Part shown: positions 1 through 64,000 of the stretch, one piece after another
Position numbering within the stretch: the stretch's first letter is position 1
Layout: every line of letters starts with the position of its first letter
From: Spirochaetia bacterium
Lineage (GTDB): Bacteria; Spirochaetota; Spirochaetia; CADAEX01
Reading direction: 5' to 3'
Assembly (NCBI GenBank): GCA_963668545.1
Contig: OY764868.1
Span: 3,234,015-3,298,014 of the forward strand
Length of the DNA stretch: 64,000 nucleotides
The notes under the pieces: model-generated
Database searches by the model: none
What the model was told of the DNA's origin: nothing
The model's input: the letters and a program-made list of their open reading frames with translations, nothing else
Position numbers and translations under genes: made by a program

Positions 1-110
1 AGTTTAAAGCCGAGTTCACTGATCAGCCTTTCAGATGTCAAAGCACCCTCTCTGCAGTTAAGCAGGACCTTGACTTCCAGTGGATGCAGGTTTTTGATGT
101 CCAGATCCAT
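1..110 (-). CDS. 5'-partial CDS; N-terminus (MDLDIKNLHPLEVKVLLNCREGALTSERLISELGFK) resembles the winged-helix N-terminus of archaeal/spirochete-type PheS; product uncertain
   Basis: Open minus-strand frame from the ATG at 110 to the window edge. GGAG is 6 nt upstream of the ATG on the minus strand. Confidence 0.3.
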   Translation of the reverse strand, partial: MDLDIKNLHPLEVKVLLNCREGALTSERLISELGFK

Positions 111-417
111 GTCTATCTCCTATCTAATTTTATTGCTCCGGTATATTCCCGGAAGACCCTCCGGAGGGAGGGCTGAAACCTCTGACCCAATTATCAGTTA
201 AAGGTTTCTTTAAGACCCTGTTAAGGGTACGGAAGCAGGTGTTCATTCAATGAACAGGAAAAAGCGCTTCCTGAAAATATGGAAAACAGGGCTGTACCTG
301 TTTAAAATCAAAAATATTCTGCCGGAATCAGCGTTATTCCGGCATCTGGAGAATTATTTCTCTTATGGATATTTTCTGTTCAAATTATGCATAAAAAAGG
401 GGAGAAATACTATATCT

Positions 418-1638
418 TTATGCAGAAAAACCCGGTACACATTTCTGTGCAACCGCCCTGAGAAAAAGCCCCACATCACTTACAATACCCACAGCCTGGC
501 TTGACCCCCTGTCTGCAAGCTTTGTAACAACAGCCGGATTAATATCAATGCAGACTGTTTTTACTTCGGACGGCATCATATTGCCTGTTCCGATAGCATG
601 CAGCATTGTTGAAAGCATGATAACCATGGATGCATTCTTTATTATATCAGCATACTGCTTCTGGGCATCTATCATATCTGTTACTGTTTCAGGAAGAGGA
701 CCGTCATCCCTTATGGAACCTGCAAGGCAGTAGGGAATTCCTGACTTTACAACTTCATACATAACCCCCCTGTCGAGGGCCCCGGCTTCAACTGCATTCG
801 CAATAGACCCGTATGTGTTTATCCTGTTTATAGTTCTCATATGGTTTTTGTGACCTTCGCGGGTAGGTTTTCCCGATTTCTGGCATACTCCAAGAGATGT
901 TCCGAAAAAAACAGATTCCATGTCATGTACTGCAATAGCATTTCCCGCAAGAAAACCGCCAATAAATCCTTCCTTTATAAGTGCGGCAAGGGCAGAGGCT
1001 CCCCCTGAGTGGACAACAACCGGCCCTGCAACAACAACAACCTTTTCCCCGTTCTCCTTCATTTTGAGAATTTCATCTGCTATCTTGGTGACTGTGCAGT
1101 CTGCCGACCTTTCAGAAGAGACATCTCCTGACATAAATCCGAAATCCTCCCCTTCCCTGTCTCTTGCAGGGGGAAATACCCTTACTGAATCGGAAAGACA
1201 CAGCACTTTGTCTCCCTTTTTCACATCCCTGAGCTTGATACATTCAAAGCTGTTTTCATAAAGCACAATTACAGCATCCATTCTCTGATTGTTAACAGGA
1301 TGCCACTTTTTCTCATGGTATACTTCTGTCCTGTGGTTGGTTGTTGAATAAAAATCTTCAGGAACACATTTATCCTTCTCCGCTGTCCTGAAAACAGCAT
1401 CGGGGGTATTTTTTTCATAGCAGCCGAGAGGAATCAGTTTTGAAGTCATTTCAGAAATTTTTTCCTCATTTTCAGCTAACAGATCTATCTCAAGATGTGA
1501 TTCCCTGGCATTTGTCTTTCCCACCTGAAAGCCTATTATCTCATAATCAGCGCCCTCTTCAATAATCATGTTGAGGATCTGCGCAAGCATTCCTGAGTCA
1601 ATAAGATGTCCGTCTGAAACAAATCTTCTCTTTTTCAT
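418..1638 (-). CDS. LOR/SDH-like, TIGR00300-family protein (ornithine cyclodeaminase / arginine-dihydrolase-type fold)
   Basis: 406-aa ORF. Conserved blocks GPVVVHSGG, AGSIRDDGPLPE and NMMPSEVKT recalled from the TIGR00300 family. Confidence 0.5.
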   Translation of the reverse strand: MKKRRFVSDGHLIDSGMLAQILNMIIEEGADYEIIGFQVGKTNARESHLEIDLLAENEEKISEMTSKLIPLGCYEKNTPDAVFRTAEKDKCVPEDFYSTTNHRTEVYHEKKWHPVNNQRMDAVIVLYENSFECIKLRDVKKGDKVLCLSDSVRVFPPARDREGEDFGFMSGDVSSERSADCTVTKIADEILKMKENGEKVVVVAGPVVVHSGGASALAALIKEGFIGGFLAGNAIAVHDMESVFFGTSLGVCQKSGKPTREGHKNHMRTINRINTYGSIANAVEAGALDRGVMYEVVKSGIPYCLAGSIRDDGPLPETVTDMIDAQKQYADIIKNASMVIMLSTMLHAIGTGNMMPSEVKTVCIDINPAVVTKLADRGSSQAVGIVSDVGLFLRAVAQKCVPGFSA

Positions 1639-1680
1639 ACAACTCCCCGGTTAATATCGCTGTCAAACAGCTTTGCAGTT

Positions 1681-3819
1681 TTATTTTTTTCTCATTATCC
1701 AGCATCTGTGGATTGTCCTGTTCCGGCTGAAATCAGCAGACACAGTTTTTTCGGTAATATCCTCTATTAAAAATTCATTTTGAAGTTTCTCATCCATTTT
1801 AAACTTTTTATAGTTATTAGAAAATATTATTTCACCCTTATTTGCAAGCCTTTTTCCTGCACTGACAAGCATTTCTGCGTGGTCCCTCTGTATATCAAAA
1901 TCATTTTCCCTGCTTTTGGAATTTGAAAATGTGGGGGGATCTATGAAAATAAGGTCGAATTTTTCTTTCCCCTTTTCAAGGTATTCAATTGAATCCTGTT
2001 TCTGGAAAAAAGTGTTCTCAAGAGAAATCCTGTTCAGCTGGAAATTTTTTATCCCCCATTCAAGGTACCCCGATGATGTATCCACACTGACAGTCCTTGA
2101 TGCACCGCCTGCTGCCGCATATACAGAAGCTGTGCATGTGTATGCAAAGAGGTTCAGAAAGCTTTTTCCTGAAGACTTTTCCCTGATTATGTTTCTGACA
2201 ATCCTGTGGTCCAGAAAAATTCCCGTATCAAGGTAATCCCTGAAATTCACATAAAAAGAGAGGCCCCCCTCATTCATGACCTCAAACTCTCCAGAGCTGT
2301 CAAGCCTGATATACTGGGATGAGGATCTCTGCCTCTTTCTCTGTCTGATAAAGATTTTATCCCTTTCAATATCCAGAACAGATGATAGTTTTTTGACCAT
2401 ATCCATAAGGCGCTTCTCAGCCTTTCCGGCAGGGATCTCTTTCGGAGGCTGGTATTCCTGCAGATATACAAACTGGTTTTCATAAAGGTCAACTGCGGCT
2501 GAATATTCAGGTATATCTGCATCGTATATGCGGAAACTGGAAACTCCCTCTTTTCCGGCCCATTTCCTTACAGTTTTAAGGTTTTTTCTCAAGCGGTTTT
2601 CAAAAACAACAGAACCTTTTGTATTGTCCTTCTCCTCCCTGCTCTCCTTCCTGTAACTGCTGTCAAGTTCAAATACTGAGGCAGTACATTTGATCGGGCC
2701 GTTGTATACAGTGTTGACCCGGGAAGGTTTGAGCCCGAATTTTCTAGAAAGCTCCCCTTCTCCTGTTATGACAGTTGCTTTCCATCCGTCAAATGATTCC
2801 CTGAGTATCTCCCCTGTCTGCCTGTACAGGTTTTTAAGTGCTTCGACCTCTCCAAGACGTTCCCCGTAGGGGGGATTGAACGCAATCAGCCCTTTCTTGC
2901 TCCTGTTTCTGTAGTTCTCAGGTAATTTGAGAATATCCCCCTGCTTTACTGTTATCCAGCGGGTGAGATTGAGGTTTTCAATATTGGCACGGGATGCCCT
3001 GACCGCTTTCATATTGAGGTCATAGCCGGTAAACCTGCATTTTGAGAGCATATCCATGGAGGATGCGTTCTCCGCTGTCTTTTTAAGGTTTTCCCATTCT
3101 TCTTCATTGAAAATGCTGAAATTCCTGAAACAGAAATAATCCCTTTTCAGGGAAGGGGCAATATTTGCAGCAATAAACGCGGCTTCAATCAGGAATGTAC
3201 CGCTTCCGCACATCGGATCGAGAAATGCAGAGCCATGAAGAGACATTTCATCCCAACCGCTTCGCAACAGTATACCGGCTGCAACATTTTCCTTTATGGG
3301 CGCCTCTGTCCTTTCTATCCTGTAGCCTCTCTGGTGAAGGCTGTTTCCTGACATATCAAGGCTTAAAACTGCCTGATCTTTTTCTGCAAAGAGGTTTATC
3401 CTGATATCAGGATGGTCCTTGCTTACGGAAGGTCTCTCTTCTGTCTTTTTTCTGAAATAGTCTGCTATTCCGTCCTTAACAAGGAGAGAGAGGTATGATG
3501 AATTCCGGAATTTCGAGGAAACAGTTGTTGTATCGATCAAAATACTCTTGTCAGGGGAAAACCATCGGTCCCATTCAGTTTCAAGGACTGCGTTGTAGAT
3601 ATCCTTCTCTTCTTCAGCCTCAAAAACTTTGAGCTGAAGAAGAAGCCTTCCCCCCAGCCTTGTCCAGAGGCAGACATTCATCCCCTCTTCAAAGGAAGCA
3701 TTAAAATATACTCCCCCCCTGCTTTCAGATGCAGTAAAAATACCCAGAGTCTCAAGTTCCCTGACAAGGAGATTTTCAAATCCCCCGGGGCAGGTCATAA
3801 AGTATCTGTATTCAGCCAT
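1681..3819 (-). CDS. rlmL: 23S rRNA (m2G2445/m7G2069) methyltransferase RlmKL
   Basis: 712 aa. N-terminal THUMP plus SAM-methyltransferase (DPMCGSGTFLIEAA, NPPYGERL), then a second C-terminal methyltransferase domain. Confidence 0.8.
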   Translation of the reverse strand: MAEYRYFMTCPGGFENLLVRELETLGIFTASESRGGVYFNASFEEGMNVCLWTRLGGRLLLQLKVFEAEEEKDIYNAVLETEWDRWFSPDKSILIDTTTVSSKFRNSSYLSLLVKDGIADYFRKKTEERPSVSKDHPDIRINLFAEKDQAVLSLDMSGNSLHQRGYRIERTEAPIKENVAAGILLRSGWDEMSLHGSAFLDPMCGSGTFLIEAAFIAANIAPSLKRDYFCFRNFSIFNEEEWENLKKTAENASSMDMLSKCRFTGYDLNMKAVRASRANIENLNLTRWITVKQGDILKLPENYRNRSKKGLIAFNPPYGERLGEVEALKNLYRQTGEILRESFDGWKATVITGEGELSRKFGLKPSRVNTVYNGPIKCTASVFELDSSYRKESREEKDNTKGSVVFENRLRKNLKTVRKWAGKEGVSSFRIYDADIPEYSAAVDLYENQFVYLQEYQPPKEIPAGKAEKRLMDMVKKLSSVLDIERDKIFIRQRKRQRSSSQYIRLDSSGEFEVMNEGGLSFYVNFRDYLDTGIFLDHRIVRNIIREKSSGKSFLNLFAYTCTASVYAAAGGASRTVSVDTSSGYLEWGIKNFQLNRISLENTFFQKQDSIEYLEKGKEKFDLIFIDPPTFSNSKSRENDFDIQRDHAEMLVSAGKRLANKGEIIFSNNYKKFKMDEKLQNEFLIEDITEKTVSADFSRNRTIHRCWIMRKK

Positions 3820-3849
3820 GTAAATTCTTCTTCATATCTATTGAAAGCA

Positions 3850-4959
3850 TCATACATTGAATCGGAAATGCATTATATCCCCGTCTTTCACAACATATTC
3901 CTTGCCTTCTATTCTCAGTTTACCGGCGCTTTTCACACTCTGCTCAGAACCGTACTGGAGCAGGTCATCATAGTGAAAAACTTCAGCCTTGATAAATCCC
4001 TTTTCAAAATCAGTATGTATTACAGCTGCAGCACGGGGAGCTTTGTCCCCCTCATGGAATGTCCATGCCCTTACCTCAGGTTCCCCTGCTGTAAAATAGG
4101 TTCGGAGGCCGAGAAGCTGATACCCTGCATGGATAAGCTTTACAAGCCCCGACTCTTCAAGACCGGCATCGCTCAGGAATTCATCCTTTTCTTCCTGTGT
4201 CTCGAAAGATGCAATCTCAGCCTCAAGCTTACCGCAGATTGCTATGGCCTGAGAACCTTCCTCTTCGGCGAGTTTCTGAACCTGTTCCACATAGCTGTTT
4301 CCGCTTACAACACTCTCCTCATCTACATTGCAGACATAAAGCTGCTTCTTCATTGTAATGAGGTGAAGGTCCCTGAGAAGAAGCATCTGGTCATCATTAA
4401 GATCAAGGGTCCTTGCAGGTTTTCCCTCACCCAGGACAGCTGTCAGCCTTTCAAGGAGTTCCATCAGCTGTTTCCCCTCTTTTGCAGATTCCTTGCTGAG
4501 GCTTTTCATCTGTTTTTCAGTTTTCACCCTTCTTTTCTCAACAGTTTCAAGATCTGCAAGAGCAAGCTCAATATTGATTGTCTCTATATCCGAGAGGGGG
4601 TCGATTGTTCCGCTGACATGTGTGATATCATCATCTTCAAAACATCTTACAACCTGGACAATAACACCCACCTGCCTTATATGTGAGAGGAATTTGTTTC
4701 CCAGTCCCTCACCCTTTGAAGCCCCTTTGACAAGCCCCGCAATATCAACAAATTCAACAACAGCAGGGACTGTTTTTTTAGGTGAATAGATTTCAGTGAT
4801 TTTATCAAGTCTTCTGTCAGGGACGCTTACCATCCCGACATTAGGTTCTATCGTACAAAAAGGATAATTGGCAGCTTCCGCAGGGGCGGAAGTGATTGCC
4901 TGAAAGATTGTGGATTTCCCTACATTGGGAAGCCCTACTATGCCGCAGTTAAGACCCAT
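3850..4959 (-). CDS. ychF: ribosome-binding ATPase YchF
   Basis: N-terminal GIVGLPNVGKST P-loop, 369 aa, and a C-terminal TGS-like region. Confidence 0.9.
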   Translation of the reverse strand: MGLNCGIVGLPNVGKSTIFQAITSAPAEAANYPFCTIEPNVGMVSVPDRRLDKITEIYSPKKTVPAVVEFVDIAGLVKGASKGEGLGNKFLSHIRQVGVIVQVVRCFEDDDITHVSGTIDPLSDIETINIELALADLETVEKRRVKTEKQMKSLSKESAKEGKQLMELLERLTAVLGEGKPARTLDLNDDQMLLLRDLHLITMKKQLYVCNVDEESVVSGNSYVEQVQKLAEEEGSQAIAICGKLEAEIASFETQEEKDEFLSDAGLEESGLVKLIHAGYQLLGLRTYFTAGEPEVRAWTFHEGDKAPRAAAVIHTDFEKGFIKAEVFHYDDLLQYGSEQSVKSAGKLRIEGKEYVVKDGDIMHFRFNV

Positions 4960-5077
4960 TTATTTAATTCTCCAGTTATTGTTTTTATAAGAATAATTCA
5001 AGTATATATCTTATTTTAACGAGTTTCTACAATTCAGGTATGCTATTAAAAGGAGGATAAAAGGTCAATATGGAGGA

Positions 5078-5590
5078 TTATTCCGTATTTTTCAGAATCA
5101 GCACTTCAGAAAAACCTTCACGTTTTTCAGGCAGTACAGTTCTTGCAGATAGGTTCGCAATAAGGCTTTCAGGGACCTTGTCAGATTCCTCCCGCTCCCT
5201 GTTTCTTTCCATGCATAATGAAAGATCTGTATTGACAAAAACCGCTGCAATGGATTTTTTCATTTTTGAGGCTGTATTTATATAATCAATTCTTGATTTC
5301 TCTGAAACACTGATATTGTCGATAAGAATTTTTTCACCATTGAAAAGAAGATGTTCAATTATCTTTTTTTCAATATATTTTACAAGAAGCTCTTCATTTT
5401 CACAGAACATATCCTCCGACCATTTCTCGTTAAAGCTGAACATTTCATAGAGGTGTTTCCGGATTTCCTTTCTGTTTATCCTTTTTCTTCCGGATTTTTT
5501 GAAATATTTTCTGGCAAAATGGGATTTCCCTGAACCGGGAAGTCCGCAGACAAGAATAATATCGTTTTTTCTCAGTTGTTCAATTGTCAT
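5078..5590 (-). CDS. P-loop (AAA_33/zeta-toxin-like) nucleotide/polynucleotide kinase family protein
   Basis: Walker A VCGLPGSGKSHFA at the N-terminus; 170 aa. Confidence 0.5.
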   Translation of the reverse strand: MTIEQLRKNDIILVCGLPGSGKSHFARKYFKKSGRKRINRKEIRKHLYEMFSFNEKWSEDMFCENEELLVKYIEKKIIEHLLFNGEKILIDNISVSEKSRIDYINTASKMKKSIAAVFVNTDLSLCMERNREREESDKVPESLIANLSARTVLPEKREGFSEVLILKNTE

Positions 5591-5706
5591 GAAAACTGCC
5601 TCCGTTATAATGCACTGTAATCAAGACGGAAAAAGCATGCTGCTACATTAATATCGGTATATAACAATTATTTCTGTACTGAACAGTTAATAAACAGGCT
5701 TTTTCA

Positions 5707-6840
5707 TTACTGGAGAAGAGATACCTTTCTCCCATTATCCCTGAGACAGTTCTGCATATAGCTGTTGTCAAGCTCAAGCTGGGATGAAATTTCCCTGAGC
5801 TGCTGTTCTGTGACAAGGTTCTGTTCTGCAAAGAGATACATGAGAGCTTTTTCAGCAATATACTCAACATTAAGTGCATTCATGTTAATTACATCGCCAT
5901 CCATATCATCCACATACTTTTTATGAAAAAGGCTGAAAAGCTCGGATTTTTTTATATCGCTTCTTATATTCAGGAGTTCATCCCTGAGCGGTCCGATATT
6001 CCCCTCTCCCGCTTTCTGTCCCAGAGGCTTCAGTATCAGGTATGTGTATTCCTTTCCGGGAAGATAATGGTGTTCATCACACCTTGTGCAGTAGTTGGGA
6101 TCAATAGAGCCCTCCCCTTCACTGTCCCCCCCGATTACAATAAGGGGATCAAAATAGAGTGCAGGGCATTCTTTTCCATCTATCATGTAATATCTGTAGG
6201 TATAGAATGAATCAATCATGCAGTCAGGATGTTCGCAGTATGCGGTAAGAGAAAACAGGTCAGTGCTGTTTTCAAGAAGAAGCTGGGCTGTGGAATTAAA
6301 AATATCTTTTCTGAAATTCAGTATCAGTGTAGGGAAAATAAATACAAGGCCCCTCTCTTCAGATTCCCTCTTGATTATATATGCAAGGCGTTCATCATAG
6401 AATGTAGCTTCATCAATTATCCATGTTCCGCATTCAGGGTTTTCCCTGATTACTTTTTCAAGGTCAAAGGAATCCCTTATCACAGCAATATTCTTCCCGC
6501 ACCTCTCAAAGCCGCCTCTGAACGCAAGTGCATCATCCGGGTAATCAGGAAAGCGTTTTTTATCAAGCATTGTCCGTACAAAAAAGACATTCCGCCTGTC
6601 AGCATCAAATAAAGTTGTCATTGCAGCAACCTGATATGATTTTTTCTTTATAACACGGGAATCTCTCCACACCCTGGAGGAATATTCTGTCTTGCCCGAT
6701 CCCATGGGACCTATCACAAGAATCCTCCTGCAGGGCTTTGAAAAATCAAAATGATTAAAGGAATGATGTATCTTGAGCTGGGGAAATCCCAGACTTTTCA
6801 TAAAACTGATATTTTCAATGCTGTTTACCATGAAAGACAT
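5707..6840 (-). CDS. thymidine-kinase-like protein with ~100-aa C-terminal extension
   Basis: VIGPMGSGKTE Walker A, IIDEATFYD (the TK 'IDEAQFF' block), and a Cys zinc-ribbon (CEHPDC...CTRCDEHHY) as in TK. At 377 aa it is about 180 aa longer than TK. Confidence 0.45.
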   Translation of the reverse strand: MSFMVNSIENISFMKSLGFPQLKIHHSFNHFDFSKPCRRILVIGPMGSGKTEYSSRVWRDSRVIKKKSYQVAAMTTLFDADRRNVFFVRTMLDKKRFPDYPDDALAFRGGFERCGKNIAVIRDSFDLEKVIRENPECGTWIIDEATFYDERLAYIIKRESEERGLVFIFPTLILNFRKDIFNSTAQLLLENSTDLFSLTAYCEHPDCMIDSFYTYRYYMIDGKECPALYFDPLIVIGGDSEGEGSIDPNYCTRCDEHHYLPGKEYTYLILKPLGQKAGEGNIGPLRDELLNIRSDIKKSELFSLFHKKYVDDMDGDVINMNALNVEYIAEKALMYLFAEQNLVTEQQLREISSQLELDNSYMQNCLRDNGRKVSLLQ

Positions 6841-7001
6841 TATAGCAAAACAATACGGATTTTACCTGATATTTTTAAAATAATTTAAATCTTGAACCTG
6901 CATGAATGACTGTCTTCAGCTGATTTTTTATTAAATAAGTGCAATAATGCTCACAATGTTTCCTGAAATTGAAATAAGAAACAGAATATGGAGCTTATTA
7001 T

Positions 7002-7511
7002 ATGAATATTATTCCTGATAATGTGGATGAGGTGGACTGGGGAAACTGGGTCCCGGAAGAAAAAGCCGTAATAGTATACATAAAGGTAAATAACAACCTC
7101 ATACTTATACATAAGAAAACAGGGCTTGGAGCAGGTAAGGTCAACGCGCCGGGGGGGCGTATTGAAAAGGGGGAAACTCCCGAAGAAGCAGCTGTGAGGG
7201 AATGCAGGGAGGAGATCGGGGTAACTCCCGTTGGAATCAAAAGGGGGGCAGAGCTTTCCTTTATTTTCAAGGACGGATATTCCCTTTTCGGGCATGTTTT
7301 TCTGGCTGAAGGATATGACGGTAATCTTAAGGAAACAGATGAAGCAGATCCCTTTTTATGTCCTCTCGACAAAATACCATATGAAAAAATGTGGGAAGAT
7401 GATATTTACTGGCTGCCTGAAGCTCTTGACGGGAATTTCACACAGGGCTGGTTTATATTTGATTCAGACAGGATGCTGAGCAAAAAAATTACTGTACACA
7501 GGGGAAAATAA
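7002..7511 (+). CDS. NUDIX hydrolase
   Basis: Nudix box GGRIEKGETPEEAAVRECREEIGV. Confidence 0.8.
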   Translation: MNIIPDNVDEVDWGNWVPEEKAVIVYIKVNNNLILIHKKTGLGAGKVNAPGGRIEKGETPEEAAVRECREEIGVTPVGIKRGAELSFIFKDGYSLFGHVFLAEGYDGNLKETDEADPFLCPLDKIPYEKMWEDDIYWLPEALDGNFTQGWFIFDSDRMLSKKITVHRGK

Positions 7512-7560
7512 TCAGTATTTTGACTATACTGTGATATAATCGACACACTTAAAAACTGAT

Positions 7561-8550
7561 ATGAAATACAAAGTTTTAATTGCTGATGACAGCGCAACAG
7601 TCAGACTTGTTCTCGAAAAAGCACTCGGGCAGTGGGGATACGAAGTAATATCGTGCAAGGATGGAGAAACAGCCCTCAGCTATCTTCTTTCAGATAATGC
7701 CCCCAGAATAGCAATCCTGGACTGGGTAATGCCCGGATTGAGCGGGGTGGATATCTGCAGACAGCTTAAAGGATGCGGAAAATTCATATACACAATACTT
7801 CTCACTTCAAAAACAGAAAGGGATGACCTTGAGCTTGCAATAGATTCAGGAGCCTATAATTTTCTCTCAAAACCTGTACCCCTCGGGGTTCTCCGTCGTT
7901 TTATCGATGTAGGGATGAGAATAATCGGGGATGAGGAAAAACTCAGAAGGCATGAAAGAAACATAAGAATAAAATGCTATAAAGCAATAGCAGATCTGGC
8001 CGAGACCAGGGACAATGAAACAGGGATGCACCTCAACAGAATAAGCAGATATTCAACAATACTTGCAGGAAAAATCGGGGCGGATGATGAATTTATTGAA
8101 AACATAAGCATCTTTTCCCCTCTCCATGATATAGGAAAGGTAGGTATCCCTGACGGTATACTTCTTGCACAGAGAAATATCAGCAGCACAGAATTCGAGC
8201 TGATTAAGAACCATACAGTCCTGGGGGACAGGATACTCAGACCGGTCCCCACAATGGAAATGGCAGCAGATATTGCCCGCTACCATCATGAGAAATGGGA
8301 TGGAACAGGATACCCTGACGGCCTGAAAGGGGAAGATATTCCTCTTGCAGCAAGAATTGTCGGGCTTGTCGATGTTTTTGATGCTCTCAGGAGCCACAGA
8401 CCCTATAAATCCGCATGGACCTATGAAAAAGCCAGAGACCATATTCTTAAAAACAGCGGCATACAGTTTGACCCTGATCTTGTGGATATTTTCATGCTTA
8501 TTGAGGATGAAATTGCAGAGGTCAGTGAAAAATATCTGGAACTATACTGA
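7561..8550 (+). CDS. response regulator with HD-GYP c-di-GMP phosphodiesterase domain (RpfG-like)
   Basis: N-terminal REC (ADDS...D54-like) and a C-terminal HD domain with the HHEKWDGTGYP motif. Confidence 0.85.
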   Translation: MKYKVLIADDSATVRLVLEKALGQWGYEVISCKDGETALSYLLSDNAPRIAILDWVMPGLSGVDICRQLKGCGKFIYTILLTSKTERDDLELAIDSGAYNFLSKPVPLGVLRRFIDVGMRIIGDEEKLRRHERNIRIKCYKAIADLAETRDNETGMHLNRISRYSTILAGKIGADDEFIENISIFSPLHDIGKVGIPDGILLAQRNISSTEFELIKNHTVLGDRILRPVPTMEMAADIARYHHEKWDGTGYPDGLKGEDIPLAARIVGLVDVFDALRSHRPYKSAWTYEKARDHILKNSGIQFDPDLVDIFMLIEDEIAEVSEKYLELY

Positions 8551-8896
8551 TACTCCCCATTAAAAAATGATTGACTATTAAACCTCACTGATATATATTT
8601 CATTATTACCGACTTTGCGGTCGGTTTTCAGAATTTTCATATTTCATAAATAGATTTCTGCTCGAAATAGTAAATAACATAATGAATTATTATTATTCTG
8701 CAGAAAACAGAAAAAAGGGATTCCAATTACGTCTCATCGTTAAAAAAGGGAAATATGGCCCAATATTCTCTTTATTTTTGCGATTGTTGTACCGGGAATA
8801 CTTTTAAAATTATTTTCCTGTTCAACAGAAAAGAATCTTTATACAGGACTTCTACCGACTATCTGGTCGGTATTTTAATAAAAAGCGAGGTAAATT

Positions 8897-9076
8897 ATGC
8901 TTGGATTATCAGATTTTTCAGTATTTCTCTCATACAGTCTGGTTTTTCTGCTTGCCCTTACCTGTATCACTTACGGGCTCCTGAAATGGAACAGGGAAGG
9001 TGAAATAAGTGAAGAGGAAATTCAGGAAGAAAAAACATGGCTCAGGGAAGAGCTGGAAATTGAGGAAAAGGTTTAG
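8897..9076 (+). CDS. small membrane protein, putative symporter-associated subunit (YhdT/DUF4212-like)
   Basis: 59-aa ORF just under the 60-aa cutoff of the ORF track. It has one TM helix, then an acidic tail. It ends 12 nt before the symporter start (GGAG RBS between them). Confidence 0.4.
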   Translation: MLGLSDFSVFLSYSLVFLLALTCITYGLLKWNREGEISEEEIQEEKTWLREELEIEEKV

Positions 9077-9087
9077 GAGAAATAATT

Positions 9088-10665
9088 ATGAACATGTTTT
9101 TACTTTCAACGCTGGTTATTATTTATCTTACTGTAATATCATATCTTGGTTACAGGGGTTACGTTGAAACAAAAAATGCGGCAGATTACATGGTCGGCGG
9201 CAGAAATATCCATCCATACATAATGGCAATGTCATACGGTGCGACCTTTATATCAACATCAGCAATAGTAGGTTTCGGCGGTACAGCAGCTCTTTTCGGC
9301 ATGAGCCTTTTATGGCTTACAGTTTTCAATATAGGTGCAGGTATTTTTATTGCTTTTATTTTCTACGGTAAAAAAACCAGAAGAATGGGGCTTAACCTTG
9401 ATGCACATACTTTTCCTGAATTTCTGGGAAAAAGGCTCGACAGTATATTTATACAGAGATTTGCAGGGATAATAATCTTTGTATTCATGCCGCTTTATGC
9501 AGCTGCTGTTCTTATAGGAGCCTCAAGAATAATTGAGGGGCTTCTGGGAGTCCCCTATCTCTACTCAATAACAGTATTTTCCATACTTGTAGCATTCTAT
9601 GTGATTATGGGAGGCCTCAAGGGAGTAATGTATACTGATGCTCTTCAGGGAAGCCTCATGTTTTTCGGCATGATTTTTCTCCTTTTCATTATCTATTTCA
9701 AACTCGGCGGCATCCTCGATGCTCATACATCGCTGACAGCACTGGCAGACAAAGTTCCTGACTCACTAAGGGCAATCGGGCACCAGGGATGGACAGCCTC
9801 TCCTGCTTCAGGAACACCTTTATGGTGGATTGTCTATTCATCACTTGTGCTGGGTGTCGGAATCGGAGTACTTGCACAGCCTCAGCTGGTTGTAAGATAT
9901 ATGACTGTTAAAAGCAACAAGGAGCTTAACAGGGCTGTAGCAATAGGAGGCCTCTTTATCCTCATGACAACAGGGACAGCATTTATAGTGGGAGCTCTTT
10001 CAAATGTCTATTTCTTCAGGGAATTCGGGGAGATTGCAATTCAGTATGCAAAAGGGAATTCTGATAAAATCATACCTCTTTTCATCAGGGAAGCAATGCC
10101 CTCCTGGTTCGGATATGTCTTCATGCTTGTTATACTTTCCGCAGGAATGTCCACACTGAGCTCCCAGTTTCATACAATAGGGACTGCAGCCGGGCGGGAC
10201 ATTATTATAGGAAAATCAACAAACAGGAACCAGGATGTCATTATAACAAAGGCAGGTATACTTGTCAGTATAATACTGACAGTTCTTCTTGGGATAAAAA
10301 TGGAACCCGGAATAATAGCAAGAGCAACTGCAATATTTTTCGGTCTCATGGCATCAAGTTTTCTGGCCCCGTACACAGCGGCTATCTACTGGAAAAAACT
10401 TACAAGGAAGGGGGCAATCGCAGGAATTATTTCAGGAGTATCCACTGCAGTCCTGATGTTTCTTTTCATGCATGGAAGTGAAGCAAAGGTTTTCGGAATT
10501 TCTCAAATGTTTTTCGGAAAAACAACTTTACTTGGAGGGGTCTGGCCCTTTGTTGACCCTCTTGTTATAGCACTGCCTGTTTCAGCCCTTTTCACAGTTG
10601 CTGTAAGCCTCTATACAGAGGTAGAAAACCCGGAAACAGTTGAAAAATCATTCAAAGGTGTTTAA
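9088..10665 (+). CDS. sodium:solute symporter (SSS family; PanF/PutP-like)
   Basis: 525 aa, ~13 TM segments, SSS-family blocks (GGR, YGATFIS...). Confidence 0.85.
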   Translation: MNMFLLSTLVIIYLTVISYLGYRGYVETKNAADYMVGGRNIHPYIMAMSYGATFISTSAIVGFGGTAALFGMSLLWLTVFNIGAGIFIAFIFYGKKTRRMGLNLDAHTFPEFLGKRLDSIFIQRFAGIIIFVFMPLYAAAVLIGASRIIEGLLGVPYLYSITVFSILVAFYVIMGGLKGVMYTDALQGSLMFFGMIFLLFIIYFKLGGILDAHTSLTALADKVPDSLRAIGHQGWTASPASGTPLWWIVYSSLVLGVGIGVLAQPQLVVRYMTVKSNKELNRAVAIGGLFILMTTGTAFIVGALSNVYFFREFGEIAIQYAKGNSDKIIPLFIREAMPSWFGYVFMLVILSAGMSTLSSQFHTIGTAAGRDIIIGKSTNRNQDVIITKAGILVSIILTVLLGIKMEPGIIARATAIFFGLMASSFLAPYTAAIYWKKLTRKGAIAGIISGVSTAVLMFLFMHGSEAKVFGISQMFFGKTTLLGGVWPFVDPLVIALPVSALFTVAVSLYTEVENPETVEKSFKGV

Positions 10666-10697
10666 CTGTCTTAAATATCCTATTGTAACTATCTTCA

Positions 10698-10731
10698 CAG
10701 CCGGGACTTTCTTAATCCCGGCTGTTTTTTA
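10698..10731 (+). terminator. Rho-independent terminator after symporter
   Basis: CAGCCGGGActttcttaaTCCCGGCTG followed by TTTTTT. Confidence 0.7.
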
Positions 10732-10869
10732 AAAATAACCTTTAAAAACAGTTTTTTTTACGCTAAAATACCTATAGATAGGCAAATCCTGCTTCCCCGG
10801 CTGAAAGAAACAGGAAACACTCTTCCGGAATTTGATATTTTCAGGAACGGTAGATACAGAGAGGTAATA

Positions 10870-11493
10870 ATGAAACAGACATTTAATAATCTGCCAGATG
10901 CCAAAAAAAACAGAATAATAAAGGCCTGTGTGGATGAATTCTGTGAAAACGGTTATGAAAAAAGCTCTACAGAACATATTATCAAAAGGGCCGGAATTTC
11001 AAAAGGGGGTCTTTATGAATATATTGATTCAAAAAAGGAACTCTATCTTTATATCGTAAACTACACATATGAAAAACTTTACAGCTATCTGAGGGAAAAA
11101 ATTAATCTTGAACATTCCCCTCTTCCTGAAGATATCCTGGACAGATTCAAAATTGTTTCAGACATTGCAATTGATTTCTATATTGATCACCCGGAATATG
11201 TAAAACTGATTGTCAAGACCTATAAAATTCATGATGTGGGAATTGAAAACAAGGTTAAAAACATTTTCACATCTGAATTCATGTCCATTTTCGGAACTAT
11301 TGAGGATGACTCAATCGAATATGATAAAGACAGGATATTTGATCTTCTCATGTGGCTTCTGCTGAAAACAAGATATGATTTTCTTGTCAGGCTGGATGCA
11401 GCCCACAATGCAGATGAAGTTAAAAAGGATTATCAGGAAAACTGGGAGTTCTTTTTTTCTGTTTTAAAACACGGTATTTATAAATCCACTTAA
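10870..11493 (+). CDS. TetR/AcrR family transcriptional regulator
   Basis: N-terminal HTH (TEHIIKRAGISKGGLYEY); 207 aa. Confidence 0.8.
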   Translation: MKQTFNNLPDAKKNRIIKACVDEFCENGYEKSSTEHIIKRAGISKGGLYEYIDSKKELYLYIVNYTYEKLYSYLREKINLEHSPLPEDILDRFKIVSDIAIDFYIDHPEYVKLIVKTYKIHDVGIENKVKNIFTSEFMSIFGTIEDDSIEYDKDRIFDLLMWLLLKTRYDFLVRLDAAHNADEVKKDYQENWEFFFSVLKHGIYKST

Positions 11494-11512
11494 GCACTGG
11501 TATGCAGATCTG

Positions 11513-11551
11513 TTGTAAAAAAACAGCAGCCTGAAGGCTGCTGTTCAATTT
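11513..11551. terminator. bidirectional terminator between convergent tetR and HAD genes
   Basis: AACAGCAGCCtgaaGGCTGCTGTT flanked by an A-run upstream and a T-rich tract downstream. Confidence 0.6.
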
Positions 11552-11576
11552 TCAGGACTGTTTCCCTGAAGCCTTT

Positions 11577-12365
11577 TTATATTTTCTGCAATATTTTATT
11601 ATCAGTATTGCAGGCAGAAAGCTTATCAAGAACAGGGAGAAGTCCTCTCAGATCCGATATTCTGTAATCAGGTTCAGGCCCCCTGTCTTGCGGAGAATTG
11701 AATTCATAATCGATAAGAACAGCACATCCGATACCTGAATCTTTTGCCCCCCTGATATCTTTTGAAGGGCTGTTTCCTATATACACAACATTTTCAGGTT
11801 CAACATTAGCTTTTCTGCAGGCATAGTTGAATATTTCAGGGTGGGGTTTTCTCCTCCCGAATGAGGCGGACATTACAACTGTGTCAAAATAATCAGTTAT
11901 TCCGTACTCGTTCATAGAATGGCCGACCTGCCCCCTGCTAAGCACATTGCTGATTATACCCATTCTGAAACCCTTTTTTCTTATCTCTTCAAGAACATCC
12001 CGGGTTTCCTCCCTGGCCCTCCGCTTGAAAAAGCCTGTATCGATAAGGAATGTGAGATCTTCTCCGATATTATCCAGAACACTCTGGCTGATTTTAATAT
12101 CATCAAGAATAAAATCTTTCCACAGTTCTTCAGGACTGAGCTCAATCAAACCGTCAAGCCGCCATTTTTTATACCGATTGAGACCATCAAGAACTTTCTC
12201 CCTGAACCTGTCATTTGTATATTCTGAAATCTCAGAAACACCTGATTCAATGAGAATTTCAGCCATTTTTCTGCAGGAAAGATCTACAGATGCCCTGTCT
12301 TTCGGGTAAATATCAAGGGTACCGCCGAAATCGAAAAAAACCATATCAATTTTCATTGTTTCCAT
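11577..12365 (-). CDS. HAD-superfamily hydrolase
   Basis: DFGGTLD motif I and C-terminal GDSxxD. The ORF track starts it at 12452, but a METMKID start at 12365/12356 with GGAG upstream avoids overlap with the upstream RpiR gene. Confidence 0.7.
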   Translation of the reverse strand: METMKIDMVFFDFGGTLDIYPKDRASVDLSCRKMAEILIESGVSEISEYTNDRFREKVLDGLNRYKKWRLDGLIELSPEELWKDFILDDIKISQSVLDNIGEDLTFLIDTGFFKRRAREETRDVLEEIRKKGFRMGIISNVLSRGQVGHSMNEYGITDYFDTVVMSASFGRRKPHPEIFNYACRKANVEPENVVYIGNSPSKDIRGAKDSGIGCAVLIDYEFNSPQDRGPEPDYRISDLRGLLPVLDKLSACNTDNKILQKI

Positions 12366-13218
12366 CTCCGCAATAGTTGAAATAATAATCCTGCCTGTAC
12401 TGTTCAAGGAGATCGAGTTTCTGATAAGCATCTGTTTCCAGTTTCTTTGCAACCCCGATCAGAAGAGCATTTGTTATAGCCATGGGGACAAGGGGGGAAT
12501 GGAAAGCCCCGTGAGGGCCTCTTTCTCCAAACAGAACATATTCACAGTCCTTTATTATTGCAGGGGTGAGTATATCTGTAACAAGAATAATCGGAACCCT
12601 GTTTCTTTTCATGACACTGGTAAACATTTTCAGATCATCGGAAATCCTGTTGAAATTATAGGCAACCGCAACATCACCCTCTTTCAGGGAAACCATCCCC
12701 TCAAGCAGATGGATGCCCCCCTCACGATGGAGCATTACATCAACCCCGAATCTGTTCAGCCTGAATGAAAGATGCCGCCCAAGCATTTCATTCGGGCCCA
12801 CCCCCATGACATGGACCCTTCTTGCGTTGCAGATAAGGTTTATTGTTCCGTGATATGAATTGTCATCAACAGTATTCACAGATTTCATCAGATAATAGAT
12901 TTCCTGTTCAGTTATGCTCTTGTAAGTCAGTTCCTCCCCTTTGAAATCATCAATAAGGTTTCTCACCCTGTTTCCCGGAGAAAATATTTCCTTATAGTTG
13001 GAAAATAGATTTTCCCGGAATTCAGGAAATCCCCTGAATCCCAGGTTTTTGGCAAATCTGACAATTGAAGCTTTACTTACATCAATCTCTTCAGCAATTC
13101 TTGAAAGCGGATAATATATCACCTCGGAAACATTTGTAAGAATAAAATCAGCAATCTTTTTCTGCTGCCTTGGAAAAGAATCATATCTGTTCTGTATTTC
13201 CTGATAACAATCCTTCAT
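12346..13218 (-). CDS. RpiR/MurR family transcriptional regulator (HTH + SIS domain)
   Basis: N-terminal HTH_6 (QKKIADFIL...) and a C-terminal SIS domain. Start shortened to MKDCYQ at 13218 (the ORF track gives 13281, which overlaps the ABC ATPase). Confidence 0.75.
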   Translation of the reverse strand: MKDCYQEIQNRYDSFPRQQKKIADFILTNVSEVIYYPLSRIAEEIDVSKASIVRFAKNLGFRGFPEFRENLFSNYKEIFSPGNRVRNLIDDFKGEELTYKSITEQEIYYLMKSVNTVDDNSYHGTINLICNARRVHVMGVGPNEMLGRHLSFRLNRFGVDVMLHREGGIHLLEGMVSLKEGDVAVAYNFNRISDDLKMFTSVMKRNRVPIILVTDILTPAIIKDCEYVLFGERGPHGAFHSPLVPMAITNALLIGVAKKLETDAYQKLDLLEQYRQDYYFNYCGDGNNEN

Positions 13219-13225
13219 CTGACAA

Positions 13226-14329
13226 CTATCCCCTGAAAGACTCAACTTTTTCACCGGTATCGGTTTTGTAAATATTACCACGCCTCACAGTAAGATCAAC
13301 CTTTTCCTCAACTTTATATTTCAGGTAATGTTCTTCAGGCCCCTTTACAATCATATCAAGTTTTCTGTTTACAGATTTAAGGTGAACCATTACTTCTGAA
13401 CCCATCGGCTGTATTGAATAGATAAAGAAATTACCCTTTTCAGATGAGCTGACTTCTATATCCTCCGGCCTTGCATTGACAGTAATCCCTGAAGAAGCAG
13501 AAGATTCAAGTTTTCCTGAAAAACTGATACTGCATTCAGGATCTGAATCAGGAACAAATGTTCTGCTGCCTGAAAGGCTTACTTTTACAAGGTTTGTTTC
13601 AGGGTTACCCATGAAGTCTGCAACGAAAAGATTTTCAGGGTCATGGTATACCTCGTAAGGTGTTCCAATCTGCTGAATTACCCCGTCCTTCATAACAACT
13701 ATCTTGTCTGAAAGTGCAAGAGCCTCCACCTGATCATGAGTTACATAAATTGAAGTTGCTTCAAGTTCTGTATGGAGCCTTTTAAGCTCAGACCTGAGCT
13801 TCATTCTCAGTTTTGCATCAAGGTTTGAAAGCGGTTCGTCAAAGAGAAGGATTCCAGGCTCATTGACAATCATTCTTGCAAGTGCAACTCTCTGCTGCTG
13901 TCCCCCTGAAAGCTCATGGGGATATCTCTTTTCAAGTGACTGGAGGTCCATTGCATCAATAACTCTCTGTATTTTTTTATTCTTATCTTCCTGGGGAATT
14001 TTAAGCTTCCTCAGGCCGAAACCGATATTTCCCTCTACAGTCATGTGAGGCCAGAGTGCATAGTTCTGGAATACAAGACCAAGGCCCCTGTTGCCTGCAG
14101 GAAGGTTAACTCCCCCTTTTTTTGAAAAGAGGCACTTGTCCCCTACCCATATATCTCCATCTTCAGGTGTTTCTAGACCTGAAAGACATCTGAGGGTTGT
14201 TGTCTTGCCGCAGCCGGAGGGGCCGAGGAAAGTAACAAATTCCCCCTTGTTTATTTCAAAATTTATCCCCTTTATAGCTGGGTTGCCGTTAAATATTTTT
14301 ACAAGATTACCAAATCTTATATAACTCAT
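13226..14329 (-). CDS. ABC transporter ATP-binding protein (PotA/FbpC/MalK-type with C-terminal TOBE-like domain)
   Basis: Walker A GPSGCGKTT, LSGGQQQRVALAR signature, Walker B LLFDEPLS. Confidence 0.9.
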   Translation of the reverse strand: MSYIRFGNLVKIFNGNPAIKGINFEINKGEFVTFLGPSGCGKTTTLRCLSGLETPEDGDIWVGDKCLFSKKGGVNLPAGNRGLGLVFQNYALWPHMTVEGNIGFGLRKLKIPQEDKNKKIQRVIDAMDLQSLEKRYPHELSGGQQQRVALARMIVNEPGILLFDEPLSNLDAKLRMKLRSELKRLHTELEATSIYVTHDQVEALALSDKIVVMKDGVIQQIGTPYEVYHDPENLFVADFMGNPETNLVKVSLSGSRTFVPDSDPECSISFSGKLESSASSGITVNARPEDIEVSSSEKGNFFIYSIQPMGSEVMVHLKSVNRKLDMIVKGPEEHYLKYKVEEKVDLTVRRGNIYKTDTGEKVESFRG

Positions 14330-14425
14330 TCCTATATCTCCTTCATAAACCTGTAATCTGGTATAATTACCCGGATGTTTTAAAACTGAAACAATATGCT
14401 CCGGGCCTTTGTCTCAACATTATCT

Positions 14426-16204
14426 CTAAAGTTCCACTTTTCCGCCGATCTTCGAGAGAATAAGGTGGCCTGAAATTACTATAAAAATAATCATAATCAT
14501 TACTCCGTAAGCATGCTGTACAAATCCCTGTTCAGAATACCTGAAAATTACGGATGTCATGAGAGTTGTCTTGGGGGTTACAAGGAGGATTACCAGGTCA
14601 AGAGTCCTCATTGTAGTTATAAAATTCAGGAGCATGGCTGAAAGCACCCCGCTTTTGGCAAGTGGAAAAATTATTTTCCTGAATCTTGTACCCCAGCCTA
14701 TACCATGAACAACAGCGACCTCTTCAAGAGATGGATCAATCTGATGCATTGCGGTAATACCTGCAGAAGAGGAAAACGGGAGATGTTTAACAAGGCTGAC
14801 AAGTACCAGAAGGGCGAAAGTACCGTAAAGGCTTGGAATAGGCCCTATCTGCTTGGCAAACATTGTCAGATAAATACCACCGAAAGCTACTCCCGGAATC
14901 AGATATGGTGCGAATGTCAGATTTTCAATAAGCTTGGACAGAATAGTTTTTCGCCCCTTTACTACAGTATATCCGATCAGAACACCGATAACACCGCTTA
15001 ATATCGCAACCACACCGGAAAGTCTCAGAGAATTCCATATTGCATCAAGGATTGAGGAATTCCTGAAAATACCCGGCTGCCCCATAGCTATATCTGTGCC
15101 GGCTTTACCGAACCAGTAATGGAGAGTGAAATTATCAAGGCTGTAGACCCCTTCATGAAGCATTAGTGTCTGAAGTCCGAGGAGAAGAAGCGGTCCGAAT
15201 ATGAAAACAGCTACGAACGAGAACATAAGGACAGTCATAGGGATTCTCCATTTGCCAAGTTCAATCTGCTTCTTGACAGATCCCTTTCCGCTGATTGTAA
15301 CATATCTTTTTCTGGTTCCGATAACCATCTGGTTAAGGATTACTACAAATGTTGTAGCAATAATAAGAATAAGTGCAAGAACATAGCCTTCCCCGTACAA
15401 CTGGTTATTCAGGGCAGAATATATTCTAGTGGAAAAAGTATAATATCTGATAGGAAGCCCCAGGAATGCCTGGGTTCCGAATTCCCCCAGCCCCTTGCTG
15501 AAGGTCAGAATAAACCCTGCACCGATAGCAGGAAGTACCATCGGGAGGGTTATTTTTACAAGTATCTCAGATTTCGAGGCCTTGAGCAGCTCTGCGCTTT
15601 CCTCAAGCCTCGAATCAATATTGGCAAGTGCGCCCCTCATCATAATGAAAAAATAAGGGACGTAATGAACACCAAGTGAAATGATTATAGGAATATACCC
15701 GTAAATTATCCACTGGGGAGGATTTATGCCGAAAACAGCATTAAGAAAGCCGGGTGCCCCGCCATACTGTTCACTCTTGAAAACCCCTATCCATGCCATG
15801 GCAACAGTCCATGACGGAACAATATACGGTATTATAAGAACAGATGAAAAAAATGTCTTATATGGTATATCGGTCCTGACTACAAGCCAGGCAAAAAGGG
15901 AGCCCATAATCAGGGCAATAGCGGTCATCCCCACTGCTATAGCAAGGCTGTTAAGCGCAGGCTGATAAAGCAGCGCTTTTGACAGTTCACTTGCAGCAGT
16001 ACGTTTCCAGTTAAAAAATGTAAAAGCGCCGGTTTCTGCCCCCCTAACCATTCTGGGCCCGTTTTCATCAAATACAAATGATTCGTAGCTCATAAACAGT
16101 ACAGGAGCGAGAACCAGGACAAGCAGCAGTGAAGCAATTATCCACCCCCACAGCACTTCCGGCTTCATATTTCTAAGATTCATTATTGATTGTTTAAACT
16201 GCAT
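14426..16204 (-). CDS. ABC transporter permease, fused two-domain (FbpB/ThiP-like)
   Basis: 592 aa with two tandem BPD_transp_1 permease domains. Confidence 0.85.
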   Translation of the reverse strand: MQFKQSIMNLRNMKPEVLWGWIIASLLLVLVLAPVLFMSYESFVFDENGPRMVRGAETGAFTFFNWKRTAASELSKALLYQPALNSLAIAVGMTAIALIMGSLFAWLVVRTDIPYKTFFSSVLIIPYIVPSWTVAMAWIGVFKSEQYGGAPGFLNAVFGINPPQWIIYGYIPIIISLGVHYVPYFFIMMRGALANIDSRLEESAELLKASKSEILVKITLPMVLPAIGAGFILTFSKGLGEFGTQAFLGLPIRYYTFSTRIYSALNNQLYGEGYVLALILIIATTFVVILNQMVIGTRKRYVTISGKGSVKKQIELGKWRIPMTVLMFSFVAVFIFGPLLLLGLQTLMLHEGVYSLDNFTLHYWFGKAGTDIAMGQPGIFRNSSILDAIWNSLRLSGVVAILSGVIGVLIGYTVVKGRKTILSKLIENLTFAPYLIPGVAFGGIYLTMFAKQIGPIPSLYGTFALLVLVSLVKHLPFSSSAGITAMHQIDPSLEEVAVVHGIGWGTRFRKIIFPLAKSGVLSAMLLNFITTMRTLDLVILLVTPKTTLMTSVIFRYSEQGFVQHAYGVMIMIIFIVISGHLILSKIGGKVEL

Positions 16205-16228
16205 CAGCTCTTTCCTCCCGGGATTATC

Positions 16229-17392
16229 TTATCGGGCCAGCCAGAAATCTCTTATCTTGAGACCATCATAGTAAACAAAATCCATATCAATGCCCCAGGC
16301 AAGTTTTGTCACATCTTCAAATGACCGGTCTGTAAGAGGTTTTACATCAGATCTTGCTGACCACTGTCCGGGTACATAGAAAGGTTTAAGCCCTTTGCCC
16401 CCTTCTGCATCGCCGAGCATATATCTGATAAGAAGTTTTGCTGCATTCGGATGGGGAGCTTTGTTAGCCATGAGGAGGTAGTTACCCTTGTAAATACCGA
16501 ATTTAGGGGCAACATCCCATGCAATACCGAGTTTCTGTCCCTTTTTGTTGTTTCTCACCTTTGATGATGCAACGCAGATTCCAAGAGGAGCATTCTGCTG
16601 ACCGGGAGCGCCGACTGCATCTGAAGCTGTACCGTCAGAATTTGTAAGAACAATCTGGTTTTTTATTATTCTGTCAATCCATTCATAACCTGCATTTTCA
16701 ATACCGGGTGAAAGAACAAGCTTTTTACCGAATTCCTTCTCATATGCGCTTGCCATATCATCAGAATGTTTTACTACCATCTGAAGGAAGTTCATATTTT
16801 CAGCAGCCTGCATAGGATCTTTCATCTGGAACCGGCCTTTCCATTCAGGTCTTGTAAAATCCCAGAGATTGTCTACTGGTGATGATGCATTGGTTTCTGT
16901 GTTGTAGAAAATAACTTTTGCTTCAACAGAATGGAGAAGTGCTGGTGATCTGTATGTTTCAGGAATAACTTCTTCAGTCTTTTTACCATCAATAAGGGTT
17001 GAAGGAACATAATTTTCAGCAAGTCCCTTCTTTAATATATCGTAAAAAATTGTTGTCTCATCAGCAAGCAGGAGAACATCCGCATTATAAAGCCCTGCAG
17101 CCTGTTCCCTTTTGAGTTTTTCAACCTGCTGAACTGTCGGAAGGTCTGAAGCCTCAACCTCAACACCAGGATAAAGTGTCTTGAATTCCTCAACTGCATC
17201 GAAAATTCTTGACGATAGAGCATAAATTATAACTTTACCCTCTTCTTTTGCAGCTTCATAAATTGCATCCCAGTCTTCTTCAACAACTGCAGCAGCTGCT
17301 GCTTCTTTTTTTACAGGTTCTTCTTTGCTTCCGCCGGCAAAAATCATACACGGGAGAACAAGAATCAATAAAATCAGAACCGTTCTTTTCAT
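16229..17392 (-). CDS. ABC transporter periplasmic substrate-binding protein (Fe3+/thiamine-type SBP family 1)
   Basis: Signal peptide MKRTVLILLILVLPCMIFAGGS; SBP_bac_1-like; operon with the permease and ATPase. Confidence 0.8.
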   Translation of the reverse strand: MKRTVLILLILVLPCMIFAGGSKEEPVKKEAAAAAVVEEDWDAIYEAAKEEGKVIIYALSSRIFDAVEEFKTLYPGVEVEASDLPTVQQVEKLKREQAAGLYNADVLLLADETTIFYDILKKGLAENYVPSTLIDGKKTEEVIPETYRSPALLHSVEAKVIFYNTETNASSPVDNLWDFTRPEWKGRFQMKDPMQAAENMNFLQMVVKHSDDMASAYEKEFGKKLVLSPGIENAGYEWIDRIIKNQIVLTNSDGTASDAVGAPGQQNAPLGICVASSKVRNNKKGQKLGIAWDVAPKFGIYKGNYLLMANKAPHPNAAKLLIRYMLGDAEGGKGLKPFYVPGQWSARSDVKPLTDRSFEDVTKLAWGIDMDFVYYDGLKIRDFWLAR

Positions 17393-17643
17393 AAAAATCC
17401 TCCATTATTTTTCTACACCTGTCTATCCCGCGGAATACAATGAATAAATACAGCTGCTGTATTACCCTGCTGTTAAACTGATTCAAAACATTTTATCACG
17501 GAATTATTACATAAGGTGCCCGGCAAACCCTGTTAAAAACAGAGTATGCCGGTAAAAAATATTAAAAAAATATTCTGGTTGATATTATTCTAAGTGCAGG
17601 TTGTTATTTTTGTCAATAAATATTTCATAAATTAATCAAAATT

Positions 17644-17704
17644 AAACATATGTTTCATTTTAAACATTATCAGTCGTTTTATGGATATTTATAAACATTT
17701 GTTT
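17644..17704. promoter_or_regulatory. pair of palindromic operator-like sites AAACATATGTTTCAT / AAACATTTGTTTCAT
   Basis: Two near-identical 15-mers, each a perfect or near-perfect palindrome, 49 nt apart in the AT-rich divergent intergenic region between the ABC operon and the Mut7-C gene. Confidence 0.35.
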
Positions 17705-17769
17705 CATATTAATCATCCTATTTAGAGTAAAATTGTGATTATTTTTAACCATGTTATATAATCTGATTA

Positions 17770-18501
17770 ATGGCTGTAATAAGATTTTATGAAGAACTTA
17801 ACGACTTCCTCCCTGAAGAAAGAAAAAAAATCCCCTTCAGCACAGCTGTCTCTCCGGGGCAGACAGTAAAGGACCTTGTTGAATCACATAATGTTCCCCA
17901 TACAGAGGTTGACCTTATTCTTGTAAACGGTGAAGCTGTTGATTTCAGTTACCGGGTAAAAAATACCGACAGAATATCGGTTTATCCAGTGTTTGAATCC
18001 TTCGATATAAGGGGGACAACAGTTCTTAGAGACAGACCGCTTAGAAATATAAAATTCATACTTGATGTGCATCTGGGGAAACTGGCACGCTATTTAAGAT
18101 TTTCAGGTTTTGACTCTCTTTACAGCAACAGCTATGAAGACAGGGTAATTGCCGGGATATCGGAAAAGGAAGGGAGGATTGTACTTACAAGGGACAGGGG
18201 GCTTCTGAAAAGAAAAAATGTAAAAAGGGGATACTGGATACGAAATGAGAATGCAAAGCAACAGTATCTGGAGGTTATAACAAGATTTCATCTGGAAGGT
18301 GAGGAAAGAGCTTTTTCCCGCTGCCCGGAATGCAACGGGTTGCTGGAAGCTGTTGAAAAAGAAGATATTACGGAAAGGCTGCAGAAAAGGACAGCCCTCT
18401 ATTATAATGCTTTTAAAATCTGCAGCAAATGCGGTAAAATATACTGGAAGGGAAAACATTATTACGATTTTTTAAACCGTATAAAAAAAATCAATACATA
18501 G
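17770..18501 (+). CDS. Mut7-C RNase-domain protein with N-terminal ubiquitin-like (MoaD/ThiS-like) domain
   Basis: N-terminal beta-grasp-like region, PIN-like Mut7-C domain and a terminal zinc ribbon (CPECNG...CSKCGK). Confidence 0.65.
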   Translation: MAVIRFYEELNDFLPEERKKIPFSTAVSPGQTVKDLVESHNVPHTEVDLILVNGEAVDFSYRVKNTDRISVYPVFESFDIRGTTVLRDRPLRNIKFILDVHLGKLARYLRFSGFDSLYSNSYEDRVIAGISEKEGRIVLTRDRGLLKRKNVKRGYWIRNENAKQQYLEVITRFHLEGEERAFSRCPECNGLLEAVEKEDITERLQKRTALYYNAFKICSKCGKIYWKGKHYYDFLNRIKKINT

Positions 18502-18669
18502 AACCCGGATCAGAAGAAGGACATCAGCCTCGGCAGCGAATCAGGGAATGGACAGGAGAATACTATCACAGGGAATCATATTTTAAAAAAAGGGATAATT
18601 CTTTTAACAGCAATTTTCCTGAACACTGCGTTTATATATTCATCAGATTTCAAATTCACTCACCTTACA

Positions 18670-21600
18670 ATGGAACAGGGTCTGTCCAGCAATCTGGCAT
18701 TCTGCCTTCAGCAGGATTCAAAGGGATTCATGTGGATAGGCACCCTTTCAGGGCTGAACAAATACAACGGAAACGAGGTTACAGTCTATTCCCCTGAAGT
18801 CAGTCAGGGGAGTATTACAAGTTCCCTGATATTCTCTGTCTATGAGGATTCAGAGAAAAGACTATGGATAGGGACTGACGGCGGGGGTCTTAACAGATAT
18901 ATACCGGAAACAGATAGTTTTATTTCATATACACATGATTCATTTGAACCTTTCAGCATAAGCAGCAACCAGGTTTATTCCATAATGGAAGACTCTGAAG
19001 GGACCCTCTGGATAGGAACAGACGGCGGGGGAATCAACAAGATGCTTGAAGAGGGTAAATTTCTCTCTTTCAGAAAATCCGGCCAGCCGGGAACAGGCCT
19101 TAAAAGCGATACAGTAAGGACACTCTATGAAGCTTCCTCAGGAATTATTCTTGCAGGAACAGAGAGGGGGGGATTAAGCGTAATAAGAAAGGGGGAAAGA
19201 GGCCGGATAATAATCAAGTCCTACACAAAAAATAAAAACAGCAGTTCCATCCCGTCCAACACTGTAAGATCAATTATTGAAGACTCTGAAAACAATATAT
19301 GGATAGGACTTCAGAACGGGGGTATTGCAAGGTTTGTTCCTGAAAAGGGAATATTCATCCCCCTGGTTATACCTTTCTTTGAAAATCAGGAATCAGTATC
19401 TGTCAGGGCCCTCTATGAAGATGGAAACAAAAACCTGTGGATAGGAACTGAAAAAGAGGGTATCTGTATTTACAGCCTCAGAAACAGGTACTGGAAGATT
19501 ATCAAAGCGGGAAATACAGACAGATTCACCCTCTCAAGCAATACTATCAGATCAATATATTCAGACAGAAATAATCTTATATGGATAGGAACAAGAGACG
19601 GGGGGGTAAATCTCTACAACCCTGAAGCCTCAAAATTCATGACACTCCAGGAAGAACCGCAGAAACAGGGGAATTCAGGGCGCCACCAGATAAGGGAAAT
19701 AATGGAAGACAGAAACAGGAATATCTGGTATGCCTCTGACGGCGGGGGTCTTTCCGTATACAGCAGACGAACAGGTGAAACAGTAAACTACAACCACGAA
19801 AACAGCGGGGGAAATCTTGGAAGCGACCAGTGCTATTCCCTTGCAGAGGATTCAGAAGGGATTATCTGGATAGGTACTGACGGCGGAGGGCTCTCATCCT
19901 ATGATCCCTCCTCAGGCAAATGGCTGAAGCGCTACATTTCCTCTGTCGGGAATACAATAGAAAGCAATACTGTCTGGGACATATATCACGACAGGGACGG
20001 GAATATGTGGATAGGGACAGAAGGGGGCGGTCTTTCCTTTTTCAACAGAAAGGAAAACATATTCACAACTTATAAATACGATCCCAAAGATATCAGCAGC
20101 CTCAACGGGAACTCTGTCAGGGATGTTATTGAAGACTCAAAAGGAAGAATATGGGTAGGTACATGGGACGGCGGGCTCAACCTTTTTGACAGGAAAACGG
20201 AAAAATTCACCCGTTTCATTTTTGACCCTGAATCAGATATAACAGTCAGCGACAACAGCGTCAACCTTATATTTGAGGACTCAGAGCAGAGAATATGGAT
20301 AGGGACAACAGGAGGGGGACTGAACCTCTTCAACGAAAGGGAAATGACCTTCACATCCTATGATTCAGAAGAGGGGCTTGCAGGAAGCAATGTACTGGGA
20401 ATAACGGAAGACAGGAACCGTAACCTGTGGATAACAACAAACAACGGGCTCAACATGCTTGAAACATCAACAGGAAGCATCTACACATTCAGCAGGGAAG
20501 ACGGTCTTTTAAGCAATGAGTTCACCCACAAGGCAGTATGTTCCTCTGCAGACGGGTATATATATGCGGGAGGAACAGGAGGTATAAATTTTTTCAACCC
20601 TGATGAAATAGAGACAGGTAAAAAACACCCTGAAATAGTCATGACAGAGCTAAGCATATTAAACCGGAAAATCGGGATAAACACTCTCATCAAGGGAAGG
20701 AGGATCCTGGAGAAATCAATAACAGAGACAGATAAAATTATACTGACACAGAACGACAAGCTGTTCACATTCCGCTACTCAATACTTGATTTCACCTCGC
20801 CGGGAAGAAACAGGTATTATACATTTCTTGAAGGGCATGACAGTGAATGGAAATTCAGGGGAAGTAAAAATTCTGTAACTTTTGATTCGCTCCCGCACGG
20901 CAACTATACACTCCATGTAAAGGGTAAAGACCATATAGGCAATGAAACAGCAAACATGCTCGAGATTGATATAAAAATTCTCCCGTATTTCTGGCAGACA
21001 CTGTATTTCAAAATCACAGCAGGCATTTCATTATCTGCAGCTGTTATAGCGTTAATCAGAAGAAGGACCATGGCACTTGAAAAACACAACAGGGAACTGA
21101 GAAAATTCTCCACACATATACTGGAAATAAGGGAAGAGGAAAGAAAAAAGGTGGCCAGGGAGGTGCATGATGAACTGGGGCAGCTTCTCACTGCTCTTAA
21201 AATTGATATTTTCAGATCAGAAGAAAATGACAAGCGTGAAAGCATGCTTTCCCTTGTCAACATGGCTCTTGAATCGGTAAAAAACCTCTCAACAAGGCTG
21301 AGGCCTAAAGCTCTTGATACCCTTTCATTTTCAGAAGCACTCCAGTGGCAGATTGTGGATTTTCAGAGAAGGACAGAGATAAAATGCTTTTCAGACATTG
21401 AAGAAACAGATACAGGCCCTGATCCGGAAACAGCTACTGTTATATTCAGGATATTCCAGGAAGCACTCACAAATATAATAAGACATTCAGGTGCTGACAG
21501 GGTTCAGATAATTTTCAGGAAAATTGACAACAACCTGTTTCTGAAAATAATGGACAACGGGAAAGGGATACCGGAAGATAAACTGCTGAGTACATCCTCA

Positions 21601-21777
21601 TTCGGAATAATTGGGATGAAGGAAAGAAGCAATATGCTTGGGGCAAAACTGAAGATCAGATCAGACATAAAAACACACGGGACAGATATAGAACTTTCTA
21701 TCCCGCTTGATAAAAAAGTCAAAAGGAAAAAAACATCTGTCAACAAAACATTATATGATACACTGGAAGACAGATGA
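18670..21777 (+). CDS. sensor histidine kinase with periplasmic two-component-regulator propeller repeats and Y_Y_Y domain (HisKA_3 + HATPase_c)
   Basis: About 12 WIGT..GGL propeller repeats, a TM segment, then HisKA_3 (HDELGQ) and an ATPase domain. 1035 aa. Confidence 0.85.
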   Translation: MEQGLSSNLAFCLQQDSKGFMWIGTLSGLNKYNGNEVTVYSPEVSQGSITSSLIFSVYEDSEKRLWIGTDGGGLNRYIPETDSFISYTHDSFEPFSISSNQVYSIMEDSEGTLWIGTDGGGINKMLEEGKFLSFRKSGQPGTGLKSDTVRTLYEASSGIILAGTERGGLSVIRKGERGRIIIKSYTKNKNSSSIPSNTVRSIIEDSENNIWIGLQNGGIARFVPEKGIFIPLVIPFFENQESVSVRALYEDGNKNLWIGTEKEGICIYSLRNRYWKIIKAGNTDRFTLSSNTIRSIYSDRNNLIWIGTRDGGVNLYNPEASKFMTLQEEPQKQGNSGRHQIREIMEDRNRNIWYASDGGGLSVYSRRTGETVNYNHENSGGNLGSDQCYSLAEDSEGIIWIGTDGGGLSSYDPSSGKWLKRYISSVGNTIESNTVWDIYHDRDGNMWIGTEGGGLSFFNRKENIFTTYKYDPKDISSLNGNSVRDVIEDSKGRIWVGTWDGGLNLFDRKTEKFTRFIFDPESDITVSDNSVNLIFEDSEQRIWIGTTGGGLNLFNEREMTFTSYDSEEGLAGSNVLGITEDRNRNLWITTNNGLNMLETSTGSIYTFSREDGLLSNEFTHKAVCSSADGYIYAGGTGGINFFNPDEIETGKKHPEIVMTELSILNRKIGINTLIKGRRILEKSITETDKIILTQNDKLFTFRYSILDFTSPGRNRYYTFLEGHDSEWKFRGSKNSVTFDSLPHGNYTLHVKGKDHIGNETANMLEIDIKILPYFWQTLYFKITAGISLSAAVIALIRRRTMALEKHNRELRKFSTHILEIREEERKKVAREVHDELGQLLTALKIDIFRSEENDKRESMLSLVNMALESVKNLSTRLRPKALDTLSFSEALQWQIVDFQRRTEIKCFSDIEETDTGPDPETATVIFRIFQEALTNIIRHSGADRVQIIFRKIDNNLFLKIMDNGKGIPEDKLLSTSSFGIIGMKERSNMLGAKLKIRSDIKTHGTDIELSIPLDKKVKRKKTSVNKTLYDTLEDR

Positions 21778-22418
21778 ATATACTTATAGCAGATGACCAT
21801 CCCCTGATCAGAAAGGGACTCATGCAGATACTGGCTGACAGCAGATATATAAGAAATGTATATGAAGCGGGAAACAGTACTGAAGTATTCAGGCAGCTTG
21901 AAAAGGAGAAAATTGATGTCCTTATCCTTGATATCTCAATGCCGGGAAAAGACGGTATCGAAATACTGAAGGATGTAAAGATACAGCATCCTGAAACAGC
22001 TGTTCTCATGCTGAGCATCCAGCCTGAAAACCAGTACGCAGTAAGGGCCTTTAAATACGGAGCATCGGGATGCCTTAACAAGGCATCTGCCCCCGAGGAG
22101 CTTCTCGAAGCCATCAAGAAGGTCCAGTCAGGCGGCAGGTACCTTAACGATGCAGTCAGTGAAATACTTCTCAATAATATAACAGATGAATCCGGCGGAG
22201 ACCTTCCTCACAGACAGCTTTCAGAAAGGGAATACCAGGTAATGCTTCAGCTTGCAAAAGGAAAAACCATAAGCGAGATATCTGAAAAGCTTAACCTCAG
22301 TATAAAAACTGTAAGCACCTACAGAACAAGACTCCTGGCTAAAATGAACCTTCACACAAACTCTGACCTGACCTACTATGCTATCAAGAACAACCTTATA
22401 AACAGCCTTCTTCAGTAA
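21774..22418 (+). CDS. NarL/LuxR-family response regulator
   Basis: REC domain plus a C-terminal LuxR HTH. The ATGA overlaps the kinase stop. Confidence 0.9.
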   Translation: MNILIADDHPLIRKGLMQILADSRYIRNVYEAGNSTEVFRQLEKEKIDVLILDISMPGKDGIEILKDVKIQHPETAVLMLSIQPENQYAVRAFKYGASGCLNKASAPEELLEAIKKVQSGGRYLNDAVSEILLNNITDESGGDLPHRQLSEREYQVMLQLAKGKTISEISEKLNLSIKTVSTYRTRLLAKMNLHTNSDLTYYAIKNNLINSLLQ

Positions 22419-22440
22419 ATAAGGCTGAATACAAAACAGT

Positions 22441-22470
22441 CCTGTAGGACTATTCCTACAGGGGAATTTT
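22441..22470 (+). terminator. terminator-like hairpin after response regulator
   Basis: CCTGTAGGactattCCTACAGG followed by GGAATTTT. Confidence 0.5.
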
Positions 22471-22529
22471 AAAAAAACCTACATACAACCGGAAAATTCC
22501 GTTTTACAATTATTATCAGGGTCAATAAC

Positions 22530-23582
22530 ATGAACAATCCTGAAGAATCACTTTTTATAAAAAATCCTGATGAAAGGACTCTCATTATAATAAAACAGCT
22601 GCTTGAAGAAAACAGTCTGACATATGAACCAGATATTGAAGAAACACTTCTTATAAATATTGAAGGGGAAGCGGCAGCAACAGGATCAATCTCCGGGAAT
22701 GTGCTTAAGTGCATAGCTGTCAACGATAAATTCAAAAACAGGAACCTTACAGGGAATCTCCTGACTCAGCTCATTTCAAGGGAATACCAGAAAGGAAATA
22801 CCGATCTCTTTCTTTTCACAAAACCGGGAAACAGGGAAATATTCAGGCAGCTGGGATTTTACCCTGTCCATGAAATCAGGGACAATGTTGTTCTTATGGA
22901 AAACAATCCCTCAGGGCTTACCGGGTATGTAGAGAGGCTGATAAGGGAAACTGAAGAAAAAAAGGCTGAAGGAAAAAGGATAGGCTGTATAGTCGTCAAC
23001 TGCAACCCTGTTACAAACGGGCACCTTTATCTTATAGAAAAAGCTTCATCAGAATCGGACATCCTCCACCTCTTTGTTGTAGAGGAAGACAGGTCTGTAT
23101 TCCCTTTTTCAGTAAGATACAATCTTGTCAGGGAAGCGACACAGCATATTAAAAACATTGTTCTTCACAGCGGTTCAAATTATATAATTTCCAATTCAAC
23201 CTTTCCCTCCTACTTCATTAAAGACACAAAAACAATTGTTGATCTCCATGCACGCCTTGATCTTGGTATATTTTCAGAAAAAATTGCACCTGCACTCGGT
23301 ATAAACAAAAGGTTTGCAGGGGATGAGCCTCTGTGCCCTGTAACATCCAACTACAACAGGTTCATGAGTGAAATACTTCCTTCAAAAGGAATTGAATTTG
23401 AAATAATAAAACGACTTGAGAATGAAGGAGAACCGGTAAGCGCTTCCCGTGTAAGAAATCTTCTTGTATCGGGAGATTATGAGGGCATAAAGAGGATAGT
23501 CCCTGAAGCAACATATAATTTTCTTGTTTCAGAAAAAGGAAACAGAATTAAAGAGATATTAGAACAGAGAAAGGGAAGATAA
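22530..23582 (+). CDS. citC: [citrate (pro-3S)-lyase] ligase CitC
   Basis: 350 aa with an N-terminal GNAT-like region and a C-terminal cytidylyltransferase-like region. Sits at the head of the citDEF cluster. Confidence 0.85.
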   Translation: MNNPEESLFIKNPDERTLIIIKQLLEENSLTYEPDIEETLLINIEGEAAATGSISGNVLKCIAVNDKFKNRNLTGNLLTQLISREYQKGNTDLFLFTKPGNREIFRQLGFYPVHEIRDNVVLMENNPSGLTGYVERLIRETEEKKAEGKRIGCIVVNCNPVTNGHLYLIEKASSESDILHLFVVEEDRSVFPFSVRYNLVREATQHIKNIVLHSGSNYIISNSTFPSYFIKDTKTIVDLHARLDLGIFSEKIAPALGINKRFAGDEPLCPVTSNYNRFMSEILPSKGIEFEIIKRLENEGEPVSASRVRNLLVSGDYEGIKRIVPEATYNFLVSEKGNRIKEILEQRKGR

Positions 23583-23875
23583 TGAAGATTGTAAAAACAG
23601 GGATGGCAGGAACACTTGAATCAAGCGATGTGATGATTACTGTCAGAGACAATAACGGAAAGGGGATTGAAATACACCTCCAGAGTATTGTTGAAAAACA
23701 GTTCGGAAACCAGATAAGAAAAGTTGTTCAGAATTTTCTTGAAAGGTTTTCAGTTGAAGAGGGGCTGATTCAAATCAATGACAGGGGAGCTCTCGACTGC
23801 ACAATTGAAGCACGTCTGGCCGCAGCAGTCTACAGGGCAGCGGGGAAATCAGATTATGACTGGGAGAATTTATAA
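23582..23875 (+). CDS. citD: citrate lyase acyl carrier protein (gamma subunit) CitD
   Basis: 97 aa, MKIVKTGMAGTLESSDVMI N-terminus typical of CitD; translationally coupled. Confidence 0.85.
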   Translation: MKIVKTGMAGTLESSDVMITVRDNNGKGIEIHLQSIVEKQFGNQIRKVVQNFLERFSVEEGLIQINDRGALDCTIEARLAAAVYRAAGKSDYDWENL

Positions 23876-24777
23876 TGGCTAAACTCAGAAGAACCATGCT
23901 CTATGTTCCCGGAAATAATGCGGGAATGATAAAGGATGCCCACATCTACAGATCAGATTCAGTAATGTTCGACCTTGAGGATGCAGTATCTGTGAATGAA
24001 AAAGATACTGCAAGATTTCTTGTTTTCAAGGCACTCAAGACACTGGACTATGAAGGAATTGAAACTGTTGTCAGGATTAATTCCATAGAAAGCGGTTTCG
24101 GAGAAGAGGATGTAAAAGCGATTGTAAGGGCTAAGCCGGATGTTATCAGGCTGCCGAAGACAGAGACAGCAGATGATATTCACGAAATAGAATCACTTAT
24201 TGAAAGGGAAGAAAAAAACTGCGGTTATGAAACCGGTACTGTTGCCCTTATGGCAGCTATTGAATCACCTCTGGGGGTCCTCAATGCCTATTCTATAGCG
24301 ACAGCAAGCAAAAGGCTGATCGGAATTGCCCTTGGAGCAGAGGACTATGTTACATGCCTCAAGACAACAAGATCTCCCGGAGGTACAGAACTTCTCTTTG
24401 CAAGAAGCCAGATCCTCAATGCTGCAAGAGCAGCAGGGATATATGCCCTTGATACTGTTTATTCAGACCTCAACAATGAAGAGGGTTTTATAAATGAAAT
24501 CAAGCACATCAAACAGCTCGGATTTGACGGGAAATCCATTATAACACCAAGACAGATTGAACCTGTCCACAGGATATTTGCCCCTACCGAAAAGGAGATT
24601 GAATACGCCAGAAAGACTATTGAGGGAATCAGGGAAGCTGAAAAGAAGAAGTCAGGTGTTATATCTGTTGACGGCAAAATGGTTGACAAACCATTTGTAG
24701 AACGGGCTGAAAGGATTCTGGAACTTGCAAAAGCTTCAGGCGTTCTCAAGGATGAAAAGGAAGGGGAAAATGACTGA
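23875..24777 (+). CDS. citE: citrate lyase beta subunit (citryl-CoA lyase) CitE
   Basis: HpcH/HpaI aldolase-like fold; 300 aa; coupled to citD and citF. Confidence 0.9.
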   Translation: MAKLRRTMLYVPGNNAGMIKDAHIYRSDSVMFDLEDAVSVNEKDTARFLVFKALKTLDYEGIETVVRINSIESGFGEEDVKAIVRAKPDVIRLPKTETADDIHEIESLIEREEKNCGYETGTVALMAAIESPLGVLNAYSIATASKRLIGIALGAEDYVTCLKTTRSPGGTELLFARSQILNAARAAGIYALDTVYSDLNNEEGFINEIKHIKQLGFDGKSIITPRQIEPVHRIFAPTEKEIEYARKTIEGIREAEKKKSGVISVDGKMVDKPFVERAERILELAKASGVLKDEKEGEND

Positions 24778-26308
24778 AAATGAACTGGGCAGGATGATCC
24801 CCAAGAAAATAGATCACATAGGAAAGCTTCTCCCGTTTGAAGGGGCATATTCCCACACCCCTCTGGTAAAAAAGGAGAAAGGGAACAGGGAACTTCCGAA
24901 ACTGAATAAACTCATAAATTCAATAGAAGAGGTTATTGTAAAAACAGGACTTAAGGACGGAATGACAATATCATTTCACCACCATTTCAGAAACGGAGAC
25001 AAGATTCTTCCCATGGTCATGAATGTGATATCTGAAATGGGGATAAAAGACCTTACAATAGCAGCAAGCTCACTAACATCTGCACACTCAGGTCTTGTTG
25101 AACATATTAAAAAGGGAACTGTAAAGCGGCTGATAACTTCAGGTATAAGGGGAAGGCTTGCAGAGGAAATATCAAACGGCCTTATGGATATACCTGTCCT
25201 TATCCACTCACACGGAGGAAGGGCAAGGGGAATAGAAACAGGCCAGATTAAAATTGATGTGGCTTTTCTGGGTGTTCCTTCATGCGATGTTTACGGAAAT
25301 GCAAACGGGTATACAGGAAAATCAGCCTGCGGATCTCTCGGATATGCCAGGGTGGATGCGGCCTATGCCGAAAAGGTTGTTCTTATTACTGATAATATTG
25401 TTGAATACCCGAACACTCCATTCAGCATACACCAGGACCAGGTTGATGCAATTGTTGTAGTGGATGAAGTTGGAGACCCCGAAGGGATTTCAACCGATGC
25501 AGTCAGAATTACAAAGAACCCCAGAGACCTTCTCCTTGCAGAGCTTGTTTCTGAAGTTGTAATCAACTCGGGATATTTTGAACCCGGATTCTCCATCCAG
25601 ACCGGGTCAGGGGGGGCTTCTGTAGCCACCACCCGTTTCCTTAGGCAGCACATGGAAAACAGGGATATAAAGGCAAGCTGGGCACTGGGAGGGATTTCAG
25701 GCCCGATGGTAAAACTGCATGAGGACGGCTTTATCAACAGGCTTCTTGATGTCCAGAGTTTTGATACTGAAGCTATAAGATCGATTGGAGCAAACAGATA
25801 TCATTCTGAAATAGATGCATCATATTATGCCAACCCGCTGAACAAGGGATGCGCTGTTAATAAACTTAACGTTGTAATACTAAGCGCCCTTGAGATTGAT
25901 ACAAACTTCAATGTCAATGTAATAACAGGATCTGATGGTGTTATCAGAGGAGCTTCCGGAGGGCATTCCGATACTGCTATCGGGTCAGGTCTTTCCATAA
26001 TAGTAGCACCCCTGATAAGGGGAAGGACCTCAACTGTAATTGATTCTGTACAGACTGTAATCACACCGGGATCCACAGTAGATGTACTTGTTACAGACAG
26101 GGGAATAGCAGTAAACCCGAGGCGCGAGGAAATAAAGGCAAGATTCATGAAAGCGGGACTTCCTGTCTATTCAATTACAGATCTCAAGGAAAAGGCTGAA
26201 AAAATTGTAGGTAAACCGGATCCCATAAAATTCAGGAAAAAAATTGTGGGGCTGGTTGAATACAGGGACGGAACAATAATTGATGTAATAAGGCAGGTTG
26301 AAAACTGA
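24770..26308 (+). CDS. citF: citrate lyase alpha subunit (citrate CoA-transferase) CitF
   Basis: About 510 aa with CitF-family blocks. The ATGACTGA overlap with the citE stop puts the start at 24770 rather than 24725. Confidence 0.9.
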   Translation: MTENELGRMIPKKIDHIGKLLPFEGAYSHTPLVKKEKGNRELPKLNKLINSIEEVIVKTGLKDGMTISFHHHFRNGDKILPMVMNVISEMGIKDLTIAASSLTSAHSGLVEHIKKGTVKRLITSGIRGRLAEEISNGLMDIPVLIHSHGGRARGIETGQIKIDVAFLGVPSCDVYGNANGYTGKSACGSLGYARVDAAYAEKVVLITDNIVEYPNTPFSIHQDQVDAIVVVDEVGDPEGISTDAVRITKNPRDLLLAELVSEVVINSGYFEPGFSIQTGSGGASVATTRFLRQHMENRDIKASWALGGISGPMVKLHEDGFINRLLDVQSFDTEAIRSIGANRYHSEIDASYYANPLNKGCAVNKLNVVILSALEIDTNFNVNVITGSDGVIRGASGGHSDTAIGSGLSIIVAPLIRGRTSTVIDSVQTVITPGSTVDVLVTDRGIAVNPRREEIKARFMKAGLPVYSITDLKEKAEKIVGKPDPIKFRKKIVGLVEYRDGTIIDVIRQVEN

Positions 26309-26324
26309 TCTGTTTTTAATAAAG

Positions 26325-26356
26325 GTTTCCTGCACTGCGCCAACAGTGCAGGAAAC
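26325..26356. terminator. 13-bp perfect-stem hairpin after citF
   Basis: GTTTCCTGCACTGcgccaaCAGTGCAGGAAAC. No clean T-run on the plus strand, so it may act as an attenuator or RNA-processing site. Confidence 0.4.
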
Positions 26357-26442
26357 AGAGAAACAGCCATTACAAATGGACTGTTTTCCCAAAGTATCTA
26401 TTTCTGATTATTCAGAAAAAAAATAAAGGAGTAAAGATCAAA

Positions 26443-27447
26443 ATGAGAAAAATCACTGCAATCATTACAATCATGCTGATTATTTCAGCATCTGCAGTTT
26501 TCGCCGGCGGATCCGGTGAAAAAGGTGAAGGCAAAGTTGTTTATCCCAAAGGCAACTTTGATTTTGTAGCGCCCAGTGGAGCAGGCGGCGGATGGGACCT
26601 TACAATCAGGACAACTGCAAAAGTCCTTAAAGACACAAAACTTGTAAAGGTACCAATGCCTGTAAGAAACAACCCGGGAGCAGGCGGATCTGTTCACCTT
26701 GCAAGTCTCCAGGAAATGAAAGGGACAGACAAGACAATCACAGTTTATTCACCACCTCTTATCCTTACAAACCTCTCAGGGACAACAAAATTAAGCTACA
26801 AGGATGTAACACCCCTTGCAAGGCTTATTGCAGACTATGCCGTATATGTTGTAAAGGCTGACTCACCATACAAAACAATGTCTGATGTTATGGATGCTCT
26901 CAAAAAAGATATAAAGAGCGTTAAAATCGGTGGTGCTTCCTCTGCAGGATCAATGGACCATATTCAGTTCCTTATCATGGCAAAAGCTTCAGGAATCAAA
27001 AATCTCAAAGAGGTTGATTATGTAAGTTTTGATGATTCAGGTGCTGCACAGGTTCTCGGAGGACATATCGACCTCTTTTCAACAGGGCTTTCAGAGGTCC
27101 TCGGACTTATCGAATCAGGAGACCTCAGGGCACTTGCACAGTCAGCTGACCACAGAGTTGGAGAAGGCATTGTAGGAGAAATCCAGACATGCAAGGAACA
27201 GGGAATCAATGCGACATTCGTAAACTGGAGAGGTATTTTCGGACCACCTGAAATGCCTGAGTATGCTGTTTCATACTGGAGAGATGTCTTTGCAAAAATG
27301 GTTAAAACAGATGAATGGGCAGCAGCAAGAAAGACAAACGGATGGGACGATGCCTATCTTGACGGACCCGACTTCGGAAAATTCCTCGAAGAAGTTAACG
27401 AAGATTACAAGGGTATTCTTTCCGATATAGGAATGCTTAAACAATAA
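26443..27447 (+). CDS. tctC: tripartite tricarboxylate transporter substrate-binding protein TctC
   Basis: Signal peptide; Bug/TctC family; 334 aa. Confidence 0.85.
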   Translation: MRKITAIITIMLIISASAVFAGGSGEKGEGKVVYPKGNFDFVAPSGAGGGWDLTIRTTAKVLKDTKLVKVPMPVRNNPGAGGSVHLASLQEMKGTDKTITVYSPPLILTNLSGTTKLSYKDVTPLARLIADYAVYVVKADSPYKTMSDVMDALKKDIKSVKIGGASSAGSMDHIQFLIMAKASGIKNLKEVDYVSFDDSGAAQVLGGHIDLFSTGLSEVLGLIESGDLRALAQSADHRVGEGIVGEIQTCKEQGINATFVNWRGIFGPPEMPEYAVSYWRDVFAKMVKTDEWAAARKTNGWDDAYLDGPDFGKFLEEVNEDYKGILSDIGMLKQ

Positions 27448-27460
27448 ATAAATAAAGATT

Positions 27461-27490
27461 GCCCCGGGTGTTGTTTCCGGGGCAGTTTTA
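27461..27490 (+). terminator. intra-operon attenuator/terminator after tctC
   Basis: GCCCCGGgtgttgtttCCGGGGC followed by AGTTTTA. Confidence 0.55.
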
Positions 27491-27493
27491 TAA

Positions 27494-27982
27494 ATGGAGA
27501 ATAACGTGAGTATATCACTTCTTACAGGGTTAGTAACTTTTATTTTAGGAATGAGCTACACACTGGCAGCAGTACACCTGCCTGCCGCATCAGTCGGAAG
27601 AGCAAATGAACCGAAGATTTTTCCCCTTGCTCTCGGAGCACTGATGATTATCCTGAGCATTTCCCTTATAGGACAGGAACTTGTTAAAAAGGGGCAAAAA
27701 GAAAAATCAACCGGTGACAATGCTGTTTTTAAATTCGACACTAATTTAAAGAATATTTCTTTAACTGTCTTAAACGCGCTTGTTTATTCTTTTCTCTTTG
27801 CAAAAGCTGGCTATGTAATTTCAACATTCCTTTTTACAGGACTCGAACTTGTGCTTTTCAGCGGAATCAAAAAATGGAAATCCTGCGCTGTAATTGCTCT
27901 CTCATTCAGTCTTGTAATATATATTCTATTCAACAAACTGCTGGGAGTATATCTGCCGGCAACTCCGTTCATCTGGATTTAG
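27494..27982 (+). CDS. tctB: tripartite tricarboxylate transporter small membrane subunit TctB
   Basis: 162 aa, 4 TM, between tctC and tctA. Confidence 0.6.
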   Translation: MENNVSISLLTGLVTFILGMSYTLAAVHLPAASVGRANEPKIFPLALGALMIILSISLIGQELVKKGQKEKSTGDNAVFKFDTNLKNISLTVLNALVYSFLFAKAGYVISTFLFTGLELVLFSGIKKWKSCAVIALSFSLVIYILFNKLLGVYLPATPFIWI

Positions 27983-27991
27983 GAGGTAATT

Positions 27992-29497
27992 GTGGAAAGT
28001 TTGTCACTTCTTTTACACGGTTTTACTGTAGCGCTTGAGCCGATGAACATCATGTGGGTTACGATCGGCGGTGTGCTGGGAACAGTAATAGGGATGCTTC
28101 CCGGACTCGGACCTGCAACAGGAGTTGCAGTATTATTACCACTGACATTTACAATGGGGCCGGTTGCCGCTCTCATCACAATGGGAGGGGTCTACTACGG
28201 GGCAATGTTCGGAGGATCCCGTGCATCCATTCTTATAAACACTCCCGGCGACGGGGCAGCTGTTGCAGCAACATTTGACGGATACCCCATGACACTGAAG
28301 GGTAAAGCGGAAGCTGCCCTTGCAATATCTGCAATAGCCTCTTTTATAGGCGGTGTACTGGCAACTGTAATAATGGTTTTTATTTCTGTTCCGGTTGCAA
28401 GATTTGCAATCAAGTTCGGCCCGGCAGAATACTTCCAGCTCTTTGTTTTCGCACTTGCAGCAACAGCTTCAATGACAGAGGGCAACAGGATAAAGGGTTT
28501 TATATCAATGACCCTGGGCCTGATGATAGCTACAATAGGGATAGACGGCCAGTCCGGGGTAAAAAGATTCACACTCGGAATACTTGAGCTTGAATCAGGG
28601 ATTGATTTCCTTATAGTAATTATTGCTGTCTATGCTCTTGGAGAGGTTTTCAAGAGTTTTAAAAACATTGCAGAGGGCAAAAAAAAGGTGCAGAAGGATT
28701 TCGGAAGGATCTGGATTTCCATGAAGGAATGGAAAAGATCTGTATGGCCTATCCTGAGGAGCTCTCCCCTGGGATTCTTTATAGGGGCCCTCCCCGGAGC
28801 AGGTGGTACCATGGCAGCCCTCATGGCATACAATAATGAAAAACAGATGTCAAAGCACCCTGAAGAGTTCGGTGAAGGGGCCATAGAAGGGGTTGCAGCG
28901 CCTGAAGCGGCAAACAATGCCGCATCTGTAGGTGCAATGATACCTATGCTTACACTCGGAATTCCCGGATCAGGTACTACAGCAGTAATGATGGGGGCAC
29001 TCCTCATGCTGGGTCTCCAGCCCGGGCCTCTCCTTTTCCAGCAGCAGTCAACAATAATATGGGGACTTATCGCCAGTATGTTTATAGGTAACATTATACT
29101 TGCTGTTGTAAATATCCCCCTTGCAGGTGCCCTTGTAAGGGTCCTGTCTGTACCTCCGAGGATACTCTACCCGATAGTTCTGGGGCTCTCATTTGTAGGT
29201 GCTTTCGCAATCAGCTACAGCGTTATGGATTTCTACCTCCTTATTCTTTTCGGAGTTATGGGATTTGTAATGGGCAAGGTTAATATTCCGGCTACACCAA
29301 TGATTCTTGCAGTTATTGTCGGAAACAATATGGAACAGTCTTTCAGGCGCGCCTACAAGATTGCTGACGGGGACCTGGGAATATTTTTCAGATCTCCCAT
29401 ATCACTGGTTCTTTTCATCCTTACAATAGTCTCAATACTGTATCCGTTTATTAAAGCGGCTGTTGTTAAAGGCAAAGCAAAAAAAACAGCTTCCTGA
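27992..29497 (+). CDS. tctA: tripartite tricarboxylate transporter large permease TctA
   Basis: 501 aa, about 12 TM, TctA-family motifs. GTG start with a GGAGG RBS. Confidence 0.85.
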   Translation: MESLSLLLHGFTVALEPMNIMWVTIGGVLGTVIGMLPGLGPATGVAVLLPLTFTMGPVAALITMGGVYYGAMFGGSRASILINTPGDGAAVAATFDGYPMTLKGKAEAALAISAIASFIGGVLATVIMVFISVPVARFAIKFGPAEYFQLFVFALAATASMTEGNRIKGFISMTLGLMIATIGIDGQSGVKRFTLGILELESGIDFLIVIIAVYALGEVFKSFKNIAEGKKKVQKDFGRIWISMKEWKRSVWPILRSSPLGFFIGALPGAGGTMAALMAYNNEKQMSKHPEEFGEGAIEGVAAPEAANNAASVGAMIPMLTLGIPGSGTTAVMMGALLMLGLQPGPLLFQQQSTIIWGLIASMFIGNIILAVVNIPLAGALVRVLSVPPRILYPIVLGLSFVGAFAISYSVMDFYLLILFGVMGFVMGKVNIPATPMILAVIVGNNMEQSFRRAYKIADGDLGIFFRSPISLVLFILTIVSILYPFIKAAVVKGKAKKTAS

Positions 29498-29534
29498 TTA
29501 AATAATGTGCATCAGACTTGTCAGGATTAACAAT

Positions 29535-29564
29535 TAAGGGGATTTAACAATCCCCTTTTTATTT
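29535..29564 (+). terminator. Rho-independent terminator after tctA
   Basis: AAGGGGATTtaacAATCCCCTT followed by TTTATTT. Confidence 0.7.
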
Positions 29565-29640
29565 GCATCAAAAGAATTTCATCTGGTATTATAATTTACA
29601 ATGCAGCTTTATTATTACTGAATAGAAAAAGGGAGCAGGA

Positions 29641-31038
29641 ATGGAGCTTAAGGAAATAACAACTACTCAGATATGCAGAGCAAGGGACCTCAGAATAGAA
29701 AAAACATCTGACTATTTAAAATGCGGTGCAGACGGAATAATCCTCTTTACCCTTAATATACCAGGGAGTATAAAGGATTCCCCCCTCTACAGAAAGGTTT
29801 TCAGGGCCGGAATCAGGGCAGTTACAGCTTCTTTCAGAAAGAATAAAATCGAATATTCAATCAGTGAGATTTCATTTCCAGAACAGGGTACTGGTCCCGA
29901 GGCATATATTACTTTCAGAAACCCCGATCTCATCTCTGTGAAAATGATCACATCCGGAATAGAAGAAAACCACCCTCTCGGCAGAATATATGATATTGAT
30001 ATATTTGACAAAAACCTTGATCAGATTAAATCAGGGAGGGAAATGAGAAAATGCTTTATATGTGAAAGGCCGGCATTTGAATGCGCAAGAAGCAGGAAAC
30101 ATCCCCTTTCCGAAGTTATAGAAAAAATAGATAAAGATGCAAAAGAATACTTCCATTCGCTGTTCTGGAGAATTGCATCAACTGCGGCAAGGGCAATGAT
30201 TACAGAGGTCCTGGCAACCCCCAAGCCGGGACTGGTTGACAGGGCCAATTCAGGTGCCCACTCGGATATGGATATTTTCACATTTGCAGACAGTACAACA
30301 GCACTTGTAAGGACATTCCATGACATGGCATTATGCGGATCCGGATACAGGGATCAACAGGAGGAGGAAGATCTTACAGGACTGCTTAACCCTTTGAGAA
30401 AAATCGGGCTTGAAGGGGAAAGGGAGATGTTCAGTATAACAGGGGGGGTAAACACTCAGAAAGGGCTGATCTTTTCCATCGGGATACTTTCTGGTGCTGC
30501 AGGATACCTGGCTTCAGAAAGCATGGAGAGAATAACAGCCGAAATTTTATGTGAAACAGGAAGCAGAATAGTAAGGGGAATAACAGAAAGGGATTTCAAA
30601 AAGACTGAAAACAGTTCATCTTCAATTACAAAAGGGGAAGAACTTTACAGAAAGCACGGGATAAAAGGGGCAAGGGGAGAAGCAGAAGGGGGCTTTAAAA
30701 CATCTCTCAGGGCATTATCAATTCTCAAGGAACATATCAGCATGGGAAGAGACTTCAACCAGTCGCTTGCAGATACACTTGCCCGCATAATATCAGAAAC
30801 AGTTGATACAAATATTCCCGGAAGAATTTCAATTGAGGCTCTTTCATATGCCGGGGAGAAGATGAGAAGCTTTTTGGATGATGGAGGGGTTTTCTCAGAC
30901 AGCGGAATGGAAAAACTGAATGCACTTGATTCAGACTTTACGGAAAAAAACATCAGCCCCGGCGGAAGCGCAGATATTCTTGCAACAGCTCTCTTCCTTT
31001 ACTTCCTGGAACAGAGACTTGAGAATTATGACAATTGA
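29641..31038 (+). CDS. citXG: fused CitX-CitG: apo-citrate lyase phosphoribosyl-dephospho-CoA transferase / triphosphoribosyl-dephospho-CoA synthase
   Basis: 465 aa. The C-terminal half has the CitG block ATPKPGLVDRANSGAHSDMD. The ~180-aa N-terminal half is CitX-sized. Confidence 0.75.
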   Translation: MELKEITTTQICRARDLRIEKTSDYLKCGADGIILFTLNIPGSIKDSPLYRKVFRAGIRAVTASFRKNKIEYSISEISFPEQGTGPEAYITFRNPDLISVKMITSGIEENHPLGRIYDIDIFDKNLDQIKSGREMRKCFICERPAFECARSRKHPLSEVIEKIDKDAKEYFHSLFWRIASTAARAMITEVLATPKPGLVDRANSGAHSDMDIFTFADSTTALVRTFHDMALCGSGYRDQQEEEDLTGLLNPLRKIGLEGEREMFSITGGVNTQKGLIFSIGILSGAAGYLASESMERITAEILCETGSRIVRGITERDFKKTENSSSSITKGEELYRKHGIKGARGEAEGGFKTSLRALSILKEHISMGRDFNQSLADTLARIISETVDTNIPGRISIEALSYAGEKMRSFLDDGGVFSDSGMEKLNALDSDFTEKNISPGGSADILATALFLYFLEQRLENYDN

Positions 31039-31783
31039 GGAACTTAACCAGTCTGTAAAAAACTGCTCACAATGCAGCCTGTCAGAAACAAGGACAAACG
31101 CTGTCTGCGGCGAAGGGAATCTGTATGCAAGAATCATGCTCATAGCCCAGGCGCCGGGAATAACCGAGGACAGGGAAGATAAAATGTTTACCGGACCCTC
31201 AGGTGTGGTTCTGGATGAACTTCTCGGGAATGCCGGAGTAGGCAGGGAAGAGATATACATGACAAATCTTGTTAAATGCATGCTCCCGAAAAACAGAAGG
31301 CCTAAACAGAAAGAGACAGAAACATGCACAACATTCCTGAAAGAGGAAATAAGAATAATAAATCCATATATACTGATTCCTCTCGGGTATTATGCGTCAA
31401 AATATATACTTAAAGAATACGCCCTTCTCGATCCTGAAAGACATGACTTAAATAAGATTTATGGTAAAATATTCTACAATGGAATAAAAAAAGTATTCCC
31501 CCTCCACCATCCTGCAGCTATTCTTCACAACAGCCTCTACAGGGAGGGGATAAGCAGGAGATACCTTAAAATGAAAGTTCTGAACAGAGACTGCAAATGG
31601 TATCAGGTCTGTCCCATGAAAAGATTCACAGATGAGGGAAAACTCAGCAGGAAATGGGTTGAGCTGTACTGCAGGGGTGACTGGGAAAGCTGTATACGCT
31701 ATCAGCTGGAGGAAAGGGGGGAATACCACCCTGACTGCATGCTTCCAGACGGAAGTATTGATAAAAAACTGCTTCGCTGCTAG
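31028..31783 (+). CDS. uracil-DNA glycosylase family 4 with ~70-aa Cys-rich C-terminal extension
   Basis: CSQCSL...GEGN...AQAPG...ED...FTGPSGVVLDELL matches the family-4 UDG signature. The C-terminal extension carries 7 Cys. Start at 31028 overlaps the citXG stop by 11 nt. Confidence 0.7.
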   Translation: MTIEELNQSVKNCSQCSLSETRTNAVCGEGNLYARIMLIAQAPGITEDREDKMFTGPSGVVLDELLGNAGVGREEIYMTNLVKCMLPKNRRPKQKETETCTTFLKEEIRIINPYILIPLGYYASKYILKEYALLDPERHDLNKIYGKIFYNGIKKVFPLHHPAAILHNSLYREGISRRYLKMKVLNRDCKWYQVCPMKRFTDEGKLSRKWVELYCRGDWESCIRYQLEERGEYHPDCMLPDGSIDKKLLRC

Positions 31784-31799
31784 TCAATGAAGAATCCAG

Positions 31800-32699
31800 C
31801 TACTGCTTGCTGTATCCCTTTGCCCATGCAAACATTATATTTATGAAGTTCTTCAGGTTGTCGGAAAAATATTTGTCAATATGATAAATCATATAGAATT
31901 TTCTGCTCAAATCTGAATCATCAATATGAAGGGCTGCAAGCTCACCTGTCTGGACCTCTTTTTCTACAACCTTTCTGGAAATAACAGCATAACCTGCGCC
32001 GTGCATGACCATGTTTTTCACAGCCTCTGTATCTGAAAGAATACATACAGTCTTGAATTTAATCTTGTTTCTTTTTGTAAACTGCTCAACAGTATCCATT
32101 GTTCCGCTCCCCTTTTCAAAAAGAATCATGGGAAGCCTGTCAAGCTCGGCAGGGTTTATCTTGCTGTGCCTGGCCAGTTCGGAATTGGGAGATGATATAA
32201 GGACAAAGTTTTCATTGAATATTTCGCGTGAAATTATTTTCGGATTTTTAACTTTATGGGAGACTATTCCGAAATCATTTTCCATCCTGACAGTTGTATT
32301 GATTACATTTTCGTTAGGCATCGCATAAACAGCCACCTTGATGTCAGGAAACTGGTTAAGAAAATCAGGCATGAAATCTGGAAGATAGTATGAACTGAAA
32401 CTGTTGATGGTATTTATTACAACATTCCCCTTCTTCTGCCGCTTATAGTCTCTTATGCTTTCCTCAATTCGGGCTTCAGATTCGAAAATATCAACAGCCA
32501 TGTTATAAATCATGACCCCGGCATCAGTGAGAACAAATCTTTTACCTGTCTTGTTGATAAGTGTAAGACCGGTTTTTTCCTGAAGGTCCTGCACCTGACG
32601 TGTTACTGAGGGCTGTGTAATATCAAGGTGTCCTGCAGCTTTGGTAAAGCTGCTGAATTTCGCTGTGTAATAAAATGATTTCAGATTATCTAGATTCAT
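31800..32699 (-). CDS. LysR family transcriptional regulator
   Basis: N-terminal HTH (FTKAAGHLDITQPSVTRQVQDLQE) plus a LysR substrate-binding domain. Confidence 0.85.
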   Translation of the reverse strand: MNLDNLKSFYYTAKFSSFTKAAGHLDITQPSVTRQVQDLQEKTGLTLINKTGKRFVLTDAGVMIYNMAVDIFESEARIEESIRDYKRQKKGNVVINTINSFSSYYLPDFMPDFLNQFPDIKVAVYAMPNENVINTTVRMENDFGIVSHKVKNPKIISREIFNENFVLISSPNSELARHSKINPAELDRLPMILFEKGSGTMDTVEQFTKRNKIKFKTVCILSDTEAVKNMVMHGAGYAVISRKVVEKEVQTGELAALHIDDSDLSRKFYMIYHIDKYFSDNLKNFINIMFAWAKGYSKQ

Positions 32700-33013
32700 A
32701 TATCGTTCTCACAATATTAATTTTCACACCCCCGAAATAATAATAAGGAGCTGTTTTCCCCACAGACGTGAATCTTAACCGGAATATCCATCCGGAGTGC
32801 GGCAGTTGCAGTTTGAAAATTGTATTTCAAAAAATATATTTATGCAACCAGACCCGGATTCCCGTATCTGCTTCATCTATATTATACAGTATTAAAAACA
32901 GTTTAGATATAACAAAAATCCGGGACTGCAGAATGGGAATATATATCCGCTATAATCTGAAGCGGAAGGAGGTTTCAGGCCGGCCCCAATCCGGCCCTTC
33001 ACCTTTAACAACA

Positions 33014-34162
33014 TCAGGCAAGAACAGGGACAATAGCGAGCAGGATACCTGCGGCTACAGCAGAGCCGATAACACCGCTCACATTAGGCCCCATTGCATG
33101 CATAAGGAGGAAGTTCTCAGGATTTGCCTCCTGACCAACTTTATTAACAATTCTGGCTGACATTGGAACAGCTGAAACTCCGGCAGCCCCGATAAGGGGA
33201 TTAATAGGATCCTTCCTGAATTTGTTCATCAGTTTGGCAAGGAGAACACCGGAAGCAGTCCCGATTGCAAATGCAATCAGCCCCAGGAGGAGGATAGCAA
33301 GGGTTTCAGGATTAAGAAATTTGTCAGCCTGAAGTTTGGAACCAACAGCAAGTCCAAGCATTATTGTAATAATATTTATAAGCTCATTTTTGGCTGTATT
33401 GGCAAGACGGTCTGTTACACCGCTTTCTTTCAGGATATTACCGAACATCAGACACCCGACCAGAGGTGTTGCTGTCGGGAGAAAGAGTATTGTTATAGAT
33501 AAAACAACAAGAGGGAAAAGTATTTTCTCGCGCTGGGACACTTCCCTGAGCTGCACCATTTTAATCTTCCGCTCTTTCTCTGTTGTAAGAAGTTTCATTA
33601 TAGGGGGCTGGATAATAGGGACAAGAGCCATATATGAGTATGCAGCTACTGCAATTGCCCCCAGATAACGCTCCGAAAACCGGCTGGCAAGAAAGATTGC
33701 GGTAGGCCCGTCCGCACCCCCTATTATACCGATCGATGCAGCATCAAAAAGGTTGAAGTCAATAAACGGAAGCTTTGAAAGCATTATTGCCCCGAATATT
33801 GTAAAGAAAATACCGAACTGTGCTGCCGCCCCGAGAATAAACATAGTAGGATTTGCTATAAGGGGACCGAAATCTGTCATTGCCCCGACACCCATGAATA
33901 TGAAAAGGGGGAACATACCTGATTCAATACCGAAATGATATATCTGACCGATAAATCCGTCAGGACCGGCTATCCCTGCAATAGGGATATTGGCCAGAAG
34001 CCCTCCGAAACCTATTGGGAGAAGAAGGAGAGGTTCAAAATTCTTTACAATAGCCAGAAAAACGAGAAGAAGGCTGATTGCTATCATAATTATTGTCTTT
34101 ATGTCAAAATTATAGATACCGCTTGACGCCCAGAAATTTTTTATCGCTTCAATAAATTCCAT
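33014..34162 (-). CDS. oadB: Na+-translocating oxaloacetate decarboxylase beta subunit
   Basis: 382 aa polytopic membrane protein of the OadB/GcdB/MmdB family. Confidence 0.85.
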
Positions 34163-34165
34163 AAG

Positions 34166-36034
34166 TTAAGCCTCAATAACCATCAGTGCATCACCGGTTT
34201 TTATCTGATCGCCGGTTCTTACATTGATATTTACTATTTCTCCGGGATTATAGGTTTTAACCTCTACTTCCATCTTCATGCTGTCAAGAATCAATACAAC
34301 ATCACCATCTGAGACCTCATCACCCTCTTTAACCCTGATATCAACAACTGAACCGGGCAGGGGGGACCTCAATACCCCGTCAAAATCATCAGAAGAGGTT
34401 TTTTCAGGCTTTGAAGCTCCCTTTTCCTCTTTTTTCCGGCCCTTCTTTTCAAGTTTCCCAGCTTTCTTTATTGCCTTGATATCAACATCAATAAGCTCAT
34501 CATTTACAATGGCTTTCTGGCCGTCCATCCTTATCCTGTACTCTTTCCCGTTTACATTGACAACATATTCATTGCTGCCTTTTTCTTCAGGCTGAACCGC
34601 TTCTGCCGCGCTGCCTGCGGCAGGGGTGCTTACCACCTTGAAAACCTTTTCCTCACCTTTACCATTCAGAAAATTAACACCTTTTTCGCCGCATACTGCT
34701 GCAATAAATACATTTTCTTCAGTTTCTTCAAGGTTTTCTTGCTTAAGCATCTCCATGGCAGAAGGGATTCCCTTGTTTTTGTCTTTATCATTGAGTTCAA
34801 GTACAGATCCGGAAAACTCTTCAAGATTCAGCTTTTCCTTTGCAATCTTAATAATTTCAGAATCAGGTTTTACCGGGGTTTTTCCGAAATAACCGAGAAT
34901 CATTTTACCGTATCCGTCTGCAATCCTTGCCCAGGGGCCGAAAAACTCATTGTTGAATGCCTGCTGAAAATAAAACTGGGAAACAGGAGTAACACTGGTT
35001 CCCCCCCCGCCGCAGGCAATAACCTCATTCATCCTGTCCATTACCTTTGTATATCTTTCCTCTTCAATACCCATGTCTCTCATCATGTTGGTATTTGCTG
35101 TAAGGGCGCCGCCCGGCATAGCAGAAGAGATAATATCCGGATCAGTTTTTCTTGCCTCTACAGGAAATACATAATCTGATAATGCCTTTTTAAGTGCGTT
35201 TTCCGCTTTCCTGACCTTTGCATAGTCAATATCAAGATAATAATCCGTACCTTTGAGAATATGTGCCATTGAAAGAACGTCAGGCTGTGCAGTCCCCCCC
35301 GATACAGGGGCAATGGAAAGGTCTACCTGGTCAGCTCCTGCTTCTACCGCTGCCATATATGAGGAAAGGCATGTCCCTGCAGAACTGTGGCTGTGATAAA
35401 CAATCTTTTTCTCATCGCCTATAAGCTTTCTTGCTTCTTTAATTGTTTCATGAACTGTTCTGGGTGTAGAAGTCCCTGCAGCATCCTTGAAACAGAGCGA
35501 TGTGAAAGGAATACCTTCGGCAAGGATTGTTTTTAAAATATTAATATAGAATTCCTTATCATGAAGACCTTTTACAGGTTCCGGAATATCCATCATTGTA
35601 ATACAGATTTCATGATTGAGCCCTGCACTGCTGATGCACTTTCCTGAATAAACAAGATTATTGACATCATTGAGAGCATCAAAATTTCTGATTGTTGTTA
35701 TACCGTGTTTTTTGAAAAGCTTAGCATGAAGGTCAATCACATCTGAAGACTGTGATTCAAGGCCTATTACATTGATACCCCTGGAAAGGGTCTGAAGGTT
35801 GACATCAGGACCTGCTATCTCACGGTATTTATCCATAATTTCGAAAGGATTTTCGTTGCAGTAAAATATCAGAGACTGAAACTGCGCTCCTCCCCCAACT
35901 TCAAAATGGCTGAAACCGGCTTCACATGCTGCTTCAAATGCCGGCAGTATGTCAGCTCCTTTTACCCTGCTTCCGAAATAAGACTGAAATCCGTCGCGGA
36001 AGGCAGTCACCATAAAATCAATCTTCTTTTTCAT
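34166..36034 (-). CDS. oadA: oxaloacetate decarboxylase alpha subunit (carboxyltransferase + biotinyl domain)
   Basis: N-terminal carboxyltransferase TIM barrel; C-terminal biotin carrier with AMKM-like EAMKMEV (LDSMKMEVEV). Confidence 0.9.
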   Translation of the reverse strand: MKKKIDFMVTAFRDGFQSYFGSRVKGADILPAFEAACEAGFSHFEVGGGAQFQSLIFYCNENPFEIMDKYREIAGPDVNLQTLSRGINVIGLESQSSDVIDLHAKLFKKHGITTIRNFDALNDVNNLVYSGKCISSAGLNHEICITMMDIPEPVKGLHDKEFYINILKTILAEGIPFTSLCFKDAAGTSTPRTVHETIKEARKLIGDEKKIVYHSHSSAGTCLSSYMAAVEAGADQVDLSIAPVSGGTAQPDVLSMAHILKGTDYYLDIDYAKVRKAENALKKALSDYVFPVEARKTDPDIISSAMPGGALTANTNMMRDMGIEEERYTKVMDRMNEVIACGGGGTSVTPVSQFYFQQAFNNEFFGPWARIADGYGKMILGYFGKTPVKPDSEIIKIAKEKLNLEEFSGSVLELNDKDKNKGIPSAMEMLKQENLEETEENVFIAAVCGEKGVNFLNGKGEEKVFKVVSTPAAGSAAEAVQPEEKGSNEYVVNVNGKEYRIRMDGQKAIVNDELIDVDIKAIKKAGKLEKKGRKKEEKGASKPEKTSSDDFDGVLRSPLPGSVVDIRVKEGDEVSDGDVVLILDSMKMEVEVKTYNPGEIVNINVRTGDQIKTGDALMVIEA

Positions 36035-36277
36035 TTATGAATCCTGTCCTTGTTATTTATTTCTGTGCCCCTTTATAAGAAGTAAATACCCTTTAAGGAT
36101 CTCAATATACTTCACAAAACAGCTGTTCTATTAAATCACACATTTAAGGATAGAACATCCGGGGGGGAATCTGCGCCTTGACAGCGCTTCCAGGGGGAAA
36201 AAACACCCTGTGATTATAAAAATACCCTGCAGGCGGAATCACCTTCAGGGCATTATAATTTTATCTTTTAATTCAGC

Positions 36278-36463
36278 TTAACCCATTGAATGTCTCAGGG
36301 CTGCAATTGCTATTGCAATATCCTTGTCTCTGTCGCTTTTTCTTCTGAATGAAAGTTTTCCTTCTTCAAACAGGGCCAGAAGCTTAACTGCTCCGATCAT
36401 AACAGCCAAAAGCAAGAATACTGTTACCATTCCGATAAGTGTTATTATTAATCCTACTGTCAT
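36278..36463 (-). CDS. oadG: oxaloacetate decarboxylase gamma subunit
   Basis: 61 aa with a single TM, OadG-like; directly upstream of oadA on the same strand. Confidence 0.65.
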   Translation of the reverse strand: MTVGLIITLIGMVTVFLLLAVMIGAVKLLALFEEGKLSFRRKSDRDKDIAIAIAALRHSMG

Positions 36464-36580
36464 CTCAAACCTCCAACCTGTTTTTATGTATTGTTATGAT
36501 ACATATATATAAATATTTTTGTATGGTTATCATGTATATTTGTATTATACGGCAGATTGTTTATCCGGTCAATAGATTAA

Positions 36581-36618
36581 ATCAGATAAAAATATCTTTT
36601 TTCATTTTTTTATCTGAT
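36581..36618. promoter_or_regulatory. 12-bp perfect inverted repeat ATCAGATAAAAA-N14-TTTTTATCTGAT between cobB and oadG
   Basis: Located about 120 nt upstream (minus-strand sense) of oadG. Could be an operator (LysR or other) or a weak cobB terminator. Confidence 0.35.
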
Positions 36619-36728
36619 CCCTGGATTGGCTGAAAAGCTTAAAAAATATTCCTGATTAAAAAGGTATTGAGTGAGGAAAGAGTTCTTAAAAGGTCAGGAA
36701 TGGCCAGAATTGATACAGATGCTGCTGC

Positions 36729-37463
36729 TTAACCGATATTTGCAGAAATATATCTGAAAACTTCTTCCAGTTCCCTGTATCTCAGAGCTGCATAGCTGTC
36801 AAGCGGGGTTTCCATATTATTCACAATAATAATTTCACCGCCGCTTCTGAGTGTATAGAGAGGAAATGATGCTGCAGGCTGGACAAGAAGTGTAGATCCG
36901 AGTACAAGCATCAGGTCCGCCTTTAACGATTCTTCAACTGCTTTTTCAAGAGCTGCCTCAGGAAGCATCTCGCCGAAAAAAACAACATCAGGCTTGATAT
37001 CATTACCGCATTCAGGACAGACAGGATATGTGCCGGTCCTTACAATTCTGCATACTTTTTCATATTCCATTTCCGTACCGCAGGAAACACACTTGTGAAC
37101 AGAAGGGGAACCGTGGACCTCTATGATATTTTCAGATCCCCCCTTCTGATGCAGAAGATCAATATTCTGGGTAATAACAGTTTTTACAATACCTTTTTTT
37201 TCAAGCCTTGCGAGCTCGGTATGGACAATGGAAGGTTCTTTTTCATCAAGGTTGTATATAAGGTCCCTGGACTTCTGATAATAATAGTTGGGATTATTTC
37301 TGAAATATCCTATGTCGAATATTTTTGAAGCATCCTCTTCCCTGTAAATACCGTTTTTTCCCCTGAAATCCCGGATCCCTGAGAGAGTTGAAACACCGGC
37401 CCCTGTAAAAACAACACAGTAATCAGAATTTATAAGCTTTTTTACCAGTCTTTCCATATACAC
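36729..37463 (-). CDS. cobB: NAD-dependent protein deacylase (Sir2 family, CobB)
   Basis: GAGVSTLSGIRDFRG, a Zn-ribbon (CxxC...CxxC) and the QNIDxLH block. Confidence 0.85.
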   Translation of the reverse strand: MYMERLVKKLINSDYCVVFTGAGVSTLSGIRDFRGKNGIYREEDASKIFDIGYFRNNPNYYYQKSRDLIYNLDEKEPSIVHTELARLEKKGIVKTVITQNIDLLHQKGGSENIIEVHGSPSVHKCVSCGTEMEYEKVCRIVRTGTYPVCPECGNDIKPDVVFFGEMLPEAALEKAVEESLKADLMLVLGSTLLVQPAASFPLYTLRSGGEIIIVNNMETPLDSYAALRYRELEEVFRYISANIG

Positions 37464-37493
37464 CCCGATTATCTTTCTGCCGGAGAAAAAACT

Positions 37494-38648
37494 TCAGCGG
37501 TAGTTATTCTCTGCAAACTTCTTGAATGTATAGAGAGAATCGCTGAAGTCTTTTCTGCCAAGTCCTATGCGGAAATATCTGTCATCATAACCGAACAGCT
37601 TTCCGGGCAGCATAAGAAGGTCAAACTCCCTGATCAGCTTATCAGAAGCACTGCTTGCTGAAACACCACCCCTGAAACAGGGGAATGCTACAGAGCCGCC
37701 TGAAGGTTCGTTCCACTGTACAATATCTTCAAGATCCTCAAAGACACAGATTGCATAATCAAGATTACCCCTTACAATGTCGCTGCTCCTGGTAATCAGG
37801 TATTCACGGTGCCGAAGAGCTATTCTGGCAACTTCCTCGGAAGGAGCGCTGTTGCAGATTGTTGTATAGTCCTTCATATGGGCAATTTTCCCGTAAAGCT
37901 CCCTGTTTTTAAGAGCAATCCAGCCTATCCTGAGACCGGGAAGGCCGAATGACTTGGAAAGACCGAAAAGGGAAACACTGTTTTCATATACTGTGCAGCA
38001 TGCAGGAAGAGGCTCGCGGTAATTATGCTCCAGGAGCCAGTACATCTCGTCTGAAAAGATAAAAATATCATGCTTTCTTGCTATTTCAATAATACTTCTG
38101 TATTCATCAAGTGAAGGGATAAATCCGGTGGGGTTGTGGGGAAAATTGATGAAAAGAGCTTTGAGCCCCTTTTCAGCCTCTTTTTCCAGAACATTTATAT
38201 CAATGGACCACTCCCCATCCCTGTTTTCAAGGTTCCACTTTACAAGATCGCATCCGAGGAAACCGGAAATTGATTCAAAAGACTGGTATATGGGGTTAAG
38301 AAACATTACCCTGTCTCCCTTTTCAAGCAGGGAGTTGAGGGTCAGGTATATACACTCTTCTGGAGCTGCGACAAATATTTCATCAGCGGAAAACCCGGAA
38401 TAAAGCTCTGAAATCTCCTGCCTGAGAGATTCCGAACCGTTTGATTCTGTATAGCCGAGATTCATATTCAGAAAATCGTTCCTTTCCTCATTATCAAGAA
38501 GATTGAGTATCCTGTTGAGCGACAGTGTCTCGCAGTCGGAACAGCTCAGCTGTTTTGAAACGGAAAATTCATATTCCGCAAAATATCTCTCAAGCCTGAA
38601 TGGTTCATATTTCATAACTCCCCCCGCAGTCATCTTCGTTTTTTTCAA
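37494..38648 (-). CDS. PLP-dependent aminotransferase class I/II
   Basis: NFPHNPTG block; SKSFGLPGLRIGW lysine region. Confidence 0.7.
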   Translation of the reverse strand: MKKTKMTAGGVMKYEPFRLERYFAEYEFSVSKQLSCSDCETLSLNRILNLLDNEERNDFLNMNLGYTESNGSESLRQEISELYSGFSADEIFVAAPEECIYLTLNSLLEKGDRVMFLNPIYQSFESISGFLGCDLVKWNLENRDGEWSIDINVLEKEAEKGLKALFINFPHNPTGFIPSLDEYRSIIEIARKHDIFIFSDEMYWLLEHNYREPLPACCTVYENSVSLFGLSKSFGLPGLRIGWIALKNRELYGKIAHMKDYTTICNSAPSEEVARIALRHREYLITRSSDIVRGNLDYAICVFEDLEDIVQWNEPSGGSVAFPCFRGGVSASSASDKLIREFDLLMLPGKLFGYDDRYFRIGLGRKDFSDSLYTFKKFAENNYR

Positions 38649-38754
38649 TAAAAAAGAGGAACAGACATGAAAATGTCTTTATGCCTGCCTATACACTATA
38701 TCCTTTAATCCTGTCTGTAAAATATTTTTTAAAAAAGCTGCTCATCTGCCTGAA

Positions 38755-39963
38755 TCAGAGAATGATTCTGCCGTACTTTCCGTCAAATCCATAGACAATA
38801 TCAAAGGAATTGTTTTTTATCCTTTTTATCCCCTCGCAAACCTCATCAGGGACCCCTTTCAGCTCAGGCATTTCATCACCGAGCCAGATTGAGCTTTCCC
38901 TCCCTGTCTGCATTATGATATTCATGTAGATATCAGCTGCCTTTTTTGTCCCTGCTCCGCATGAAAGGCTTTCAGCAATAACCTCAATCAGCGGAATCTG
39001 GTAGACAAACGGCTGAACATTTTTTTCAATTCCCCTGTAGAGAAATTCAGTCCTCTCCTTAACCCCTTTCACAAGAGGCTTTCCGCAGACAGGACAGATC
39101 TCAGGGGGATTATCAGTAAAAAAGACATCCTCTCCGTGATGCCCTTCCCTGTCGCCCCTGTGGCCTGTCAGATAATACCTTCCCTCGAAGGGGGGGAATT
39201 CAGCAGTTTTGACTATCTTTGAATTTTTAATTGAACTGAAAACTGCCTCGGTACCTGCCTCATCAGCCTCAATCTCTGTAAACTCCCTTCCCAGCCTGTT
39301 GAACGCTGCAGAATGGGCATCGCTTGATGAAATTACAGGTACAGATAATGCACCTGATACTGAGGACAGCATTTCTGGGTCGGCGCTCAGCCCCGACTCG
39401 ACAGCATCAATAAGGTTCTGGCATTCCCCCCATATCTCGTAAACAGAATCAACAGGGTTCTTTCCGCCGAGTATCCCGTCCGGAGTTACAACATGGGCAG
39501 GAATAAGAAGGGACGGTATTTTTTTCTTGAAATCGGAGAAAAACTGCTGCATCTCCCCGGCTGATTCAAACTTGACAAACGGGCGCCCTATTCCGAGCTT
39601 GCTTCCCTTTGACAGGAACATTTTCCTTGCTTCGGGAATGCTTTTCCTGTCCCTGAAAAGAATAACCATATGAAAGAGTTTTCTCTTTTTTTCATCCCTT
39701 GAGTAGGGAAGAGTAACAATCACCTCTGTCTGGGGAAAGAGATAGAGGTCCCGCCCCCCCCGGCTTATATTCCAGAGCTGCTTTTTCCCGTCAAATTCAA
39801 ACTCAGCATCAAGCTCGTTTTCCCATTTTTCAAGAAGTATGTCTCCGCTACCGTATATATCAATTCCCTTTGCCCCCATCACAAAACGGAGCCGTTCAAA
39901 ATCAACCTTTCCGCTGGCGCCGGCATAGGGGGAATGGGAATGCAAATCAACAACTAGATCCAT
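38755..39963 (-). CDS. PHP-domain protein of the endonuclease Q / TIGR00375 family
   Basis: N-terminal DLHSHSPYAG PHP motif; C-terminal CPVCGKPL zinc finger; 402 aa. Confidence 0.5.
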   Translation of the reverse strand: MDLVVDLHSHSPYAGASGKVDFERLRFVMGAKGIDIYGSGDILLEKWENELDAEFEFDGKKQLWNISRGGRDLYLFPQTEVIVTLPYSRDEKKRKLFHMVILFRDRKSIPEARKMFLSKGSKLGIGRPFVKFESAGEMQQFFSDFKKKIPSLLIPAHVVTPDGILGGKNPVDSVYEIWGECQNLIDAVESGLSADPEMLSSVSGALSVPVISSSDAHSAAFNRLGREFTEIEADEAGTEAVFSSIKNSKIVKTAEFPPFEGRYYLTGHRGDREGHHGEDVFFTDNPPEICPVCGKPLVKGVKERTEFLYRGIEKNVQPFVYQIPLIEVIAESLSCGAGTKKAADIYMNIIMQTGRESSIWLGDEMPELKGVPDEVCEGIKRIKNNSFDIVYGFDGKYGRIIL

Positions 39964-40093
39964 TAAAATATCCTTATACTAAAAACACTGGTGATAAGCG
40001 ATTATAGAATAAATCCCGGTAAGAGTAAAACATTCTTTTACCCCGGGGAGGGAATGGTACAACAGATGAAAATCTGCTAGATTTCTACTCGTC

Positions 40094-40984
40094 ATGAAGC
40101 AGAAATACAGAGCGGAAATATACCTTGCAGCTGCAACACTTATATGGGGAGCAACCTTTGTTATAATAAAGGAGGGGCTTAAAAGCTCATCCCCTGTTCT
40201 GTTTATCGGGATACGTTTCACAGCAGCATTTCTGATTATGCTTCTCTTCAACCTGAAATCATTCAGGAATGCATCAAAAGCAATGTGGAAGCATGCCTGT
40301 GTGCTGGGCCTTTTAAACTATGTGGCATATGCTGCCCAGACAATAGGGCTTGAATATACCACAGTTGCAAAATCAAGCCTTGTCACATACCTGTTTTCCG
40401 TCCTGACCCCCCCGCTCCAGTACCTTATTACAGGTAAAAAACCGACTGCGGGAAATATAACAGGCCTGCTTATAGTATTTGCAGGGATGATGATAATTAC
40501 GTCCCCTAAAGCTGAAGGGATAAACATTGGTGACATACTTACCCTTGCAAGCGCATTTTCCTATGCCTTCTATATAGTGTATATTGACGTCTATTCATCT
40601 GCCGGAGAGGCCGGCTTCCTGGTAACTGTACAGTTTCTTGTAACAGGGATGCTTGGGCTCGCTACAGCCCCTTTTGCGGAAGACATGTTTATCATTATTG
40701 ACTCAAACCTTGTTCTTTCAATTGCATATCTTTCAGTCCTTGGAAGCTGTGTTGCAATATACCTTATCAACAGGTTTCAGAAATATACTACCCCGACAAA
40801 GGCAGTTATTATTTACTCGCTTGAGCCCCTGTTCTCAGTCCTTCTTGGAATTATTATTCTGAACGAATCAAAGTCTGCAGCCAAATTTGCAGGAATGGGA
40901 CTGATAATCGGAGGTATTCTTGTATCTGAACTATGGGAAAAGGCAAAGGAGAGGAAAACAGCTGAGAGAAACTGCCATTCCTGA
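40094..40984 (+). CDS. DMT-superfamily (EamA) transporter
   Basis: 10 TM and two EamA repeats. Confidence 0.8.
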   Translation: MKQKYRAEIYLAAATLIWGATFVIIKEGLKSSSPVLFIGIRFTAAFLIMLLFNLKSFRNASKAMWKHACVLGLLNYVAYAAQTIGLEYTTVAKSSLVTYLFSVLTPPLQYLITGKKPTAGNITGLLIVFAGMMIITSPKAEGINIGDILTLASAFSYAFYIVYIDVYSSAGEAGFLVTVQFLVTGMLGLATAPFAEDMFIIIDSNLVLSIAYLSVLGSCVAIYLINRFQKYTTPTKAVIIYSLEPLFSVLLGIIILNESKSAAKFAGMGLIIGGILVSELWEKAKERKTAERNCHS

Positions 40985-40988
40985 AAGC

Positions 40989-41861
40989 CTACTTTCTTTT
41001 ATGGGTTTTGTTGCTGTACATTGCCGAATCAGCCTTTTTAAGTACTTCGTCAAGTGAAACAGGTTCCGTGACAGGGACATAGCCGCATGTGAAATCAAGC
41101 ATATATTCCTGAAGCTCATCCCTTACAGTTGAATTGAGCCGTTCGATAATATTACCTGCAATTTCAAGCTCAAGAGTATCAATTACAAGGACGAATTCAT
41201 CCCCTCCTATCCTGAAAAACTGGTCTGAAGCCCTCTTTAACCGTGTTACTATTTCCGCAAAATCCTTCAGAACAACATCCCCGGTCTCATGGCCGTTCCT
41301 GTCATTTATCTCCTTGAAACCGTCAAGGTCGATATAACAGAATGTCACAGGGTCGATTATCTCCTTATCTCCGTAAATCTGGAACAGCGCCCTCCTGTTG
41401 TACACCCCGGTAAGTGGGTCCATCAGGGAAGTCTGCTTAAGGCAGTTGAGGCTGTTTTCCTTGCGGGTGAGCATCCTGATAAAACCGAAGCATATAATAA
41501 GCACTGAAGCAAGTACAAGGTAATCGGAAACCATATCCTCCACCCTGTCAATAAATCCGTTCTCATTGAAAAAAACAAGCTCTTCAGCACCGTCCCAGAA
41601 ATAGGCCAATGAAAGAAGAAAAAGTCCTGCCGAAGCAAGATAGAAACGGAAATCCCTGGCAAGTATATATGCAGTAAAAAAAACAACATATGATATAATT
41701 ACAGATGTATAAATCTCGACAATATCCCTTGTTATTCCAAGGCTCTCCAGCAGGTAAATTACCAGAACCGAAAGTACCAGACCGGTACAGAAGGAGAGGT
41801 ATTTTCTGCTTTTCAGTGAAAAACGGTAATTCATATTTCTCAGAGAATCCCTGTCTGCCAT
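40989..41861 (-). CDS. membrane-anchored diguanylate cyclase (GGDEF)
   Basis: N-terminal TM region and a C-terminal GGDEF domain with an intact RIGGDEF motif. Confidence 0.8.
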   Translation of the reverse strand: MADRDSLRNMNYRFSLKSRKYLSFCTGLVLSVLVIYLLESLGITRDIVEIYTSVIISYVVFFTAYILARDFRFYLASAGLFLLSLAYFWDGAEELVFFNENGFIDRVEDMVSDYLVLASVLIICFGFIRMLTRKENSLNCLKQTSLMDPLTGVYNRRALFQIYGDKEIIDPVTFCYIDLDGFKEINDRNGHETGDVVLKDFAEIVTRLKRASDQFFRIGGDEFVLVIDTLELEIAGNIIERLNSTVRDELQEYMLDFTCGYVPVTEPVSLDEVLKKADSAMYSNKTHKRK

Positions 41862-41908
41862 AACTTATAATAACACAGGTCCTCTCATAAATACATTCTA
41901 TTTTCGGT

Positions 41909-44011
41909 TTGAATATTCTTGTCAATTGCCAGTATTCTGCTAAAATTAGGATCATCATGCTTAAAAATACCTACAGTAAAAGAACCTTCCGGGCTGCCTC
42001 TTTCCTGACTGCATCTATTGCTGTTTCAGGACTGATCTACCTGTTTTCACCTTTTATAGCTGGCAGTGAAGCTGCACTTAAATTCAGGATAGAAGATATC
42101 TCAGATATACTCTTTGCAGCAGCTGTCATCCTTCACCTTCTATGGATTCCGGCAATTCTTTTTTCCAGGAAAAAAATGAACAATGCGGCAGTTAAGTCAG
42201 CTGATTTTTTTATTTCAACAACACTCATGTTTTTTCTGTTCAACTATCTTTTTGCCGCGAATGCAGGTCTTGAATATGTCCAGAGATTTGCTGAAACCTC
42301 AGATGTCCTGAGCTTTGCCCCTGATACTTCAACGGAAAGACTCCTTACAGCACTTCTCTTTCTTCCCCTTCTGGCAGCAGATATATTTGCAGCTGTAAAA
42401 TTCGGAAAGAAAAAGATTTTTTCCCCTGATAACATGAATCTTCCCCTCACCCTGCTCTCGTCTCTCCTCTATGCTTTCTCATTTCCCTCTTTTCTGAATA
42501 TTGATGGCTGGGGATTTCTCATATTCATATCTTTCATTCCTCTCCTTACTGTGCTGAAAAACACTTCAGTCAGGAGGGGAATATTCTACGGAATAGTCTT
42601 CGGTATATTTCAGACAATGATAATAAATTACTGGCTTGCCACATTCAGCCTGGTATCACTCCAGTTTGTTACAGTCCTCTACACACTGCTTTTCACCTTT
42701 TTCATGTCTTTTGCAGTTTTCATCTATAAAAAATCAAGGGCAGGCTGGCTCCTCTTTCCTTTCGCCTGGATTGTTTTTGAATGGGCAAGATCATCAGGGT
42801 TCTCTGCATACCCGTGGTGCCTGACAGGATCTGCACTCTATAAATATCTTCCCTTTATCCAGATAGCCTCGGTTACAGGCATATGGGGAATATCATTCAC
42901 TGCTGTACTTATCAATACAGCCCTGACAGAAGCTCTCTACCCTGTAATCCGCCGCAGGAGAAAAAGGTCTGCAGCCCTTTATCCCCTCATCACTGCAGCT
43001 GTCATTACAGCAGCAGTAACACTGTTCGGAATATCTGAAATCAGCAGGGACAGAAAGATTGCAGCTGATAAAACCATCTCACTCTCTCTTATACAGCAGA
43101 ATTCAGACCCGAGAAAAACAAGCTATGAGGAAAGCTTTGAGGTCCTTAAAAAACTTACCGATGCAGCAAGAAGGGAAAAGGAAACCGATCTTGTAGTATG
43201 GTCGGAAACTGCCTATGTTCCCAACATCAGAAGATGGGGATCGATGGAGAGGGACTACAACGCTCTTACAAGGCTAACCCACAGCTTCCTTGACTACCAG
43301 AGGGAAGGGGGATTTTTTCTCCTAACCGGCAACGATGACTATGAAATCATCACAGATGAAAACGGGGATGTTTCCCGCAATGAGTATAATGCTTCTGTTT
43401 ATTTTTCAGACAGGGGAGAAAGGCTTGATACATACAGAAAAATAAAACTGGTACCTTTTACAGAATATTTCCCGTTCAGAAAACAGCTTCCATGGATGTA
43501 TGAAATACTTATGAAAATGGATGTCAATCTCTGGGAACCCGGGATAACAAGGACTGTTTTCAGACATCCGGAATTTTCATTTTCCACTCCCATATGCTTT
43601 GAAGACCTTTTCCCCGACTATGTAAGGGGCTTTGTCACCGGCGGGGCTGACATGATTATCAATATTTCAAACGACTACTGGTCCCTCACGGAAACAGAGG
43701 GGATGCAGCATTTCATAAACAGCCTTTTCAGGGCTGTGGAAAACAGACGGTATGTGGTAAGAAGCACGGCCTCAGGTCTGACCGGAGTAATAGACAGAAC
43801 GGGAAAGATTCAAAAGACTGTACCTTTTTATGAGCAGCATTACCTTAACGCGGAAATACCTGTCAGCATAAAAGTCAGCCGCAGCCTCACTTTCTACACC
43901 AGGCACGGCGACTGGTTCCCCTTCATTTCGCTGATTGTGTTTGCTTCATCTTTCCTGCTTATATCTGCCGGGAAAGCAGTAAAAAAACTGCACAGAAGAG
44001 GGGGGAGATAA
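41909..44011 (+). CDS. lnt: apolipoprotein N-acyltransferase Lnt with extended N-terminal membrane region
   Basis: C-terminal nitrilase/CN-hydrolase domain (E...K...C catalytic region) and polytopic N-terminus. At 700 aa (or 684 from M at 41957) it is longer than typical Lnt. Confidence 0.7.
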   Translation: MNILVNCQYSAKIRIIMLKNTYSKRTFRAASFLTASIAVSGLIYLFSPFIAGSEAALKFRIEDISDILFAAAVILHLLWIPAILFSRKKMNNAAVKSADFFISTTLMFFLFNYLFAANAGLEYVQRFAETSDVLSFAPDTSTERLLTALLFLPLLAADIFAAVKFGKKKIFSPDNMNLPLTLLSSLLYAFSFPSFLNIDGWGFLIFISFIPLLTVLKNTSVRRGIFYGIVFGIFQTMIINYWLATFSLVSLQFVTVLYTLLFTFFMSFAVFIYKKSRAGWLLFPFAWIVFEWARSSGFSAYPWCLTGSALYKYLPFIQIASVTGIWGISFTAVLINTALTEALYPVIRRRRKRSAALYPLITAAVITAAVTLFGISEISRDRKIAADKTISLSLIQQNSDPRKTSYEESFEVLKKLTDAARREKETDLVVWSETAYVPNIRRWGSMERDYNALTRLTHSFLDYQREGGFFLLTGNDDYEIITDENGDVSRNEYNASVYFSDRGERLDTYRKIKLVPFTEYFPFRKQLPWMYEILMKMDVNLWEPGITRTVFRHPEFSFSTPICFEDLFPDYVRGFVTGGADMIINISNDYWSLTETEGMQHFINSLFRAVENRRYVVRSTASGLTGVIDRTGKIQKTVPFYEQHYLNAEIPVSIKVSRSLTFYTRHGDWFPFISLIVFASSFLLISAGKAVKKLHRRGGR

Positions 44012-44451
44012 TGGACCATATTGAGATCCGTAAAATGAGAATAGAGGACTATGATGATGCCTTGAGGCTCTGGAAAGAGACAGAGGGGATGGGACTCAGG
44101 TCTCTTGATGATTCAAGGGAGGGAATATCAAAGTTTCTTGCAAGAAATCCTGATACATGTTTCATCTGCAGGGAAAAAGGTGAAGTGGCAGGAATAATAC
44201 TCTGCGGAAATGACGGTAGGCGGGGATATATATACCATACTGCAGTGAGCAGAAACAGCAGGAGAAAGGGGATAGGGACAAGGCTTGTTGATGCTGCTCT
44301 TGAGGGGCTTGACAGGGAAGGGATAAAAAAAGCAGCCCTTGTCGTGTTTGCAGATAATCAGGATGGGAACATGTTCTGGGAGAAATCAGGGTTTGCCAGA
44401 AGGGACGATCTTGTCTACAGGAACAGAAGTATTGATGAAAACAATGTCTAG
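44011..44451 (+). CDS. GNAT family N-acetyltransferase
   Basis: RRKGIGTRL acetyl-CoA binding motif. Confidence 0.8.
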   Translation: MDHIEIRKMRIEDYDDALRLWKETEGMGLRSLDDSREGISKFLARNPDTCFICREKGEVAGIILCGNDGRRGYIYHTAVSRNSRRKGIGTRLVDAALEGLDREGIKKAALVVFADNQDGNMFWEKSGFARRDDLVYRNRSIDENNV

Positions 44452-44463
44452 CAGCAGGGGAAA

Positions 44464-45375
44464 ATGAACAGCTTCTGCAGTATCAGGGCAAAACAGGCAC
44501 TCTACCATCACGGAAGGAAAAACCTCCCCTACTCAACAGATCTCAATCCCTATACAGGATGCAGCCACAGCTGTATCTACTGTTATGCACATGCCAGAAA
44601 GGTCCTCAGGGAAGGAAACAGCAGATGCAGGATAGAGTTCAAGGAGAATATTGCGGAAATTCTGGAAAGGGAACTGATGTCAAAGGACTTCAGCAGCAGG
44701 ATAATAAATATTGGAGGCTCTACAGACGCATACCAGGAATCTGAAAAGGAAACTGCTGTTATGAGAGATATACTCAGGCTTATGATAAAATACAGAGTCC
44801 CTGTAATAATAAGTACGAAATCAGACCTGATTACAAGGGACCTTGACCTCATAAAAGAGCTTTCCGGAAAAACCTATGTGAATATTGCATTTTCCCTCTC
44901 CACAATGGACAGGGAAGCTTCTTCCCTGTTTGAACCCGGCGCTTCTTCCCCTGAAAAAAGGATAAATGCTCTGAAAATATTTTCTGAAGCAGGGATCAAT
45001 TCGGCGCTCCACTTCTTTCCTGTAATCCCGCGTATTTCAGATACTGAAGAAATGATTCATCAGGTTGCTTCAGAAGCAGCTTCATCACTCTGCAGCTATA
45101 TTATGAGCGGTTTTCTCTACCTTACCGGCAATATCGGGGACCTCCTCTTCAGACAGCTTGAAATAAGAGCTCCTGAACTTAAAACAGTGATTGGAAATGC
45201 ATACCATAACGGAAGGGTCAGGGCTGATATTAAAAAGGATTTCTATTCAGTTATGAACAGATATTTATATAAATACAGCCTTGAGACTGATTTCAGAAAA
45301 TTCATTCCTGAAAGACTCATGAAAGAAAGATCAGCAAACACAATTAATCCGGCACAGCCGGAGCTCCCTTTTTGA
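44464..45375 (+). CDS. radical SAM protein, SplB-like (DNA repair photolyase family COG1533)
   Basis: CSHSCIYC (Cx3Cx2C) near the N-terminus; 303 aa. Confidence 0.6.
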   Translation: MNSFCSIRAKQALYHHGRKNLPYSTDLNPYTGCSHSCIYCYAHARKVLREGNSRCRIEFKENIAEILERELMSKDFSSRIINIGGSTDAYQESEKETAVMRDILRLMIKYRVPVIISTKSDLITRDLDLIKELSGKTYVNIAFSLSTMDREASSLFEPGASSPEKRINALKIFSEAGINSALHFFPVIPRISDTEEMIHQVASEAASSLCSYIMSGFLYLTGNIGDLLFRQLEIRAPELKTVIGNAYHNGRVRADIKKDFYSVMNRYLYKYSLETDFRKFIPERLMKERSANTINPAQPELPF

Positions 45376-45499
45376 TCATACTCTGAATGAGGGCCCTTCC
45401 TCCACTTGATAAATTATTGATATATATTTAATTTATCTATGCAGACAGCCGGACCTTTAATCAACAGGTCCTGAATACAGAAATCATCAGGGATTATTT

Positions 45500-46021
45500 A
45501 TGGAACAGAAACTTTACTTTACCTATAACGACATACACAGGACAATAAAAAAACTCTCAGTAGAAATATCAGAATCCGAATTCAAACCGGACCTCATGGT
45601 TGCAATAGGAACTGGAGGATTTATCCCTGCTAGGATAATGAAAACATTCCTCCACCTTCCCATCCTTACAGTGGGGGTCAAGTATTATGACAGCAACAAC
45701 AAGATCCAGAGCGAACCTGAAAAGATACAGTGGATTGATGAAGTTGAGAAAAGGCTGAAAGGGAAAAAGATACTTCTTGTTGACGAAGTTGATGATTCAA
45801 GGGCCACACTTGAATACTGCCTCAGGGAACTGCTGAAGCACGAACCGGAAGAAATTGCAGTTGCAGTTCTTCACAAAAAGGACAAAACCAAGGCCGGCGT
45901 TATCCCTGAGGAAATTACAAAGTACTATACAGGGGAAACAATTCCCGACTACTGGTGCTGCTACCCCTGGGACGCGGATGATATTGAAGAGCATGACAGG
46001 CAGAGCAGGGAAGAAGAATAA
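45500..46021 (+). CDS. phosphoribosyltransferase (purine PRTase-like)
   Basis: PRPP-binding motif ILLVDEVDDSRATL. Confidence 0.65.
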   Translation: MEQKLYFTYNDIHRTIKKLSVEISESEFKPDLMVAIGTGGFIPARIMKTFLHLPILTVGVKYYDSNNKIQSEPEKIQWIDEVEKRLKGKKILLVDEVDDSRATLEYCLRELLKHEPEEIAVAVLHKKDKTKAGVIPEEITKYYTGETIPDYWCCYPWDADDIEEHDRQSREEE

Positions 46022-46078
46022 ATTAAGTCAAACTGATGCTGAAAAACATGCTATGATTATGTTATCAGGGGGATATAC

Positions 46079-46399
46079 ATGACAGATATAAATCTCAGTT
46101 CAATTGAAGAAAGGGAAGTTGTAAAAGGGTTCAGGGGAAGATTTATACACTCGGAAAACATGACACATGCCTACTGGAACATTGACGGGGGAGCTTCCCT
46201 CCCTGAGCATGCGCATGTCCATGAACAGGTTGTAAACATTCTTGAGGGGAAATTCGAATTGACTGTCGGGGGCGAAAAAAAGATTATAGAGCCGGGCGAC
46301 ATAGTTGTAATACCTTCAAATATTCCCCATACAGGAAGGGCGATAACAGACTGCAGGATACTTGATGTGTTCTCGCCGGTAAGAGAGGATATGAAATAA
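46079..46399 (+). CDS. cupin domain protein
   Basis: Two-His cupin motifs (HAHVHEQ, PHTGR). Confidence 0.7.
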   Translation: MTDINLSSIEEREVVKGFRGRFIHSENMTHAYWNIDGGASLPEHAHVHEQVVNILEGKFELTVGGEKKIIEPGDIVVIPSNIPHTGRAITDCRILDVFSPVREDMK

Positions 46400-46477
46400 G
46401 GGTCCCCTCTTTTTTTCCAGCTTATCATGTAATACAGAAAACGTCCCATGTTCCTGCTTATCGTGAAATTCGTATCA

Positions 46478-47278
46478 TTATAAAGGGCTCTTAATCCTTT
46501 TAGATATCGGATCTGCAAGATTAATATAGATCATTGTAGTTTTAACAGATTTATGTCCAAGCAGCTCTTTTACAGTCTTAATATCAATACCTGATTCAAC
46601 AAGATGAGTTGCAAAGCAGTGCCTCAGGGTATGACATGTGGGGCTTTTCTGTATTTGGCTTTTGTTAAGAGCATTTTCGAATATCTTCTGAACAGTCCTC
46701 ACAGAATATTTTTTTCCGCTGATTGTCCTGAACAGGAATTCAGCCGCACTTCGCCCGCTTATAAGATTCCGGAGGTCCTCTTTATATTTTTCGGACAGCA
46801 GAGAAAACCGGTCCTTATTACCCTTTGAATCTCTTATCTTTACTGAAAGATTATTTAAATTTACATCCCTTATCTTTATCCTGCAAACCTCGCTAACACG
46901 CAGGCCGCTGCCGTAAAGAAGGGAGATCATAAGCTGATGTTTTTTATTGCTTATATTTTTCAGAATTTCAAGGATCTCTTCCCTTGTCAGAATATCAGGA
47001 AGCCTTTTTCTTGACCTTACCCTGTCAAGTTTATAAGGGCACGGCTTATCAAGAACAACAGAATAAAACAGCTTTACGGCAGACCACGCAAGCCGTCTCT
47101 GTTCGGGAGATTTTTCTTCAGTTTCAAGAAAGACCGCAATTCTTTTTTCAGGCACAAAATCTGTCCGCCTAGAGAATTCAATAAAATGCTTTAAATGACC
47201 TGAATAAATCCGTATTGTATTTCGGGAATAATTACGGTTTTTCATCTCTCTGACAAAATCATCAAGATAATTTTTCAT
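46478..47278 (-). CDS. tyrosine site-specific recombinase, putative integron-associated integrase (compact, Xer-like; apparently lacks IntI-specific insertion)
   Basis: Catalytic R127 (GLRVSE), K152/155 (SKGNKDR), H216-x-x-R219 (HTLRHCFATHL), H242 and Y251 (LGHKSVKTTMIY). Divergent from the plus-strand cassette array. Confidence 0.8.
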   Translation of the reverse strand: MKNYLDDFVREMKNRNYSRNTIRIYSGHLKHFIEFSRRTDFVPEKRIAVFLETEEKSPEQRRLAWSAVKLFYSVVLDKPCPYKLDRVRSRKRLPDILTREEILEILKNISNKKHQLMISLLYGSGLRVSEVCRIKIRDVNLNNLSVKIRDSKGNKDRFSLLSEKYKEDLRNLISGRSAAEFLFRTISGKKYSVRTVQKIFENALNKSQIQKSPTCHTLRHCFATHLVESGIDIKTVKELLGHKSVKTTMIYINLADPISKRIKSPL

Positions 47279-47604
47279 AAATCACGTCCTCCTTTATGTA
47301 TTAACAGGAGAAATGCAATTCTGCTTGAATTATCAGCAAACAAACCGTAAAATTATCATGCAATACAGATAAATGTAGTTCATCTGAAATAACTCGGGGC
47401 TAAGAAAATTTAATATAACTGGCTCCAGCGGTAGATCAGCAAAGAAGCGGTGTAGCTTATGGGATATTGTCATGGCACATGATTAACGACAAGAACCGCC
47501 CCGAGTTACATCAGATAACAAGAAATATATGCGGCATTTCATTTGGGCTTCGCCACAATGGCTTCGTCCCTCAGCCATCGTCATATATTTCTAAAACGTT
47601 ATGT
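47279..47604 (+). other. attI-like region with degenerate attC-like structure ending in GTTAT core (47598-47602)
   Basis: 11-bp inverted repeat TAACTCGGGGC (47388-47398) / GCCCCGAGTTA (47497-47507), then cagATAAC-AAGAAATATATG...CATATATTTCT-aaaacGTTAT homologous to downstream attC sites. Confidence 0.5.
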
Positions 47605-47682
47605 TCAATGCCCATTTTTTTTACATTTTTTGAACTCGCCCGTCCATGGGCTCGTAAGAGGAAATAATTAAGGTAAATATAA

Positions 47683-49404
47683 GTGTCGAAGAAACTAACA
47701 ATTGAGGAAATGCAAAATATTGCTAAAAGTCGTGGTGGCAAATGCATCTCAAAGAAATATATAAATAAAAATAGTAAATTGGAATGGGAATGCTCTGAAG
47801 GCCATAGATGGTTAGCAACTCCAGATTCAATTAAAAATACTGGTCGATGGTGCCCTATATGCGGAGGTTCTGCACCATTAACGTTAAAAGAAATACAATT
47901 AATTGCTAAAGAAAGAGGTGGGAAATGTCTTTCCGAAGAGTATATCAATGTCAAAACAACAATGAGATGGGAATGTTCAGAAGGTCACCACTGGGAGAAC
48001 ACTGCCGGAAAAATTAGACAAGGTCAATGGTGCCCTTATTGTGCCGGAAAGGCAAAATTGGATATTCAGGACTTGAAAAGATTAGCAGAAGAAAAAGGCG
48101 GTAAATGTCTTTCTGAAAAATATAAGAACAATAGTTCAAAATTGTTATGGCAATGTTCAGAAGGGCATGAATGGAAATCCAGTGCAAATAATATTAAAAA
48201 TGGTGCGTGGTGTCCCTTTTGTGCTAATCGTGCAAGAATTACAATTGAGTCTCTATCAGATATTGCCAATAAAAGAGGTGGAGAACTTTTATCAACAGAT
48301 ATCGGAAATAACAAAACAAAATTGCAGTGGCGGTGCAAATACGGTCACACATGGAAAGCCACACCAAATGCCATTAGTAGAGGTACATGGTGCCCAAAGT
48401 GCTCAGAGGGTTTAGGAGAAAGAGTTTGTAGGTATTTCTTTGAAACACTTTTTGCAAAGAAGTTTAATAAAGCTCATCCTGATTGGTTGGTTTCAGAAAG
48501 AGGAGCGTTGCTTGAATTGGATGGATACAATGAAAGATTAAAAATTGCGTTTGAACACCAAGGCGTCCAGCATTACAAATTTTTAAAAGTTTTCCATTCA
48601 TCTAATGAGGACTTTATTGATCAGCAGAACAGGGATGAGCTTAAAAAAGAAGTTTGTAAAAAAAGAGGCATACACTTAATTGAGGTTCCAGAGATTCCAG
48701 CATTATTACCGTTGGATAAAGTCAAAGACTTTATTATTGAAAAATTGCAGGATTTACAGATTCCATTCAAATATGAAAAAGCAATATCAATTGATTTGAA
48801 TATAGCATATTCATCAAGTAAAACCGAAGAATTCTATATTCGTCTCCAGAAAGCTGTTGAAGAAAAAGGAGGAATATTAATTTCCAACCGATATCTCGGA
48901 ACTTCGACTAAACTTAAGTTCAAATGTAAAGAAGGGCATATCTGGAAGACATCTCCTAATATGATTTTTAATGGACAATGGTGTCCAGAATGTGCTGGAA
49001 ATATTAAATATACCTTAGAACAAGTTCAGGATTTTGCAAAAGAGCGAGGAGGGAAATGTCTATCGACAGAATACAATAGAGCAAATGAAAAGCTTAAATG
49101 GAAATGTAATTTTGGACATACTTGGGAAGCATCACTAAGTAATGTTATAACTGCAAATCATTGGTGTCCTGTATGTCGCAAGATTGAAGAAGAGACAAGA
49201 TTTTATAATGAAGCGGTTGATTTAGCAAAGAAAAATCAAGGAACTTGCATTTCAAGAAAATATATAAATGCAAAAACAAAGCTCAAGTGGCGTTGTTCCA
49301 GTGGACATGAATGGGAAGCGCTACTCGGTAATATTCGACAAGGAACATGGTGTCCTTATTGTGCCAAGAAGCGGAGAAATAGTAATACAGATAATTTATC
49401 GTAA
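47683..49404 (+). CDS. cassette 1: protein with seven ~45-aa treble-clef zinc-ribbon repeats (DUF4379-like, W-C-x-GH-W...W-CP-x-C) flanking a central DUF559/PD-(D/E)xK-like nuclease-fold domain
   Basis: Repeats KCxSxxY...KLxWxCxxGHxWxxxxxxIxxGxWCPxC occur 4 times N-terminally and 3 times C-terminally. The central LELDGYNERLKIAFEHQGVQHY resembles the restriction-endonuclease-like DUF559 core. Confidence 0.6.
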   Translation: MSKKLTIEEMQNIAKSRGGKCISKKYINKNSKLEWECSEGHRWLATPDSIKNTGRWCPICGGSAPLTLKEIQLIAKERGGKCLSEEYINVKTTMRWECSEGHHWENTAGKIRQGQWCPYCAGKAKLDIQDLKRLAEEKGGKCLSEKYKNNSSKLLWQCSEGHEWKSSANNIKNGAWCPFCANRARITIESLSDIANKRGGELLSTDIGNNKTKLQWRCKYGHTWKATPNAISRGTWCPKCSEGLGERVCRYFFETLFAKKFNKAHPDWLVSERGALLELDGYNERLKIAFEHQGVQHYKFLKVFHSSNEDFIDQQNRDELKKEVCKKRGIHLIEVPEIPALLPLDKVKDFIIEKLQDLQIPFKYEKAISIDLNIAYSSSKTEEFYIRLQKAVEEKGGILISNRYLGTSTKLKFKCKEGHIWKTSPNMIFNGQWCPECAGNIKYTLEQVQDFAKERGGKCLSTEYNRANEKLKWKCNFGHTWEASLSNVITANHWCPVCRKIEEETRFYNEAVDLAKKNQGTCISRKYINAKTKLKWRCSSGHEWEALLGNIRQGTWCPYCAKKRRNSNTDNLS

Positions 49405-49410
49405 TACTGT

Positions 49411-49438
49411 CCAAAAGTACCGTCCGTGGTACTTTTGG
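49411..49438 (+). terminator. hairpin immediately after cassette-1 ORF
   Basis: CCAAAAGTACCgtccgtGGTACTTTTGG; occupies the same position as the CCAGACC hairpins preceding other attC sites. Confidence 0.4.
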
Positions 49439-49471
49439 AATCTTTACTACACCAAAAAAAATGGGCACTAA

Positions 49472-49616
49472 ACATAACAGCGAATATGCGGTTACGCTTC
49501 GCTTCACCCAAATTGCTTCTTTGATAAAAGCTGAAAAAAGTATGTTATACTTTTCCCAGCTTTTATCAAGCCCACAAGGGGCCGAAGCAACTTCGCATAT
49601 TCGCGAGACGTTATCG
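49472..49616 (+). repeat. attC site of cassette 1
   Basis: ATAAC-agcgaatatgcg ... cgcatattcgcgag-acGTTATCG inverted arms; GTT at 49610-49612. Confidence 0.6.
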
Positions 49617-50044
49617 TAAATGGCTCTGACATACAACTTCATTCATTATTTACTAAAATCTGTCTCAGCCTTTTTTCAGGGTTTTATATCTCTTTCACAG
49701 GTTTCAACTGCACTGGTTCATTCTTGTTTTTAGAACTTCTTGCTTTGCTTTATCATGACTCTTATTGGTTTAAGTTTTTATATTTTTGCAGTTTCACTTT
49801 TCTTCAGTTCTGATATTGATAAGCACTAAGGGCTGAGTCAGATTTTGTCCTGACCTACACTCTTTCGTTTCCTTCACGCCACATCCGAAAACAGCGTATA
49901 TCCGGCTCCGGCTTGTGGGATGTATTTTCAGGGTAAAACGTCCTTCGCCAAAAATGCCAGGACTTTTTGTGTTGCAGAGTAAATGCAGCAGGTGTATCAT
50001 TAATCAAAATAAAGCGGCTGGCATCTTCGGATATACGCGTGCCG
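49611..50044 (+). repeat. ORF-less repeated cassette, copy a (434 nt, includes its own ~165-nt attC 49885-50050)
   Basis: Runs from the TT after the previous GTT core to its own GTT core. Divergent copy (about 90% identical to copies b-f). Confidence 0.6.
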
Positions 50045-50478
50045 TTTTCGGAAATGGCTCTGACATACAACTTCATTCATTATTCACGAAAATCTGTCTC
50101 AGCCTTTTTTCATGGTTTTGTGTCTCTTTCACAGGTTTCAACTGCATTTTTTCAGTTCTGCTTTTACAACTTCTTGCTTTGATTTTTCATGACTCTTATT
50201 GGTTTAAGTTTCTATATTTTGCAGTTTTCACACTTTTTAAGTTTTGTTATCTATAAGCACAAAGGGCTGAGTCAGATTTTGTCCTGACCTACACTCGTTC
50301 GTTTCCTTCACGCCACATCCGAAAACAGCGTATATCCGGCTCCGGCTTGCGGGGTGTATTTCCAGGGTAAAGCGTCCTTCGCCAAAAATGCCAGGACTTT
50401 TTGTGTTGCAGAGTAAATGCAGCAGGTGTATCATTATTCAAAATAGAGCGGCTGGCATCTTCGGATATACGCGTGCCG
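50045..50478 (+). repeat. ORF-less repeated cassette, copy b
   Basis: Same unit; attC arms gaAAAC-agcgtatatccg ... cggatatacgcgtgcc-GTTTTcg. Confidence 0.6.
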
Positions 50479-50913
50479 TTTTCGGAAATGGCGCTGACAT
50501 ACAACTTCATTCATTATTCACGAAAATCTGTCTCAGCCTTTTTTCCTTGGTTTTGTGTCTCTTTCATCGGTTTCAACTGCACTTTTTCAGTTCTGCTTTA
50601 AGAACTTAATTCTTTGATTTTTCATGACTCTTATTGGTATAAGTTTTTATATTTTTGCAGTTTCACTTCTCTTCAGTTCCGATATTGATAAGCACAAAGG
50701 GCTGAGTCAGATTTTGTCCTGACCTACTCTCTTTCGTTTTCTTCACGCCACTTCCGAAAACAGCGTATATCCGGCTCCGGCTTGCGGGGTGTATTTCCAA
50801 GGTAAAGCGTCCTTCGCCAAAAATGCCAGGACTTTTTGTGTTGCAGAGTAAATGCAGCAGGTGTATCATTAATCAAAATAAAGCGGCTGACATCTTCGGA
50901 TATACGCGTGCCG
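50479..50913 (+). repeat. ORF-less repeated cassette, copy c (identical to copy f)
   Basis: The 435-nt unit is identical base-for-base to 59612-60046. Identity starts and stops at the GTT cores. Confidence 0.65.
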
Positions 50914-50937
50914 TTATTCGTAATTTTCAGGCAAGAT

Positions 50938-50967
50938 ATTGCCCGGACCTCCCGGACGACACGGGCA
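50938..50967 (+). promoter_or_regulatory. conserved GC-rich hairpin module at 5' end of cassette (variant GCCCGGacctcccggacgacaCGGGC)
   Basis: About 25 nt downstream of the GTT core. Related modules at 53804, 56800, 58078, 60077 and 63524. Confidence 0.45.
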
Positions 50968-51004
50968 AAAGATTTAAAAAATATTTATTTTGCAGGAGAA
51001 AAAA

Positions 51005-51787
51005 ATGTTTTATGAGGAAATAAATAAAAGAACATGGAATGCAGCTAAACAATATTTAATAAATTTGTGTAAAGAAAGTTCGCATTGGATTTTTAGAGGT
51101 CAGTCAAATCCGGATTGGGAAGTAACTTCAACAATAGAAAGAGAATTAAGATATAGTGACCAAGAAAATTCTTCGATAGAAAATAAATTAATATCCGAAT
51201 TCAAAAGGGCTGCTCCCAATTATTTAAATCAAAACCAGATTCCTGCAAAACTGGTTGAATGGATGGCCTTAATGCAACATTACGGAGCTCCAACTCGTTT
51301 AGTTGATTTTACTAAATCTCCATATATTGCAACATTCTTTGCTTTTGAAAATATCTTTGAAAATTACAAATATGTTACAGTATGGGCAGTAGAAAGCTAC
51401 AAATTGAAGCAATTAGCTAATGAAGTGTATATAGATGATGATGTTCCCCAATTAATGAAAAATAATAAATATTTGGTATATCCTATTGAACCTTTTATAA
51501 TGAATGAAAGATTCGAAAAACAACAAGGGACATTTTTAATTACAGGAAACATTAATCAATCACTAGCTACAAATTTTATCGAAATGGGCTTATTAGAAGA
51601 TATGGGAATTATTAAAAAAATTAATATTCCAAAAATAGAAAAAAATAGTGTTATTCAAGACTTAAATTTAATGAATATCAATCCTGTAACTCTTTTTCCT
51701 GGTTTAGATGGATATTCGCGATACATAAAAAAAATGACAGATGCAATTTATAAAAAAGATTTTACTTATTTTAAAAGAGGAAATTAA
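51005..51787 (+). CDS. cassette: FRG-domain protein
   Basis: HWIFRGQSNPDWEV motif (FRG). ATG at 51005 with a GGAG RBS (the ORF track's TTG at 50990 is inside the conserved hairpin module). Confidence 0.65.
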   Translation: MFYEEINKRTWNAAKQYLINLCKESSHWIFRGQSNPDWEVTSTIERELRYSDQENSSIENKLISEFKRAAPNYLNQNQIPAKLVEWMALMQHYGAPTRLVDFTKSPYIATFFAFENIFENYKYVTVWAVESYKLKQLANEVYIDDDVPQLMKNNKYLVYPIEPFIMNERFEKQQGTFLITGNINQSLATNFIEMGLLEDMGIIKKINIPKIEKNSVIQDLNLMNINPVTLFPGLDGYSRYIKKMTDAIYKKDFTYFKRGN

Positions 51788-51859
51788 AATATTGCGACAA
51801 GTTATAAACAATTCAGAACTGGCTCCGCCGGACGGTCTGAAGAAGAGCCTGAAAACTAC

Positions 51860-52028
51860 GCATAACAGAGAATACCCGGTTCAGGCATAAGTAGTAAAAG
51901 TATGGGGCTTAACTGCCGTTCACCCAAAATGTCGGGACTTTTGTTGTTGCGTGTGAAATCTGGTGGGTATATGATTAATGAAATATCTGGAGCATCCGAC
52001 ATCTTCGGGTATTCTCAGAACGTTATAA
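51860..52028 (+). repeat. attC site (long family 1) of FRG cassette
   Basis: cATAAC-agagaatacccg ... cgggtattctcag-aacGTTATAAG. Preceded by an imperfect CAGAAC...GGTCTG hairpin at 51817-51839. Confidence 0.6.
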
Positions 52029-52125
52029 GAAATTGCGCTAATTAAATCTAATATAGATATTATATTTACAATAATTACATATAAATATATTTGATATATA
52101 ATGGTTTAATAATAAAGGATGATAT

Positions 52126-52680
52126 ATGAAAAAAATTATAATAAGTTTGATATTTATAACAGTAGCTTTTTGTGCTTTTCCTCAAGAAGCGAATATGAGA
52201 TTTCAATCTCAAATAGCTAGATTATTTGCACTCTATATTCCAAGTGCCGATTACAGTGTTGATTGGAACGCTAATAATACTGGAGAAGTTCTCAATATAA
52301 AATTTCCTGAAGTGAAATCATCAACTTATAATAGAAATATAATACCTAATTTAACAATTCAAATTGAAAAGAAATACAAATCCTTTGATACAAAGAGTGA
52401 ATTGATAAGTTTGTTGAATGACATGGAAAAAAGTCATTTCAAAGCAATATCAACAGGTCAAAAAGTCGATGGAGTCAATTTACAATACTCTATTGAAACT
52501 TTTGTAGCCTGTCAAAGCTATAAAGATCTTAAGATAAACAATATGAACCATACAATTCTTATCATGCTTGGACAATATGAAGACATGGCTGCCAGAGTAA
52601 TATTTGATGCTACTGATGATATATTTGAAAACACTCTTGAAACTGCAAAAACCATAATAAATAGTATTATTCTTGATTAA
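52126..52680 (+). CDS. cassette: secreted hypothetical protein (signal peptide)
   Basis: MKKIIISLIFITVAFCAF signal peptide. AT-rich cassette with its own AT-rich 5' region. Confidence 0.55.
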   Translation: MKKIIISLIFITVAFCAFPQEANMRFQSQIARLFALYIPSADYSVDWNANNTGEVLNIKFPEVKSSTYNRNIIPNLTIQIEKKYKSFDTKSELISLLNDMEKSHFKAISTGQKVDGVNLQYSIETFVACQSYKDLKINNMNHTILIMLGQYEDMAARVIFDATDDIFENTLETAKTIINSIILD

Positions 52681-52745
52681 AGAATATATCAAAGTAAAAC
52701 TATGAGAAGTTTAAATAATGTTGTTAGTGAAGGTAGGCGCAACTA

Positions 52746-52910
52746 CTTATAACAAGAAATATATGATAAAAACTGAATTAGAATAAATATAAGCAAACAG
52801 TTTTTATCAAAATTGCCAGAATATTTTCTGTTTCAGGATAATTTCAGAAGGTGTATGATTATTTCATATGAAGCACTCTGGCAACTTCATATATTTCTGA
52901 AACGTTTTCG
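52746..52910 (+). repeat. attC site (family 2)
   Basis: cTTATAAC-aagaaatatatg ... tgccag...ctggca ... catatatttct-gaaacGTTTTCG. Confidence 0.6.
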
Positions 52911-53339
52911 GAAATGGCTCTGACTCACAACTTCATTCATTATTCACAAAAATCTGTCTCAGCCTTTTTTCCATGGTTTTGTGTCTCATTTCTCGGTTTC
53001 AACTGCACTTTTTCAGTTCTGCTTTTACAACTTCTTGCTTAGATTTTTCATGACTCTTATTGGTATAAGTTTTTATATTTTTGCAGTTTCACTTCTCACC
53101 AGTTTTGATATTGATAAGCACTAAGGGCTGAGTCAGATTTTGTCCTGACTTACACTCTTTCGTTTTCTTCACGCCACATCCGAAAACAGCGTATATCCGG
53201 CTCCGGCTTGTGGGATGTATTTTCAGGGTAAAACGTCCTTCGCCAAAAATGCCAGGACTTTTTGTGTTGCAGAGTAAATGCAGCAGGTGTATCATTAATC
53301 AAAATAAAGCGGCTGGCATCTTCGGATATACGCGTGCCG
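52905..53339 (+). repeat. ORF-less repeated cassette, copy d
   Basis: Same 434/435-nt unit as copies a-c. Confidence 0.6.
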
Positions 53340-53773
53340 TTTTCGGAAATGGCTCTGACATACAACTTCATTCATTATTCACGAAAATCTGTCTCAGCCT
53401 TTTTTCAAGGTTTTGTGTCTAATCCTTGGGTTTCAACTGCACTGGTTCAGTTCTGCTCTTATAACATTTTGCTTTGATTTTTCATGACGCTTATGGATAT
53501 AAGTTTTTATATTTTTGCAGTTTCACTTTTCTTCAGTTCTGATATCGATAAGCACAAAGGGCTGAGTCAGATTTTGTCCTGACCTACACTCTTTCGTTTC
53601 CTTCACGCCACATCCGAAAACAGCGTATATCCGGCTCCGGCTTGTGGGATGTATTTTCAGGGTAAAACGTCCTTCGCCAAAAATGCCAGGACTTTTTGTG
53701 TTGCAGAGTAAATACAGCAGGTGTATCATTAATCAAAATAAAGCGGCTGGCATCTTCGGATATACGCGTGCCG
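53340..53773 (+). repeat. ORF-less repeated cassette, copy e
   Basis: Same unit. Confidence 0.6.
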
Positions 53774-54072
53774 TTATAAGCAATGTTTCCGCTAAGAGGA
53801 GAACGCCCATACCTCCGCCGACGGGCGAAGATTTAAAATTTATGATAAATTCAAAATAAAATGAAAGTATCTATGTATTGAATGATACGAAAGAATATGT
53901 TTATCAGAAAGAACTAAAATGAAATCATAGATGGTAAAACTTGACTTTTTCGTGATTAATAGTGATAGTTTTGTGATATTTCTGATTTTATAATATTAAT
54001 CTATTGAACCAATAATATTGAATATATTCCTTGACAGAGATTTTTACTGTATCTATCATTATCTTAACAACT

Positions 54073-55020
54073 ATGGAATATAGAGACTATTATAAAATCC
54101 TTGGCCTATCCAAGGATGCAACAAAAGATGATATAAAAAAGGCATACCGCAAACTTGCGCGTAAGTATCATCCAGATATAAACCTCCATGATAAAAAAGC
54201 TACTACTATGTTTGCAGATATCAATGAAGCAAACGAAGTGTTAAGCAGCGACGAAAAACGCAGGAAATATGATGCTCTGGGTTCAGACTGGCAGCAGTAT
54301 CAAAGTACCGGCTCCCAGAGGGCCTCACAACCACAGGGATTCGATTGGACACAATACGGTAAAGGAGCAGGCACTCAATCGTATACAGTTACAGAGGACG
54401 ACTTGAACAATATGTTTGGAGAAGGCGGTTTTTCGGATTTTTTCCAAAGCTTTTTTTCGTCCAGCCAGGAAAGACCGGGCAGTTCGGCTAAAAATTACGC
54501 AAGAAAAGGGCAGGATTATCAGGCTGAATTATATCTCGAAATTGAAGAAGCCTATAAAAAAACTGTTAAGACACTCTCTATAAACAGACAAAATATCAAG
54601 ATCACCCTTGAACCTGGCGTCAGGGATAGCCAGGTCATTAGACTGAAGGGTAAGGGCGGCCTAGGAATTAATGGCGGAGCTAATGGTGATTTATTTATTA
54701 CCCTGAAAATAAAACCCCATCCTATCTATAAAAGGGAGGGAGATGATCTGATTATGGAACTTGGTGTGAGTGTTTACAAAGCCATGCTTGGCGGCGAACA
54801 AATTATTAAATTATTATCAGATTCAATAAAAGTGAAAATAGCTCCCGAGACCCAAAGAGGGACAACACTACGCATCAAAGGAAAAGGATTTCCTTTGTAC
54901 AGGATAAAAGATGAATTTGGAGATTTATATATAAAGCTGGTTCTGGATGTACCCAAAAAGCTGACTGTAAAAGAGAAGGAATTAATAATGGAACTGGCCA
55001 AAATTAGGGGAGAAATATAA
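54073..55020 (+). CDS. cbpA: cassette: curved-DNA-binding DnaJ-like co-chaperone CbpA (J domain + DnaJ C-terminal domains, no Zn finger)
   Basis: MEYRDYYKILGL...HPD J-domain at the N-terminus, Gly/Phe-rich linker and two DnaJ_C beta domains. ATG at 54073 (the ORF track's TTG at 54031 would add 14 aa). Confidence 0.8.
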   Translation: MEYRDYYKILGLSKDATKDDIKKAYRKLARKYHPDINLHDKKATTMFADINEANEVLSSDEKRRKYDALGSDWQQYQSTGSQRASQPQGFDWTQYGKGAGTQSYTVTEDDLNNMFGEGGFSDFFQSFFSSSQERPGSSAKNYARKGQDYQAELYLEIEEAYKKTVKTLSINRQNIKITLEPGVRDSQVIRLKGKGGLGINGGANGDLFITLKIKPHPIYKREGDDLIMELGVSVYKAMLGGEQIIKLLSDSIKVKIAPETQRGTTLRIKGKGFPLYRIKDEFGDLYIKLVLDVPKKLTVKEKELIMELAKIRGEI

Positions 55021-55022
55021 AC

Positions 55023-55379
55023 ATGACAAGTCAAATATATATCCCTATCCAGGACGTTTCCGATTTTTGTCACATTAATATTACTATACTAAGAGATTTT
55101 GCCGAATACGAACTCATCAATATTCAAGAGTATAAAAATACCGAATGTGTGAAGGCTGATGATCTTGAACATATCAAGCGGATTATAGATTTATACAAGA
55201 GTCTTGGAGTGAATAAGGAAGGCATAGAGGTAATCCTGAAAATGCGCGACCAAATCCTGGAATTACAGGACGAAATTACTATACTTAAACATAAACTCGA
55301 GCACCGTAGAAACGACGTCAAATTTCGCTTTATAGAATTACCCAAGCAAAAGGGTTTATTGATTGATTATGATGAATAA
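55023..55379 (+). CDS. cbpM: cassette: chaperone modulatory protein CbpM (MerR-like)
   Basis: 118 aa, begins 3 nt after the cbpA stop. MerR-like fold; this is the canonical cbpA-cbpM pairing. Confidence 0.65.
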   Translation: MTSQIYIPIQDVSDFCHINITILRDFAEYELINIQEYKNTECVKADDLEHIKRIIDLYKSLGVNKEGIEVILKMRDQILELQDEITILKHKLEHRRNDVKFRFIELPKQKGLLIDYDE

Positions 55380-55692
55380 TCATTTTCAATAAGGATTATA
55401 AATTTATCACAACAATAACTGCCTTATTTAAAAACTAAGTGATATTGGAGTTTGTCAAAGAATTAATGTTTCTTAGGGAACAAATTGGTATTTAAAGTTT
55501 CAGATTTTTAGATTACAACCATTGCTCAAACCACAACTATGCTTTCCTGTTTTTAGTTTTCTCAGAAGCTCCAGATTAATCGTGGTATAGATCGAGGTAT
55601 AGTCAAAAACATCATAAGAAATAATCAAGTCTGATGATGTAATATAAAACAATGAGCAAATTTGTATAACATACAGTATGGAAGAGAAGGGA

Positions 55693-55833
55693 CCAGACCT
55701 TGACTCCTCCGAGCGGTCTGGTCGAAGAGGCGGAAACACTGCTTATAACAGCGGCTATATGCTTCGCCCTTTCGGGCTCGGCCTACGGCACATTTGGCTG
55801 CGCCAAACGTCATATAACCGCAAAACGTTAGCC
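55693..55833 (+). repeat. CCAGACC hairpin + short attC (family 3) ending GTTAGCC
   Basis: CCAGACCttgactcctccgagcGGTCTGG, then cTTATAAC-agcggctatatg ... catataaccgc-aaaacGTTAGCC (canonical GTTRRRY). Confidence 0.6.
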
Positions 55834-55913
55834 ATAATGCTCGGCTTGCCTTTTTGACTCGCCATCCATAGCTCGATTTGTAAGTAATATTAAAAGTAGG
55901 GAGATATAGTTCA

Positions 55914-56558
55914 ATGAACCTTTATAAGCACAAAAAAATCTTTTTATCAATTTTTCTATCTGCAATATTTTGTTTTAATTCATTATCGTTAGTAGCTGAT
56001 GATTATTCACCTGAAATCCAAAAATATATGGATGATTTGTTAAAGTGGAGAAAGGAGGTTGCATTACCACCACTACCGAAATTAATAACTTTACCATCAG
56101 GAATTACTATTCCAGAATTCACATTGAAGACAGAGAAATACCCTGAAGTTTTTTGGGATGGAAATATGATGATTGGCGCAACTCCTTTTATTGTGCGAGT
56201 TTTAACTGAAAATGAGACAGAAATACTCATAAAAATTGCTTCAGATGCACTTACACAACACTATAACTCAAGATCAAAGAAATCCGATATGGGTTTTGAA
56301 AAAGCACATATAAATGATTTCTATGCTTTATCAATAGCTGAAGTATATAGACATTCTGGGTTATTCGGACCAACCATTGATGGAAGCACAACATTTGTAT
56401 TAATTATGAAAAAAGATGTAAATCCATCAAACCTTTTTCCAAATGAAAAGCTATATAAAAACTACATACCTTGGGCGCCTAGCGGCATACATTTCTTAGT
56501 AATTGAGCGATTTTCTGATGGTTCTTTTAAAGTCAATAACGAAGGAGCCGCCGGATAA
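55914..56558 (+). CDS. cassette: secreted hypothetical protein
   Basis: Signal peptide MNLYKHKKIFLSIFLSAIFCFNSLSLVA. Confidence 0.55.
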   Translation: MNLYKHKKIFLSIFLSAIFCFNSLSLVADDYSPEIQKYMDDLLKWRKEVALPPLPKLITLPSGITIPEFTLKTEKYPEVFWDGNMMIGATPFIVRVLTENETEILIKIASDALTQHYNSRSKKSDMGFEKAHINDFYALSIAEVYRHSGLFGPTIDGSTTFVLIMKKDVNPSNLFPNEKLYKNYIPWAPSGIHFLVIERFSDGSFKVNNEGAAG

Positions 56559-56611
56559 AAAAGTACATCCATATACTTTGTATATTTAGATAGAGGATAG
56601 CCGAGCACAAC

Positions 56612-56775
56612 GGCTAACAAGAAATATATTATTCAGGCTGGAGAAGTAAAAAAGAAAGTATACAGCCTTCATCCAAATTGCCAGAATGTTTTCTGTTGCA
56701 GAGTAATTTCAGCAGGTGTATGATTATTTCATATGAAGAAGTCTGGCAACTTCATATATTTCTGAAACGTTATCA
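56612..56775 (+). repeat. attC site (family 2)
   Basis: gCTAAC-aagaaatatatt ... catatatttct-gaaacGTTATCAG. Confidence 0.6.
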
Positions 56776-56799
56776 GAAATGTTCCCGCAAGAGGAAGAT

Positions 56800-56824
56800 C
56801 GCCCGGACCTCCGGCCGACGGGCG
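56800..56824 (+). promoter_or_regulatory. conserved GC hairpin module CGCCCGGacctccggccgaCGGGCG at cassette 5' end
   Basis: Identical or near-identical copies at 58078, 60077 and 63524; variants at 50938 and 53804. Confidence 0.45.
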
Positions 56825-56861
56825 AAGATAATTCAACAATAATGAAAAAGGAGATAATAAT

Positions 56862-57821
56862 TTGAAAAATGTATATTTAATAATACTATTATTGACAGTT
56901 AATACATTAGTTTCAGCAAATGACACATGGATTTATAACGCATATAGTGGTTCCCCAATAAAAATTAATGAGGATCATAATAAAATTGAATTAATCAATG
57001 AAACAATCACAGTTAAATTAGAAAAAGACTACTACTATATTGATGTTTTATTCAACTTTTACAATCATGGAAATGATGTAAATACAGTTATAGGTTTTCC
57101 TAAATTTTATTGGACCGGATTTCCATATGAAAAAGCAGATACTGAATTTATAGATTTTGAAACATTTGTTAATGGTAAAAAAGTTGATTCTAAAATTCAA
57201 AAAATACTAAAATATGATAAACTATCTGAATTTTTAACAAAAGAGGTATACATTCCTTCTAAGTCAAAAACAACAACTGAAATAAGATATAAGAGTAAAT
57301 ATGCAACCTATGGAGGAATGGGTCATAAATCTGTACCATATTTATATGGTACAGGTAAAACTTGGGCGAAAGAATCTTGGGATATAGATGTAAAAATAAT
57401 AAATAATAGCAACAAATGGATTAAGCGATTCCAATGTGATCAAAAAATCTATAAATTTTCAAATAAAAACAATGTTATTGATTTAATCTTTAAAGATGTG
57501 AATCCAAACGAATTTACAGAGTATTTTGAAATTGTATTAAAGAATAATTTTGATGAAATGTTTGATTTTTACTGGGATATTTATGGGGAAAAAAATATTA
57601 AACAAGATGAACTAACTTATTTAAATGATAATCAATTAAGACTTTATAGAAATGCATTCTTTGCAAAAGATGGTTATATTTTCAAATCAAAAGATTTGCA
57701 AAATTATTTTAAAAAATTTGATTGGTATAAAGAAAACAATGACTTTAATCCAGATGTTTTTTCAAATATAGAAAAAAATAATATTAAATTAATTTCAATA
57801 GAAGAAAAAAAACGTAAATAG
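56862..57821 (+). CDS. cassette: secreted YARHG-domain protein
   Basis: Signal peptide; C-terminal LRLYRNAFFAKDGYIFKSKDLQNYFKKFDWY matches the YARHG-domain pattern. Confidence 0.6.
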   Translation: MKNVYLIILLLTVNTLVSANDTWIYNAYSGSPIKINEDHNKIELINETITVKLEKDYYYIDVLFNFYNHGNDVNTVIGFPKFYWTGFPYEKADTEFIDFETFVNGKKVDSKIQKILKYDKLSEFLTKEVYIPSKSKTTTEIRYKSKYATYGGMGHKSVPYLYGTGKTWAKESWDIDVKIINNSNKWIKRFQCDQKIYKFSNKNNVIDLIFKDVNPNEFTEYFEIVLKNNFDEMFDFYWDIYGEKNIKQDELTYLNDNQLRLYRNAFFAKDGYIFKSKDLQNYFKKFDWYKENNDFNPDVFSNIEKNNIKLISIEEKKRK

Positions 57822-57837
57822 AATCTTTAAAAGAAAT

Positions 57838-58054
57838 CCAGACCTGGCTCCGCCGTACGGTCTGGAGAAGAGCGGGAACACATCTGATAACAGAGAATAC
57901 CACGGTTCAGGCATAAGTTGTAGAAGCTTTGGAATAAATGCCTTTCACCCAAAATGTCGGGTCTTTTTATTGTTGCGTGTGAAATCGGCCAGATATATGA
58001 TTTATTAAATATCTGGAGTACCCGACATCTTCGGGTATTCTCAGAACGTTATCG
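57838..58054 (+). repeat. CCAGACC hairpin + long attC (family 1)
   Basis: CCAGACCtggctccgccgtacGGTCTGG ... tGATAAC-agagaatacc ... cgggtattctcag-aacGTTATCG. Confidence 0.6.
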
Positions 58055-58165
58055 TAAATGCCCCCCAAGAGAAGATCGCCCGGACCTCCGGCCGACGGGC
58101 GATAAGATTATAATGATTATGAATTGAATTAGACTACAAAAAAGTAAAGAGGAGGATCTACAGAT

Positions 58166-59341
58166 ATGTCAGAGCAGTTCTCAAGAAGAAAAAAGGAAGA
58201 AAACCCCGTTATAGCGATTTGCTATGATTTTGATAAAACCCTTTCTCCTGACGATATGCAAGCTCAAGGATTTATACAGTCAGTTGGATATGATATAAAA
58301 ACTTTTTGGGAGAGATCAAATAAGCTTGCTACTGATAATGAAATGGATCAAAATCTAGCATATATGTATACAATGCTTCAAACATCAGTAGGGATGCAGT
58401 TAGTAACAAAAAAAGTGTTAAGGGAATATGGTGAAAAAGTTACTCTTTTCCCTGGAGTAGAAGATTGGTTCTCAAGAATAAGAGATTATGGCATTAAACG
58501 CGATGTTATAATTGAACATTATATAATTTCATCTGGTTTAAAAGAAATGATTGAAGGAACATCAGTTGCAAAAGAATTTGAAAAAATATATGCAAGTTCT
58601 TTTTATTTTGATGAATATGATATTGCAAAGTGGCCAGCTCAAGCAATAAATTATACAAATAAGACTCAGTTTTTATTCAGAATAGAAAAAGGTGTTTTGG
58701 ATATTAATGACCAAAGTGTAAATGATAGCTTTTCATCAGATAAAATTAGAGTGCCATTCAGAAATATAATTTATATTGGTGATAGTGACACTGATATCCC
58801 GTGTATGAAATTAGTTAATTCTTATGGGGGGCATTCAATAGGCGTATATAATGTTGAAACAAAGGATAAAACTAAAGTTTATAAAATGATGAGGGAAAAT
58901 AGAATTAAATATTTCTCTCCAGCTGATTATTCTGAAGATTCAGAATTGGACAAATTAATAAAAGCAATAATTGTAAGAACTGTTTCCAATGAGCAACTTG
59001 AAGTTTTTCATTCAAAAAATATTTTAGAACAAATTGATAATGACAAATCATATGATAAAAAGACTCAAGAACAAAATAAAGAAAGATTGAATGGTATTTT
59101 AGCACTTGAAAGCAGTCTTAGTTTTACGAATACTCATACCGTTATTGATAAGATTAAACATATTCAAGATTGGACAGATAAAGAAATAGAAATGTTATTA
59201 GAAATAGGAAATAAAAATAGTCAAGTATGGTATATATTAGGTGATTTAGACGTAAAGAATTTTTATAAAAGACTTATAGAATCACCAAATTGTAATAAAG
59301 AGACGGATAATGCAAAAGAAATTATAGAACAGATAGATTAA
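58166..59341 (+). CDS. cassette: HAD-like hydrolase with C-terminal extension
   Basis: CYDFDKTLSP (DxDxT motif I) and IYIGDSDTD (motif IV); 391 aa. Confidence 0.55.
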   Translation: MSEQFSRRKKEENPVIAICYDFDKTLSPDDMQAQGFIQSVGYDIKTFWERSNKLATDNEMDQNLAYMYTMLQTSVGMQLVTKKVLREYGEKVTLFPGVEDWFSRIRDYGIKRDVIIEHYIISSGLKEMIEGTSVAKEFEKIYASSFYFDEYDIAKWPAQAINYTNKTQFLFRIEKGVLDINDQSVNDSFSSDKIRVPFRNIIYIGDSDTDIPCMKLVNSYGGHSIGVYNVETKDKTKVYKMMRENRIKYFSPADYSEDSELDKLIKAIIVRTVSNEQLEVFHSKNILEQIDNDKSYDKKTQEQNKERLNGILALESSLSFTNTHTVIDKIKHIQDWTDKEIEMLLEIGNKNSQVWYILGDLDVKNFYKRLIESPNCNKETDNAKEIIEQID

Positions 59342-59399
59342 ACTAAGATTATCTAAAAATAATGTTATCTTGAAATATAATCGAGAGATAGATAAAAAG

Positions 59400-59617
59400 C
59401 CAGACCTTGACTCCGTCGTACGGCTTGGACAAGAGAGGGGGGCACATCCGATAACAGAGAATACCCGGTTCAGGCATAAGCAGTAAAAGTTTGGGGCTTA
59501 ACTGCCTTTCACCCAAAATGTCGGGCCTTTTTATGTTACAGGTGGAAACTGGTGGTTGTATGATTATTTTAATACGTGGAAGATCCGACATCTTCGGGTA
59601 TTCTCAGAACGTTTTCG
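59400..59617 (+). repeat. hairpin + long attC (family 1) ending GTTTTCG
   Basis: CCAGACCttgactccgtcgtacGGCTTGG ... cGATAAC-agagaatacccg ... cgggtattctcag-aacGTTTTCGG. Confidence 0.6.
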
Positions 59618-60046
59618 GAAATGGCGCTGACATACAACTTCATTCATTATTCACGAAAATCTGTCTCAGCCTTTTTTCCTTGGTTTTGTGTCTCTTTCAT
59701 CGGTTTCAACTGCACTTTTTCAGTTCTGCTTTAAGAACTTAATTCTTTGATTTTTCATGACTCTTATTGGTATAAGTTTTTATATTTTTGCAGTTTCACT
59801 TCTCTTCAGTTCCGATATTGATAAGCACAAAGGGCTGAGTCAGATTTTGTCCTGACCTACTCTCTTTCGTTTTCTTCACGCCACTTCCGAAAACAGCGTA
59901 TATCCGGCTCCGGCTTGCGGGGTGTATTTCCAAGGTAAAGCGTCCTTCGCCAAAAATGCCAGGACTTTTTGTGTTGCAGAGTAAATGCAGCAGGTGTATC
60001 ATTAATCAAAATAAAGCGGCTGACATCTTCGGATATACGCGTGCCG
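59612..60046 (+). repeat. ORF-less repeated cassette, copy f (identical to copy c)
   Basis: 435/435 identity to 50479-50913; the flanks differ on both sides. Confidence 0.65.
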
Positions 60047-60143
60047 TTATCAGCAATGTTCCCGCAAGAGAAAGATCGCCCGGACCTCCGGCCGACGGGC
60101 GAGGATTGTGAAAATAATTAGTTAAATTTCAAGGAAATTATTT

Positions 60144-60917
60144 ATGCGAGAAAATATAGAATATTGGATAGATCTTTTAGAAAGTGCCTATATTTTAACT
60201 CATGATATTGACAAAATAATACGGCCTATAAGAAATAACGATATAATAAAAAAAGTTTTGAATGCATATCTTTTTAAAGTGAATAGGACACTTGCAGGGA
60301 TCATTTTATTATATAAAAATAACTTTAATGAAGAAGGCCAAATATTAGTACGTACAATGTTTGAGCTACTATTGGATTTTAGTTTTTTTACAAATATTTT
60401 AAAAACAGAACCTGAAATAGCTGGTCGTCGTATTATAGATAGTCTCATAATTGAAAAAGCAAAGCAACTAAGGGCTTCTAATTATGACGGCGTCCCAGAA
60501 AACATAAAATTAGATATTGAAAAATGGGAGTCTGAAGTCAAGTCAAGATATTCAATTGATGATATCCGGAAATTACGTAGATATGGATTTTCAATGGTAT
60601 CAGTAGAAGAAAAAGCAAAATTAACTGGTCATGAAAGCATATATAATATTATGTATAGAAACTTTTCTCGTAATTCACATAACACTGATTTTATGGAAAG
60701 TTTTCTTCAAATACAAGCATATGAGGCAGATGGCTATGAAGAGCTTCAAGTTTCAAGAGATTCTATTGCGATGGAAACTACATTTATAACAATATACAAT
60801 ACCATTCAATCTTTAAATACGGTTTTTAAACTTTCTTTCAATGATCGAATCGAACAACTTAAAAGAAAGTTTGATATGCTAAAAAAGAATAATGATGAAA
60901 CAATTTCAGGAAATTAG
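60144..60917 (+). CDS. cassette gene 1 of 2: hypothetical protein (257 aa, no recognisable domain)
   Basis: Long ORF with a GGAA RBS region; first gene of the only long two-gene cassette. Confidence 0.5.
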   Translation: MRENIEYWIDLLESAYILTHDIDKIIRPIRNNDIIKKVLNAYLFKVNRTLAGIILLYKNNFNEEGQILVRTMFELLLDFSFFTNILKTEPEIAGRRIIDSLIIEKAKQLRASNYDGVPENIKLDIEKWESEVKSRYSIDDIRKLRRYGFSMVSVEEKAKLTGHESIYNIMYRNFSRNSHNTDFMESFLQIQAYEADGYEELQVSRDSIAMETTFITIYNTIQSLNTVFKLSFNDRIEQLKRKFDMLKKNNDETISGN

Positions 60918-60958
60918 ATCATTCAATATTTTAGGAATTATCAAGGAGTATATAACTC

Positions 60959-61819
60959 ATGCTTGTAATTAAAAATTATATTTTTTCCTATTTTAATAGT
61001 ATTTCATATGAAATATGGATTGGAGCTATAATTGGAGCAATTATTTCTGCTTTGTTTATGTTATTTTTTTCATTTTTAAAAGGAATAATATTTAAAATTA
61101 AAGAACAACTACCAGTTCGAAAAGTTGTTGGTGATTTTGCAAATGACGAACAAATATGTAGTATCTTTTTAAAAAACCTTTACTCACATAATTATGAATA
61201 TCTATCAAATGAACCCAATTTTTTCCCACCTTATACGAAAAATACTCAAAGAGAATGGCAGAATATTCCATTTGTAATTGCTAATTCAGATTTCCAAGCT
61301 GCTACGGATTTTACAAACATCCTTGGACAAATAGGAAAAAGAAAAAATATTATTTTTCGATCAATTGAAAATGAGTGGGATTTGTGGTCAGAAAACATAT
61401 TATCTATTGGAGGCAATTATAAAACTGAAAAAATATTTGAATTGTCAAATAATAAATACGTGGAAATCACAGAAAATAATTCTTTTAAATTTAATGACCA
61501 CAGTGAATTATTTTTTTCTAAAGATAATAATGATTTCGGACTGATATATAAAGCTACAAATCCAGCAACACAGAAAAAATGTTTTGTTATAATGGGTATT
61601 GGTGTAGAAGGAACAAAAGCTGCAAGCTATTATTTTAGAACAAACTTATCTCAAATTGGTAAAATGTTTGGTAAAAATGACTTTGCATTGTTAGTTAAGA
61701 TAAAAATTGGACAAGGTAGAGAAAATTCTAAATTAGCCTGGTATCTTCCCAATATTTCTTTAAGTTCAAAACTATGTCATCCATTGATTTGGAAAAGAAT
61801 ATTTTCAATAATTAAATAA
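60959..61819 (+). CDS. cassette gene 2 of 2: membrane-anchored hypothetical protein (N-terminal TM helix + ~240-aa cytoplasmic domain)
   Basis: IWIGAIIGAIISALFMLFFSFL TM. GGAG RBS 8 nt upstream. No attC between it and gene 1. Confidence 0.5.
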   Translation: MLVIKNYIFSYFNSISYEIWIGAIIGAIISALFMLFFSFLKGIIFKIKEQLPVRKVVGDFANDEQICSIFLKNLYSHNYEYLSNEPNFFPPYTKNTQREWQNIPFVIANSDFQAATDFTNILGQIGKRKNIIFRSIENEWDLWSENILSIGGNYKTEKIFELSNNKYVEITENNSFKFNDHSELFFSKDNNDFGLIYKATNPATQKKCFVIMGIGVEGTKAASYYFRTNLSQIGKMFGKNDFALLVKIKIGQGRENSKLAWYLPNISLSSKLCHPLIWKRIFSIIK

Positions 61820-61943
61820 GCAATTTAATCAATCACGGGATAGACAGTATAAAATTATTATTAAAAATAAAAAATTAAGTAGCTTTCAAAAAAATATTAT
61901 TAACATATTTTCCGTACAATTTTTTTATGTAGACAGAAAAGAT

Positions 61944-62155
61944 CCAGACCTTGACTCCGCCGTGCGGTCTGGTCGAAGAGTGGGAACACTTCAGATAACA
62001 AGAAATATATGATTCAAGCTGGAAAAGAGTAAATGACAGAAAACAGCTTTCATCCAAATTGCCAGAACGTTTTCTATTTCTGTATAGTTGCAGCAGGTGT
62101 AAGATTATTTCATATAGAGCGGTCTGGCAACTACATATATTTCTGAAACGTTATT
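61944..62155 (+). repeat. CCAGACC hairpin + attC (family 2)
   Basis: CCAGACCttgactccgccgtgcGGTCTGG ... caGATAAC-aagaaatatatg ... ttgccag/ctggcaa ... catatatttct-gaaacGTTATTTG. Confidence 0.6.
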
Positions 62156-62171
62156 TGCAAGGCTAAAATTG

Positions 62172-63508
62172 TCCAACCAGGACATGGGTAACGATTTAAC
62201 TTCAGGACATAGGTAACACTTTTACAGGAATCTTTCCGAAACCTTTAATAAAAAAGGGAGGAAAGAAATGCCCTGGAAGGAGACTTATGTTATGGATCAA
62301 AGAAAAGAATTCGTACTGGAAGCAATGGATCCTCTCTGCAATTTTACTAAGCTTTGTAGTAAATACGGCATTTCAACTAAGACAGGATATAAGTGGAAAA
62401 GCCGTTTTATACAAGAAGGTTTTGCAGGCCTTTTTGATCAGTCGAAAAGACCTGATAATTCACCAACTCAAATAGATGAAGAGACGATACTTGAGATAAT
62501 AAAATTAAAAATAAAGAAAAAACACTGGGGGCCAAAGAAAATAAGAGAGATTTACAGGCAAAAACATCCTGATGAAATAATACCATGTCTTACCAGTGTC
62601 GAAAGAATATTAAGAAAAGCAGGTCTTATTAAAAAACGAAAGCGGAATCGGACAGGCAGTGGAATTAGACTTCAAACAAATGCTGTAGCTGAAAAGCCTA
62701 ATGATGTATGGACAGTAGATTTTAAAGGTTGGTGGTATACCCAAGATAAAGAAAAAGTGAATCCGTTAACTGTAAGAGATGATTTTTCAAAATACATTTT
62801 ATGCATAAAAGCTCTTGATAAAGGGGATACAGCTTCTGTAAAGGCTGAATTTGAGGTTCTTTTTAAAAGATTTGGACTTCCTAAAGTCATTCGATCAGAT
62901 AATGGACCTCCCTTTGCATCAAGAATGAGTCTTCTAGGCTTAACAAAGCTTTCAGTCTGGTGGATGGCTTTAGGTATTCAATTAGATAGAATTGAACCAG
63001 GTAAACCTCAGCAAAATGGAAGCCATGAACGAATGCACCTTGATATGAAAAATGAACTTGAAAGCTGTATCGAAGGAAATATTCTGCTGCACCAGAAAGA
63101 GTTTGACAGGTGGCGTAAAGAGTTCAATAACGAGAGGCCTCATGAAGCTTTAGGAATGAAAACTCCTGCTATGGTTTATACTGCATCAGAAAATAAATAT
63201 GACGGAATCATTGAGGACTTGGAATATCCCGGAACATTCAGGACACGGTTGGTAAATAACAGGGGTTATATAAGCATTAAAAGACGAATGTTCTTTATTG
63301 GTAATCCTTTCATGGGTTATTATGTAGGTATAAGACCGCAAAAGGACTGACAGCAGAATGTCTGGTTCGGTGATTATTTTTTAGGATCTTTGGATATGGA
63401 TACAGGATTATTACAGCCTGAGTCTATTGTGAAATTTAATAAGGGCAATTTAAGAAAACCGTTACCCATGTCTTGAAGGGGGACTGTTACCTATGTCCTG
63501 AAGTTGGA
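62172..63508 (+). mobile_element. IS481-family-like insertion sequence inserted about 20 nt downstream of an attC core, inside the conserved 5' module of the next cassette
   Basis: Ends TGTCCAACCAGGACATGGGTAAC (left) and GTTACCTATGTCCTGAAGTTGGAC (right, reverse-complementary). Each end carries two tandem copies of a ~17-nt CAGGACATRGGTAAC motif. Confidence 0.65.
62268..63350 (+). CDS. IS481-family transposase (HTH + rve DDE integrase core)
   Basis: N-terminal HTH; DVWTVDFKGW ... D ... E rve catalytic core; 360 aa single ORF. Confidence 0.75.
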   Translation: MPWKETYVMDQRKEFVLEAMDPLCNFTKLCSKYGISTKTGYKWKSRFIQEGFAGLFDQSKRPDNSPTQIDEETILEIIKLKIKKKHWGPKKIREIYRQKHPDEIIPCLTSVERILRKAGLIKKRKRNRTGSGIRLQTNAVAEKPNDVWTVDFKGWWYTQDKEKVNPLTVRDDFSKYILCIKALDKGDTASVKAEFEVLFKRFGLPKVIRSDNGPPFASRMSLLGLTKLSVWWMALGIQLDRIEPGKPQQNGSHERMHLDMKNELESCIEGNILLHQKEFDRWRKEFNNERPHEALGMKTPAMVYTASENKYDGIIEDLEYPGTFRTRLVNNRGYISIKRRMFFIGNPFMGYYVGIRPQKD

Positions 63509-63523
63509 CCCGCCAAGAGGAAG

Positions 63524-63548
63524 ACGCCCGGACCTCCGGCCTACGGGC
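63524..63548 (+). promoter_or_regulatory. conserved GC hairpin module (CGCCCGGacctccggcctaCGGGCG)
   Basis: Same module as at 56800, 58078 and 60077, here immediately after the IS right end. Confidence 0.45.
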
Positions 63549-63609
63549 GAAGAAAAAATGTAATTTAAAACAGAATTCGCTTTTTAGAGATGAATAATAA
63601 GGAAGATAA

Positions 63610-64000
63610 ATGATAATAAAAATAGCTTATTTCTCCGGAACTGGATGTACACAATTTGTCGCTGAATCATTCAAGAATGAAATTGAAGCTAGAAATCACT
63701 CTGCTCAAATGATTAGAATTGGTAAGGACATTTCAAATAGTAAGAAGGATTACGATTTACTAATTATATGTTATGCAGTCCATGCATGTAATGCGCCAAA
63801 GCCAGTTCTTGATTGGGTTAATAATAACGAAGAATCAGATAATGTTCCAACAGCCATTATTTCTGTTTCGGGAGGAGGAGAAGTAACCCCAAATTTAGCA
63901 TGTCGTTTATTATTGAAGAAGAAATTAACTAAGAAGAATTATTCAGTATTTTATGAAAAGATGATAGTAATGCCGTCAAATTGGATAGTTCCAACAAAAC
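63610..64000 (+). CDS. cassette: flavodoxin-like protein (3'-partial, runs off window)
   Basis: MIIKIAYFSGTGCTQ flavodoxin signature (S/T-x-T-G-x-T) at the N-terminus. Confidence 0.6.
   Translation, partial: MIIKIAYFSGTGCTQFVAESFKNEIEARNHSAQMIRIGKDISNSKKDYDLLIICYAVHACNAPKPVLDWVNNNEESDNVPTAIISVSGGGEVTPNLACRLLLKKKLTKKNYSVFYEKMIVMPSNWIVPTK

Follow-up and report, generated by a model that had tools for sequence, protein, structure and literature searches.

The array of gene cassettes beside a divergent tyrosine recombinase gene in this Spirochaetia bacterium is probably a sedentary chromosomal platform that works in the manner of an integron and belongs to a separate, undescribed lineage. In the window (the whole 64,000-nucleotide stretch analysed), 16 cassette units (C0-C15), reaching from 47380 to beyond 64000 and delimited by 15 co-oriented attC-like sites, lie next to a recombinase that lacks the additional (I2) domain and is, by this family-defining feature, not an integron integrase (Table 1). 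The array, the architecture of its sites and the crossover positions can be read directly in the DNA. More tentatively, and with a confidence a little short of even, we propose that the locus represents an unrecognised integron-like lineage that never acquired I2 and recombines folded hairpins by way of a clustered 4-nt bulge, and whose range would take in metagenome contigs, MAGs and isolates of Spirochaetes, and one or more MAGs of Firmicutes. The recombinase, as an intact relative of integron integrases (IntI) that never carries the additional domain, would join a double-stranded attI (G47379|TT) with the folded hairpin at the 3' end of each cassette (G|TT of R'), a reaction that would insert, excise and reshuffle circular cassettes.

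Table 1. Features of the recombinase-array locus (window coordinates; own-end, positions matching in the 15-nt own-end comparison).
Feature	Coordinates	Strand	AAC/GTT pair	attC-like site	Content	Own-end
Tyrosine recombinase ORF	46478-47278	-			266 aa; IntI-like, without the IntI-specific additional (I2) domain
attI-equivalent	47279-47381	+			crossover G47379|TT
Candidate cassette promoter	47325-47353	+			TTGAAT, 17 nt, TAAAAT; directed into the array; consensus scan
C0	47380-47598	+	47517/47598	47513-47604	219 nt, no ORF
C1	47599-49610	+	49476/49610	49472-49616	573-aa protein (47683-49404), DUF4379 zinc-ribbon and CapR repeats	13/15
C2	49611-50044	+	49890/50044		434/435-nt ORF-less cassette, in tandem with C3 and C4
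C3	50045-50478	+	50324/50478		as C2
C4	50479-50913	+	50759/50913		as C2
C5	50914-52022	+	51864/52022	51860-52028	FRG-domain protein (50990-51787; Pfam FRG)	13/15
C6	52023-52904	+	52751/52904	52747-52910	184-aa protein (52126-52680)	12/15
C7-C8	52905-53773	+	53185/53339, 53619/53773		two further tandem copies of the 434/435-nt ORF-less cassette
C9	53774-55827	+	55747/55827	55743-55833 (short)	DnaJ-like cbpA (54031-55020); MerR_2 cbpM-like (55023-55379)	14/15
C10	55828-56769	+	56616/56769	56612-56775	214-aa protein (55914-56558)
C11	56770-58048	+	57889/58048	57885-58054	YARHG-domain protein (56862-57821)	13/15
C12	58049-59611	+	59453/59611	59449-59617	HAD-like protein (58166-59341)	12/15
C13	59612-60046	+	59892/60046		sixth copy of the 434/435-nt ORF-less cassette
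C14	60047-62150	+	61997/62150	61993-62156	DUF5677 protein (60144-60917); 286-aa protein (60959-61819)	12/15
C15	62151-64000, runs off window	+			IS-split leader; flavodoxin-like gene from 63610 (Flavodoxin_5, weak)
IS481-family insertion sequence	62170-63510	+			transposase (62268-63350); interrupts C15

A strict search pattern (AAC, 1 nt, a 10-nt arm, its reverse-complement arm with at most one mismatch, 5 nt, GTT) matched 15 times in 47279-64000, always on the plus and never on the minus strand, and once in the window's remaining 47 kb; when the array region was simulated 100 times under a first-order Markov model and both strands were searched, the runs averaged 0.21 sites and never exceeded 3. 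The palindromic elements with a GTT core described in the initial annotation are these 15 sites, with core variants GTTAT, GTTTT and GTTAG, and on folding they form the R''-L''...L'-R' imperfect palindrome that it had anticipated. Its lower limit of 15 co-oriented cassettes agrees with the 16 units counted, all sites being on the plus strand, and its statement that the array continues past 64000 is borne out by the truncated C15. Across 38 sites from 10 genomes the AAC and GTT triplets are invariant and the register is fixed throughout. Site length is 137-163 nt in most cases and 74-84 nt in a minority, and the hairpin tip, of 40-130 nt, is variable and often branched. Rfam, which holds no attC family, returned no hits; model R1 scored the C0 site at 57.9 bits and the short C9 site at 48.7 bits, and a spliced covariance model recovered the two short sites only.

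The minus-strand tyrosine recombinase gene reported in the initial annotation encodes a protein with Pfam matches to PF00589 (E 4e-40) and SAM_4, in which the catalytic set R127, K152, H216, R219, H242 and Y251 is invariant in 61 homologues. The enzyme thus appears catalytically intact by its residues, and it is the linkage to the array that points to it as the catalyst. VchIntIA (2a3v) is its top PDB match by sequence and by fold (AF2 model, pLDDT 86), and the recombinase carries the C-terminal SPL motif of IntI. Unlike classical IntI, which are about 310-320 aa long, the protein has no additional domain or I2 helix: the VchIntIA alignment is broken into two stretches with about 43 residues skipped, the patch III region comprises 22 residues versus 65 in VchIntIA, alignment with 28 classical IntIs leaves a 42-aa gap, and no helix was found between H163-173 and H193-207 of the AF2 model. 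The IntI models TIGR02249 (205.1 bits, cut-off 265) and PRK15417 (130.4 bits, cut-off 435) each matched in two split stretches, the XerA model NF040815 gave 200 bits (cut-off 220), and the XerC and XerD models gave 157 (335) and 151 (330) bits, respectively. In a neighbour-joining tree with only two XerA outgroups and deep nodes that lack resolution, the recombinase was placed outside the classical IntI clade (clade bootstrap 100%), which along with the sub-threshold TIGR02249 score separates the locus from classical integrons. Of the sedentary chromosomal integron that had been proposed, the chromosomal and sedentary setting and the housekeeping-side synteny stand, whereas the IntI domain is missing and TIGR02249 falls short of its cut-off. 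With XerA/Xer the protein shares domain architecture, length and the absence of an insertion near patch III; unlike them it stays below the XerA cut-off, has the IntI-type SPL motif and adjoins 15 arrayed hairpin sites, where a Xer enzyme would act at one dif site with two inverted arms.

The extrahelical bases of a canonical attC, which the initial annotation had advised looking for, are absent. Canonical sites carry extrahelical bases near L'' and an unpaired central spacer (PMC5027507), whereas no bulged base occurs in the perfect L stem of 11-12 bp (94% paired, a percentage true by construction for sites chosen by their pairing), and the spacers measure 1 nt versus 5 nt instead of being similar in length, as they are in the Xanthomonas control L075 (about 9 versus 9 nt). 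The R stem has 5-6 bp within the array and about 18 bp of complementarity in the excised-circle form, another departure from classical attC. When circle-context sites were folded with DNA parameters, the bottom strand was stabler than the top in 14 of 15 cases, and the bottom strand alone allows a G.T wobble that is conserved. These properties hint indirectly at a reaction of the sites in folded, single-stranded form, with the bottom strand as the probable substrate. Where a canonical IntI would read extrahelical bases with its I2 helix, the four clustered unpaired bases near the cleavage site, together with the bottom-strand G.T wobble, could plausibly replace those bases and take over their role.

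It is improbable, in our judgement, that the short recombinase instead moves cassettes much as Xer enzymes act on dif modules, by recombining duplex DNA at the AAC/GTT cores, with the palindromes being incidental or regulatory. Such a reaction would suit its XerA-like architecture without an I2 helix, the 200 bits obtained with the XerA model and the view that it was the advent of I2 that enabled a Xer-like enzyme to act on attC sites folded from a single strand (PMC7790495), but the L arms conserve pairing and not sequence, with compensatory double changes at 8 of the 12 pairs (38 sites, 10 genomes), and the fixed 1-versus-5 bulge and the one-strand G.T-wobble bias fit a folded strand only. 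Moreover, the sites of Xer-dependent dif modules are 28 bp long and alternate in orientation, whereas the 15 window sites are co-oriented, span 84-162 nt and contain no two-armed 28-bp site.

The cassette starts (about 15 nt) pair with the attC-like site of their own cassette and not with its neighbour. When the 15 nt that precede each R'' were compared with reverse-complemented post-GTT sequence, 12-14 of 15 positions agreed for the GTT of the previous site, versus 4-9 of 15 for that of the same site where neighbours differ, and direct reading of the C0 5' end, GTTCATCTGAAATAACTCGGGGC, finds it complementary to its own R'' region at 19 of 21 positions with one indel. With the classical Xanthomonas integron L075 as a positive control, own-end complementarity was also seen in L081-L085 and in L001, L002, L088 and L089. 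The sister loci L081-L086 have the same housekeeping flank (cupin, PRTase, radical SAM, LNT) and different cassettes, the outcome for which the initial annotation had advised looking. C10 recurs in L084 (97.7% over exactly 942 nt) among other neighbours, C0 recurs in L083 (95% over its full length) with similarity stopping at the next GTT, and the 434-nt cassette is found at full length in L081 and L085 and partially in L086. Cassettes turn over between related strains at the GTT crossover points, and the gene order, which was to be sought elsewhere as a syntenic non-cassette region, is not conserved in the other genomes inspected. It is close to inconceivable that the gene cluster is fixed and its palindromes are immobile repeats between genes, whether of REP or MITE type or terminators: the palindromes are repeated and intergenic, but the own-end complementarity points to cassettes, gene content at the attI of different strains diverges exactly from the GTT on, and whole GTT-bounded units recur in other arrays, findings that already contradict such a cluster.

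The window, L081, L082 and L083 can be aligned from the recombinase start to ...TGTAGTT and diverge directly past the GTT at 47379-47381; the attI-equivalent thus adjoins the recombinase gene, and cassettes enter at its G|TT. The integron organisation that had been claimed is present, in that a divergent recombinase gene is followed by co-oriented cassettes bounded by folded AAC...GTT sites, the attI crossover lying some 100 nt away from the start codon, and L002, L089 and L090 repeat this attI geometry, their first cassettes beginning at a like distance of about 100 nt. Both hexamers of the promoter-like site in attI fall within blocks invariant in four sister loci, the intervening spacer being variable, and this site probably drives expression of the cassettes.

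Close homologues of the recombinase have a conserved length of 265-266 aa. Family members 42-92% identical to it come from Spirochaetes MAGs and metagenome contigs, and every one adjoins such an array, as does a 40% identical relative from a Firmicutes MAG; the enzyme of Spirochaeta isovalerica, a named, genome-sequenced species that we take to be culturable, is 63% identical. In L001, L002, L003, L088, L089, L090 and L004 (40-55% identity) a divergent array lies in independent genomic contexts, and some 100 nt separate the recombinase start codon from the first cassette. Recombinase-array linkage is constant among the loci inspected, and together with divergent orientation and the distance of about 100 nt to the first GTT it is kept over 40-92% identity in at least seven genomic contexts.

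This constancy bears on the idea, to which we give little credence, that the array is a canonical one (CALIN in IntegronFinder terms) served in trans by a distant classical IntI, with the short recombinase being a Xer-like bystander or having another role. The additional domain has been reported to be necessary for IntI activity and attC recognition (Messier and Roy 2001, in the passages of PMC8352920 that cite it), and is likewise held necessary in PMC7790495; the survey of Cury et al. (2016) judged recombinases without it beside attC not to be IntI, and in 29 of 50 such cases an IntI was present elsewhere in the replicon. No second IntI-like gene and no classical intI was found in the window or in 13 family loci (20 kb around each relative), stretches that make up the whole of the inspection and leave room for an IntI farther away. 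Against a distant IntI speak the linkage, divergence and distance kept across such identities and contexts, the conserved attI block that adjoins the recombinase gene, and the lack, in these sites, of the extrahelical bases by which a classical IntI recognises attC. By the IntegronFinder rule, which needs an intI_Cterm match, the locus would rank as CALIN at best; unlike a CALIN, it has a conserved and intact IntI-related recombinase and an attI linked to the array both physically and evolutionarily.

From 47683 on, every ORF that is convincingly long or matches a family lies on the plus strand, and within this scope the initial annotation was right. Its assignment of one or more genes to every cassette holds as regards heterogeneous cargo, but 7 of the 16 cassettes, namely C0 (219 nt) and a 434/435-nt unit present six times, have no credible ORF and one supposed gene is an IS transposase. 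The 434/435-nt cassette was judged non-coding because of frameshifting indels between copies; C13 and C4 are 100% identical (0 differences over 435 nt). PADLOC placed the FRG protein of C5 in candidate defence family PDC-S15 (180 bits) and the HAD-like protein of C12 in PDC-S34 (628 bits), and profile searches gave no family match for the 184-aa protein of C6. The cargo includes candidate anti-phage genes, in line with integrons as defence stores. Conserved 5' leader hairpins (with an RTCCAT loop) or a CGCCCGGACCTCCGGCCGACGGGCG element, and a 3' hairpin common to unrelated cassettes, may belong to a module that builds cassettes or serves their expression.

The ORF at 62268-63350 was rejected as cassette cargo, being an IS481-family transposase (NCBIfam IS481, E 7e-61; Pfam rve and LZ_Tnp_IS481). 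The insertion sequence lies 20 nt past the G of the GTT at 62150, copies of 95-97% identity (two in L085, one in L086) have the same offset from a GTT, and four independent IS481-family insertions show a fixed 19-20 nt offset from the GTT crossover. IS1111-attC elements and group IIC-attC introns are mobile elements that target attC sites. The IS481-family element resembles both in its fixed offset from the crossover and differs from both in its target, which is in the cassette 5' leader or the R' extension; unlike IS1111-attC, it belongs to another IS family (DDE, IS481-like).

Overall, the locus is like the sedentary chromosomal integrons of V. cholerae (the superintegron with VchIntIA) and Xanthomonas (L075) in having a divergent tyrosine recombinase with an adjoining attI, and like chromosomal integrons in its co-oriented, mostly promoterless cassettes, its AAC...GTT imperfect palindromes with a G|TT crossover, the complementarity of cassette 5' ends to their own R'', the strain-to-strain turnover, the defence-type cargo and the related site families shared by unrelated cassettes. 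Chromosomal integrons of Treponema are likewise cassette arrays in a spirochaete chromosome, and their intI is co-oriented with the cassettes. They are the sole spirochaete integrons described, according to PMC3607928, and were reported with a classical IntI, unlike the divergent recombinase without an additional domain found here.

An I2-less relative is here tied to long, demonstrably shuffled arrays in several contexts; it is accompanied by an attI of its own and by a hairpin that bears other marks. If the lineage indeed never acquired I2 and recombines hairpins through the clustered bulge, single-strand hairpin recombination would predate I2 or have arisen twice, and detectors that need intI_Cterm would systematically miss such elements. 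If the adjoining enzyme is the catalyst, the hairpins would constitute a new class of structure-specific recombination sites, integron surveys would undercount, including in Firmicutes, where none have been reported, and the origin of integron single-strand recombination would become testable in a natural I2-less system such as the Spirochaeta isovalerica enzyme.

An array in which all credible genes lie on the plus strand, as the initial annotation had claimed, extends downstream of the minus-strand gene for a 266-aa tyrosine recombinase (PF00589, E 4e-40; N-terminal SAM-like domain), and related repeats make up its intergenic DNA. Between 47279 and 64000, a search in a single register (AAC + 1 nt + 10-nt arm + complementary arm, one mismatch allowed, + 5 nt + GTT) found 15 sites, every one of them on the plus strand, versus one in the other 47 kb of the window and a mean of 0.21 (maximum 3) expected from simulated sequence, in agreement with the palindromes ending in GTT(A/T)T described before. 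A covariance model (R1) derived from 38 sites with their stems spliced together picked up only the two short sites, at 57.9 and 48.7 bits; because long variable tips exceed its tolerance, it was dropped for counting in favor of the fixed register. No Rfam family matched in the window at gathering thresholds or in the array at E<=1, so the repeats and the leader hairpins are not known RNAs. As a correction to the initial annotation, seven of the 16 units lack a credible ORF; one of them is 219 nt long, and the other six are copies of a 434/435-nt sequence. A second correction concerns ORF 62268-63350, which is not cargo but an IS481-family transposase; its element interrupts the last cassette within the leader.

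By their sequence, the units are true cassettes according to three independent tests: own-end complementarity, sister genomes and recurring units. First, integron crossover occurs at G|TT, so that the first bases of a cassette are complementary to its own R'' arm and not to the physically adjacent site. The 15 nt preceding each AAC matched the reverse complement of the sequence after the GTT of the previous site at 12-14 of 15 positions, versus only 4-9 of 15 for that of their own site where neighbors differ. The same complementarity was seen in sister arrays and distant relatives (up to 17/18) and in a classical Xanthomonas integron used as control (e.g. GTTAGACCGC versus GCGGTCTAAC). Second, in sister genomes with a recombinase 75-92% identical, the housekeeping flank (cupin, phosphoribosyltransferase, radical SAM, apolipoprotein N-acyltransferase, GGDEF) is kept and the opposite side carries unrelated genes, the difference in cassette content between sister strains by which the initial annotation had proposed to check its reading. 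The window and the sister loci L081, L082 and L083 can be aligned from the recombinase start codon to ...TGTAGTT and diverge from the next base, and the conserved block recurs in L084 and L085; from these alignments we assign the GTT as the attI crossover. A candidate promoter within this block matches the consensus and is supported by conservation of its two hexamers. Third, cassette C10 recurs in L084 at a different position, with 97.7% identity across precisely its 942 nt, and the first cassette (C0) is common to the window and L083, where similarity does not extend past the next GTT. Full-length copies of the 434-nt unit are present in L081 and L085 and a partial one in L086, and two window copies (50481-50915 and 59614-60048) are 100% identical with different neighbors. 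Most other cassettes have only their last ~155 nt, i.e. the site, in common with other arrays, resembling the repeat families of chromosomal integrons.

We compared 38 sites from ten genomes, chosen by pairing. All follow one layout: (T/A)AAC and an A that never varies, two complementary arms of 11-12 nt on either side of a tip that varies and often branches, then five bases (in most cases RRRAC) and GTT(A/T). Since the sites were picked for pairing, the informative measure is the variety of pair types and not the percentage paired: AAC, GTT and the register are constant, and the arms show compensatory substitutions at 8/12 pairs. On folding, the L stem of the sites was perfect and was joined to the R stem through an asymmetric 5x1 loop, in place of the extrahelical-base pattern anticipated in the initial annotation. 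In the circle form, the R stem spans ~18 bp with one recurrent exception: where R'' has CAC, the 5' end of the same cassette has ATG, so that the top strand has a C.A mismatch and the bottom strand a G.T wobble. This exception is kept consistently from the window (e.g. 47505-47520 versus 47598-47612) to 45%-identical relatives (L088 and L089 among the examples). Folded with DNA parameters, circle-context sites were more stable as bottom strand in 14 of 15 cases. The clustered bulge beside the cleavage site and the strand-specific wobble could act as orientation marks. In canonical attC sites, by contrast, two or three bases near L'' are extrahelical, the central spacer is unpaired and the tip is variable (PMC5027507), and the Xanthomonas control sites have ~9 nt on each side between triplet and L core and a length of ~60 nt; by this comparison the window sites follow the same principle as attC but lack its landmarks. 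An exact-8-mer AAC/GTT hairpin scan of classical-IntI loci had too low a sensitivity for canonical attC. A double-strand, Xer-like recombination mechanism is improbable, as it is contradicted by the conservation of site structure rather than sequence and by the co-orientation of all sites.

The top curated model for the recombinase is the integron-integrase model TIGR02249, matched in two pieces (205 bits versus a cut-off of 265), and an archaeal XerA model is nearly as good (200 bits, cut-off 220). Among solved structures the top match is VchIntIA, residues 9-173 and 195-266 of the recombinase aligning to 9-181 and 246-317, with 22 residues in place of 65 in IntI. An AlphaFold model (pLDDT 86) is closest in fold to VchIntIA (2a3v, E 3e-17), with XerA next, and a helix is absent from the gap region. 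Two extra blocks, together 42 residues, occur in 28 classical IntIs taken for alignment from the loci analyzed; neither XerA nor the window protein and its family has them. The C-terminal SPL motif of IntI is present and conserved, and all six catalytic residues are invariant. This invariance and the length of the homologues (almost all of the nearest 120 have 265-266 aa and come from Spirochaetes, Spirochaeta isovalerica at 63%) rule out a truncated pseudogene. Among 1.84 billion representatives searched, many insertion-less relatives are nearer to the recombinase than any classical IntI. Crude neighbor-joining trees united the classical IntIs in a clade with 100% support and placed the recombinase family outside; they resolve no deeper order and lend no support to loss of the IntI-specific additional domain (I2) from within that clade. 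One relative (P0234, 324 aa) carries an unrelated 39-aa insertion exactly where classical IntIs have the additional domain, which suggests that this loop may be an insertion hotspot.

A divergent recombinase (40-55% identity) with an array was also found in unrelated neighborhoods at L001, L002, L003, L004, L088, L089 and L090, and in L002, L089 and L090, where we measured the distance, the first cassette is separated from the start codon by ~100 nt, which is also the distance in the window. At L004 (MAG Firmicutes bacterium HGW-Firmicutes-8, PGZN01000027.1, 1-5100) the recombinase, 40% identical, faces ~1-kb cassettes whose sites (CTAAC, 4 nt, GGCTAAACGG ... CGTTTAGCC, 7 nt, GTTAG) display own-end complementarity with spacers of 4 versus 7 nt and not 1 versus 5; for Firmicutes, a lack of complete integrons has been reported (PMC4889954). 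No repeats lie upstream in the Nitrospirae relatives L014 and L063. The main rival explanation, that a classical IntI encoded elsewhere acts in trans on the array, draws on our view being restricted to the window and family loci; with no further IntI-like gene in the window or 13 family loci, and fitting poorly with both the conserved recombinase-array linkage and the non-canonical sites, it appears unlikely. The simplest reading, which we consider quite probable on sequence grounds, is an integron-like platform operated by an IntI relative that lacks I2. A test for the additional domain showed it to be absent, which by the published definition places the locus outside the integron family; in its working we regard it as integron-like. 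The domain is treated in published work as a defining feature of IntI and as necessary for its activity (Messier and Roy 2001, as cited in PMC8352920; PMC7790495), and in the survey of Cury et al. recombinases lacking it near attC were judged not to be IntI. We found no description of an I2-less integron system in the literature searched.

Features of the array and their coordinates
Feature	Window	Other loci	Remarks
Recombinase gene	46478-47278 (minus)		
Candidate promoter	47325-47353		
Assigned attI crossover (GTT)	47379-47381		
C0	47380-47598		
C10	55828-56769		
434/435-nt ORF-less cassette	49611-50913, 52905-53773, 59612-60046	L081 6059-6491; L085 9086-9520; L086 375-720	window copies 3 + 2 + 1
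IS481-family element	62170-63510	L085 6218-7562, 4324-5668; L086 8541-9884	95-97% identical
Leader hairpin CGCCCGGACCTCCGGCCGACGGGCG	56800-56824, 58077-58101, 60077-60101, 63525-63549; variants 50939-50966, 53800-53823	L081, L082, L083, L084	near-identical
RTCCAT leader hairpin	47638-47651 (related form ~55860)	L081, L082, L083, L084, L085, L089, L090, L002	
3' hairpin CCAGACC-N15-GGTCTGG	55693-55721, 57837-57865, 59400-59428, 61944-61972; related 51812-51840, 47420-47450		
573-aa protein			DUF4379 + CapR repeats; window cassette
FRG protein	50990-51787		PADLOC candidate defence family PDC-S15
cbpA/cbpM-like pair			window cassette
YARHG protein			window cassette
HAD-like protein	58166-59341		PADLOC candidate defence family PDC-S34, 628 bits
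DUF5677 protein			window cassette
Flavodoxin-like fragment			window cassette

Sister arrays (L081-L085, L090) carry ThsB-TIR, type I and II restriction-modification, OLD, GmrSD and RelA/SpoT-like genes, a two-gene restriction-modification system forming a single cassette in L090, and by gene content the arrays look enriched in anti-phage functions. The 434/435-nt cassette, always upstream of protein-coding cassettes, has conserved ends, a variable, indel-rich center and an internal 20-bp inverted repeat (AAAATCTGTCTCAGCC / GGCTGAGTCAGATTTT). It was rejected as a gene, its ORFs overlapping attC or being broken by indels between copies; its consensus fold is a long nested hairpin without covariation, and a promoter match inside it was weak and no better than chance.

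In four independent insertions (three attC-like, one attI), the IS481-family element lies 19-20 nt past the G of the crossover GTT, each time co-oriented with the cassettes, a fixed offset and orientation suggesting that it may target cassette 5' boundaries. Unrelated cassettes have the GC-rich CGCCCGGACCTCCGGCCGACGGGCG hairpin in their 5' leaders, ~30 nt past the crossover; an anti-Shine-Dalgarno-like CCTCC lies in its loop, and Rfam gives no match. A second leader hairpin has a fixed RTCCAT loop on a covarying GC-rich stem (GCCC/GGGC, CCCGCC/GGCGGG, CCCGGC/GCCGGG, ATCTGCC/GGCAGAT, TAATGCC/GGCATTA), in most copies 26-39 nt past GTT and before the ribosome-binding site, with 14 on the cassette strand versus three weak ones on the opposite strand. 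At the 3' ends of several cassettes, just upstream of R'', a conserved hairpin followed by GAAGAG is similar in sequence to the 5' leader hairpin.

Contigs with recombinase relatives often stop 150-400 nt upstream of the gene, as in L087 (Spirochaeta isovalerica JACHGJ010000004.1), L005, L006 and L043, which fits the breakage of short-read assemblies at repeat arrays, so that draft genomes may show too few of these systems.

Follow-up and report, generated by a model that had tools for sequence, protein, structure and literature searches.

A spirochaete cassette array probably served by a conserved IntI-related recombinase without the I2 additional domain

Integron integrases (IntI) are recognized by an additional domain, I2, which IntegronFinder takes as their defining criterion: IntI is the protein that matches both PF00589 and the intI_Cterm profile (Cury et al. 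2016, PMC4889954). According to Escudero et al. 2020 (PMC7790495), I2 is indispensable for capturing cassettes, is the innovation that gave access to single-strand recombination and has no occurrence in other proteins; IntI1 is inactivated when the additional domain is deleted (Messier & Roy 2001, as cited in PMC7790495). The question raised here is whether a cassette array can be served by a recombinase that does without it. It arises from a 64,000-nucleotide stretch of DNA from a Spirochaetia bacterium (the window, analysed at its full length), in which the gene for a short tyrosine recombinase adjoins an array of cassette-like units. The original prediction, made from the letters of this DNA, offered two readings: a non-canonical integrase lineage serving the array, or a Xer/phage-type recombinase adjacent to it by chance. 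Our analysis favours the former. The locus is probably a sedentary chromosomal spirochaete integron, with a conserved IntI-related lineage lacking I2 as its cognate integrase. Sequence comparison documents the anatomy of the locus (Table 1), the conservation of the compact protein, its co-occurrence with arrays, the cassette boundaries and the repeated use of the attI-like point.

The recombinase matches PF00589 (E = 4e-40), has an N-terminal SAM-like core-binding domain and possesses a complete catalytic set (R127/K152/H216/R219/H242/Y251). When compared with the PDB sequences by phmmer, its first match was VchIntIA (PDB 2a3v), which aligns in two blocks: residues 9-173 with 9-181 of the VchIntIA chain, and residues 195-266 with 246-317. 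The catalytic residues correspond throughout (R127=R135, K152=K160, H216=H267, R219=R270, H242=H293, Y251=Y302). The residue mapping proposed earlier thus holds for R127, H216, R219, H242 and Y251; of the two lysines that it named, K152 is the catalytic one and K155 is not, because the alignment pairs K152 with K160 of VchIntIA. Between the two blocks, VchIntIA residues 182-245, which hold the I2 helix, face only 21 residues of the recombinase. Approximately 43 amino acids are absent, and no equivalent of W157 is present. The ORF is real, the I2-bearing segment of VchIntIA lacks a counterpart in it, and alignment with IntI1, VchIntIA and XerC/D finds no additional domain, all as anticipated for a compact recombinase of 266 amino acids. 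Two archaeal XerA structures align with the protein in one collinear stretch.

The recombinase stays below the cutoff of the integron-integrase family TIGR02249 (205 versus 265 bits) while matching PF00589. TIGR02249 is its top NCBIfam family, matched in two separate stretches. Scores also fall short of the cutoffs for NF011946 (130 versus 435 bits), for the archaeal XerA profile NF040815 (200 versus 220 bits, in a single collinear stretch) and for the XerC and XerD profiles TIGR02224 and TIGR02225 (157 and 151 bits versus 335 and 330). In an AlphaFold2 model (pLDDT 87.8), residues 174-192 form just a short loop/strand segment. The best fold match of this model in the PDB is again VchIntIA, with a TM score of 0.82 normalized to the query and 0.70 to the target, in an alignment of 319 columns of which about 50 are gap columns; XerA comes second (TM 0.55). 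The C-terminal SPL is common to the recombinase and canonical IntI and does not occur in XerC/XerD. By sequence (TIGR02249) and by fold (2a3v), the recombinase is closest to IntI. The earlier description of the protein as Xer-like therefore fits its length and collinearity only; its best sequence and fold matches and its SPL tail are those of IntI.

More than 100 relatives, 265-282 aa long, came up in a protein search and, where named at all, appear as spirochaete "tyrosine-type recombinase/integrase". In 70 homologues the catalytic set is complete and does not vary; family-wide, the catalytic residues and the SPL motif at the C terminus vary hardly or not at all. More than 100 homologues, the most distant at 41% identity, keep a length of 265-270 aa and the catalytic residues, which rules out that the short ORF is an assembly artefact or a secondary deletion. 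No other tyrosine recombinase was detectable by tblastn in the 64-kb window. A scan of genome contigs for relatives, in which two motifs were very general, gave among the matches listed only distant ones (≤42% identity).

The spacing between the catalytic lysine and the HxxR box, where I2 would lie, is 64 aa in the recombinase, within the 61-64 aa first estimated, and 107 aa in VchIntIA. A MAFFT alignment of 89 relatives, among them the IntI1 of a class 1 integron and E. coli XerC and XerD, was used for a census of this spacing. The distribution is bimodal. A compact class spans 64-72 aa (the window recombinase at 64, E. coli XerC at 68, XerD at 72), and canonical IntI proteins span 106-112 aa in all 23 cases, with IntI1 at 106; a single sequence is intermediate, at 78 aa. 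The IntI1 and XerD values agree with those quoted in the original prediction.

Neighbour-joining analysis with 100 bootstraps placed the recombinase outside a monophyletic canonical IntI clade (support 97), in a compact spirochaete clade that is itself monophyletic (support 100). A sister relationship between the two received 14% support, and the tree does not resolve the branching order among IntI, the spirochaete compact clade and a large further compact group drawn from CPR, Bacteroidota, Firmicutes and Ignavibacteriota. As the spirochaete clade is monophyletic and lies outside canonical IntI, the absence of I2 is an old and stable property of the lineage. Most simply, this absence would be primitive; a loss of I2 on the stem may also account for the neighbour-joining tree. 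Because the protein falls outside by domain content, by profile cutoff and by clade, we refrain from classing it as IntI sensu stricto.

The insertion point for cassettes was located from comparisons between genomes. It lies roughly 100 bp upstream of the start codon of the integrase gene, which diverges from it in the classical orientation. Homology between the window and its close relative L082, on the one hand, and L081 and L085, on the other, stops exactly at this point, to be followed by three different first cassettes. The window and L082 have integrases 82% identical, the same cupin/PRTase/radical-SAM/Lnt synteny and the same first cassette; they can be aligned from the integrase up to and including the first attC and diverge directly past ...AAAACG|TTA. 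The L081 integrase is the same protein as that of L082, yet L081 parts from both at 47378|47379 (TAG|TT): at the breakpoint the window reads ...ATGTAG|TTCATCTG and L081 ...TATAG|TTATCGTAAATG. The latter cassette start, TTATCGTAAATG, is also present inside the window's array. In L085 (integrase 76% identical), a 447-bp unit begins exactly at the equivalent G and is 90-96% identical to a 434-bp cassette of the window. Since L081, L085 and the window/L082 pair differ there, a fixed point about 100 bp from the integrase gene has received at least three different cassettes and therefore qualifies as attI. In four genomes, then, the integrase gene adjoins the primary insertion site, as in an integron platform. 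A candidate outward cassette promoter (Pc) between gene and insertion point is a consensus match, and promoter and terminator matches in the intI-attI region are no commoner than in shuffled sequence.

Table 1. Positions in the window of the recombinase gene, the attI-like region and the cassettes with their attC-like sites.
Feature	Position	Strand	Details
Compact IntI-like tyrosine recombinase	46478..47278	-	266 aa, RKHRHY, no I2 additional domain, SPL end
Candidate outward cassette promoter TTGAAT-17-TAAAAT	47325..47353	+	Consensus match only
attI-like core CAGATAAATGTAG|TTCATCTG	47366..47386	+	Imperfect inverted arms, crossover G|TT at 47378|47379
Cassette 1, 220 bp, no ORF, common to L082	47379..47598	+	attC 47513-47604
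Cassette 2, 573-aa protein, CapR/DUF4379 zinc-finger repeats	47599..49610	+	attC 49472-49616
Cassettes 3-5, three tandem 434-bp copies	49611..50913	+	attC 49886-50050, 50320-50484, 50755-50919
Cassette 6, FRG-domain protein	50914..52022	+	attC 51860-52028
Cassette 7, 184-aa protein, no function assigned	52023..52904	+	attC 52747-52910
Cassettes 8-9, two further 434-bp copies	52905..53773	+	attC 53181-53345, 53615-53779
Cassette 10, DnaJ-like and MerR_2 genes	53774..55827	+	attC 55743-55833
Cassette 11, 214-aa protein, no function assigned	55828..56769	+	attC 56612-56775
Cassette 12, YARHG-domain protein	56770..58048	+	attC 57885-58054
Cassette 13, HAD-like protein	58049..59611	+	attC 59449-59617
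Cassette 14, sixth 434-bp copy	59612..60046	+	attC 59888-60052
Cassette 15, DUF5677 protein and 286-aa ORF	60047..62150	+	attC 61993-62156
Array continuation	62151..64000	+	IS481-family transposase inserted 62268-63350; further cassette crosses window end

Downstream of the attI-like point, at least 15 cassettes are laid out with 15 attC-like sites in 16.7 kb. Between 47.6 and 63.3 kb, every sizeable ORF lies on the + strand, and the G+C content drops from about 42% to 30-37%. The 434-bp cassette, present in six internal copies in the window, stands at attI in another species (L085); in both species G|TT delimits the unit, which measures 434-447 bp. Each R'' box was compared with the 5' end of its own cassette and found complementary at 82 of 105 variable positions (background, 51%). 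In the non-tandem cassettes, R'' complementarity reaches 6-7 of 7 positions to the cassette's own start, as against 2-4 of 7 to that of its neighbour. Such a match is the hallmark of units excised in circular form, with G|TT as the crossover. Co-oriented cassettes bounded by AAC/GTT attC sites with this crossover are what an integron platform contains, and by comparative evidence the locus has every feature of such a platform that can be tested. Rfam at its gathering threshold gave nothing in the window and ARAGORN no tRNA genes there. The window thus contains neither a tRNA-linked island nor a known RNA motif that matches the conserved cassette hairpins. An IS91-linked role was rejected: the Y2-transposase genes near the P0054 locus (L084) lie within the array in the manner of cassettes, and the window has none.

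The attC-like sites of the window were found by pattern search and then by constrained folding, an MFE-based and noisy procedure. Canonical attC sites, whose bulges break the arms, are readily missed by an exact-arm pattern search, and constrained folding was used in its place for the related loci. The 15 window sites are palindromes of 91-170 nt, all on the + strand, with crossover G|TT and a common plan: xxTAAC - A - L'' (11 nt) ... L' (11 nt) - NNNNC - GTTAxxx. No sites of this geometry were found in the other 47 kb of the window or in six 10-kb stretches taken as controls from downstream of related integrase genes. In constrained folds of the window sites, the bottom strand forms a 5-bp R stem, a 4-nt bulge and an unbroken 11-bp L stem. 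The bulge sits on the 5' arm beside the R box, immediately 3' of the cleaved AA|C, making a 1x5 internal loop where canonical attC has a roughly symmetric unpaired central spacer. The R stem is closed by a G.T pair on the bottom strand and by an A/C mismatch on the top strand, and the bottom strand usually gives the more stable fold.

To examine conservation, both ends of 30 distinct attC sites from seven loci were placed in one alignment. The AAC and GTT triplets are invariant, and the spacing of 1 versus 5 nt does not change. Pairing in the 11-bp L stem amounts to 96.7%, a figure partly built in because site collection required complementary arms; the diversity of compensatory pairs is not built in, and nine of the 11 pairs show double compensatory changes. 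None of 500 shuffles reached the observed pairing score, and sliding the partners collapses the pairing. As in canonical attC sites, these are palindromes with R and L boxes held by structure over sequence. This bears on how the compact enzyme would act. Xer, Cre and the Brujita integrase carry out classical double-stranded recombination by two-strand exchange, and the compact enzyme could move cassettes in this way at short G|TT cores, with the palindromes serving transcription termination or forming cruciforms. Such a model would suit a protein that aligns collinearly with archaeal XerA, whose substrate is double-stranded dif, and an attI core that resembles an ordinary inverted-arm site, and it sits well with the view of I2 as the domain conferring single-strand recombination (PMC7790495). 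We nevertheless find it unlikely. It is pairing, not sequence, that is conserved across the attC sites, with covariation in the L stem and a fixed spacing; the attI and attC families have no common double-stranded core beyond AAC/GTT; R'' matches its own cassette start, as in hairpin-based integron cassettes; and the strand-specific G.T pair and the stabler bottom strand point to a folded single strand.

The window sites also depart from canonical attC in that the two or three extrahelical L-box bases of the canonical bottom strand are missing. As controls, arrays beside canonical IntI (L040, L054, L055, L074) were folded with the same script and showed a small internal loop and two single-base bulges 5-6 bp apart. 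No single-base bulges appeared in the window sites. Arrays beside compact relatives in Ignavibacteriota (L030, at least nine sites) and Flavobacterium (L014) also have a 3-4-nt bulge and no extrahelical bases; their integrase genes are co-oriented with the array and still located at its upstream end. Two loci of the spirochaete clade gave mixed arrays. In L092, four canonical-looking attC sites, including that of the attI-proximal cassette, carry two extrahelical bases on the expected arm, and L084 has one canonical-looking attC with two extrahelical bases. These arrays rule out an exclusive pairing of the compact enzyme with bulge-type sites. Either both kinds of site are acceptable to the compact enzyme, or a further integrase is at work in the L092 and L084 genomes.

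The association between gene and array was examined in the 11 loci for which upstream DNA was available (window, L081, L082, L084, L085, L086, L087, L088, L091, L092 and L093). In 10 of them, an array of the same type, with two to eight sites, lies on the attI side of the gene in the same relative orientation; L086 is a clade member without a detectable array. A further locus, L083, stops at a contig edge. The recombinases compared are 48-92% identical, all of 265-269 aa, and at least five chromosomal contexts are found on the other side of the gene: cupin/Lnt, opp ABC transporter, ammonium transporter/P-II, sigma-54 regulators and MarC/RecQ. Gene and array being together in 10 of 11 loci with differing neighbours, they move as a unit, with which chance adjacency is hard to reconcile. 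The idea of a Xer/phage recombinase lying there by accident is accordingly disfavoured, the more so as it is the sole tyrosine recombinase in 64 kb, and the alternative held out by the original prediction, an integrase lineage of its own kind serving the array, gains support from this co-occurrence and from the nearby insertion point.

An array could also be served from a distance. A canonical, I2-bearing IntI encoded elsewhere might act on what would then be a CALIN, the compact gene coding for a Xer-type or mobile-element recombinase at its edge. The canonical attC sites with extrahelical bases in L092 and L084 would be fit for a classical IntI, and 29 of the 50 PF00589-only recombinases near attC sites in the survey of Cury et al. 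came from genomes with IntI elsewhere (PMC4889954). Those cases were, however, scattered and had fewer than three attC sites each (PMC4889954), as opposed to 15 in the window. A mere bystander gene would not be expected to diverge, in the classical arrangement, from a used attI point some 100 bp away, nor to stand at the attI end of arrays across such a range of identities and contexts, and XerC/XerD scores far under their cutoffs of about 330 bits speak against a Xer-type protein. From the window and the related loci, we therefore judge service by a distant IntI quite unlikely. A fossil array, left behind by an integrase since lost or flanked by a decayed, inactive intI without its I2 segment, is scarcely credible despite the inactivation of IntI1 by domain deletion (cited in PMC7790495), since length and all catalytic residues are kept throughout the family, the clade supports (100/100 for the compact clade, 97/100 for the canonical IntI clade outside which it falls) exclude a recent deletion, and first cassettes differ between genomes with identical integrases, which indicates recent activity.

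Returning to the compact protein as the cognate integrase, we propose that it catalyses the cassette events, with the folded bottom strand as substrate and the bulge in place of the extrahelical bases. The enzyme would recombine the folded attC bottom strand with attI in IntI fashion; the differences between related loci look like footprints of attI x attC and attC x attC recombination. Strand polarity would be read from an unpaired feature other than extrahelical bases, given that the protein has no I2 helix, the element that clamps these bases in VchIntIA. The cue on the bottom strand would be the order of the G.T-closed 5-bp R stem, the 4-nt bulge and the 11-bp L stem, with the bulge supplying asymmetry and a bend between the R-bound and L-bound monomers. 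The mixed arrays of L092 and L084 weaken this idea of the bulge as a polarity mark.

Among known systems, the locus most resembles the sedentary chromosomal integrons of IntI (VchIntIA, IntI1). It shares with them the RKHRHY set and SPL end of the integrase, which has there its best sequence and fold match, and the divergent position beside attI; also the promoterless co-oriented cassettes, mostly with genes of accessory or no assigned function and variable between strains, the AAC...GTT palindromes, the G|TT crossover and the R'' box complementary to the cassette start. It differs in an integrase devoid of the approximately 43 aa with the I2 helix and of a W157 equivalent, below the TIGR02249 cutoff and outside the IntI clade, and in long attC sites (91-170 nt) with a 4-nt bulge and no extrahelical bases. 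Archaeal XerA and bacterial "XerA-like" proteins (NF040815; PDB 4a8e, 5hxy) have the same length and align collinearly without an insertion, but XerA resolves chromosome dimers at dif, whereas the compact protein stands at the end of cassette arrays in variable contexts and has a fold nearer VchIntIA (TM 0.82) than XerA (TM 0.55). With XerC/XerD and IMEX (CTX phage), the likeness lies in the use of a folded hairpin site by an enzyme that has no I2. XerC sets a precedent for this when it integrates the single-stranded DNA of CTX phage. Unlike XerC/XerD, the compact protein is SPL-tailed, scores below the Xer cutoffs and has no dif context, and a many-cassette array contrasts with the one element of IMEX. 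Finally, the "reverse" integrons of Treponema denticola and its relatives are chromosomal, belong to the same phylum and hold strain-specific cassettes (PMC3607928). They differ from the window locus in IntI length, gene orientation and attC form: Treponema intI genes are long (1197 bp in T. brennaborense) and point the same way as the cassettes (Wu et al. 2013, PMC3607928), and the attC sites measure 63-132 bp and have a protruding G in the L box (PMC3607928).

Our literature search, in which subscription journals were thinly covered so that an earlier description may exist, found no description of an I2-less integrase lineage tied to arrays. If the proposed reading is true, current tools would score such integrons as CALIN or miss them, and surveys keyed to intI_Cterm would undercount integrons outside Proteobacteria. 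Both an ancestor-like sequence and a direct proof of causality for I2 have been unavailable (Escudero et al. 2020, PMC7790495). The compact lineage would provide a natural stand-in for the pre-I2 ancestor, and a conserved, naturally I2-less lineage at the active end of arrays makes the question of the necessity of I2 directly testable. The 4-nt bulge, for its part, would represent a second, simpler way to mark the recombinogenic strand. Tentatively, the locus might stand for a widespread, unrecognized class of integrons with bulge-type attC sites, in which relatives of IntI that never acquired I2 capture cassettes at hairpin sites without this domain. Look-alike arrays are found beside compact relatives in Ignavibacteriota, Bacteroidota and Firmicutes.

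The array in the window opens with a cassette lacking an open reading frame, in which a second, nested palindrome (AAATAAC-TCGGGGC...GCCCCGA-GTTACAT; window 47386-47510, 125 nt) directly precedes the cassette's own 92-nt attC. This palindrome, which lacks spacer asymmetry and is kept in L082, a related spirochaete locus, may represent a degenerate attC or a part of the attI region. The first coding cassette specifies a 573-aa protein (window 47683-49404) made up of about nine repeats of a CapR/DUF4379 treble-clef zinc-finger module (WxCxxGHxW...WCPxC), apparent in the DNA as a 180-nt periodicity.

The window carries six copies of a 434-bp cassette (89-100% identity), including a tandem run of three. 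The same cassette occupies the attI-proximal position in another species (locus L085). Its sole plausible product is a hydrophobic peptide of 42 aa, MALTYNFIHYSRKSVSAFFHGFVSLSQVSTAFFQFCFYNFLL, starting 10 nt past the cassette boundary. The peptide could be a small toxin or a membrane peptide; alternatively, the cassette could be selfish.

Two conserved hairpins recur in unrelated cassettes. One, G+C-rich (GATCGCCCGGACCTCCGGCCGACGGGCGA), lies at the cassette 5′ end, 20-40 nt past G|TT and ahead of the start codons. It found no match in Rfam and may constitute a leader or regulatory element common to the cassettes. The other, found in several cassettes, lies directly 5′ of the R'' box, possibly as a terminator-like element or as a continuation of the attC.

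Positions of repeated and mobile features in the window and in related loci
Feature	Window	Other loci
IS481-family element	62151-63520 (transposase 62268-63350)	
434-bp cassette	49611-50913 (three in tandem), 52905-53773, 59612-60046	L085 9456-9901
G+C-rich hairpin (possible leader)	56794-56846, 58071-58123, 60071-60123, 63519-63571; variants near 50925-50975, 53795-53833	
Hairpin CCAGACC...GGTCTGG, then GAAGAG	55693-55735, 59400-59442, 61944-61986, 51802-51876, 57827-57901	
Canonical-looking attC		L092 9294-9385, 5223-5313, 6787-6879, 85-178; L084 7662-7774
Repeat arrays beside compact relatives		L030 11110-20172; L014 11391-15026; L008 212-4733; L019 2504-8894

Transposases are found in these arrays. 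An IS481-family element, whose terminal inverted repeats include GGACATGGGTAAC / GTTACCCATGTCC, is inserted directly past attC 15 of the window; beyond it, the usual leader hairpin picks up again at 63519. The array of L084, another compact-integrase locus, contains an IS91-family transposase gene (Zn_Tnp_IS91 plus Y2_Tnp) in two copies (1-984 and 8613-9803). One of the two is directly followed by an attC-like palindrome and looks as if it were a cassette itself.

In L084 and in a further spirochaete locus, L092, the arrays adjoining compact integrases mix bulge-type sites with canonical-looking attC sites, the latter having a 2x2 spacer and, in the bottom-strand 3′ arm, a pair of single extrahelical bases separated by 5-6 bp. 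One such site belongs to the attI cassette of L092, whose gene (DUF3788) is duplicated in the array.

Comparison of L081 and L082 (locus positions 1-9500) showed that the integrase is identical whereas the adjoining defence cargo is unlike. L081 combines an OLD-family nuclease with a BsuBI/PstI restriction-modification system and an IS21; in L082, an AAA/S8-peptidase pair accompanies a type I restriction-modification system, this cargo taking up approximately 8.8 kb flanked by two attC sites.

Outside the spirochaetes, compact relatives without the I2 domain (34-40% identity) adjoin repeat arrays in Ignavibacteriota (L030), Flavobacterium (L014), a Firmicutes MAG (L008) and Oceanirhabdus (L019). 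In L030 and L014 these repeats form AAC...GTT palindromes bearing a 3-4-nt bulge, and those of L008 have a 7x4 spacer.

Follow-up and report, generated by a model that had tools for sequence, protein, structure and literature searches.

What kind of protein is built from seven cysteine-rich repeats around a nuclease-like core, and why is its gene carried in an integron? The gene lies in a 64,000-nucleotide stretch of contig OY764868.1 from a Spirochaetia bacterium (hereafter, the window), in which, as the first-pass annotation had it, an uninterrupted open-reading frame on the forward strand encodes 573 aa. The start codon is GTG, with AAGGT 8 nt upstream of it, and this start is supported by the N-terminus (MSKKLTIEEM), which agrees with that of the orthologues P0082 and P0109 (MSRKL.IELM). 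The gene and its immediate downstream region are composed as follows.

47683–49404 (+): 573-aa open-reading frame; four CapR/DUF4379 modules, a Vsr/EDxHD-like nuclease and three modules
47689–48414 (+): repeats 1–4 (aa 3–63, 64–124, 124–184 and 184–244), delineated by regular expression and HMM
48415–48822 (+): central nuclease domain (aa 245–380)
48823–49374 (+): repeats 5–7 (aa 381–441, 441–501 and 504–564), delineated in the same way
49410–49439 (+): terminator-like element, a perfect 12-bp stem-loop 6 nt past the stop codon with a T-rich tail

The order of four N-terminal repeats, a core and three C-terminal repeats, read at first pass, is seen in the sequence. The stem-loop is the sole terminator-like site in 47150–49700, where 1.4 are expected by chance, and so it represents no more than chance.

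Repeat modules

Seven copies of WCPxC (C57, C117, C177, C237, C434, C495 and C557) and six of WxCxxGHxW were found in the protein; the two-part pattern described at first pass therefore holds in its second half for all seven repeats and in its first half for six, the fifth copy being FKCKEGHIW, in which F replaces the first W. The first Cys of the repeats is located at 37, 98, 158 and 218 on one side of the core and at 415, 475 and 538 on the other. The repeat unit is 60–63 aa, not about 45 aa as had been proposed: the median period is 60 aa (876 adjacent-repeat spacings in 120 homologues), and only the conserved Cys/His core is as short as about 42 aa. The Pfam profile DUF4379 (PF14311, 'probable treble clef zinc finger'), which had been suggested as a check, matches in seven stretches above its gathering threshold (E = 3e-34; 117.3 bits versus a cutoff of 24.5), and CapR (PF21817) matches in six (E = 3e-28; 98 bits versus 24.2), far above chance. 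The accessory Cys of GGKC is absent from repeat 4 (GGELLS) and from repeat 5 (GGILIS). Among 1131 repeats, positions C35, H39, C54 and C57 are conserved in 100, 99, 100 and 99.9%, respectively, and the modules probably bind zinc. The predicted structure of repeat 2 has a pLDDT of 88, and a search with the modelled repeat gave no significant relative among solved structures.

The WCPxC and CPYC motifs resemble redoxin active sites, the Pfam Redoxin profile gives E = 6e-6 (26.5 bits), and JGI names the homologues P0005 and P0007 'thiol-disulfide isomerase/thioredoxin'. However, the Redoxin score lies under the cutoff of 26.6; no stretch qualifies, and the match spans just 25 residues at a single motif. 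The modelled repeat has no thioredoxin fold, and each 60-aa module contains the motif once, accompanied by an invariant Cys and His, as expected of a metal site. A thiol-disulfide oxidoreductase is thus already effectively refuted. The CPxC motif accounts for the matches to Redoxin, mycoredoxin, BRCT and zf-Di19, all of them sub-threshold, which were rejected.

Within the subfamily with the 4+3 layout, orthologous repeats are 56–79% identical at positions 43–52, whereas paralogous repeats are 2–25% identical (the generally conserved I48 and G51 being left out of both figures). Given this difference, the modules are, as far as sequence comparison can tell, individually specialised, and positions 43–52 may be the segment that confers specificity. 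Recurring code residues of the kind known as RVDs in TALE proteins were also sought, but 1086 distinct 42–52 segments were found among the 1131 repeats, and the variation extends over about 12 positions; a simple code is thus not apparent. The module-by-module conservation suggests that each 60-aa unit has its own sub-site, and the family is a candidate for a natural multi-module DNA-targeting nuclease.

Nuclease core

The segment LELDGYNERLKIAFEHQGVQHY, which had been likened to the DUF559/Vsr-like fold, corresponds to aa 277–298. The first-pass reading was to fall if catalytic residues in this domain were not conserved; the five candidates, E246 (codon 48418–48420), D280 (48520–48522), E291 (48553–48555), H297 (48571–48573) and D318 (48634–48636), are invariant among 39 diverse homologues. 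In the model they lie on helix 1, strand 2, strand 3, the loop after strand 3 and helix 2, respectively, and follow the order and secondary-structure placement of E25, D51, T63/H64, H69 and D97 of Vsr. The same order is found in the EDxHD prototype I-Bth0305I (E170, D196, N208, H213 and D222; PMC3239194), and, judging from order and placement, the three sets probably correspond residue by residue. The composite EDxHD motif (E, D, H and D, with an acidic residue or N ahead of the His, on a Vsr fold) is present in the core; by direct reading, the loop from the acidic residue of strand 3 to the His is one residue shorter than in I-Bth0305I.

Profile comparisons did not detect this relationship. 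A 39-sequence core profile retrieved neither I-Bth0305I (PDB 3r3p) nor Vsr from the PDB at E ≤ 10, and hhalign of the core profile against Escherichia coli Vsr gave a probability of 0.2, that is, no relationship. PDB searches with the whole protein and with the core profile returned only chance matches, such as RadA. The core also remained below the Pfam gathering thresholds of DUF559 and DUF2726.

The surroundings of the core differ from those of both reference enzymes. I-Bth0305I binds DNA via NUMOD2/HTH and not via zinc modules (PMC3239194), whereas no Pfam NUMOD was found in the 573-aa protein and the regions flanking its core are CapR/DUF4379 modules. Vsr, the very-short-patch repair enzyme (PDB 1cw0), is a single-domain T:G-mismatch nickase with a zinc site of its own and intercalating Trp residues. 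The core is probably catalytically active, and its substrate is likely to be DNA rather than RNA.

Relatives in phages, viruses and cellular genomes

The homologues point to a very large, poorly annotated family that is akin to the homing endonucleases of phage introns. The core is present in 112 of the 120 closest homologues, 110 of these 112 have repeats on both sides of it, and the other eight of the 120 are repeat-only proteins; the 4+3 layout is kept in orthologues. A homologous core occurs in 73 phage records annotated 'VSR homing endonuclease' or 'group I intron protein', and the PHROG families 559 and 681 match at E = 1e-84 and 5e-74. Three repeats and the nuclease of Terranova_079, encoded in a group I intron of a terminase gene, align over 271 aa (E = 2e-15) and carry the same catalytic residues. 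In its record, gp079 of Staphylococcus phage Terranova is annotated 'group I intron-associated VSR homing endonuclease'.

This domain combination has been described as a large outgroup of the EDxHD/Vsr homing endonucleases (PMC12350094). The 573-aa protein likewise combines tandem domains of about 60 aa with an EDxHD/Vsr-related nuclease of about 100 aa, but its nuclease is not C-terminal to all repeats, as it is in the outgroup: three repeats follow the core. The phage intron enzymes (PMC12350094; Terranova gp079) have the same tandem modules of about 60 aa, the same junction into the nuclease, CPxC-x3-GE(K/R), and the same core motifs, ELDGY / LSYDFY, (A/L)(F/I)E(H/Y)QGxQHY and RDExKK. They differ in having three to five modules, all N-terminal, with the nuclease C-terminal, and in residing in self-splicing introns, whereas the 573-aa protein has four and three modules around its core and is free-standing in a bacterial integron cassette.

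The repeats also meet the Pfam threshold of CapR, the repressor of the Vibrio cholerae phage satellite PLE. CapR is derived from a homing endonuclease, uses the same type of module and needs its four Cys for DNA binding, as experiments have demonstrated (PMC8096241). Unlike the 573-aa protein, CapR has a single module, with the ligands CxxC...CxC, and no nuclease, and in its ICP1 relatives the module is paired with T5orf172/GIY-YIG and not with Vsr. With this precedent, and with eight core-less proteins among the 120 closest homologues, the protein could be a domesticated, non-cutting DNA-binding regulator in which the nuclease core is a scaffold. However, a scaffold role would not keep the five candidate catalytic residues, which are intact here, invariant in the 39 homologues and shared with Terranova_079, and we consider such a regulator decidedly improbable. 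Still less probable is a protein that binds or cleaves RNA. Relatives of both module types occur in the RNA machinery of organelles, but the repeat matches are not significant, and DNA enzymes are the best matches of the core; in sequence, the protein is closest to intron-borne DNA homing endonucleases, and CapR binds DNA.

Two places where paralogs were to be looked for, giant viruses and other integron cassettes, both yielded relatives. These were found in GVMAG contigs, and attC-like sites of another type lie on either side of P0044, which at 62% identity is the closest homologue; no attC arrays were found beside the homologues P0078 (L003) and P0120 (L023). The five members of the 4+3 subfamily are located in five unrelated neighbourhoods, P0082 and P0109 being free-standing in Bacteroidota-like chromosomes, and a scan of genome contigs revealed only relatives of 27–48% identity in Ignavibacteriae, Methanosarcinales, Treponema, Bacteroidia and others. 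Neither the window nor any of 14 related loci contained an intron or another RNA family recognized by Rfam; the annotated group I introns of Terranova (L004) escaped it as well, so this screen is insensitive and its negative result weak. Sources name relatives 'zinc-ribbon protein', 'HNH endonuclease' or 'thioredoxin', so that a well-supported annotation is offered here for a 'hypothetical' or mis-named protein of a very large, barely studied nuclease family.

Integron and cassettes

The gene is, unusually, carried as a mobile integron cassette, and the following elements are arranged around it.

46478–47278 (−): integron-type tyrosine recombinase of 266 aa without the IntI-specific insertion (Pfam Phage_integrase and Phage_int_SAM_4)
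47279–47380 (+): attI region, with the recombination point GTT at 47378–47380, from comparison with the contigs L001 and L106
47381–47598 (+): ORF-less cassette-like unit of 218 bp between attI and the nuclease cassette; absent from L001
47599–49610 (+): nuclease cassette of about 2012 bp, from past the G of GTTAT 47598–47602 to the G of GTTAT 49610–49614
49473–49614 (+): attC of the nuclease cassette, R'' ATAAC 49474–49478 to R' GTTAT 49610–49614

In the sister contig L001, the attI sequence ...AATGTAGTT runs straight into the beginning of the nuclease cassette, and in L106 a different cassette follows the same attI point. The nuclease cassette thus moves as a unit, joining attI at GTT in L001 and another attC at GTT in the window. 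Between the window and L001 it is 99.8% identical (four differences), the near-identity ends precisely at the GTT points, and identity is about 90% beyond 49613; its GC content is 36.2%, versus 41.9% for the chromosome. Two pairs of imperfect inverted repeats (49480–49501 with 49583–49604, and 49521–49543 with 49547–49569) are recognized in its attC, the bottom strand of which folds at −40.3 kcal/mol (z = −8.6), a value equalled in none of 200 shuffles. The 218-bp unit has an attC-like site at about 47513–47602, where ATAAC (47514–47518) pairs with GTTAT (47598–47602), and its bottom strand folds into a hairpin (z = −4.2). The gene had been called cassette 1 and, from its closeness to a presumed Pc promoter, the best-expressed cassette. 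It is first after attI only in L001; in the window it is the second unit, so the expression claim is not supported, and promoter-like matches (13, versus 8.5 ± 3.0 expected) are not above chance. An exact scan of metagenome contigs for a 21-mer of attI gave no matches.

In cassettes of sedentary chromosomal integrons, likewise, a single ORF precedes an attC that folds and has R''/R' boxes, and cassette order is shuffled between related arrays with breakpoints at G|TT, as here; in comparison with them, the nuclease cassette, at about 2 kb, is large. Our literature search did not show a homing-endonuclease-type gene described as integron cassette cargo. Integron cargo can include such genes, as the cassette shows; P0044 is likewise attC-flanked, in an integron of a different type.

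Proposed function

Architecture, fold, residue conservation and homology to intron homing endonucleases lead us to favour, with modest confidence, a site-specific homing-type DNA endonuclease that is free-standing in an integron cassette and whose persistence is most likely selfish or conflict-related; the nucleic-acid-targeting, defence or selfish role suggested at first pass fits this homology. In such a protein, seven zinc-stabilised modules of about 60 aa, four and three, would bind an extended DNA target, each reading it through its own conserved segment (the end of strand 3 and a short helix, repeat positions 43–52), and would bring the central Vsr/EDxHD-type PD-(D/E)xK domain into position on this target. 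Cleavage would be carried out by an acidic metal-binding cluster of E246, D280, E291 and D318, with H297 as general base. The gene would descend, free-standing, from the lineage of phage group I and II introns, and would travel as a promoterless cassette within the chromosomal integron of what is probably a spirochaete, moving by attC × attI recombination and not solely by homing of its own. Classical homing keeps a gene beside its target site; the five unrelated neighbourhoods of the 4+3 subfamily do not match this expectation and speak weakly against site-linked homing.

Alternatively, the same sequence-specific nuclease might be kept as a compact single-gene host defence against a conserved sequence of phage or other invading DNA. 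Defence-like cargo is present in the array, where an FRG-domain cassette (50990–51787) matches the PADLOC candidate system PDC-S15 (E = 1e-53), and in sister arrays, which contain HEPN_AbiU2 and, as first cassette, a ThsB-type TIR protein; integron cassettes are reservoirs of phage defence (bioRxiv 10.1101/2024.07.02.601719; PMC12614218). Orthologues also retain module-specific residues despite their differing neighbours, which suggests a conserved target unlinked to gene location. However, no family of PADLOC-DB 2.0 matches the 573-aa protein at E ≤ 0.1, the closest relatives that have been characterised are selfish homing endonucleases of introns, and the cassette has no partner gene for immunity or modification, so that self-cleavage could be avoided by absence of the target alone. 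We regard host defence as possible but doubtful.

An active homing element might parasitise integrons: where it is absent, it would cut the integron at, or close to, attI or the 5' end of intI and be copied in by recombinational repair. Such homing would explain why the block of attI region and nuclease cassette is 99–99.8% identical between two integrons with integrase genes of only about 70% identity; functional constraint on attI was ruled out as the cause, since attI is just 87% identical, and as diverged as intI, in the vertically related third integron, L106. We judge homing into integrons unlikely, and likewise a related idea, a re-targetable modular array for reading DNA, formed by the individually specialised zinc modules on the two sides of the central cutter.

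Integrase

Complete integrons have an adjacent IntI with an additional domain, whereas the integrase here is without that IntI-specific insertion. Against the NCBIfam integron-integrase model it scores 205 bits in two stretches, below the cutoff of 265. Its best PDB match is VchIntIA (2a3v; E = 2e-37), to residues 9–181 and 246–317 of which its residues 9–173 and 195–266 align, which leaves a gap of about 43 aa where VchIntIA has the insertion. It belongs to a family whose length in Spirochaetota is constant at 265–266 aa. The missing domain is considered a diagnostic and indispensable part of integron integrases, and this integron-like system of Spirochaetota, with an integrase devoid of it, may prove a more interesting lead than the nuclease.

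The nuclease gene and its product

The gene lies at 47683-49404 (+), exactly where it had been placed before, and encodes a protein of 573 aa from a GTG start codon, with AAGGT 8 nt upstream. Its N-terminus (MSKKLTIEEMQNIA) agrees with those of the orthologues P0082 and P0109 (MSRKLILELMKEIA, MSRKLSIELMREIA), which confirms the long start. The public copy, P0001, has only 541 aa; its start lies 32 residues further on, with the loss of half of repeat 1, because its contig (L001, ENA ERZ21869602), which carries the same nuclease gene, has a 2-nt insertion at about 884 (window 47731), 16 codons into the ORF. This insertion reflects either a frameshifted gene copy or an assembly error. The first-pass annotation, which read the protein as zinc-ribbon repeats around a restriction-endonuclease-like core, was largely right, and structure prediction and homology now stand behind it.

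Zinc-type repeats

Seven WCPxC copies were found, four before the core and three after it as originally described, but the unit is 60-63 aa long, not about 45 aa. Six repeats contain WxCxxGHxW, and in copy 5 the first W is replaced by F. Pfam DUF4379 matches seven stretches (E = 3e-34) and the CapR homology domain six (E = 3e-28), both far above chance. The 1131 copies taken from the 120 closest homologues gave the consensus TIEEMxxxAxxRGGKCLSxxYxNxxTKLxWxCxxGHxWxAxPxxIKxGxWCPxC, with a median period of 60 aa (876 adjacent-repeat spacings). C35 (100%), H39 (99%), C54 (100%) and C57 (99.9%) are conserved throughout this set, as is an accessory Cys (GGKC; 97%) that is absent from repeats 4 and 5 here. 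A confident AlphaFold2 model of repeat 2 (pLDDT 88; input, 97 diverse repeats) consists of a helix (5-14), a short strand (18-19), two strands (30-34 and 40-44) joined by a turn that holds C35 and H39, a second helix (45-50) and the CPxC knuckle. CapR of the Vibrio PLE satellite, a domesticated homing-endonuclease module in which mutation of the four Cys abolishes DNA binding (PMC8096241), provides a functional precedent for these repeats. Each zinc module may contact DNA, and the two arms, of four and three modules, would position the central domain for cutting; that the protein is RNA-directed instead seems extremely improbable.

The modules were compared in six orthologues of the same 4+3 layout (overall identity 55-62%). 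At repeat positions 43-52, where strand 3 ends and the short helix lies, same-index repeats are 56-79% identical (leaving out I48 and G51, which are generally conserved), whereas different-index repeats are only 2-25% identical, and therefore each module keeps its own signature, such as ATPDSVKN (repeat 1), ENRPQKIKAG (repeat 2) and KTKPNMIFSG (repeat 5). Such a pattern would be expected if the target is conserved and every module recognises a separate part of it. The 1131 repeats of the 120 homologues showed no discrete RVD-like code.

Nuclease core

The central domain is present in 112 of the 120 closest homologues, with repeats on both sides in 110 of them; core-bearing homologues have 1-11 N-terminal and 0-9 C-terminal repeats. 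Among 39 diverse aligned cores, E246, D280, G281, F290, E291, G294, H297 and D318 are invariant, and R250, E278, Q296 and K321 are nearly so. Conserved catalytic-type residues, on which the earlier nuclease assignment hung, are thus clearly present in these cores, and the invariant ones follow both the order and the elements of the EDxHD motif as published (PMC3239194). By direct reading, FEHQGVQH corresponds without gaps to FTHGCFWH of Vsr, and NRDELKK to ERDRRD. From these patterns we infer the following residue-by-residue equivalence with Vsr and I-Bth0305I.

Core residues, their place in the model and their proposed counterparts
E246: helix 1; Vsr E25; I-Bth0305I E170
D280 (in ELDGY): strand 2; Vsr D51; I-Bth0305I D196
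E291 / Q293: strand 3; Vsr T63 / H64; I-Bth0305I acidic residue / N208
H297: directly past strand 3; Vsr H69; I-Bth0305I H213
D318 (in RD): helix 2; Vsr D97; I-Bth0305I D222

The analysis thus shows a modular protein whose core has a Vsr/EDxHD fold and which is homologous to intron homing endonucleases. The 573-aa protein is probably a site-specific DNA endonuclease, and a regulator that does not cut is very unlikely.

Relatives of the nuclease

Among the candidates scored, more than 3700 proteins match the whole 573-aa protein at E <= 1e-10, and of 1.84 billion cluster representatives the core profile matches 34,924 (E <= 1e-3) or 10,692 (E <= 1e-10). In IMG/VR, 245 stretches encode a relative, among them contigs of giant-virus MAGs and others 160-460 kb long, and the cellular hosts include Bacillus, Priestia, Ignavibacteriae, Bacteroidia, Treponema, Desulfobacterales and Methanosarcinales. 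The existing annotations of these relatives ('zinc-ribbon domain-containing protein', 'HNH endonuclease' (PHROG 559, E = 1.5e-84) and 'thiol-disulfide isomerase') are uninformative or wrong.

The informative link for the family is provided by phages of Firmicutes. A homologous core was found in 73 phage records, under the labels 'VSR homing endonuclease', 'group I intron protein' and 'intron-encoded protein'. The gene for gp079 of the Staphylococcus phage Terranova sits within a group I intron of the terminase large-subunit gene; its product aligns with the 573-aa protein over three repeats and the nuclease (E = 2e-15) and shares its GE(K/R), D, ExQGxQH and RDExKK residues. A 2025 paper on phage group II introns described three to five CapR/DUF4379/DUF723-like domains of about 60 aa combined with an EDxHD/Vsr-like domain (PMC12350094). 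This is exactly the kind of combination seen in the 573-aa protein, which therefore joins a kind previously noticed; here, however, modules flank the cutter on both sides, a layout common in the database relatives. Because the family is very large and the literature has already drawn attention to it, the novelty here is limited to its location, as a member carried by an integron cassette. Its ancestry speaks for a primarily selfish, homing-type role, which is quite possible, though we stop short of calling it probable.

In a Methanosarcinales MAG (L008), the 3' end of a 23S rRNA gene (1-319) is followed, about 760 bp downstream, by a 40%-identical relative (1080-2693); rRNA genes are a classical homing-endonuclease neighbourhood. 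Family members also adjoin site-specific recombinases in unrelated genomes (L018-L020, 6356-6922; L021, 5201-6454; L023, 6027-6968): for example, one in a prophage-like region of Bacillus thuringiensis follows a small serine recombinase gene at a distance of 79 nt, another is near a large serine recombinase and IS elements, and an archaeal one is 33 nt downstream of a XerA-like recombinase. This may reflect chance, both kinds of gene being found in mobile contexts, or a functional connection.

Cassette context

The nuclease gene is a genuine, mobile cassette in a sedentary chromosomal integron. The diderm housekeeping genes Lnt and RlmKL are encoded in the window, and a related integron in a third genome (L106; integrase 92% identical in protein sequence) has the same chromosomal flank (Lnt, radical SAM, phosphoribosyltransferase, cupin), with a different array and related attC types. 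The GC content is 36.2% in the nuclease cassette versus 41.9% in the chromosome.

Units around the nuclease gene and defence-type genes of the arrays
47381-47598, ORF-less unit of 218 bp after the attI GTT (47378-47380); absent from L001; no ORF of at least 60 aa
49473-49614, attC of the nuclease cassette, 142 nt, 3' of the stop codon (R'' ATAAC ... R' GTTAT)
50990-51787 (+), FRG-domain cassette (PADLOC candidate system PDC-S15, E = 1e-53)
L001 5462-5559, HEPN_AbiU2 gene
L106 7270-7851, ThsB-type TIR protein, first cassette

The bottom strand of the attC folds at -40.3 kcal/mol (z -8.6). The 218-bp unit contains nested inverted repeats (47382-47400/47498-47516 and 47521-47531/47582-47592) and its end forms an attC-like hairpin of its own (z -4.2), after which the nuclease cassette begins. 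In L001, attI is joined directly to the nuclease cassette (...AATGTAGTT/ATGTTCAATGCCC). The gene, previously called cassette 1, is therefore the second unit after attI in the window and the first in L001. Promoter-like matches in the attI region were no more frequent than expected by chance, and thus we make no claim on its expression level.

The closest homologue, P0044 (62% identity, 4+3 layout), has attC-like sites on both flanks (hairpin z -5.0 and -4.6), which belong to the classical GCCTAAC...GTTGGAT type. Other 4+3 members are free-standing genes whose neighbourhoods are unrelated. Orthologues at unlinked genomic locations, the defence-rich arrays (FRG/PDC-S15, HEPN_AbiU2, ThsB TIR) and the literature on defence cassettes argue for a role in defence or conflict. 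No PADLOC model matches the 573-aa protein. We regard a defensive role as rather doubtful. The biological role is less certain than the molecular function.

Possible exchange of attI and cassette

Between the window and the vertically related L106, divergence is uniform (intI 84-91% identical, attI region 87%). The comparison with L001 differs: intI has only about 70% identity, yet the 102-bp attI region matches at 101 of 102 positions and the cassette side (47598-49612) is 99.8% identical, with 4 differences; over the compared stretches 47271-47380 and 47598-49612, identity is 99-99.8%. Straight after the attC GTT it is about 90%. Further L001 cassettes match other positions of the window array. 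The near-identity of attI and cassette despite diverged intI thus points to a recent exchange of this block between integrons. On the left the block breaks off close to the start codon of intI, which is not an IntI crossover point, so homologous recombination is implied, by transformation-driven replacement or endonuclease-stimulated gene conversion. Alternatively, L001 may be a chimeric metagenome assembly. The exchange is also the basis for supposing that the nuclease homes into integrons and parasitises the platform, which we consider improbable.

Integrase and other features of the array

The integrase (46478-47278, -) has 266 aa; compared with VchIntIA (2a3v), about 43 aa are missing where the IntI-specific additional domain would be, and its score for the NCBIfam integron-integrase model falls short of the cutoff. 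Spirochaetota commonly encode homologues with a constant length of 265-266 aa, annotated only as XerD or tyrosine recombinase; those named by NCBI are from Spirochaeta isovalerica (63% identity) and Spirochaetales and Treponema MAGs, which points to Spirochaetota as the host of the integron. The cassette array beside it is evidently active, and standard integron finders would probably miss such an integron. This combination is a lead that deserves separate attention.

Repeated elements of the array
49671-49970, 50105-50404, 50540-50839, 52966-53265, 53400-53699 and 59673-59972, cassette of about 434 bp with no convincing ORF
53790-53833, 56794-56829, 58071-58103, 60071-60106 and 63519-63553, GC-rich leader hairpin CGCCCGGACCTCCGGCCGACGGGCG

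The six window copies of the 434-bp cassette are 89-92% identical, three of them in tandem right after the nuclease cassette, and copies also occur in L001 and L106. Cassettes normally have only attC in common, but the leader hairpin, for which an Rfam search gave no match, opens at least five different cassettes, about 40 nt past the GTTAT crossover and just upstream of the ORFs; diverged versions are found in the FRG cassette (about 50943-50975) and the nuclease cassette (47636-47656). An IS481-family transposase (rve, HTH, LZ_Tnp_IS481; 62268-63350, +) is located within the array, in a region that L001 also has (94.5% identity). Between attC sites, 54031-55379 (+) encodes a DnaJ-like protein of 329 aa (J domain and DnaJ_C) and a MerR_2 family regulator of 118 aa; the two genes apparently make up one cassette.

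Follow-up and report, generated by a model that had tools for sequence, protein, structure and literature searches.

Long attC-type sites beside an IntI-like recombinase suggest that a Spirochaetia lineage has a sedentary chromosomal integron-like platform

The attC sites of canonical integrons range from 57 to 141 nt in length, and their canonical extrahelical bases are read by an additional domain of the integrase IntI that is thought to be indispensable. Cassettes without genes can serve expression in other arrays: those of oral Treponema carry promoters that express distal cassettes (PMC6557892), gene-less cassettes of Vibrionaceae superintegrons have internal promoters for distal cassettes, and some transcription start sites in a Vibrio study lie inside attC (both PMC11014356).

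We analysed a 64-kb stretch of a Spirochaetia chromosome (the window), in which the attC sites and the neighbouring enzyme both depart from the textbook integron design, most notably in that the enzyme is missing the additional domain. Sequence comparison suggests that the repeats are probably the attC sites of a sedentary chromosomal integron-like platform, belonging to a Spirochaetia lineage unlike textbook integrons. The interval from 47.5 to 62.2 kb contains 15 imperfect palindromes of attC type, all on the + strand, 12 of them measuring 156–162 nt from AAC to GTT (Table 1). A first-pass annotation had given nine ranges, and each is a genuine imperfect palindrome whose 5′ end carries ..AAC and whose 3′ end carries GTT..; its proposals that the sites form several sequence families and exceed the canonical length are borne out, but its listing was incomplete, lacking the 84-nt site at 47517–47600. 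It had also missed the ~20-bp stem extension and the integrase without the IntI additional domain described below. Calling the sites 'unusually long' is correct against the canonical range and not within the lineage, where long is the norm: lengths of 85 sites from the window and related loci are bimodal (72–99 and 126–184 nt).

Table 1. Positions of the recombinase, recombination sites, hairpins and associated features in the window; attC lengths run from AAC to GTT, and hexamer pairs are promoter-like.
Feature	Position	Strand	Particulars
Tyrosine recombinase, 266 aa	46478–47278	-	IntI-like without IntI-specific additional domain (I2 helix region); profile and structure matches
Pc-like promoter	47325–47353	+	TTGAAT-N17-TAAAAT, aimed into array; predicted by consensus scan
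attI	47340–47380	+	crossover G|TT at 47378–47380 (..ATGCAATACAGATAAATGTAG|TT); conservation in six related loci
First cassette, ORF-less, 220 nt	47379–47598	+	holds attC 1
attC 1, 84 nt	47517–47600	+	L box as in family C, short arms
attC family A, 137 nt	49476–49612	+	
attC, ORF-less cassette copy 1, 157 nt	49890–50046	+	TTGCAG 49972–49977 / TATCAT 49995–50000
attC, ORF-less cassette copy 2, 157 nt	50324–50480	+	TTGCAG 50406 / TATCAT 50429
attC, ORF-less cassette copy 3, 157 nt	50759–50915	+	TTGCAG 50841 / TATCAT 50864
H2-like 5′ hairpin	50939–50968	+	TTGCCCGGACCTCCCGGACGACACGGGCAA; cassette 50914–52022
H1, degenerate	51814–51839	+	3′ end of FRG-domain cassette
attC family B, 161 nt	51864–52024	+	TTGCGT 51947 / TATGAT 51970
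attC family C, 156 nt	52751–52906	+	TTTCAG 52831 / TATGAT 52854
attC, ORF-less cassette copy 4, 157 nt	53185–53341	+	
attC, ORF-less cassette copy 5, 157 nt	53619–53775	+	
H2 variant	53804–53827	+	CGCCCATACCTCCGCCGACGGGCG; 5′ end of DnaJ/MerR_2 cassette
H1, exact	55693–55721	+	
attC family D, 83 nt	55747–55829	+	
attC family C, 156 nt	56616–56771	+	TTGCAG 56696–56701 / TATGAT 56719–56724
Extended stem, 5′ half	56772–56788	+	ATCAGA-AA-TGTTCCCGC; cassette 56770–58048; pairs with 57872–57888
H2	56799–56825	+	TCGCCCG-GACCTCCGGCCGA-CGGGCGA
H1, exact	57838–57865	+	
Extended stem, 3′ half	57872–57888	+	GCGGGAACA-CA-TCTGAT; abuts AAC of R″
attC family B, 162 nt	57889–58050	+	TTGCGT 57973–57978 / TATGAT 57996–58001
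H2	58076–58102	+	
H1 variant	59400–59428	+	3′ arm GGCTTGG
attC family B, 161 nt	59453–59613	+	TTACAG 59536 / TATGAT 59559
attC, ORF-less cassette copy 6, 157 nt	59892–60048	+	
H2	60076–60102	+	
H1, exact	61944–61972	+	
attC family C, 156 nt	61997–62152	+	TTTCTG 62077 / TAAGAT 62100
IS481-like insertion	62170–63509		between last cassette's H2 and its attC
H2 of last cassette	63525–63550	+	cut off from own attC by IS481-like insertion

Every site is built on one skeleton, R″(..AAC)-A-L″(11 bp) ... L′(11 bp)-RRAAC-GTT(..R′), which encloses a Y-shaped insert that is small in the 83–84-nt sites and expanded in the 137–162-nt sites; the families share this skeleton and a conserved central block, and short and long sites are alike in it. 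The R/L spacer is asymmetric (1 × 5) and therefore leaves a 4-nt bulge on the R′-L′ arm, which replaces the canonical extrahelical bases. The unpaired A, RRAAC and AA positions are conserved across sites, the L″/L′ arms covary between families, and the nested TGCCAG/CTGGCA palindrome noticed in the first-pass annotation is a real inner stem that covaries (TGTCGG/CCGACA in family B). The R and L stems with the 4-nt bulge formed in bottom-strand DNA folds of a 157-nt site (50324–50480; z = -3.6) and a 162-nt site (57889–58050; z = -3.5), and a 156-nt site preferred a local alternative fold in its array context (z = -2.8).

The 60-nt loop of the Y insert in this genome's families possibly harbours a conserved sigma70-like element, TTGCAG-N17-TATGAT, facing the next cassette, which would supply downstream cassettes with a promoter of their own. 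The hexamers and the 17-nt spacing are constant over families B and C and the ORF-less cassettes, at a constant place 46–49 nt from GTT, while the spacer and stems vary; the motif scores ~8–9 bits versus ~5.7 in shuffles, and it is missing from most long sites of other metagenome lineages.

Cassettes on the + strand have their boundaries at G|TT. One 434-nt cassette was found in different contexts with exact boundaries, and one conserved attI, beside the 266-aa recombinase, carries different first cassettes across related genomes: the sequence is conserved through GTT in six related loci, beyond which each locus has a first cassette of its own (the ORF-less cassette in L020). The Pc-like promoter is kept in L002, L003, L019, L020 and L072.

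The pairing extends beyond the R boxes. Within a cassette, the 20 nt that follow GTT at its start and the 20 nt that precede AAC at its end are mutually complementary, adding ~20 bp past R″/R′ that are broken by a conserved 2 × 2 internal loop (CA or CT opposite AA). Complementarity within a cassette reached 13.5 of 20 positions versus 7.9 with the neighbouring cassette and 6.8 in random pairs (P = 1.4 × 10−8); the L stem belonged to the site detection criterion, whereas the extended stem did not. In the alignment, from which 13 of the 39 listed cassette constructs were left out as register-shifted or mis-assigned, plus near-duplicates, 94.2% of the extended-stem cells were paired, versus 63% after shuffling and no more than 44% after sliding, and 25 of the 29 pairs vary on both sides. 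Reconstructed circular junctions fold into a long stem with a hairpin on either flank (H1 and H2, below), and 12 of 15 junctions were stabler in the circle context than in the array. On excision, the folded site would gain the ~20-bp stem and become ~8–15 kcal/mol stabler than in the array.

H1, CCAGACC-N14/15-GGTCTGG, stands upstream of five attC sites and ends 18–25 nt from R″ in every copy, with 0 matches expected in dinucleotide shuffles. Five such hairpins had been reported in the first-pass annotation; three are exact, the copy at 59400 has a GGCTTGG arm and the copy at 51814–51839 is degenerate, and the H1 variants keep a constant distance to R″ and covary in both tiers. No H1 copy occurs in the 47 kb of chromosome upstream of the array, and neither hairpin was found outside the array (chance expectation 0). 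H1 is not the 3′ UTR of a single paralogous family, an alternative considered when it was first described, because unrelated genes precede its copies (FRG, DnaJ+MerR_2, YARHG, HAD-like and DUF5677 cassettes). H2 was found in about 80–85 metagenome contigs, nearly always 25–60 nt past ACGTT; the invariance of its loop is partly an artefact, since the set was gathered with an exact 21-nt pattern. The 5′ and 3′ hairpin types agree within a cassette, and the hairpin loops, which read TCC on the + strand and GGA on the minus, are conserved beyond what a terminator needs. H1 and H2 would form a pair, H1 ending ~20 nt before R″ at the cassette 3′ end and H2 (CGCCCG-GACCTCCGGCCGA-CGGGCG) beginning ~25 nt past GTT at that cassette's 5′ end, and may be cassette-borne modules common to unrelated genes. 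Some cassettes (52023–52904, and L006) carry no hairpins, which are thus not required for a site.

The minus-strand T-run that had been described after H1 is present in three of the five copies (ATTTCTTTT, CTTTTTATC or ATCTTTTCT) and weaker in the other two. H2 shows the same polarity: at least five T within 8 nt after the stem were found in 62 of 88 unique copies on the minus strand versus 6 of 88 on the plus strand, and its RNA fold is better on the minus strand (-16.6 versus -13.2 kcal/mol), while H1 folds similarly on both. The T-rich tails are comparable to this genome's chromosomal terminators; a terminator scan called neither H1 nor H2. Because T-rich minus-strand tracts follow both hairpins, the antisense-terminator idea of the first-pass annotation is the best current reading, although unproven: the most likely function of H1 and H2, which we put forward tentatively, is that of polar intrinsic terminators against minus-strand transcription. 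They would shield each cassette and its attC from antisense read-through and let sense transcription pass; in Vibrio arrays, antisense promoters silence upstream cassettes (PMC11014356).

It is rather doubtful that H1 and H2 are not transcription signals but accessory structural elements of the folded single-stranded (bottom-strand) substrate, set at constant distances on both sides of the extended stem in the circular cassette and delimiting that stem, blocking mispairing with cassette DNA or, like the accessory DR sites of attI1, binding a host factor or the recombinase. The hairpin positions are tied to R″/R′ rather than to ORFs, and the hairpins bracket the long stem in the circular-junction folds; furthermore, an A.C mismatch on the top strand of the H2 inner stem corresponds to a G.T wobble on the bottom one, the conserved loops (TCC top, GGA bottom) match between cassette 5′ and 3′ ends, and the rest of the chromosome has no such hairpins. 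However, cassettes and whole arrays exist without them (52023–52904 and L006), a DNA-level role leaves the minus-strand T-rich tails unexplained, and no candidate binding protein was found.

The complementarity and hairpins might also work in sense RNA, cassette 5′ and 3′ UTRs pairing as a panhandle or RNase III site, with H2 and H1 as 5′ and 3′ end-stabilizing stem-loops of processed cassette mRNAs. Stem halves and hairpins all lie on the coding strand of the same cassette, the + strand RNA hairpins are also stable (-13 to -18 kcal/mol), and H2 lies 35–65 nt upstream of start codons in three cassettes of the window. This is nevertheless unlikely: the pairing runs unbroken into the R″/R′ stem over the recombination junction, as for a DNA site, H2 is weaker on the + strand, and hairpin positions follow attC and not ORF ends. 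Stem mismatches likewise favour the bottom strand: A.C on the top strand, equivalent to G.T on the bottom, was counted 12 times and G.T on the top strand 5 times, and the bottom strand was the stabler one in 14 of 15 junctions; in an excised circle it would fold better than the top strand.

The window contains no IntI-related gene besides that of the recombinase. The recombinase matches PF00589 (E = 4 × 10−40), its top NCBIfam model is the integron integrase TIGR02249 (205 bits in two stretches, below the cut-off of 265), and its top PDB match is VchIntIA (2a3v), again in two stretches. In the 2a3v alignment its residues 174–194 take the place of IntI4 residues 182–245, and ~42 residues are absent relative to IntI1, at the additional domain. 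Homologues in Spirochaetia are all 265–266 aa; in related genomes the platform occupies a syntenic chromosomal position and the arrays differ. A collinear recombinase without the additional domain (39% identity) in a Bacillota MAG adjoins at least five sites of the same architecture; the spirochaete lineage and this MAG have recombinase and site type in common. It is distinctly unlikely that the array is an ordinary integron or CALIN whose canonical IntI acts in trans from another locus, the 266-aa protein being a neighbouring bystander of Xer type. Cury et al. counts in favour of such an arrangement, as do the XerA score of 200 bits, almost equal to that on the IntI model, and the 64 kb to which the visible genome is confined. 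On the other side stand the gene-attI-array layout, kept in at least six genomes that all differ in their first cassette, the homologue from another phylum, which adjoins sites of this type, sites without the extrahelical-base geometry that the additional domain reads, and the IntI-like C-terminal ..SPL motif and top PDB match.

Finally, H1-stem-attC-stem-H2 is very unlikely to be one mobile or templated 'attC module' whose hairpin ends are read by a single-strand DNA enzyme, by analogy with IS200/IS605, two modules around a gene creating a new cassette and H1/H2 being scars of cassette genesis: the circle does hold one contiguous conserved ~290-nt unit common to unrelated genes and different hosts, the two hairpins are similar and share strand and orientation, and similarity between cassettes ends a few nt past each hairpin, but no solo modules were seen outside arrays, no associated HUH or Y1 transposase was found (only IS91-type genes, in L022 only), and outer stems that vary from cassette to cassette and covary indicate selection for pairing rather than copying.

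Compared with known systems, the platform shares with canonical integrons a row of promoterless cassettes, all in one orientation, with imperfect palindromes between them that keep AAC...GTT and whose R and L boxes covary instead of being conserved, as well as the G|TT crossover, an attI and Pc-like promoter beside a divergently transcribed tyrosine recombinase, and a cargo of ORF-less cassettes, toxin-antitoxin modules and defence genes. It differs in a recombinase that lacks the ~40-residue additional domain and falls under the IntI HMM cut-off, and in an R/L spacer whose two arms measure 1 nt and 5 nt, with the 4-nt bulge on the cleaved R′-L′ arm, whereas the canonical spacer is roughly symmetric and unpaired, with extrahelical bases on the R″-L″ arm; moreover, R″/R′ pairing reaches ~20 bp with the 2 × 2 loop, most sites measure 140–180 nt, and cassette ends carry paired hairpins. 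Like Vibrio VCRs (~101–129 nt), the sites are host-specific, long, nearly alike and present in many copies per array, with a branched three-way interior, but they are longer (156–162 nt, up to 184 nt in related contigs), differ in R/L spacer geometry and have the conserved promoter-like -35/-10 pair on one arm. Unlike in promoter-bearing cassettes, this element lies within attC, in three site families, and not in the cassette body, and putative antisense terminators flank each site. The recombinase resembles Xer and archaeal XerA in size, in a two-domain layout without the additional domain and in its near-equal XerA score; each replicon, however, has just one dif, a conserved double-stranded site, whereas this locus has an attI, mobile cassettes and arrayed sites that covary and form hairpins. 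Like Rho-independent terminators, H1 and H2 on the minus strand are hairpins rich in GC (-15 to -17 kcal/mol) with T-rich tracts after them; they differ in sequence-conserved loops and inner stems, in T tracts broken by C, in purine tracts on both sides, and in occurring at cassette ends alone, where their distance from attC is fixed.

The last 17 kb of the window form a plus-strand cassette array in which 15 attC sites, located by a direct-repeat search combined with a purpose-written detector (AAC, 0-1 nt, a 9-nt arm, the reverse complement of that arm, 4-5 nt, CGTT), lie between 47517 and 62152. The sites and hairpins described in the first-pass annotation exist in the window: all nine site ranges that it had listed are among the 15, together with the six 157-nt sites of a repeated 434-nt cassette and an 84-nt site that it had not recorded. 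The identification of these elements as attC was borne out by the co-orientation of the cassettes, by their imperfect palindromes with conserved 5'-AAC ... GTT-3' and by covarying R and L boxes; furthermore, the same cassette seen in different contexts places the cassette boundary at the G|TT crossover of R'. The common skeleton consists of ..AAC, an invariant A, an 11-12-bp L'' arm, an interior, the L' arm and five nucleotides, mostly GAAAC or AGAAC, before GTT... The spacer between the R and L boxes is 1 nt (the invariant A) on one side and 5 nt (RRAAC) on the other in 26 of 26 aligned sites, leaving the R'-L' arm, on which the crossover falls, with a bulge of 4 nt; the L stems are mostly perfect with no bulged base.

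Consensus folding of 18 long sites recovered the L stem and also the inner palindrome reported earlier, which is real, with compensatory changes between TTGCCAGA/TCTGGCAA and ATGTCGGG/CCCGACAT. Folding of single sites gave a divided result: as bottom-strand DNA the 157-nt and 162-nt sites yielded the R stem, bulge, L stem and branched interior (z = -3.6 and -3.5, respectively), whereas the 156-nt site in its array context folded instead as a local hairpin spanning the junction. Short (83-84 nt) and long sites share one alignable skeleton, with both interior arms expanded in the long form, and site length is bimodal across the window and related contigs (72-99 and 126-184 nt; 85 sites); the sites are therefore long, as first noted, but in this lineage long sites are the rule and not unusual. 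A group of GC-rich metagenome contigs carrying the same 5' hairpin as described below (L040, L095, L026, L097 and other loci) has long attC of 159-177 nt whose GC-rich interior is structured throughout and lacks an AT-rich loop. Rfam, which holds no attC family, gave no match at gathering scores in the whole window and none at E <= 1 in 47200-64000. The possibility that CUGAUAAC/GAAA at the R box is hammerhead-like was ruled out because these positions are paired and covary.

The pairing extends into the cassette itself, as the 20 nt after GTT are complementary to the 20 nt before AAC of the same cassette (13.5 of 20 positions, compared with 7.9 of 20 for the neighbouring cassette and 6.8 of 20 for random pairs; p = 1.4e-8). 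Scoring 26 reconstructed junctions in an ungapped alignment against the proposed structure showed 94.2% of cells paired, versus 63% when shuffled and at most 44% with a slid partner, and both sides change in 25 of 29 pairs; 13 of the 39 listed constructs (register-shifted, mis-assigned or near-duplicate) were left out of this alignment, several of the shifted ones pairing perfectly at a 1-nt offset. The L arm is part of the detection rule, whereas the extended stem lies outside it. Conserved unpaired positions, C[A/T] on the 5' side, face AA on the 3' side, and the circular junction folds into one long stem made up of an outer 9-10 bp, a small loop, the R stem, the bulge, the L stem and a three-way junction. 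The bottom strand was more stable than the top in 14 of the 15 junctions and the circle context more stable than the array in 12 of 15, mostly by 8-15 kcal/mol, the exceptions being tandem copies of one cassette. The mismatches in the stem also favour the bottom strand, being A.C on the top strand, equivalent to G.T on the bottom, in 12 cases and the reverse in 5. We infer that the extension works in the excised circle, within its folded bottom strand, and would make circles fold more readily than arrayed sites. The same complementarity may also represent 5'-3' pairing at the RNA level. Under the circle model, the own-cassette stem predicts stronger folding of circles than of arrayed sites and hence a bias towards insertion over loss.

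Comparison with related genomes points to an active attI and to cassette traffic, since the 100 nt between the recombinase gene and the array are conserved as far as ..AATGTAG|TT and the first cassette beyond this point differs among the window with L003, L002, L019, L020, L021 and L072 (all related loci). At L020 the cassette next to attI is the ORF-less one of which the window has six copies, and a promoter-like TTGAAT-N17-TAAAAT is directed into the array. The first cassette of the window is about 95% conserved as that of L003. The recombinase gene occupies the same chromosomal place in four related assemblies (cupin, phosphoribosyltransferase, radical SAM, Lnt, GGDEF), while the cargo after it differs, with Thoeris TIR, Hachiman, restriction-modification, OLD, toxin-antitoxin pairs and IS elements. 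The syntenic arrays of L002, L003, L019 and L020 (array side, 1-10000) carry defence cargo comprising ThsB-TIR with a cyclase, HamA with a helicase, type I and type II restriction-modification, an OLD nuclease and RelE/MqsA-type pairs. The locus L021, whose integrase is 65% identical, has attI and a first cassette, no recognisable attC being present downstream of the latter, and its array looks decayed; L001 stops 380 nt from the recombinase gene.

The ORF-less 434-nt cassette is preceded by four different attC families and followed by different cassettes, with the breaks falling exactly after ..CG|TT. Its six copies in the window are 89-92% identical, and indels in the middle third rule out a conserved ORF. 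The 5' part contains a hairpin, GGCTCTGACA..TGTCTCAGCC, followed by TTTTTT, and in the cassette alignment (A4) columns 49-60 are complementary to columns 222-233; the cassette may serve as a promoter, a terminator or an sRNA unit. Among the other cassettes, the 573-aa ORF encodes repeated DUF4379 treble-clef zinc-finger and CapR-homology units, with internal repeats of ~180 nt at the DNA level (families D12 and D14), and a two-gene cassette, DnaJ/CbpA-like plus MerR_2 (CbpM-like), has its own near-consensus promoter, TTGACA-N17-TATCAT. An IS481-like element, bounded by the terminal inverted repeats TGTCCAACCAGGACATGGGTAAC / GTTACCTATGTCCTGAAGTTGGAC, interrupts the array ~20 nt past an attC site, parting it from the 5' hairpin of the next cassette.

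Coordinates of the recombinase gene, cassettes, hairpins and inserted element
Feature	Position	Strand	Remark
Tyrosine recombinase, 266 aa	46478-47278	-	directly upstream of the array
attI crossover GTT	47378-47380		end of the conserved 100 nt
First cassette	47379-47598		220 nt, ORF-less, degenerate H1-like ACTGGCTCCAGCGGTAGATCAG
Added attC site	47517-47600		84 nt
573-aa cassette ORF	47683-49404		zinc-finger and CapR-homology units
ORF-less 434-nt cassette, window	49611-50046, 50045-50480, 50479-50915, 52905-53341, 53340-53775, 59612-60048	+	six copies
ORF-less 434-nt cassette, other genomes	L019 6057-6491; L020 9465-9899		L020 copy directly at attI
DnaJ/MerR_2 cassette	54031-55379		own promoter at 54031-54059
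H1, exact	55693, 57838, 61944		cassette 3' end
H1, variant 3' arm	59400		cassette 3' end
H1, degenerate	51814		cassette 3' end
H2	56799, 58076, 60076	+	TCGCCCG-GACCTCCGGCCGA-CGGGCGA
H2 variants	53804, 50939	+	5' end of H1 cassettes
H2	63525	+	last cassette, IS-interrupted
attC next to the IS481-like element	61997-62152		insertion ~20 nt past the site
IS481-like element	62170-63509		rve transposase ORF 62268-63350
L107 integrase-like gene	L107 880-2230		between two attC/H1 units

The recombinase matches the integron integrase model TIGR02249 best, at 205 bits in two stretches and thus below the cut-off of 265, with the archaeal XerA model second at 200 bits; NF011946 scored 130 bits, below its cut-off of 435. 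The match to VchIntIA (2a3v), the nearest solved structure, is split in two stretches, and the additional-domain region comprises 21 residues compared with 64 in VchIntIA (IntI4 residues 182-245). Alignment with a sequence that we take to be that of IntI1 showed ~42 residues around the IntI additional domain to be missing, with the C-terminal ..SPL retained. This IntI-specific domain (the I2 helix, near patch III) is absent from the recombinase and all its relatives; the homologues are uniformly 265-266 aa, those annotated at source being mostly from Spirochaetia/Spirochaetota. Two longer homologues (317 and 333 aa) were considered as bearers of the domain and rejected, as they merely have N-terminal extensions. 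No second IntI-like gene was found within the window, and the neighbouring recombinase probably carries out the cassette traffic.

The same type of enzyme and site was found in a Bacillota MAG (L006; JAEZQY010000069.1, 9971-15870). Its homologue, collinear and 39% identical, likewise lacks the additional domain, but the gene is co-oriented with its array and transcribed towards the sites, not away from them. At least five sites of 153-176 nt show the same AAC-A...GGAAAC-GTT geometry with the own-cassette extension, and none of them has either of the cassette-end hairpins; the Firmicutes have been reported as devoid of integrons. The same site detector found no arrays beside the Patescibacteria, Woesearchaeota and Nanoarchaeota homologues. 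At locus L107, a short integrase-like gene of 31% identity is encoded on the opposite strand between two attC/H1 units, as if itself inside a cassette.

Two hairpins mark the cassette ends. The 3' hairpin H1 (CCAGACC-N14/15-GGTCTGG) is exact at three of its positions; a fourth copy has a variant 3' arm, and a fifth is degenerate. Shuffled sequences gave zero matches and the 47 kb upstream hold no copy. The genes before H1 (FRG, DnaJ with MerR_2, YARHG, HAD-like, and DUF5677 with an unknown ORF) are unrelated, and H1 is therefore not the 3' UTR of a single paralogous gene family, a possibility raised in the first-pass annotation. All five H1 cassettes start ~25 nt past GTT with the partner hairpin H2. 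A search of metagenomes with the exact 21-nt H2 pattern returned 85 contigs, ~80 of them genuine, in which H2 is nearly always 25-60 nt past ACGTT; four (L032, L059, L077, L102) were rejected as chance matches in GC-rich contigs, and viral contigs gave no match. In the H2 contigs and related loci, H1 variants terminate 22-25 nt upstream of R''. These variants form two tiers, with a 7-8-bp outer stem, then TT, an inner GGC/GCC stem, a TCC triloop and GTRC; the inner stem covaries to AAC/GTT, AGC/GCT and GGCT/AGCC, and over 27 variants 85% of cells are paired, with both sides changing in 7 of 11 pairs. A second class with a short loop (a stem with an ATCCAT-like loop) likewise forms matched 5'/3' pairs, and some cassettes, as well as the entire L006 array, have neither class.

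Purine tracts on the plus strand (AAGAAG, CAAGAGAAAATC) lie beside both hairpins, so that on the minus strand GC-rich hairpins are followed by pyrimidine, mostly T, tracts. At least five T in 8 nt, at most 2 nt from the stem, occur on the minus strand in 62 of the 88 unique H2 copies and on the plus strand in 6 of 88; as RNA, the minus strand of H2 folds at -16.6 kcal/mol (7 + 4 bp with a GGA triloop) and the plus strand at -13.2 kcal/mol. Clear T runs (AUUUCUUUU, CUUUUUAUC or AUCUUUUCU) follow three of the window's five H1 copies on the minus strand, and the tails of both hairpins resemble the few canonical terminators of the chromosomal part of the window. An automated terminator scan called neither hairpin, because the nominal loop is long. 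In Vibrio arrays antisense promoters silence upstream cassettes (PMC11014356), a setting in which polar antisense terminators at both cassette ends make sense. H1 and H2 would stop antisense transcription at both ends and would also hold it, and the exposure of the bottom strand that it brings, off attC. The antisense-terminator idea proposed at first is plausible and now better supported, and we hold it tentatively, somewhat short of even odds, as the leading reading; the interrupted T tracts, loops conserved beyond what a terminator needs and the negative scan count against it. An accessory DNA-level role of the hairpins in the folded substrate is an unlikely alternative; a role in the sense RNA is less probable again, and a scar of cassette genesis is improbable. 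Kissing (loop-loop) pairing of H1 with H2 and pseudoknots with the purine linkers were ruled out by eye, since C predominates in both loops and the metagenome copies do not conserve the GAGG linker. TCC-loop GC hairpins as general terminators of the genome were likewise rejected; the 47 kb of chromosome hold none of this type, and chromosomal terminators look different.

Long attC sites of three groups contain a promoter-like element facing the next cassette. All 12 window sites of families B, C and the ORF-less cassette have TTGCAG/TTGCGT/TTACAG-N17-TATGAT/TATCAT, a spacing within the 17 +/- 1 nt of sigma70-type hexamers, and the best conserved interior columns of these families (22 distinct sequences from five genomes), GTTGC and TAT-ATTA, read as TTGCAG-N17-TATGAT at fixed spacing. 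The element lies 46-49 nt upstream of GTT in the inner-stem loop, and its PWM score is modest (8-9 bits versus 5.7 for shuffles). In the metagenome set, long sites from other lineages lack the element, and beyond the lineage of the window there is no support for an embedded promoter as a feature of long sites in general. We therefore regard the attC-embedded promoter as a lead and not a finding; gene-less cassettes are known to carry promoters, and transcription start sites occasionally fall inside attC (PMC6557892, PMC11014356). Together with the cassette-end hairpins, such an element would bear on distal-cassette expression in long arrays and on antisense protection.

Integron detection and theory depend on the IntI additional domain and the canonical attC fold: detection tools drop recombinases without the domain, and in evolution experiments acquisition of the I2 helix is taken as the step enabling single-strand recombination. 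The descriptions of bacterial and archaeal integrons consulted here all define them by an IntI with the domain (PMC4889954, PMC8352920, PMC9668308); the authors of one such description had met just four intermediate cases, every one with fewer than three sites, and our literature searches returned nothing relevant on an integron without it. The main point of interest here is the clear comparative evidence of cassette traffic beside an enzyme without the additional domain, at sites of differing geometry. Judged from sequence, the sites, taken with the recombinase beside them, have the look of a distinct variant of integron, which we rank as more important than the terminator idea. That they constitute a functional integron lineage, with an integrase without I2, a different site geometry, an origin as a Xer-IntI intermediate or by an independent route, and insulated cassettes, we consider only a little short of an even call. 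Such a lineage would occur in Spirochaetia as well as in at least one Bacillota MAG and would dispense with the I2 helix held necessary for recognising folded attC; its enzyme would read the 4-nt bulge on the cleaved arm, the 2x2 loop and the 20-bp extended R stem formed only in the excised circle. The system could be a surviving Xer-to-IntI intermediate or an independent route to single-strand cassette recombination, and its cassettes would each be expressed as an insulated unit, bounded on either side by antisense terminators and served by a promoter in the upstream attC. If so, integrons would extend to genomes now scored as integron-free or CALIN, Bacillota included, and the system would offer a natural test case of how hairpin sites can be read without I2.

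In canonical attC sites the unpaired central spacer is roughly symmetric and the R''-L'' arm of the bottom strand carries extrahelical bases, whereas the sites described here show neither feature. The array also differs from Xer/dif systems, in which each replicon has a single conserved double-stranded dif and no cassettes; here, in contrast, 15 covarying palindromes lie in an array with mobile cassettes.
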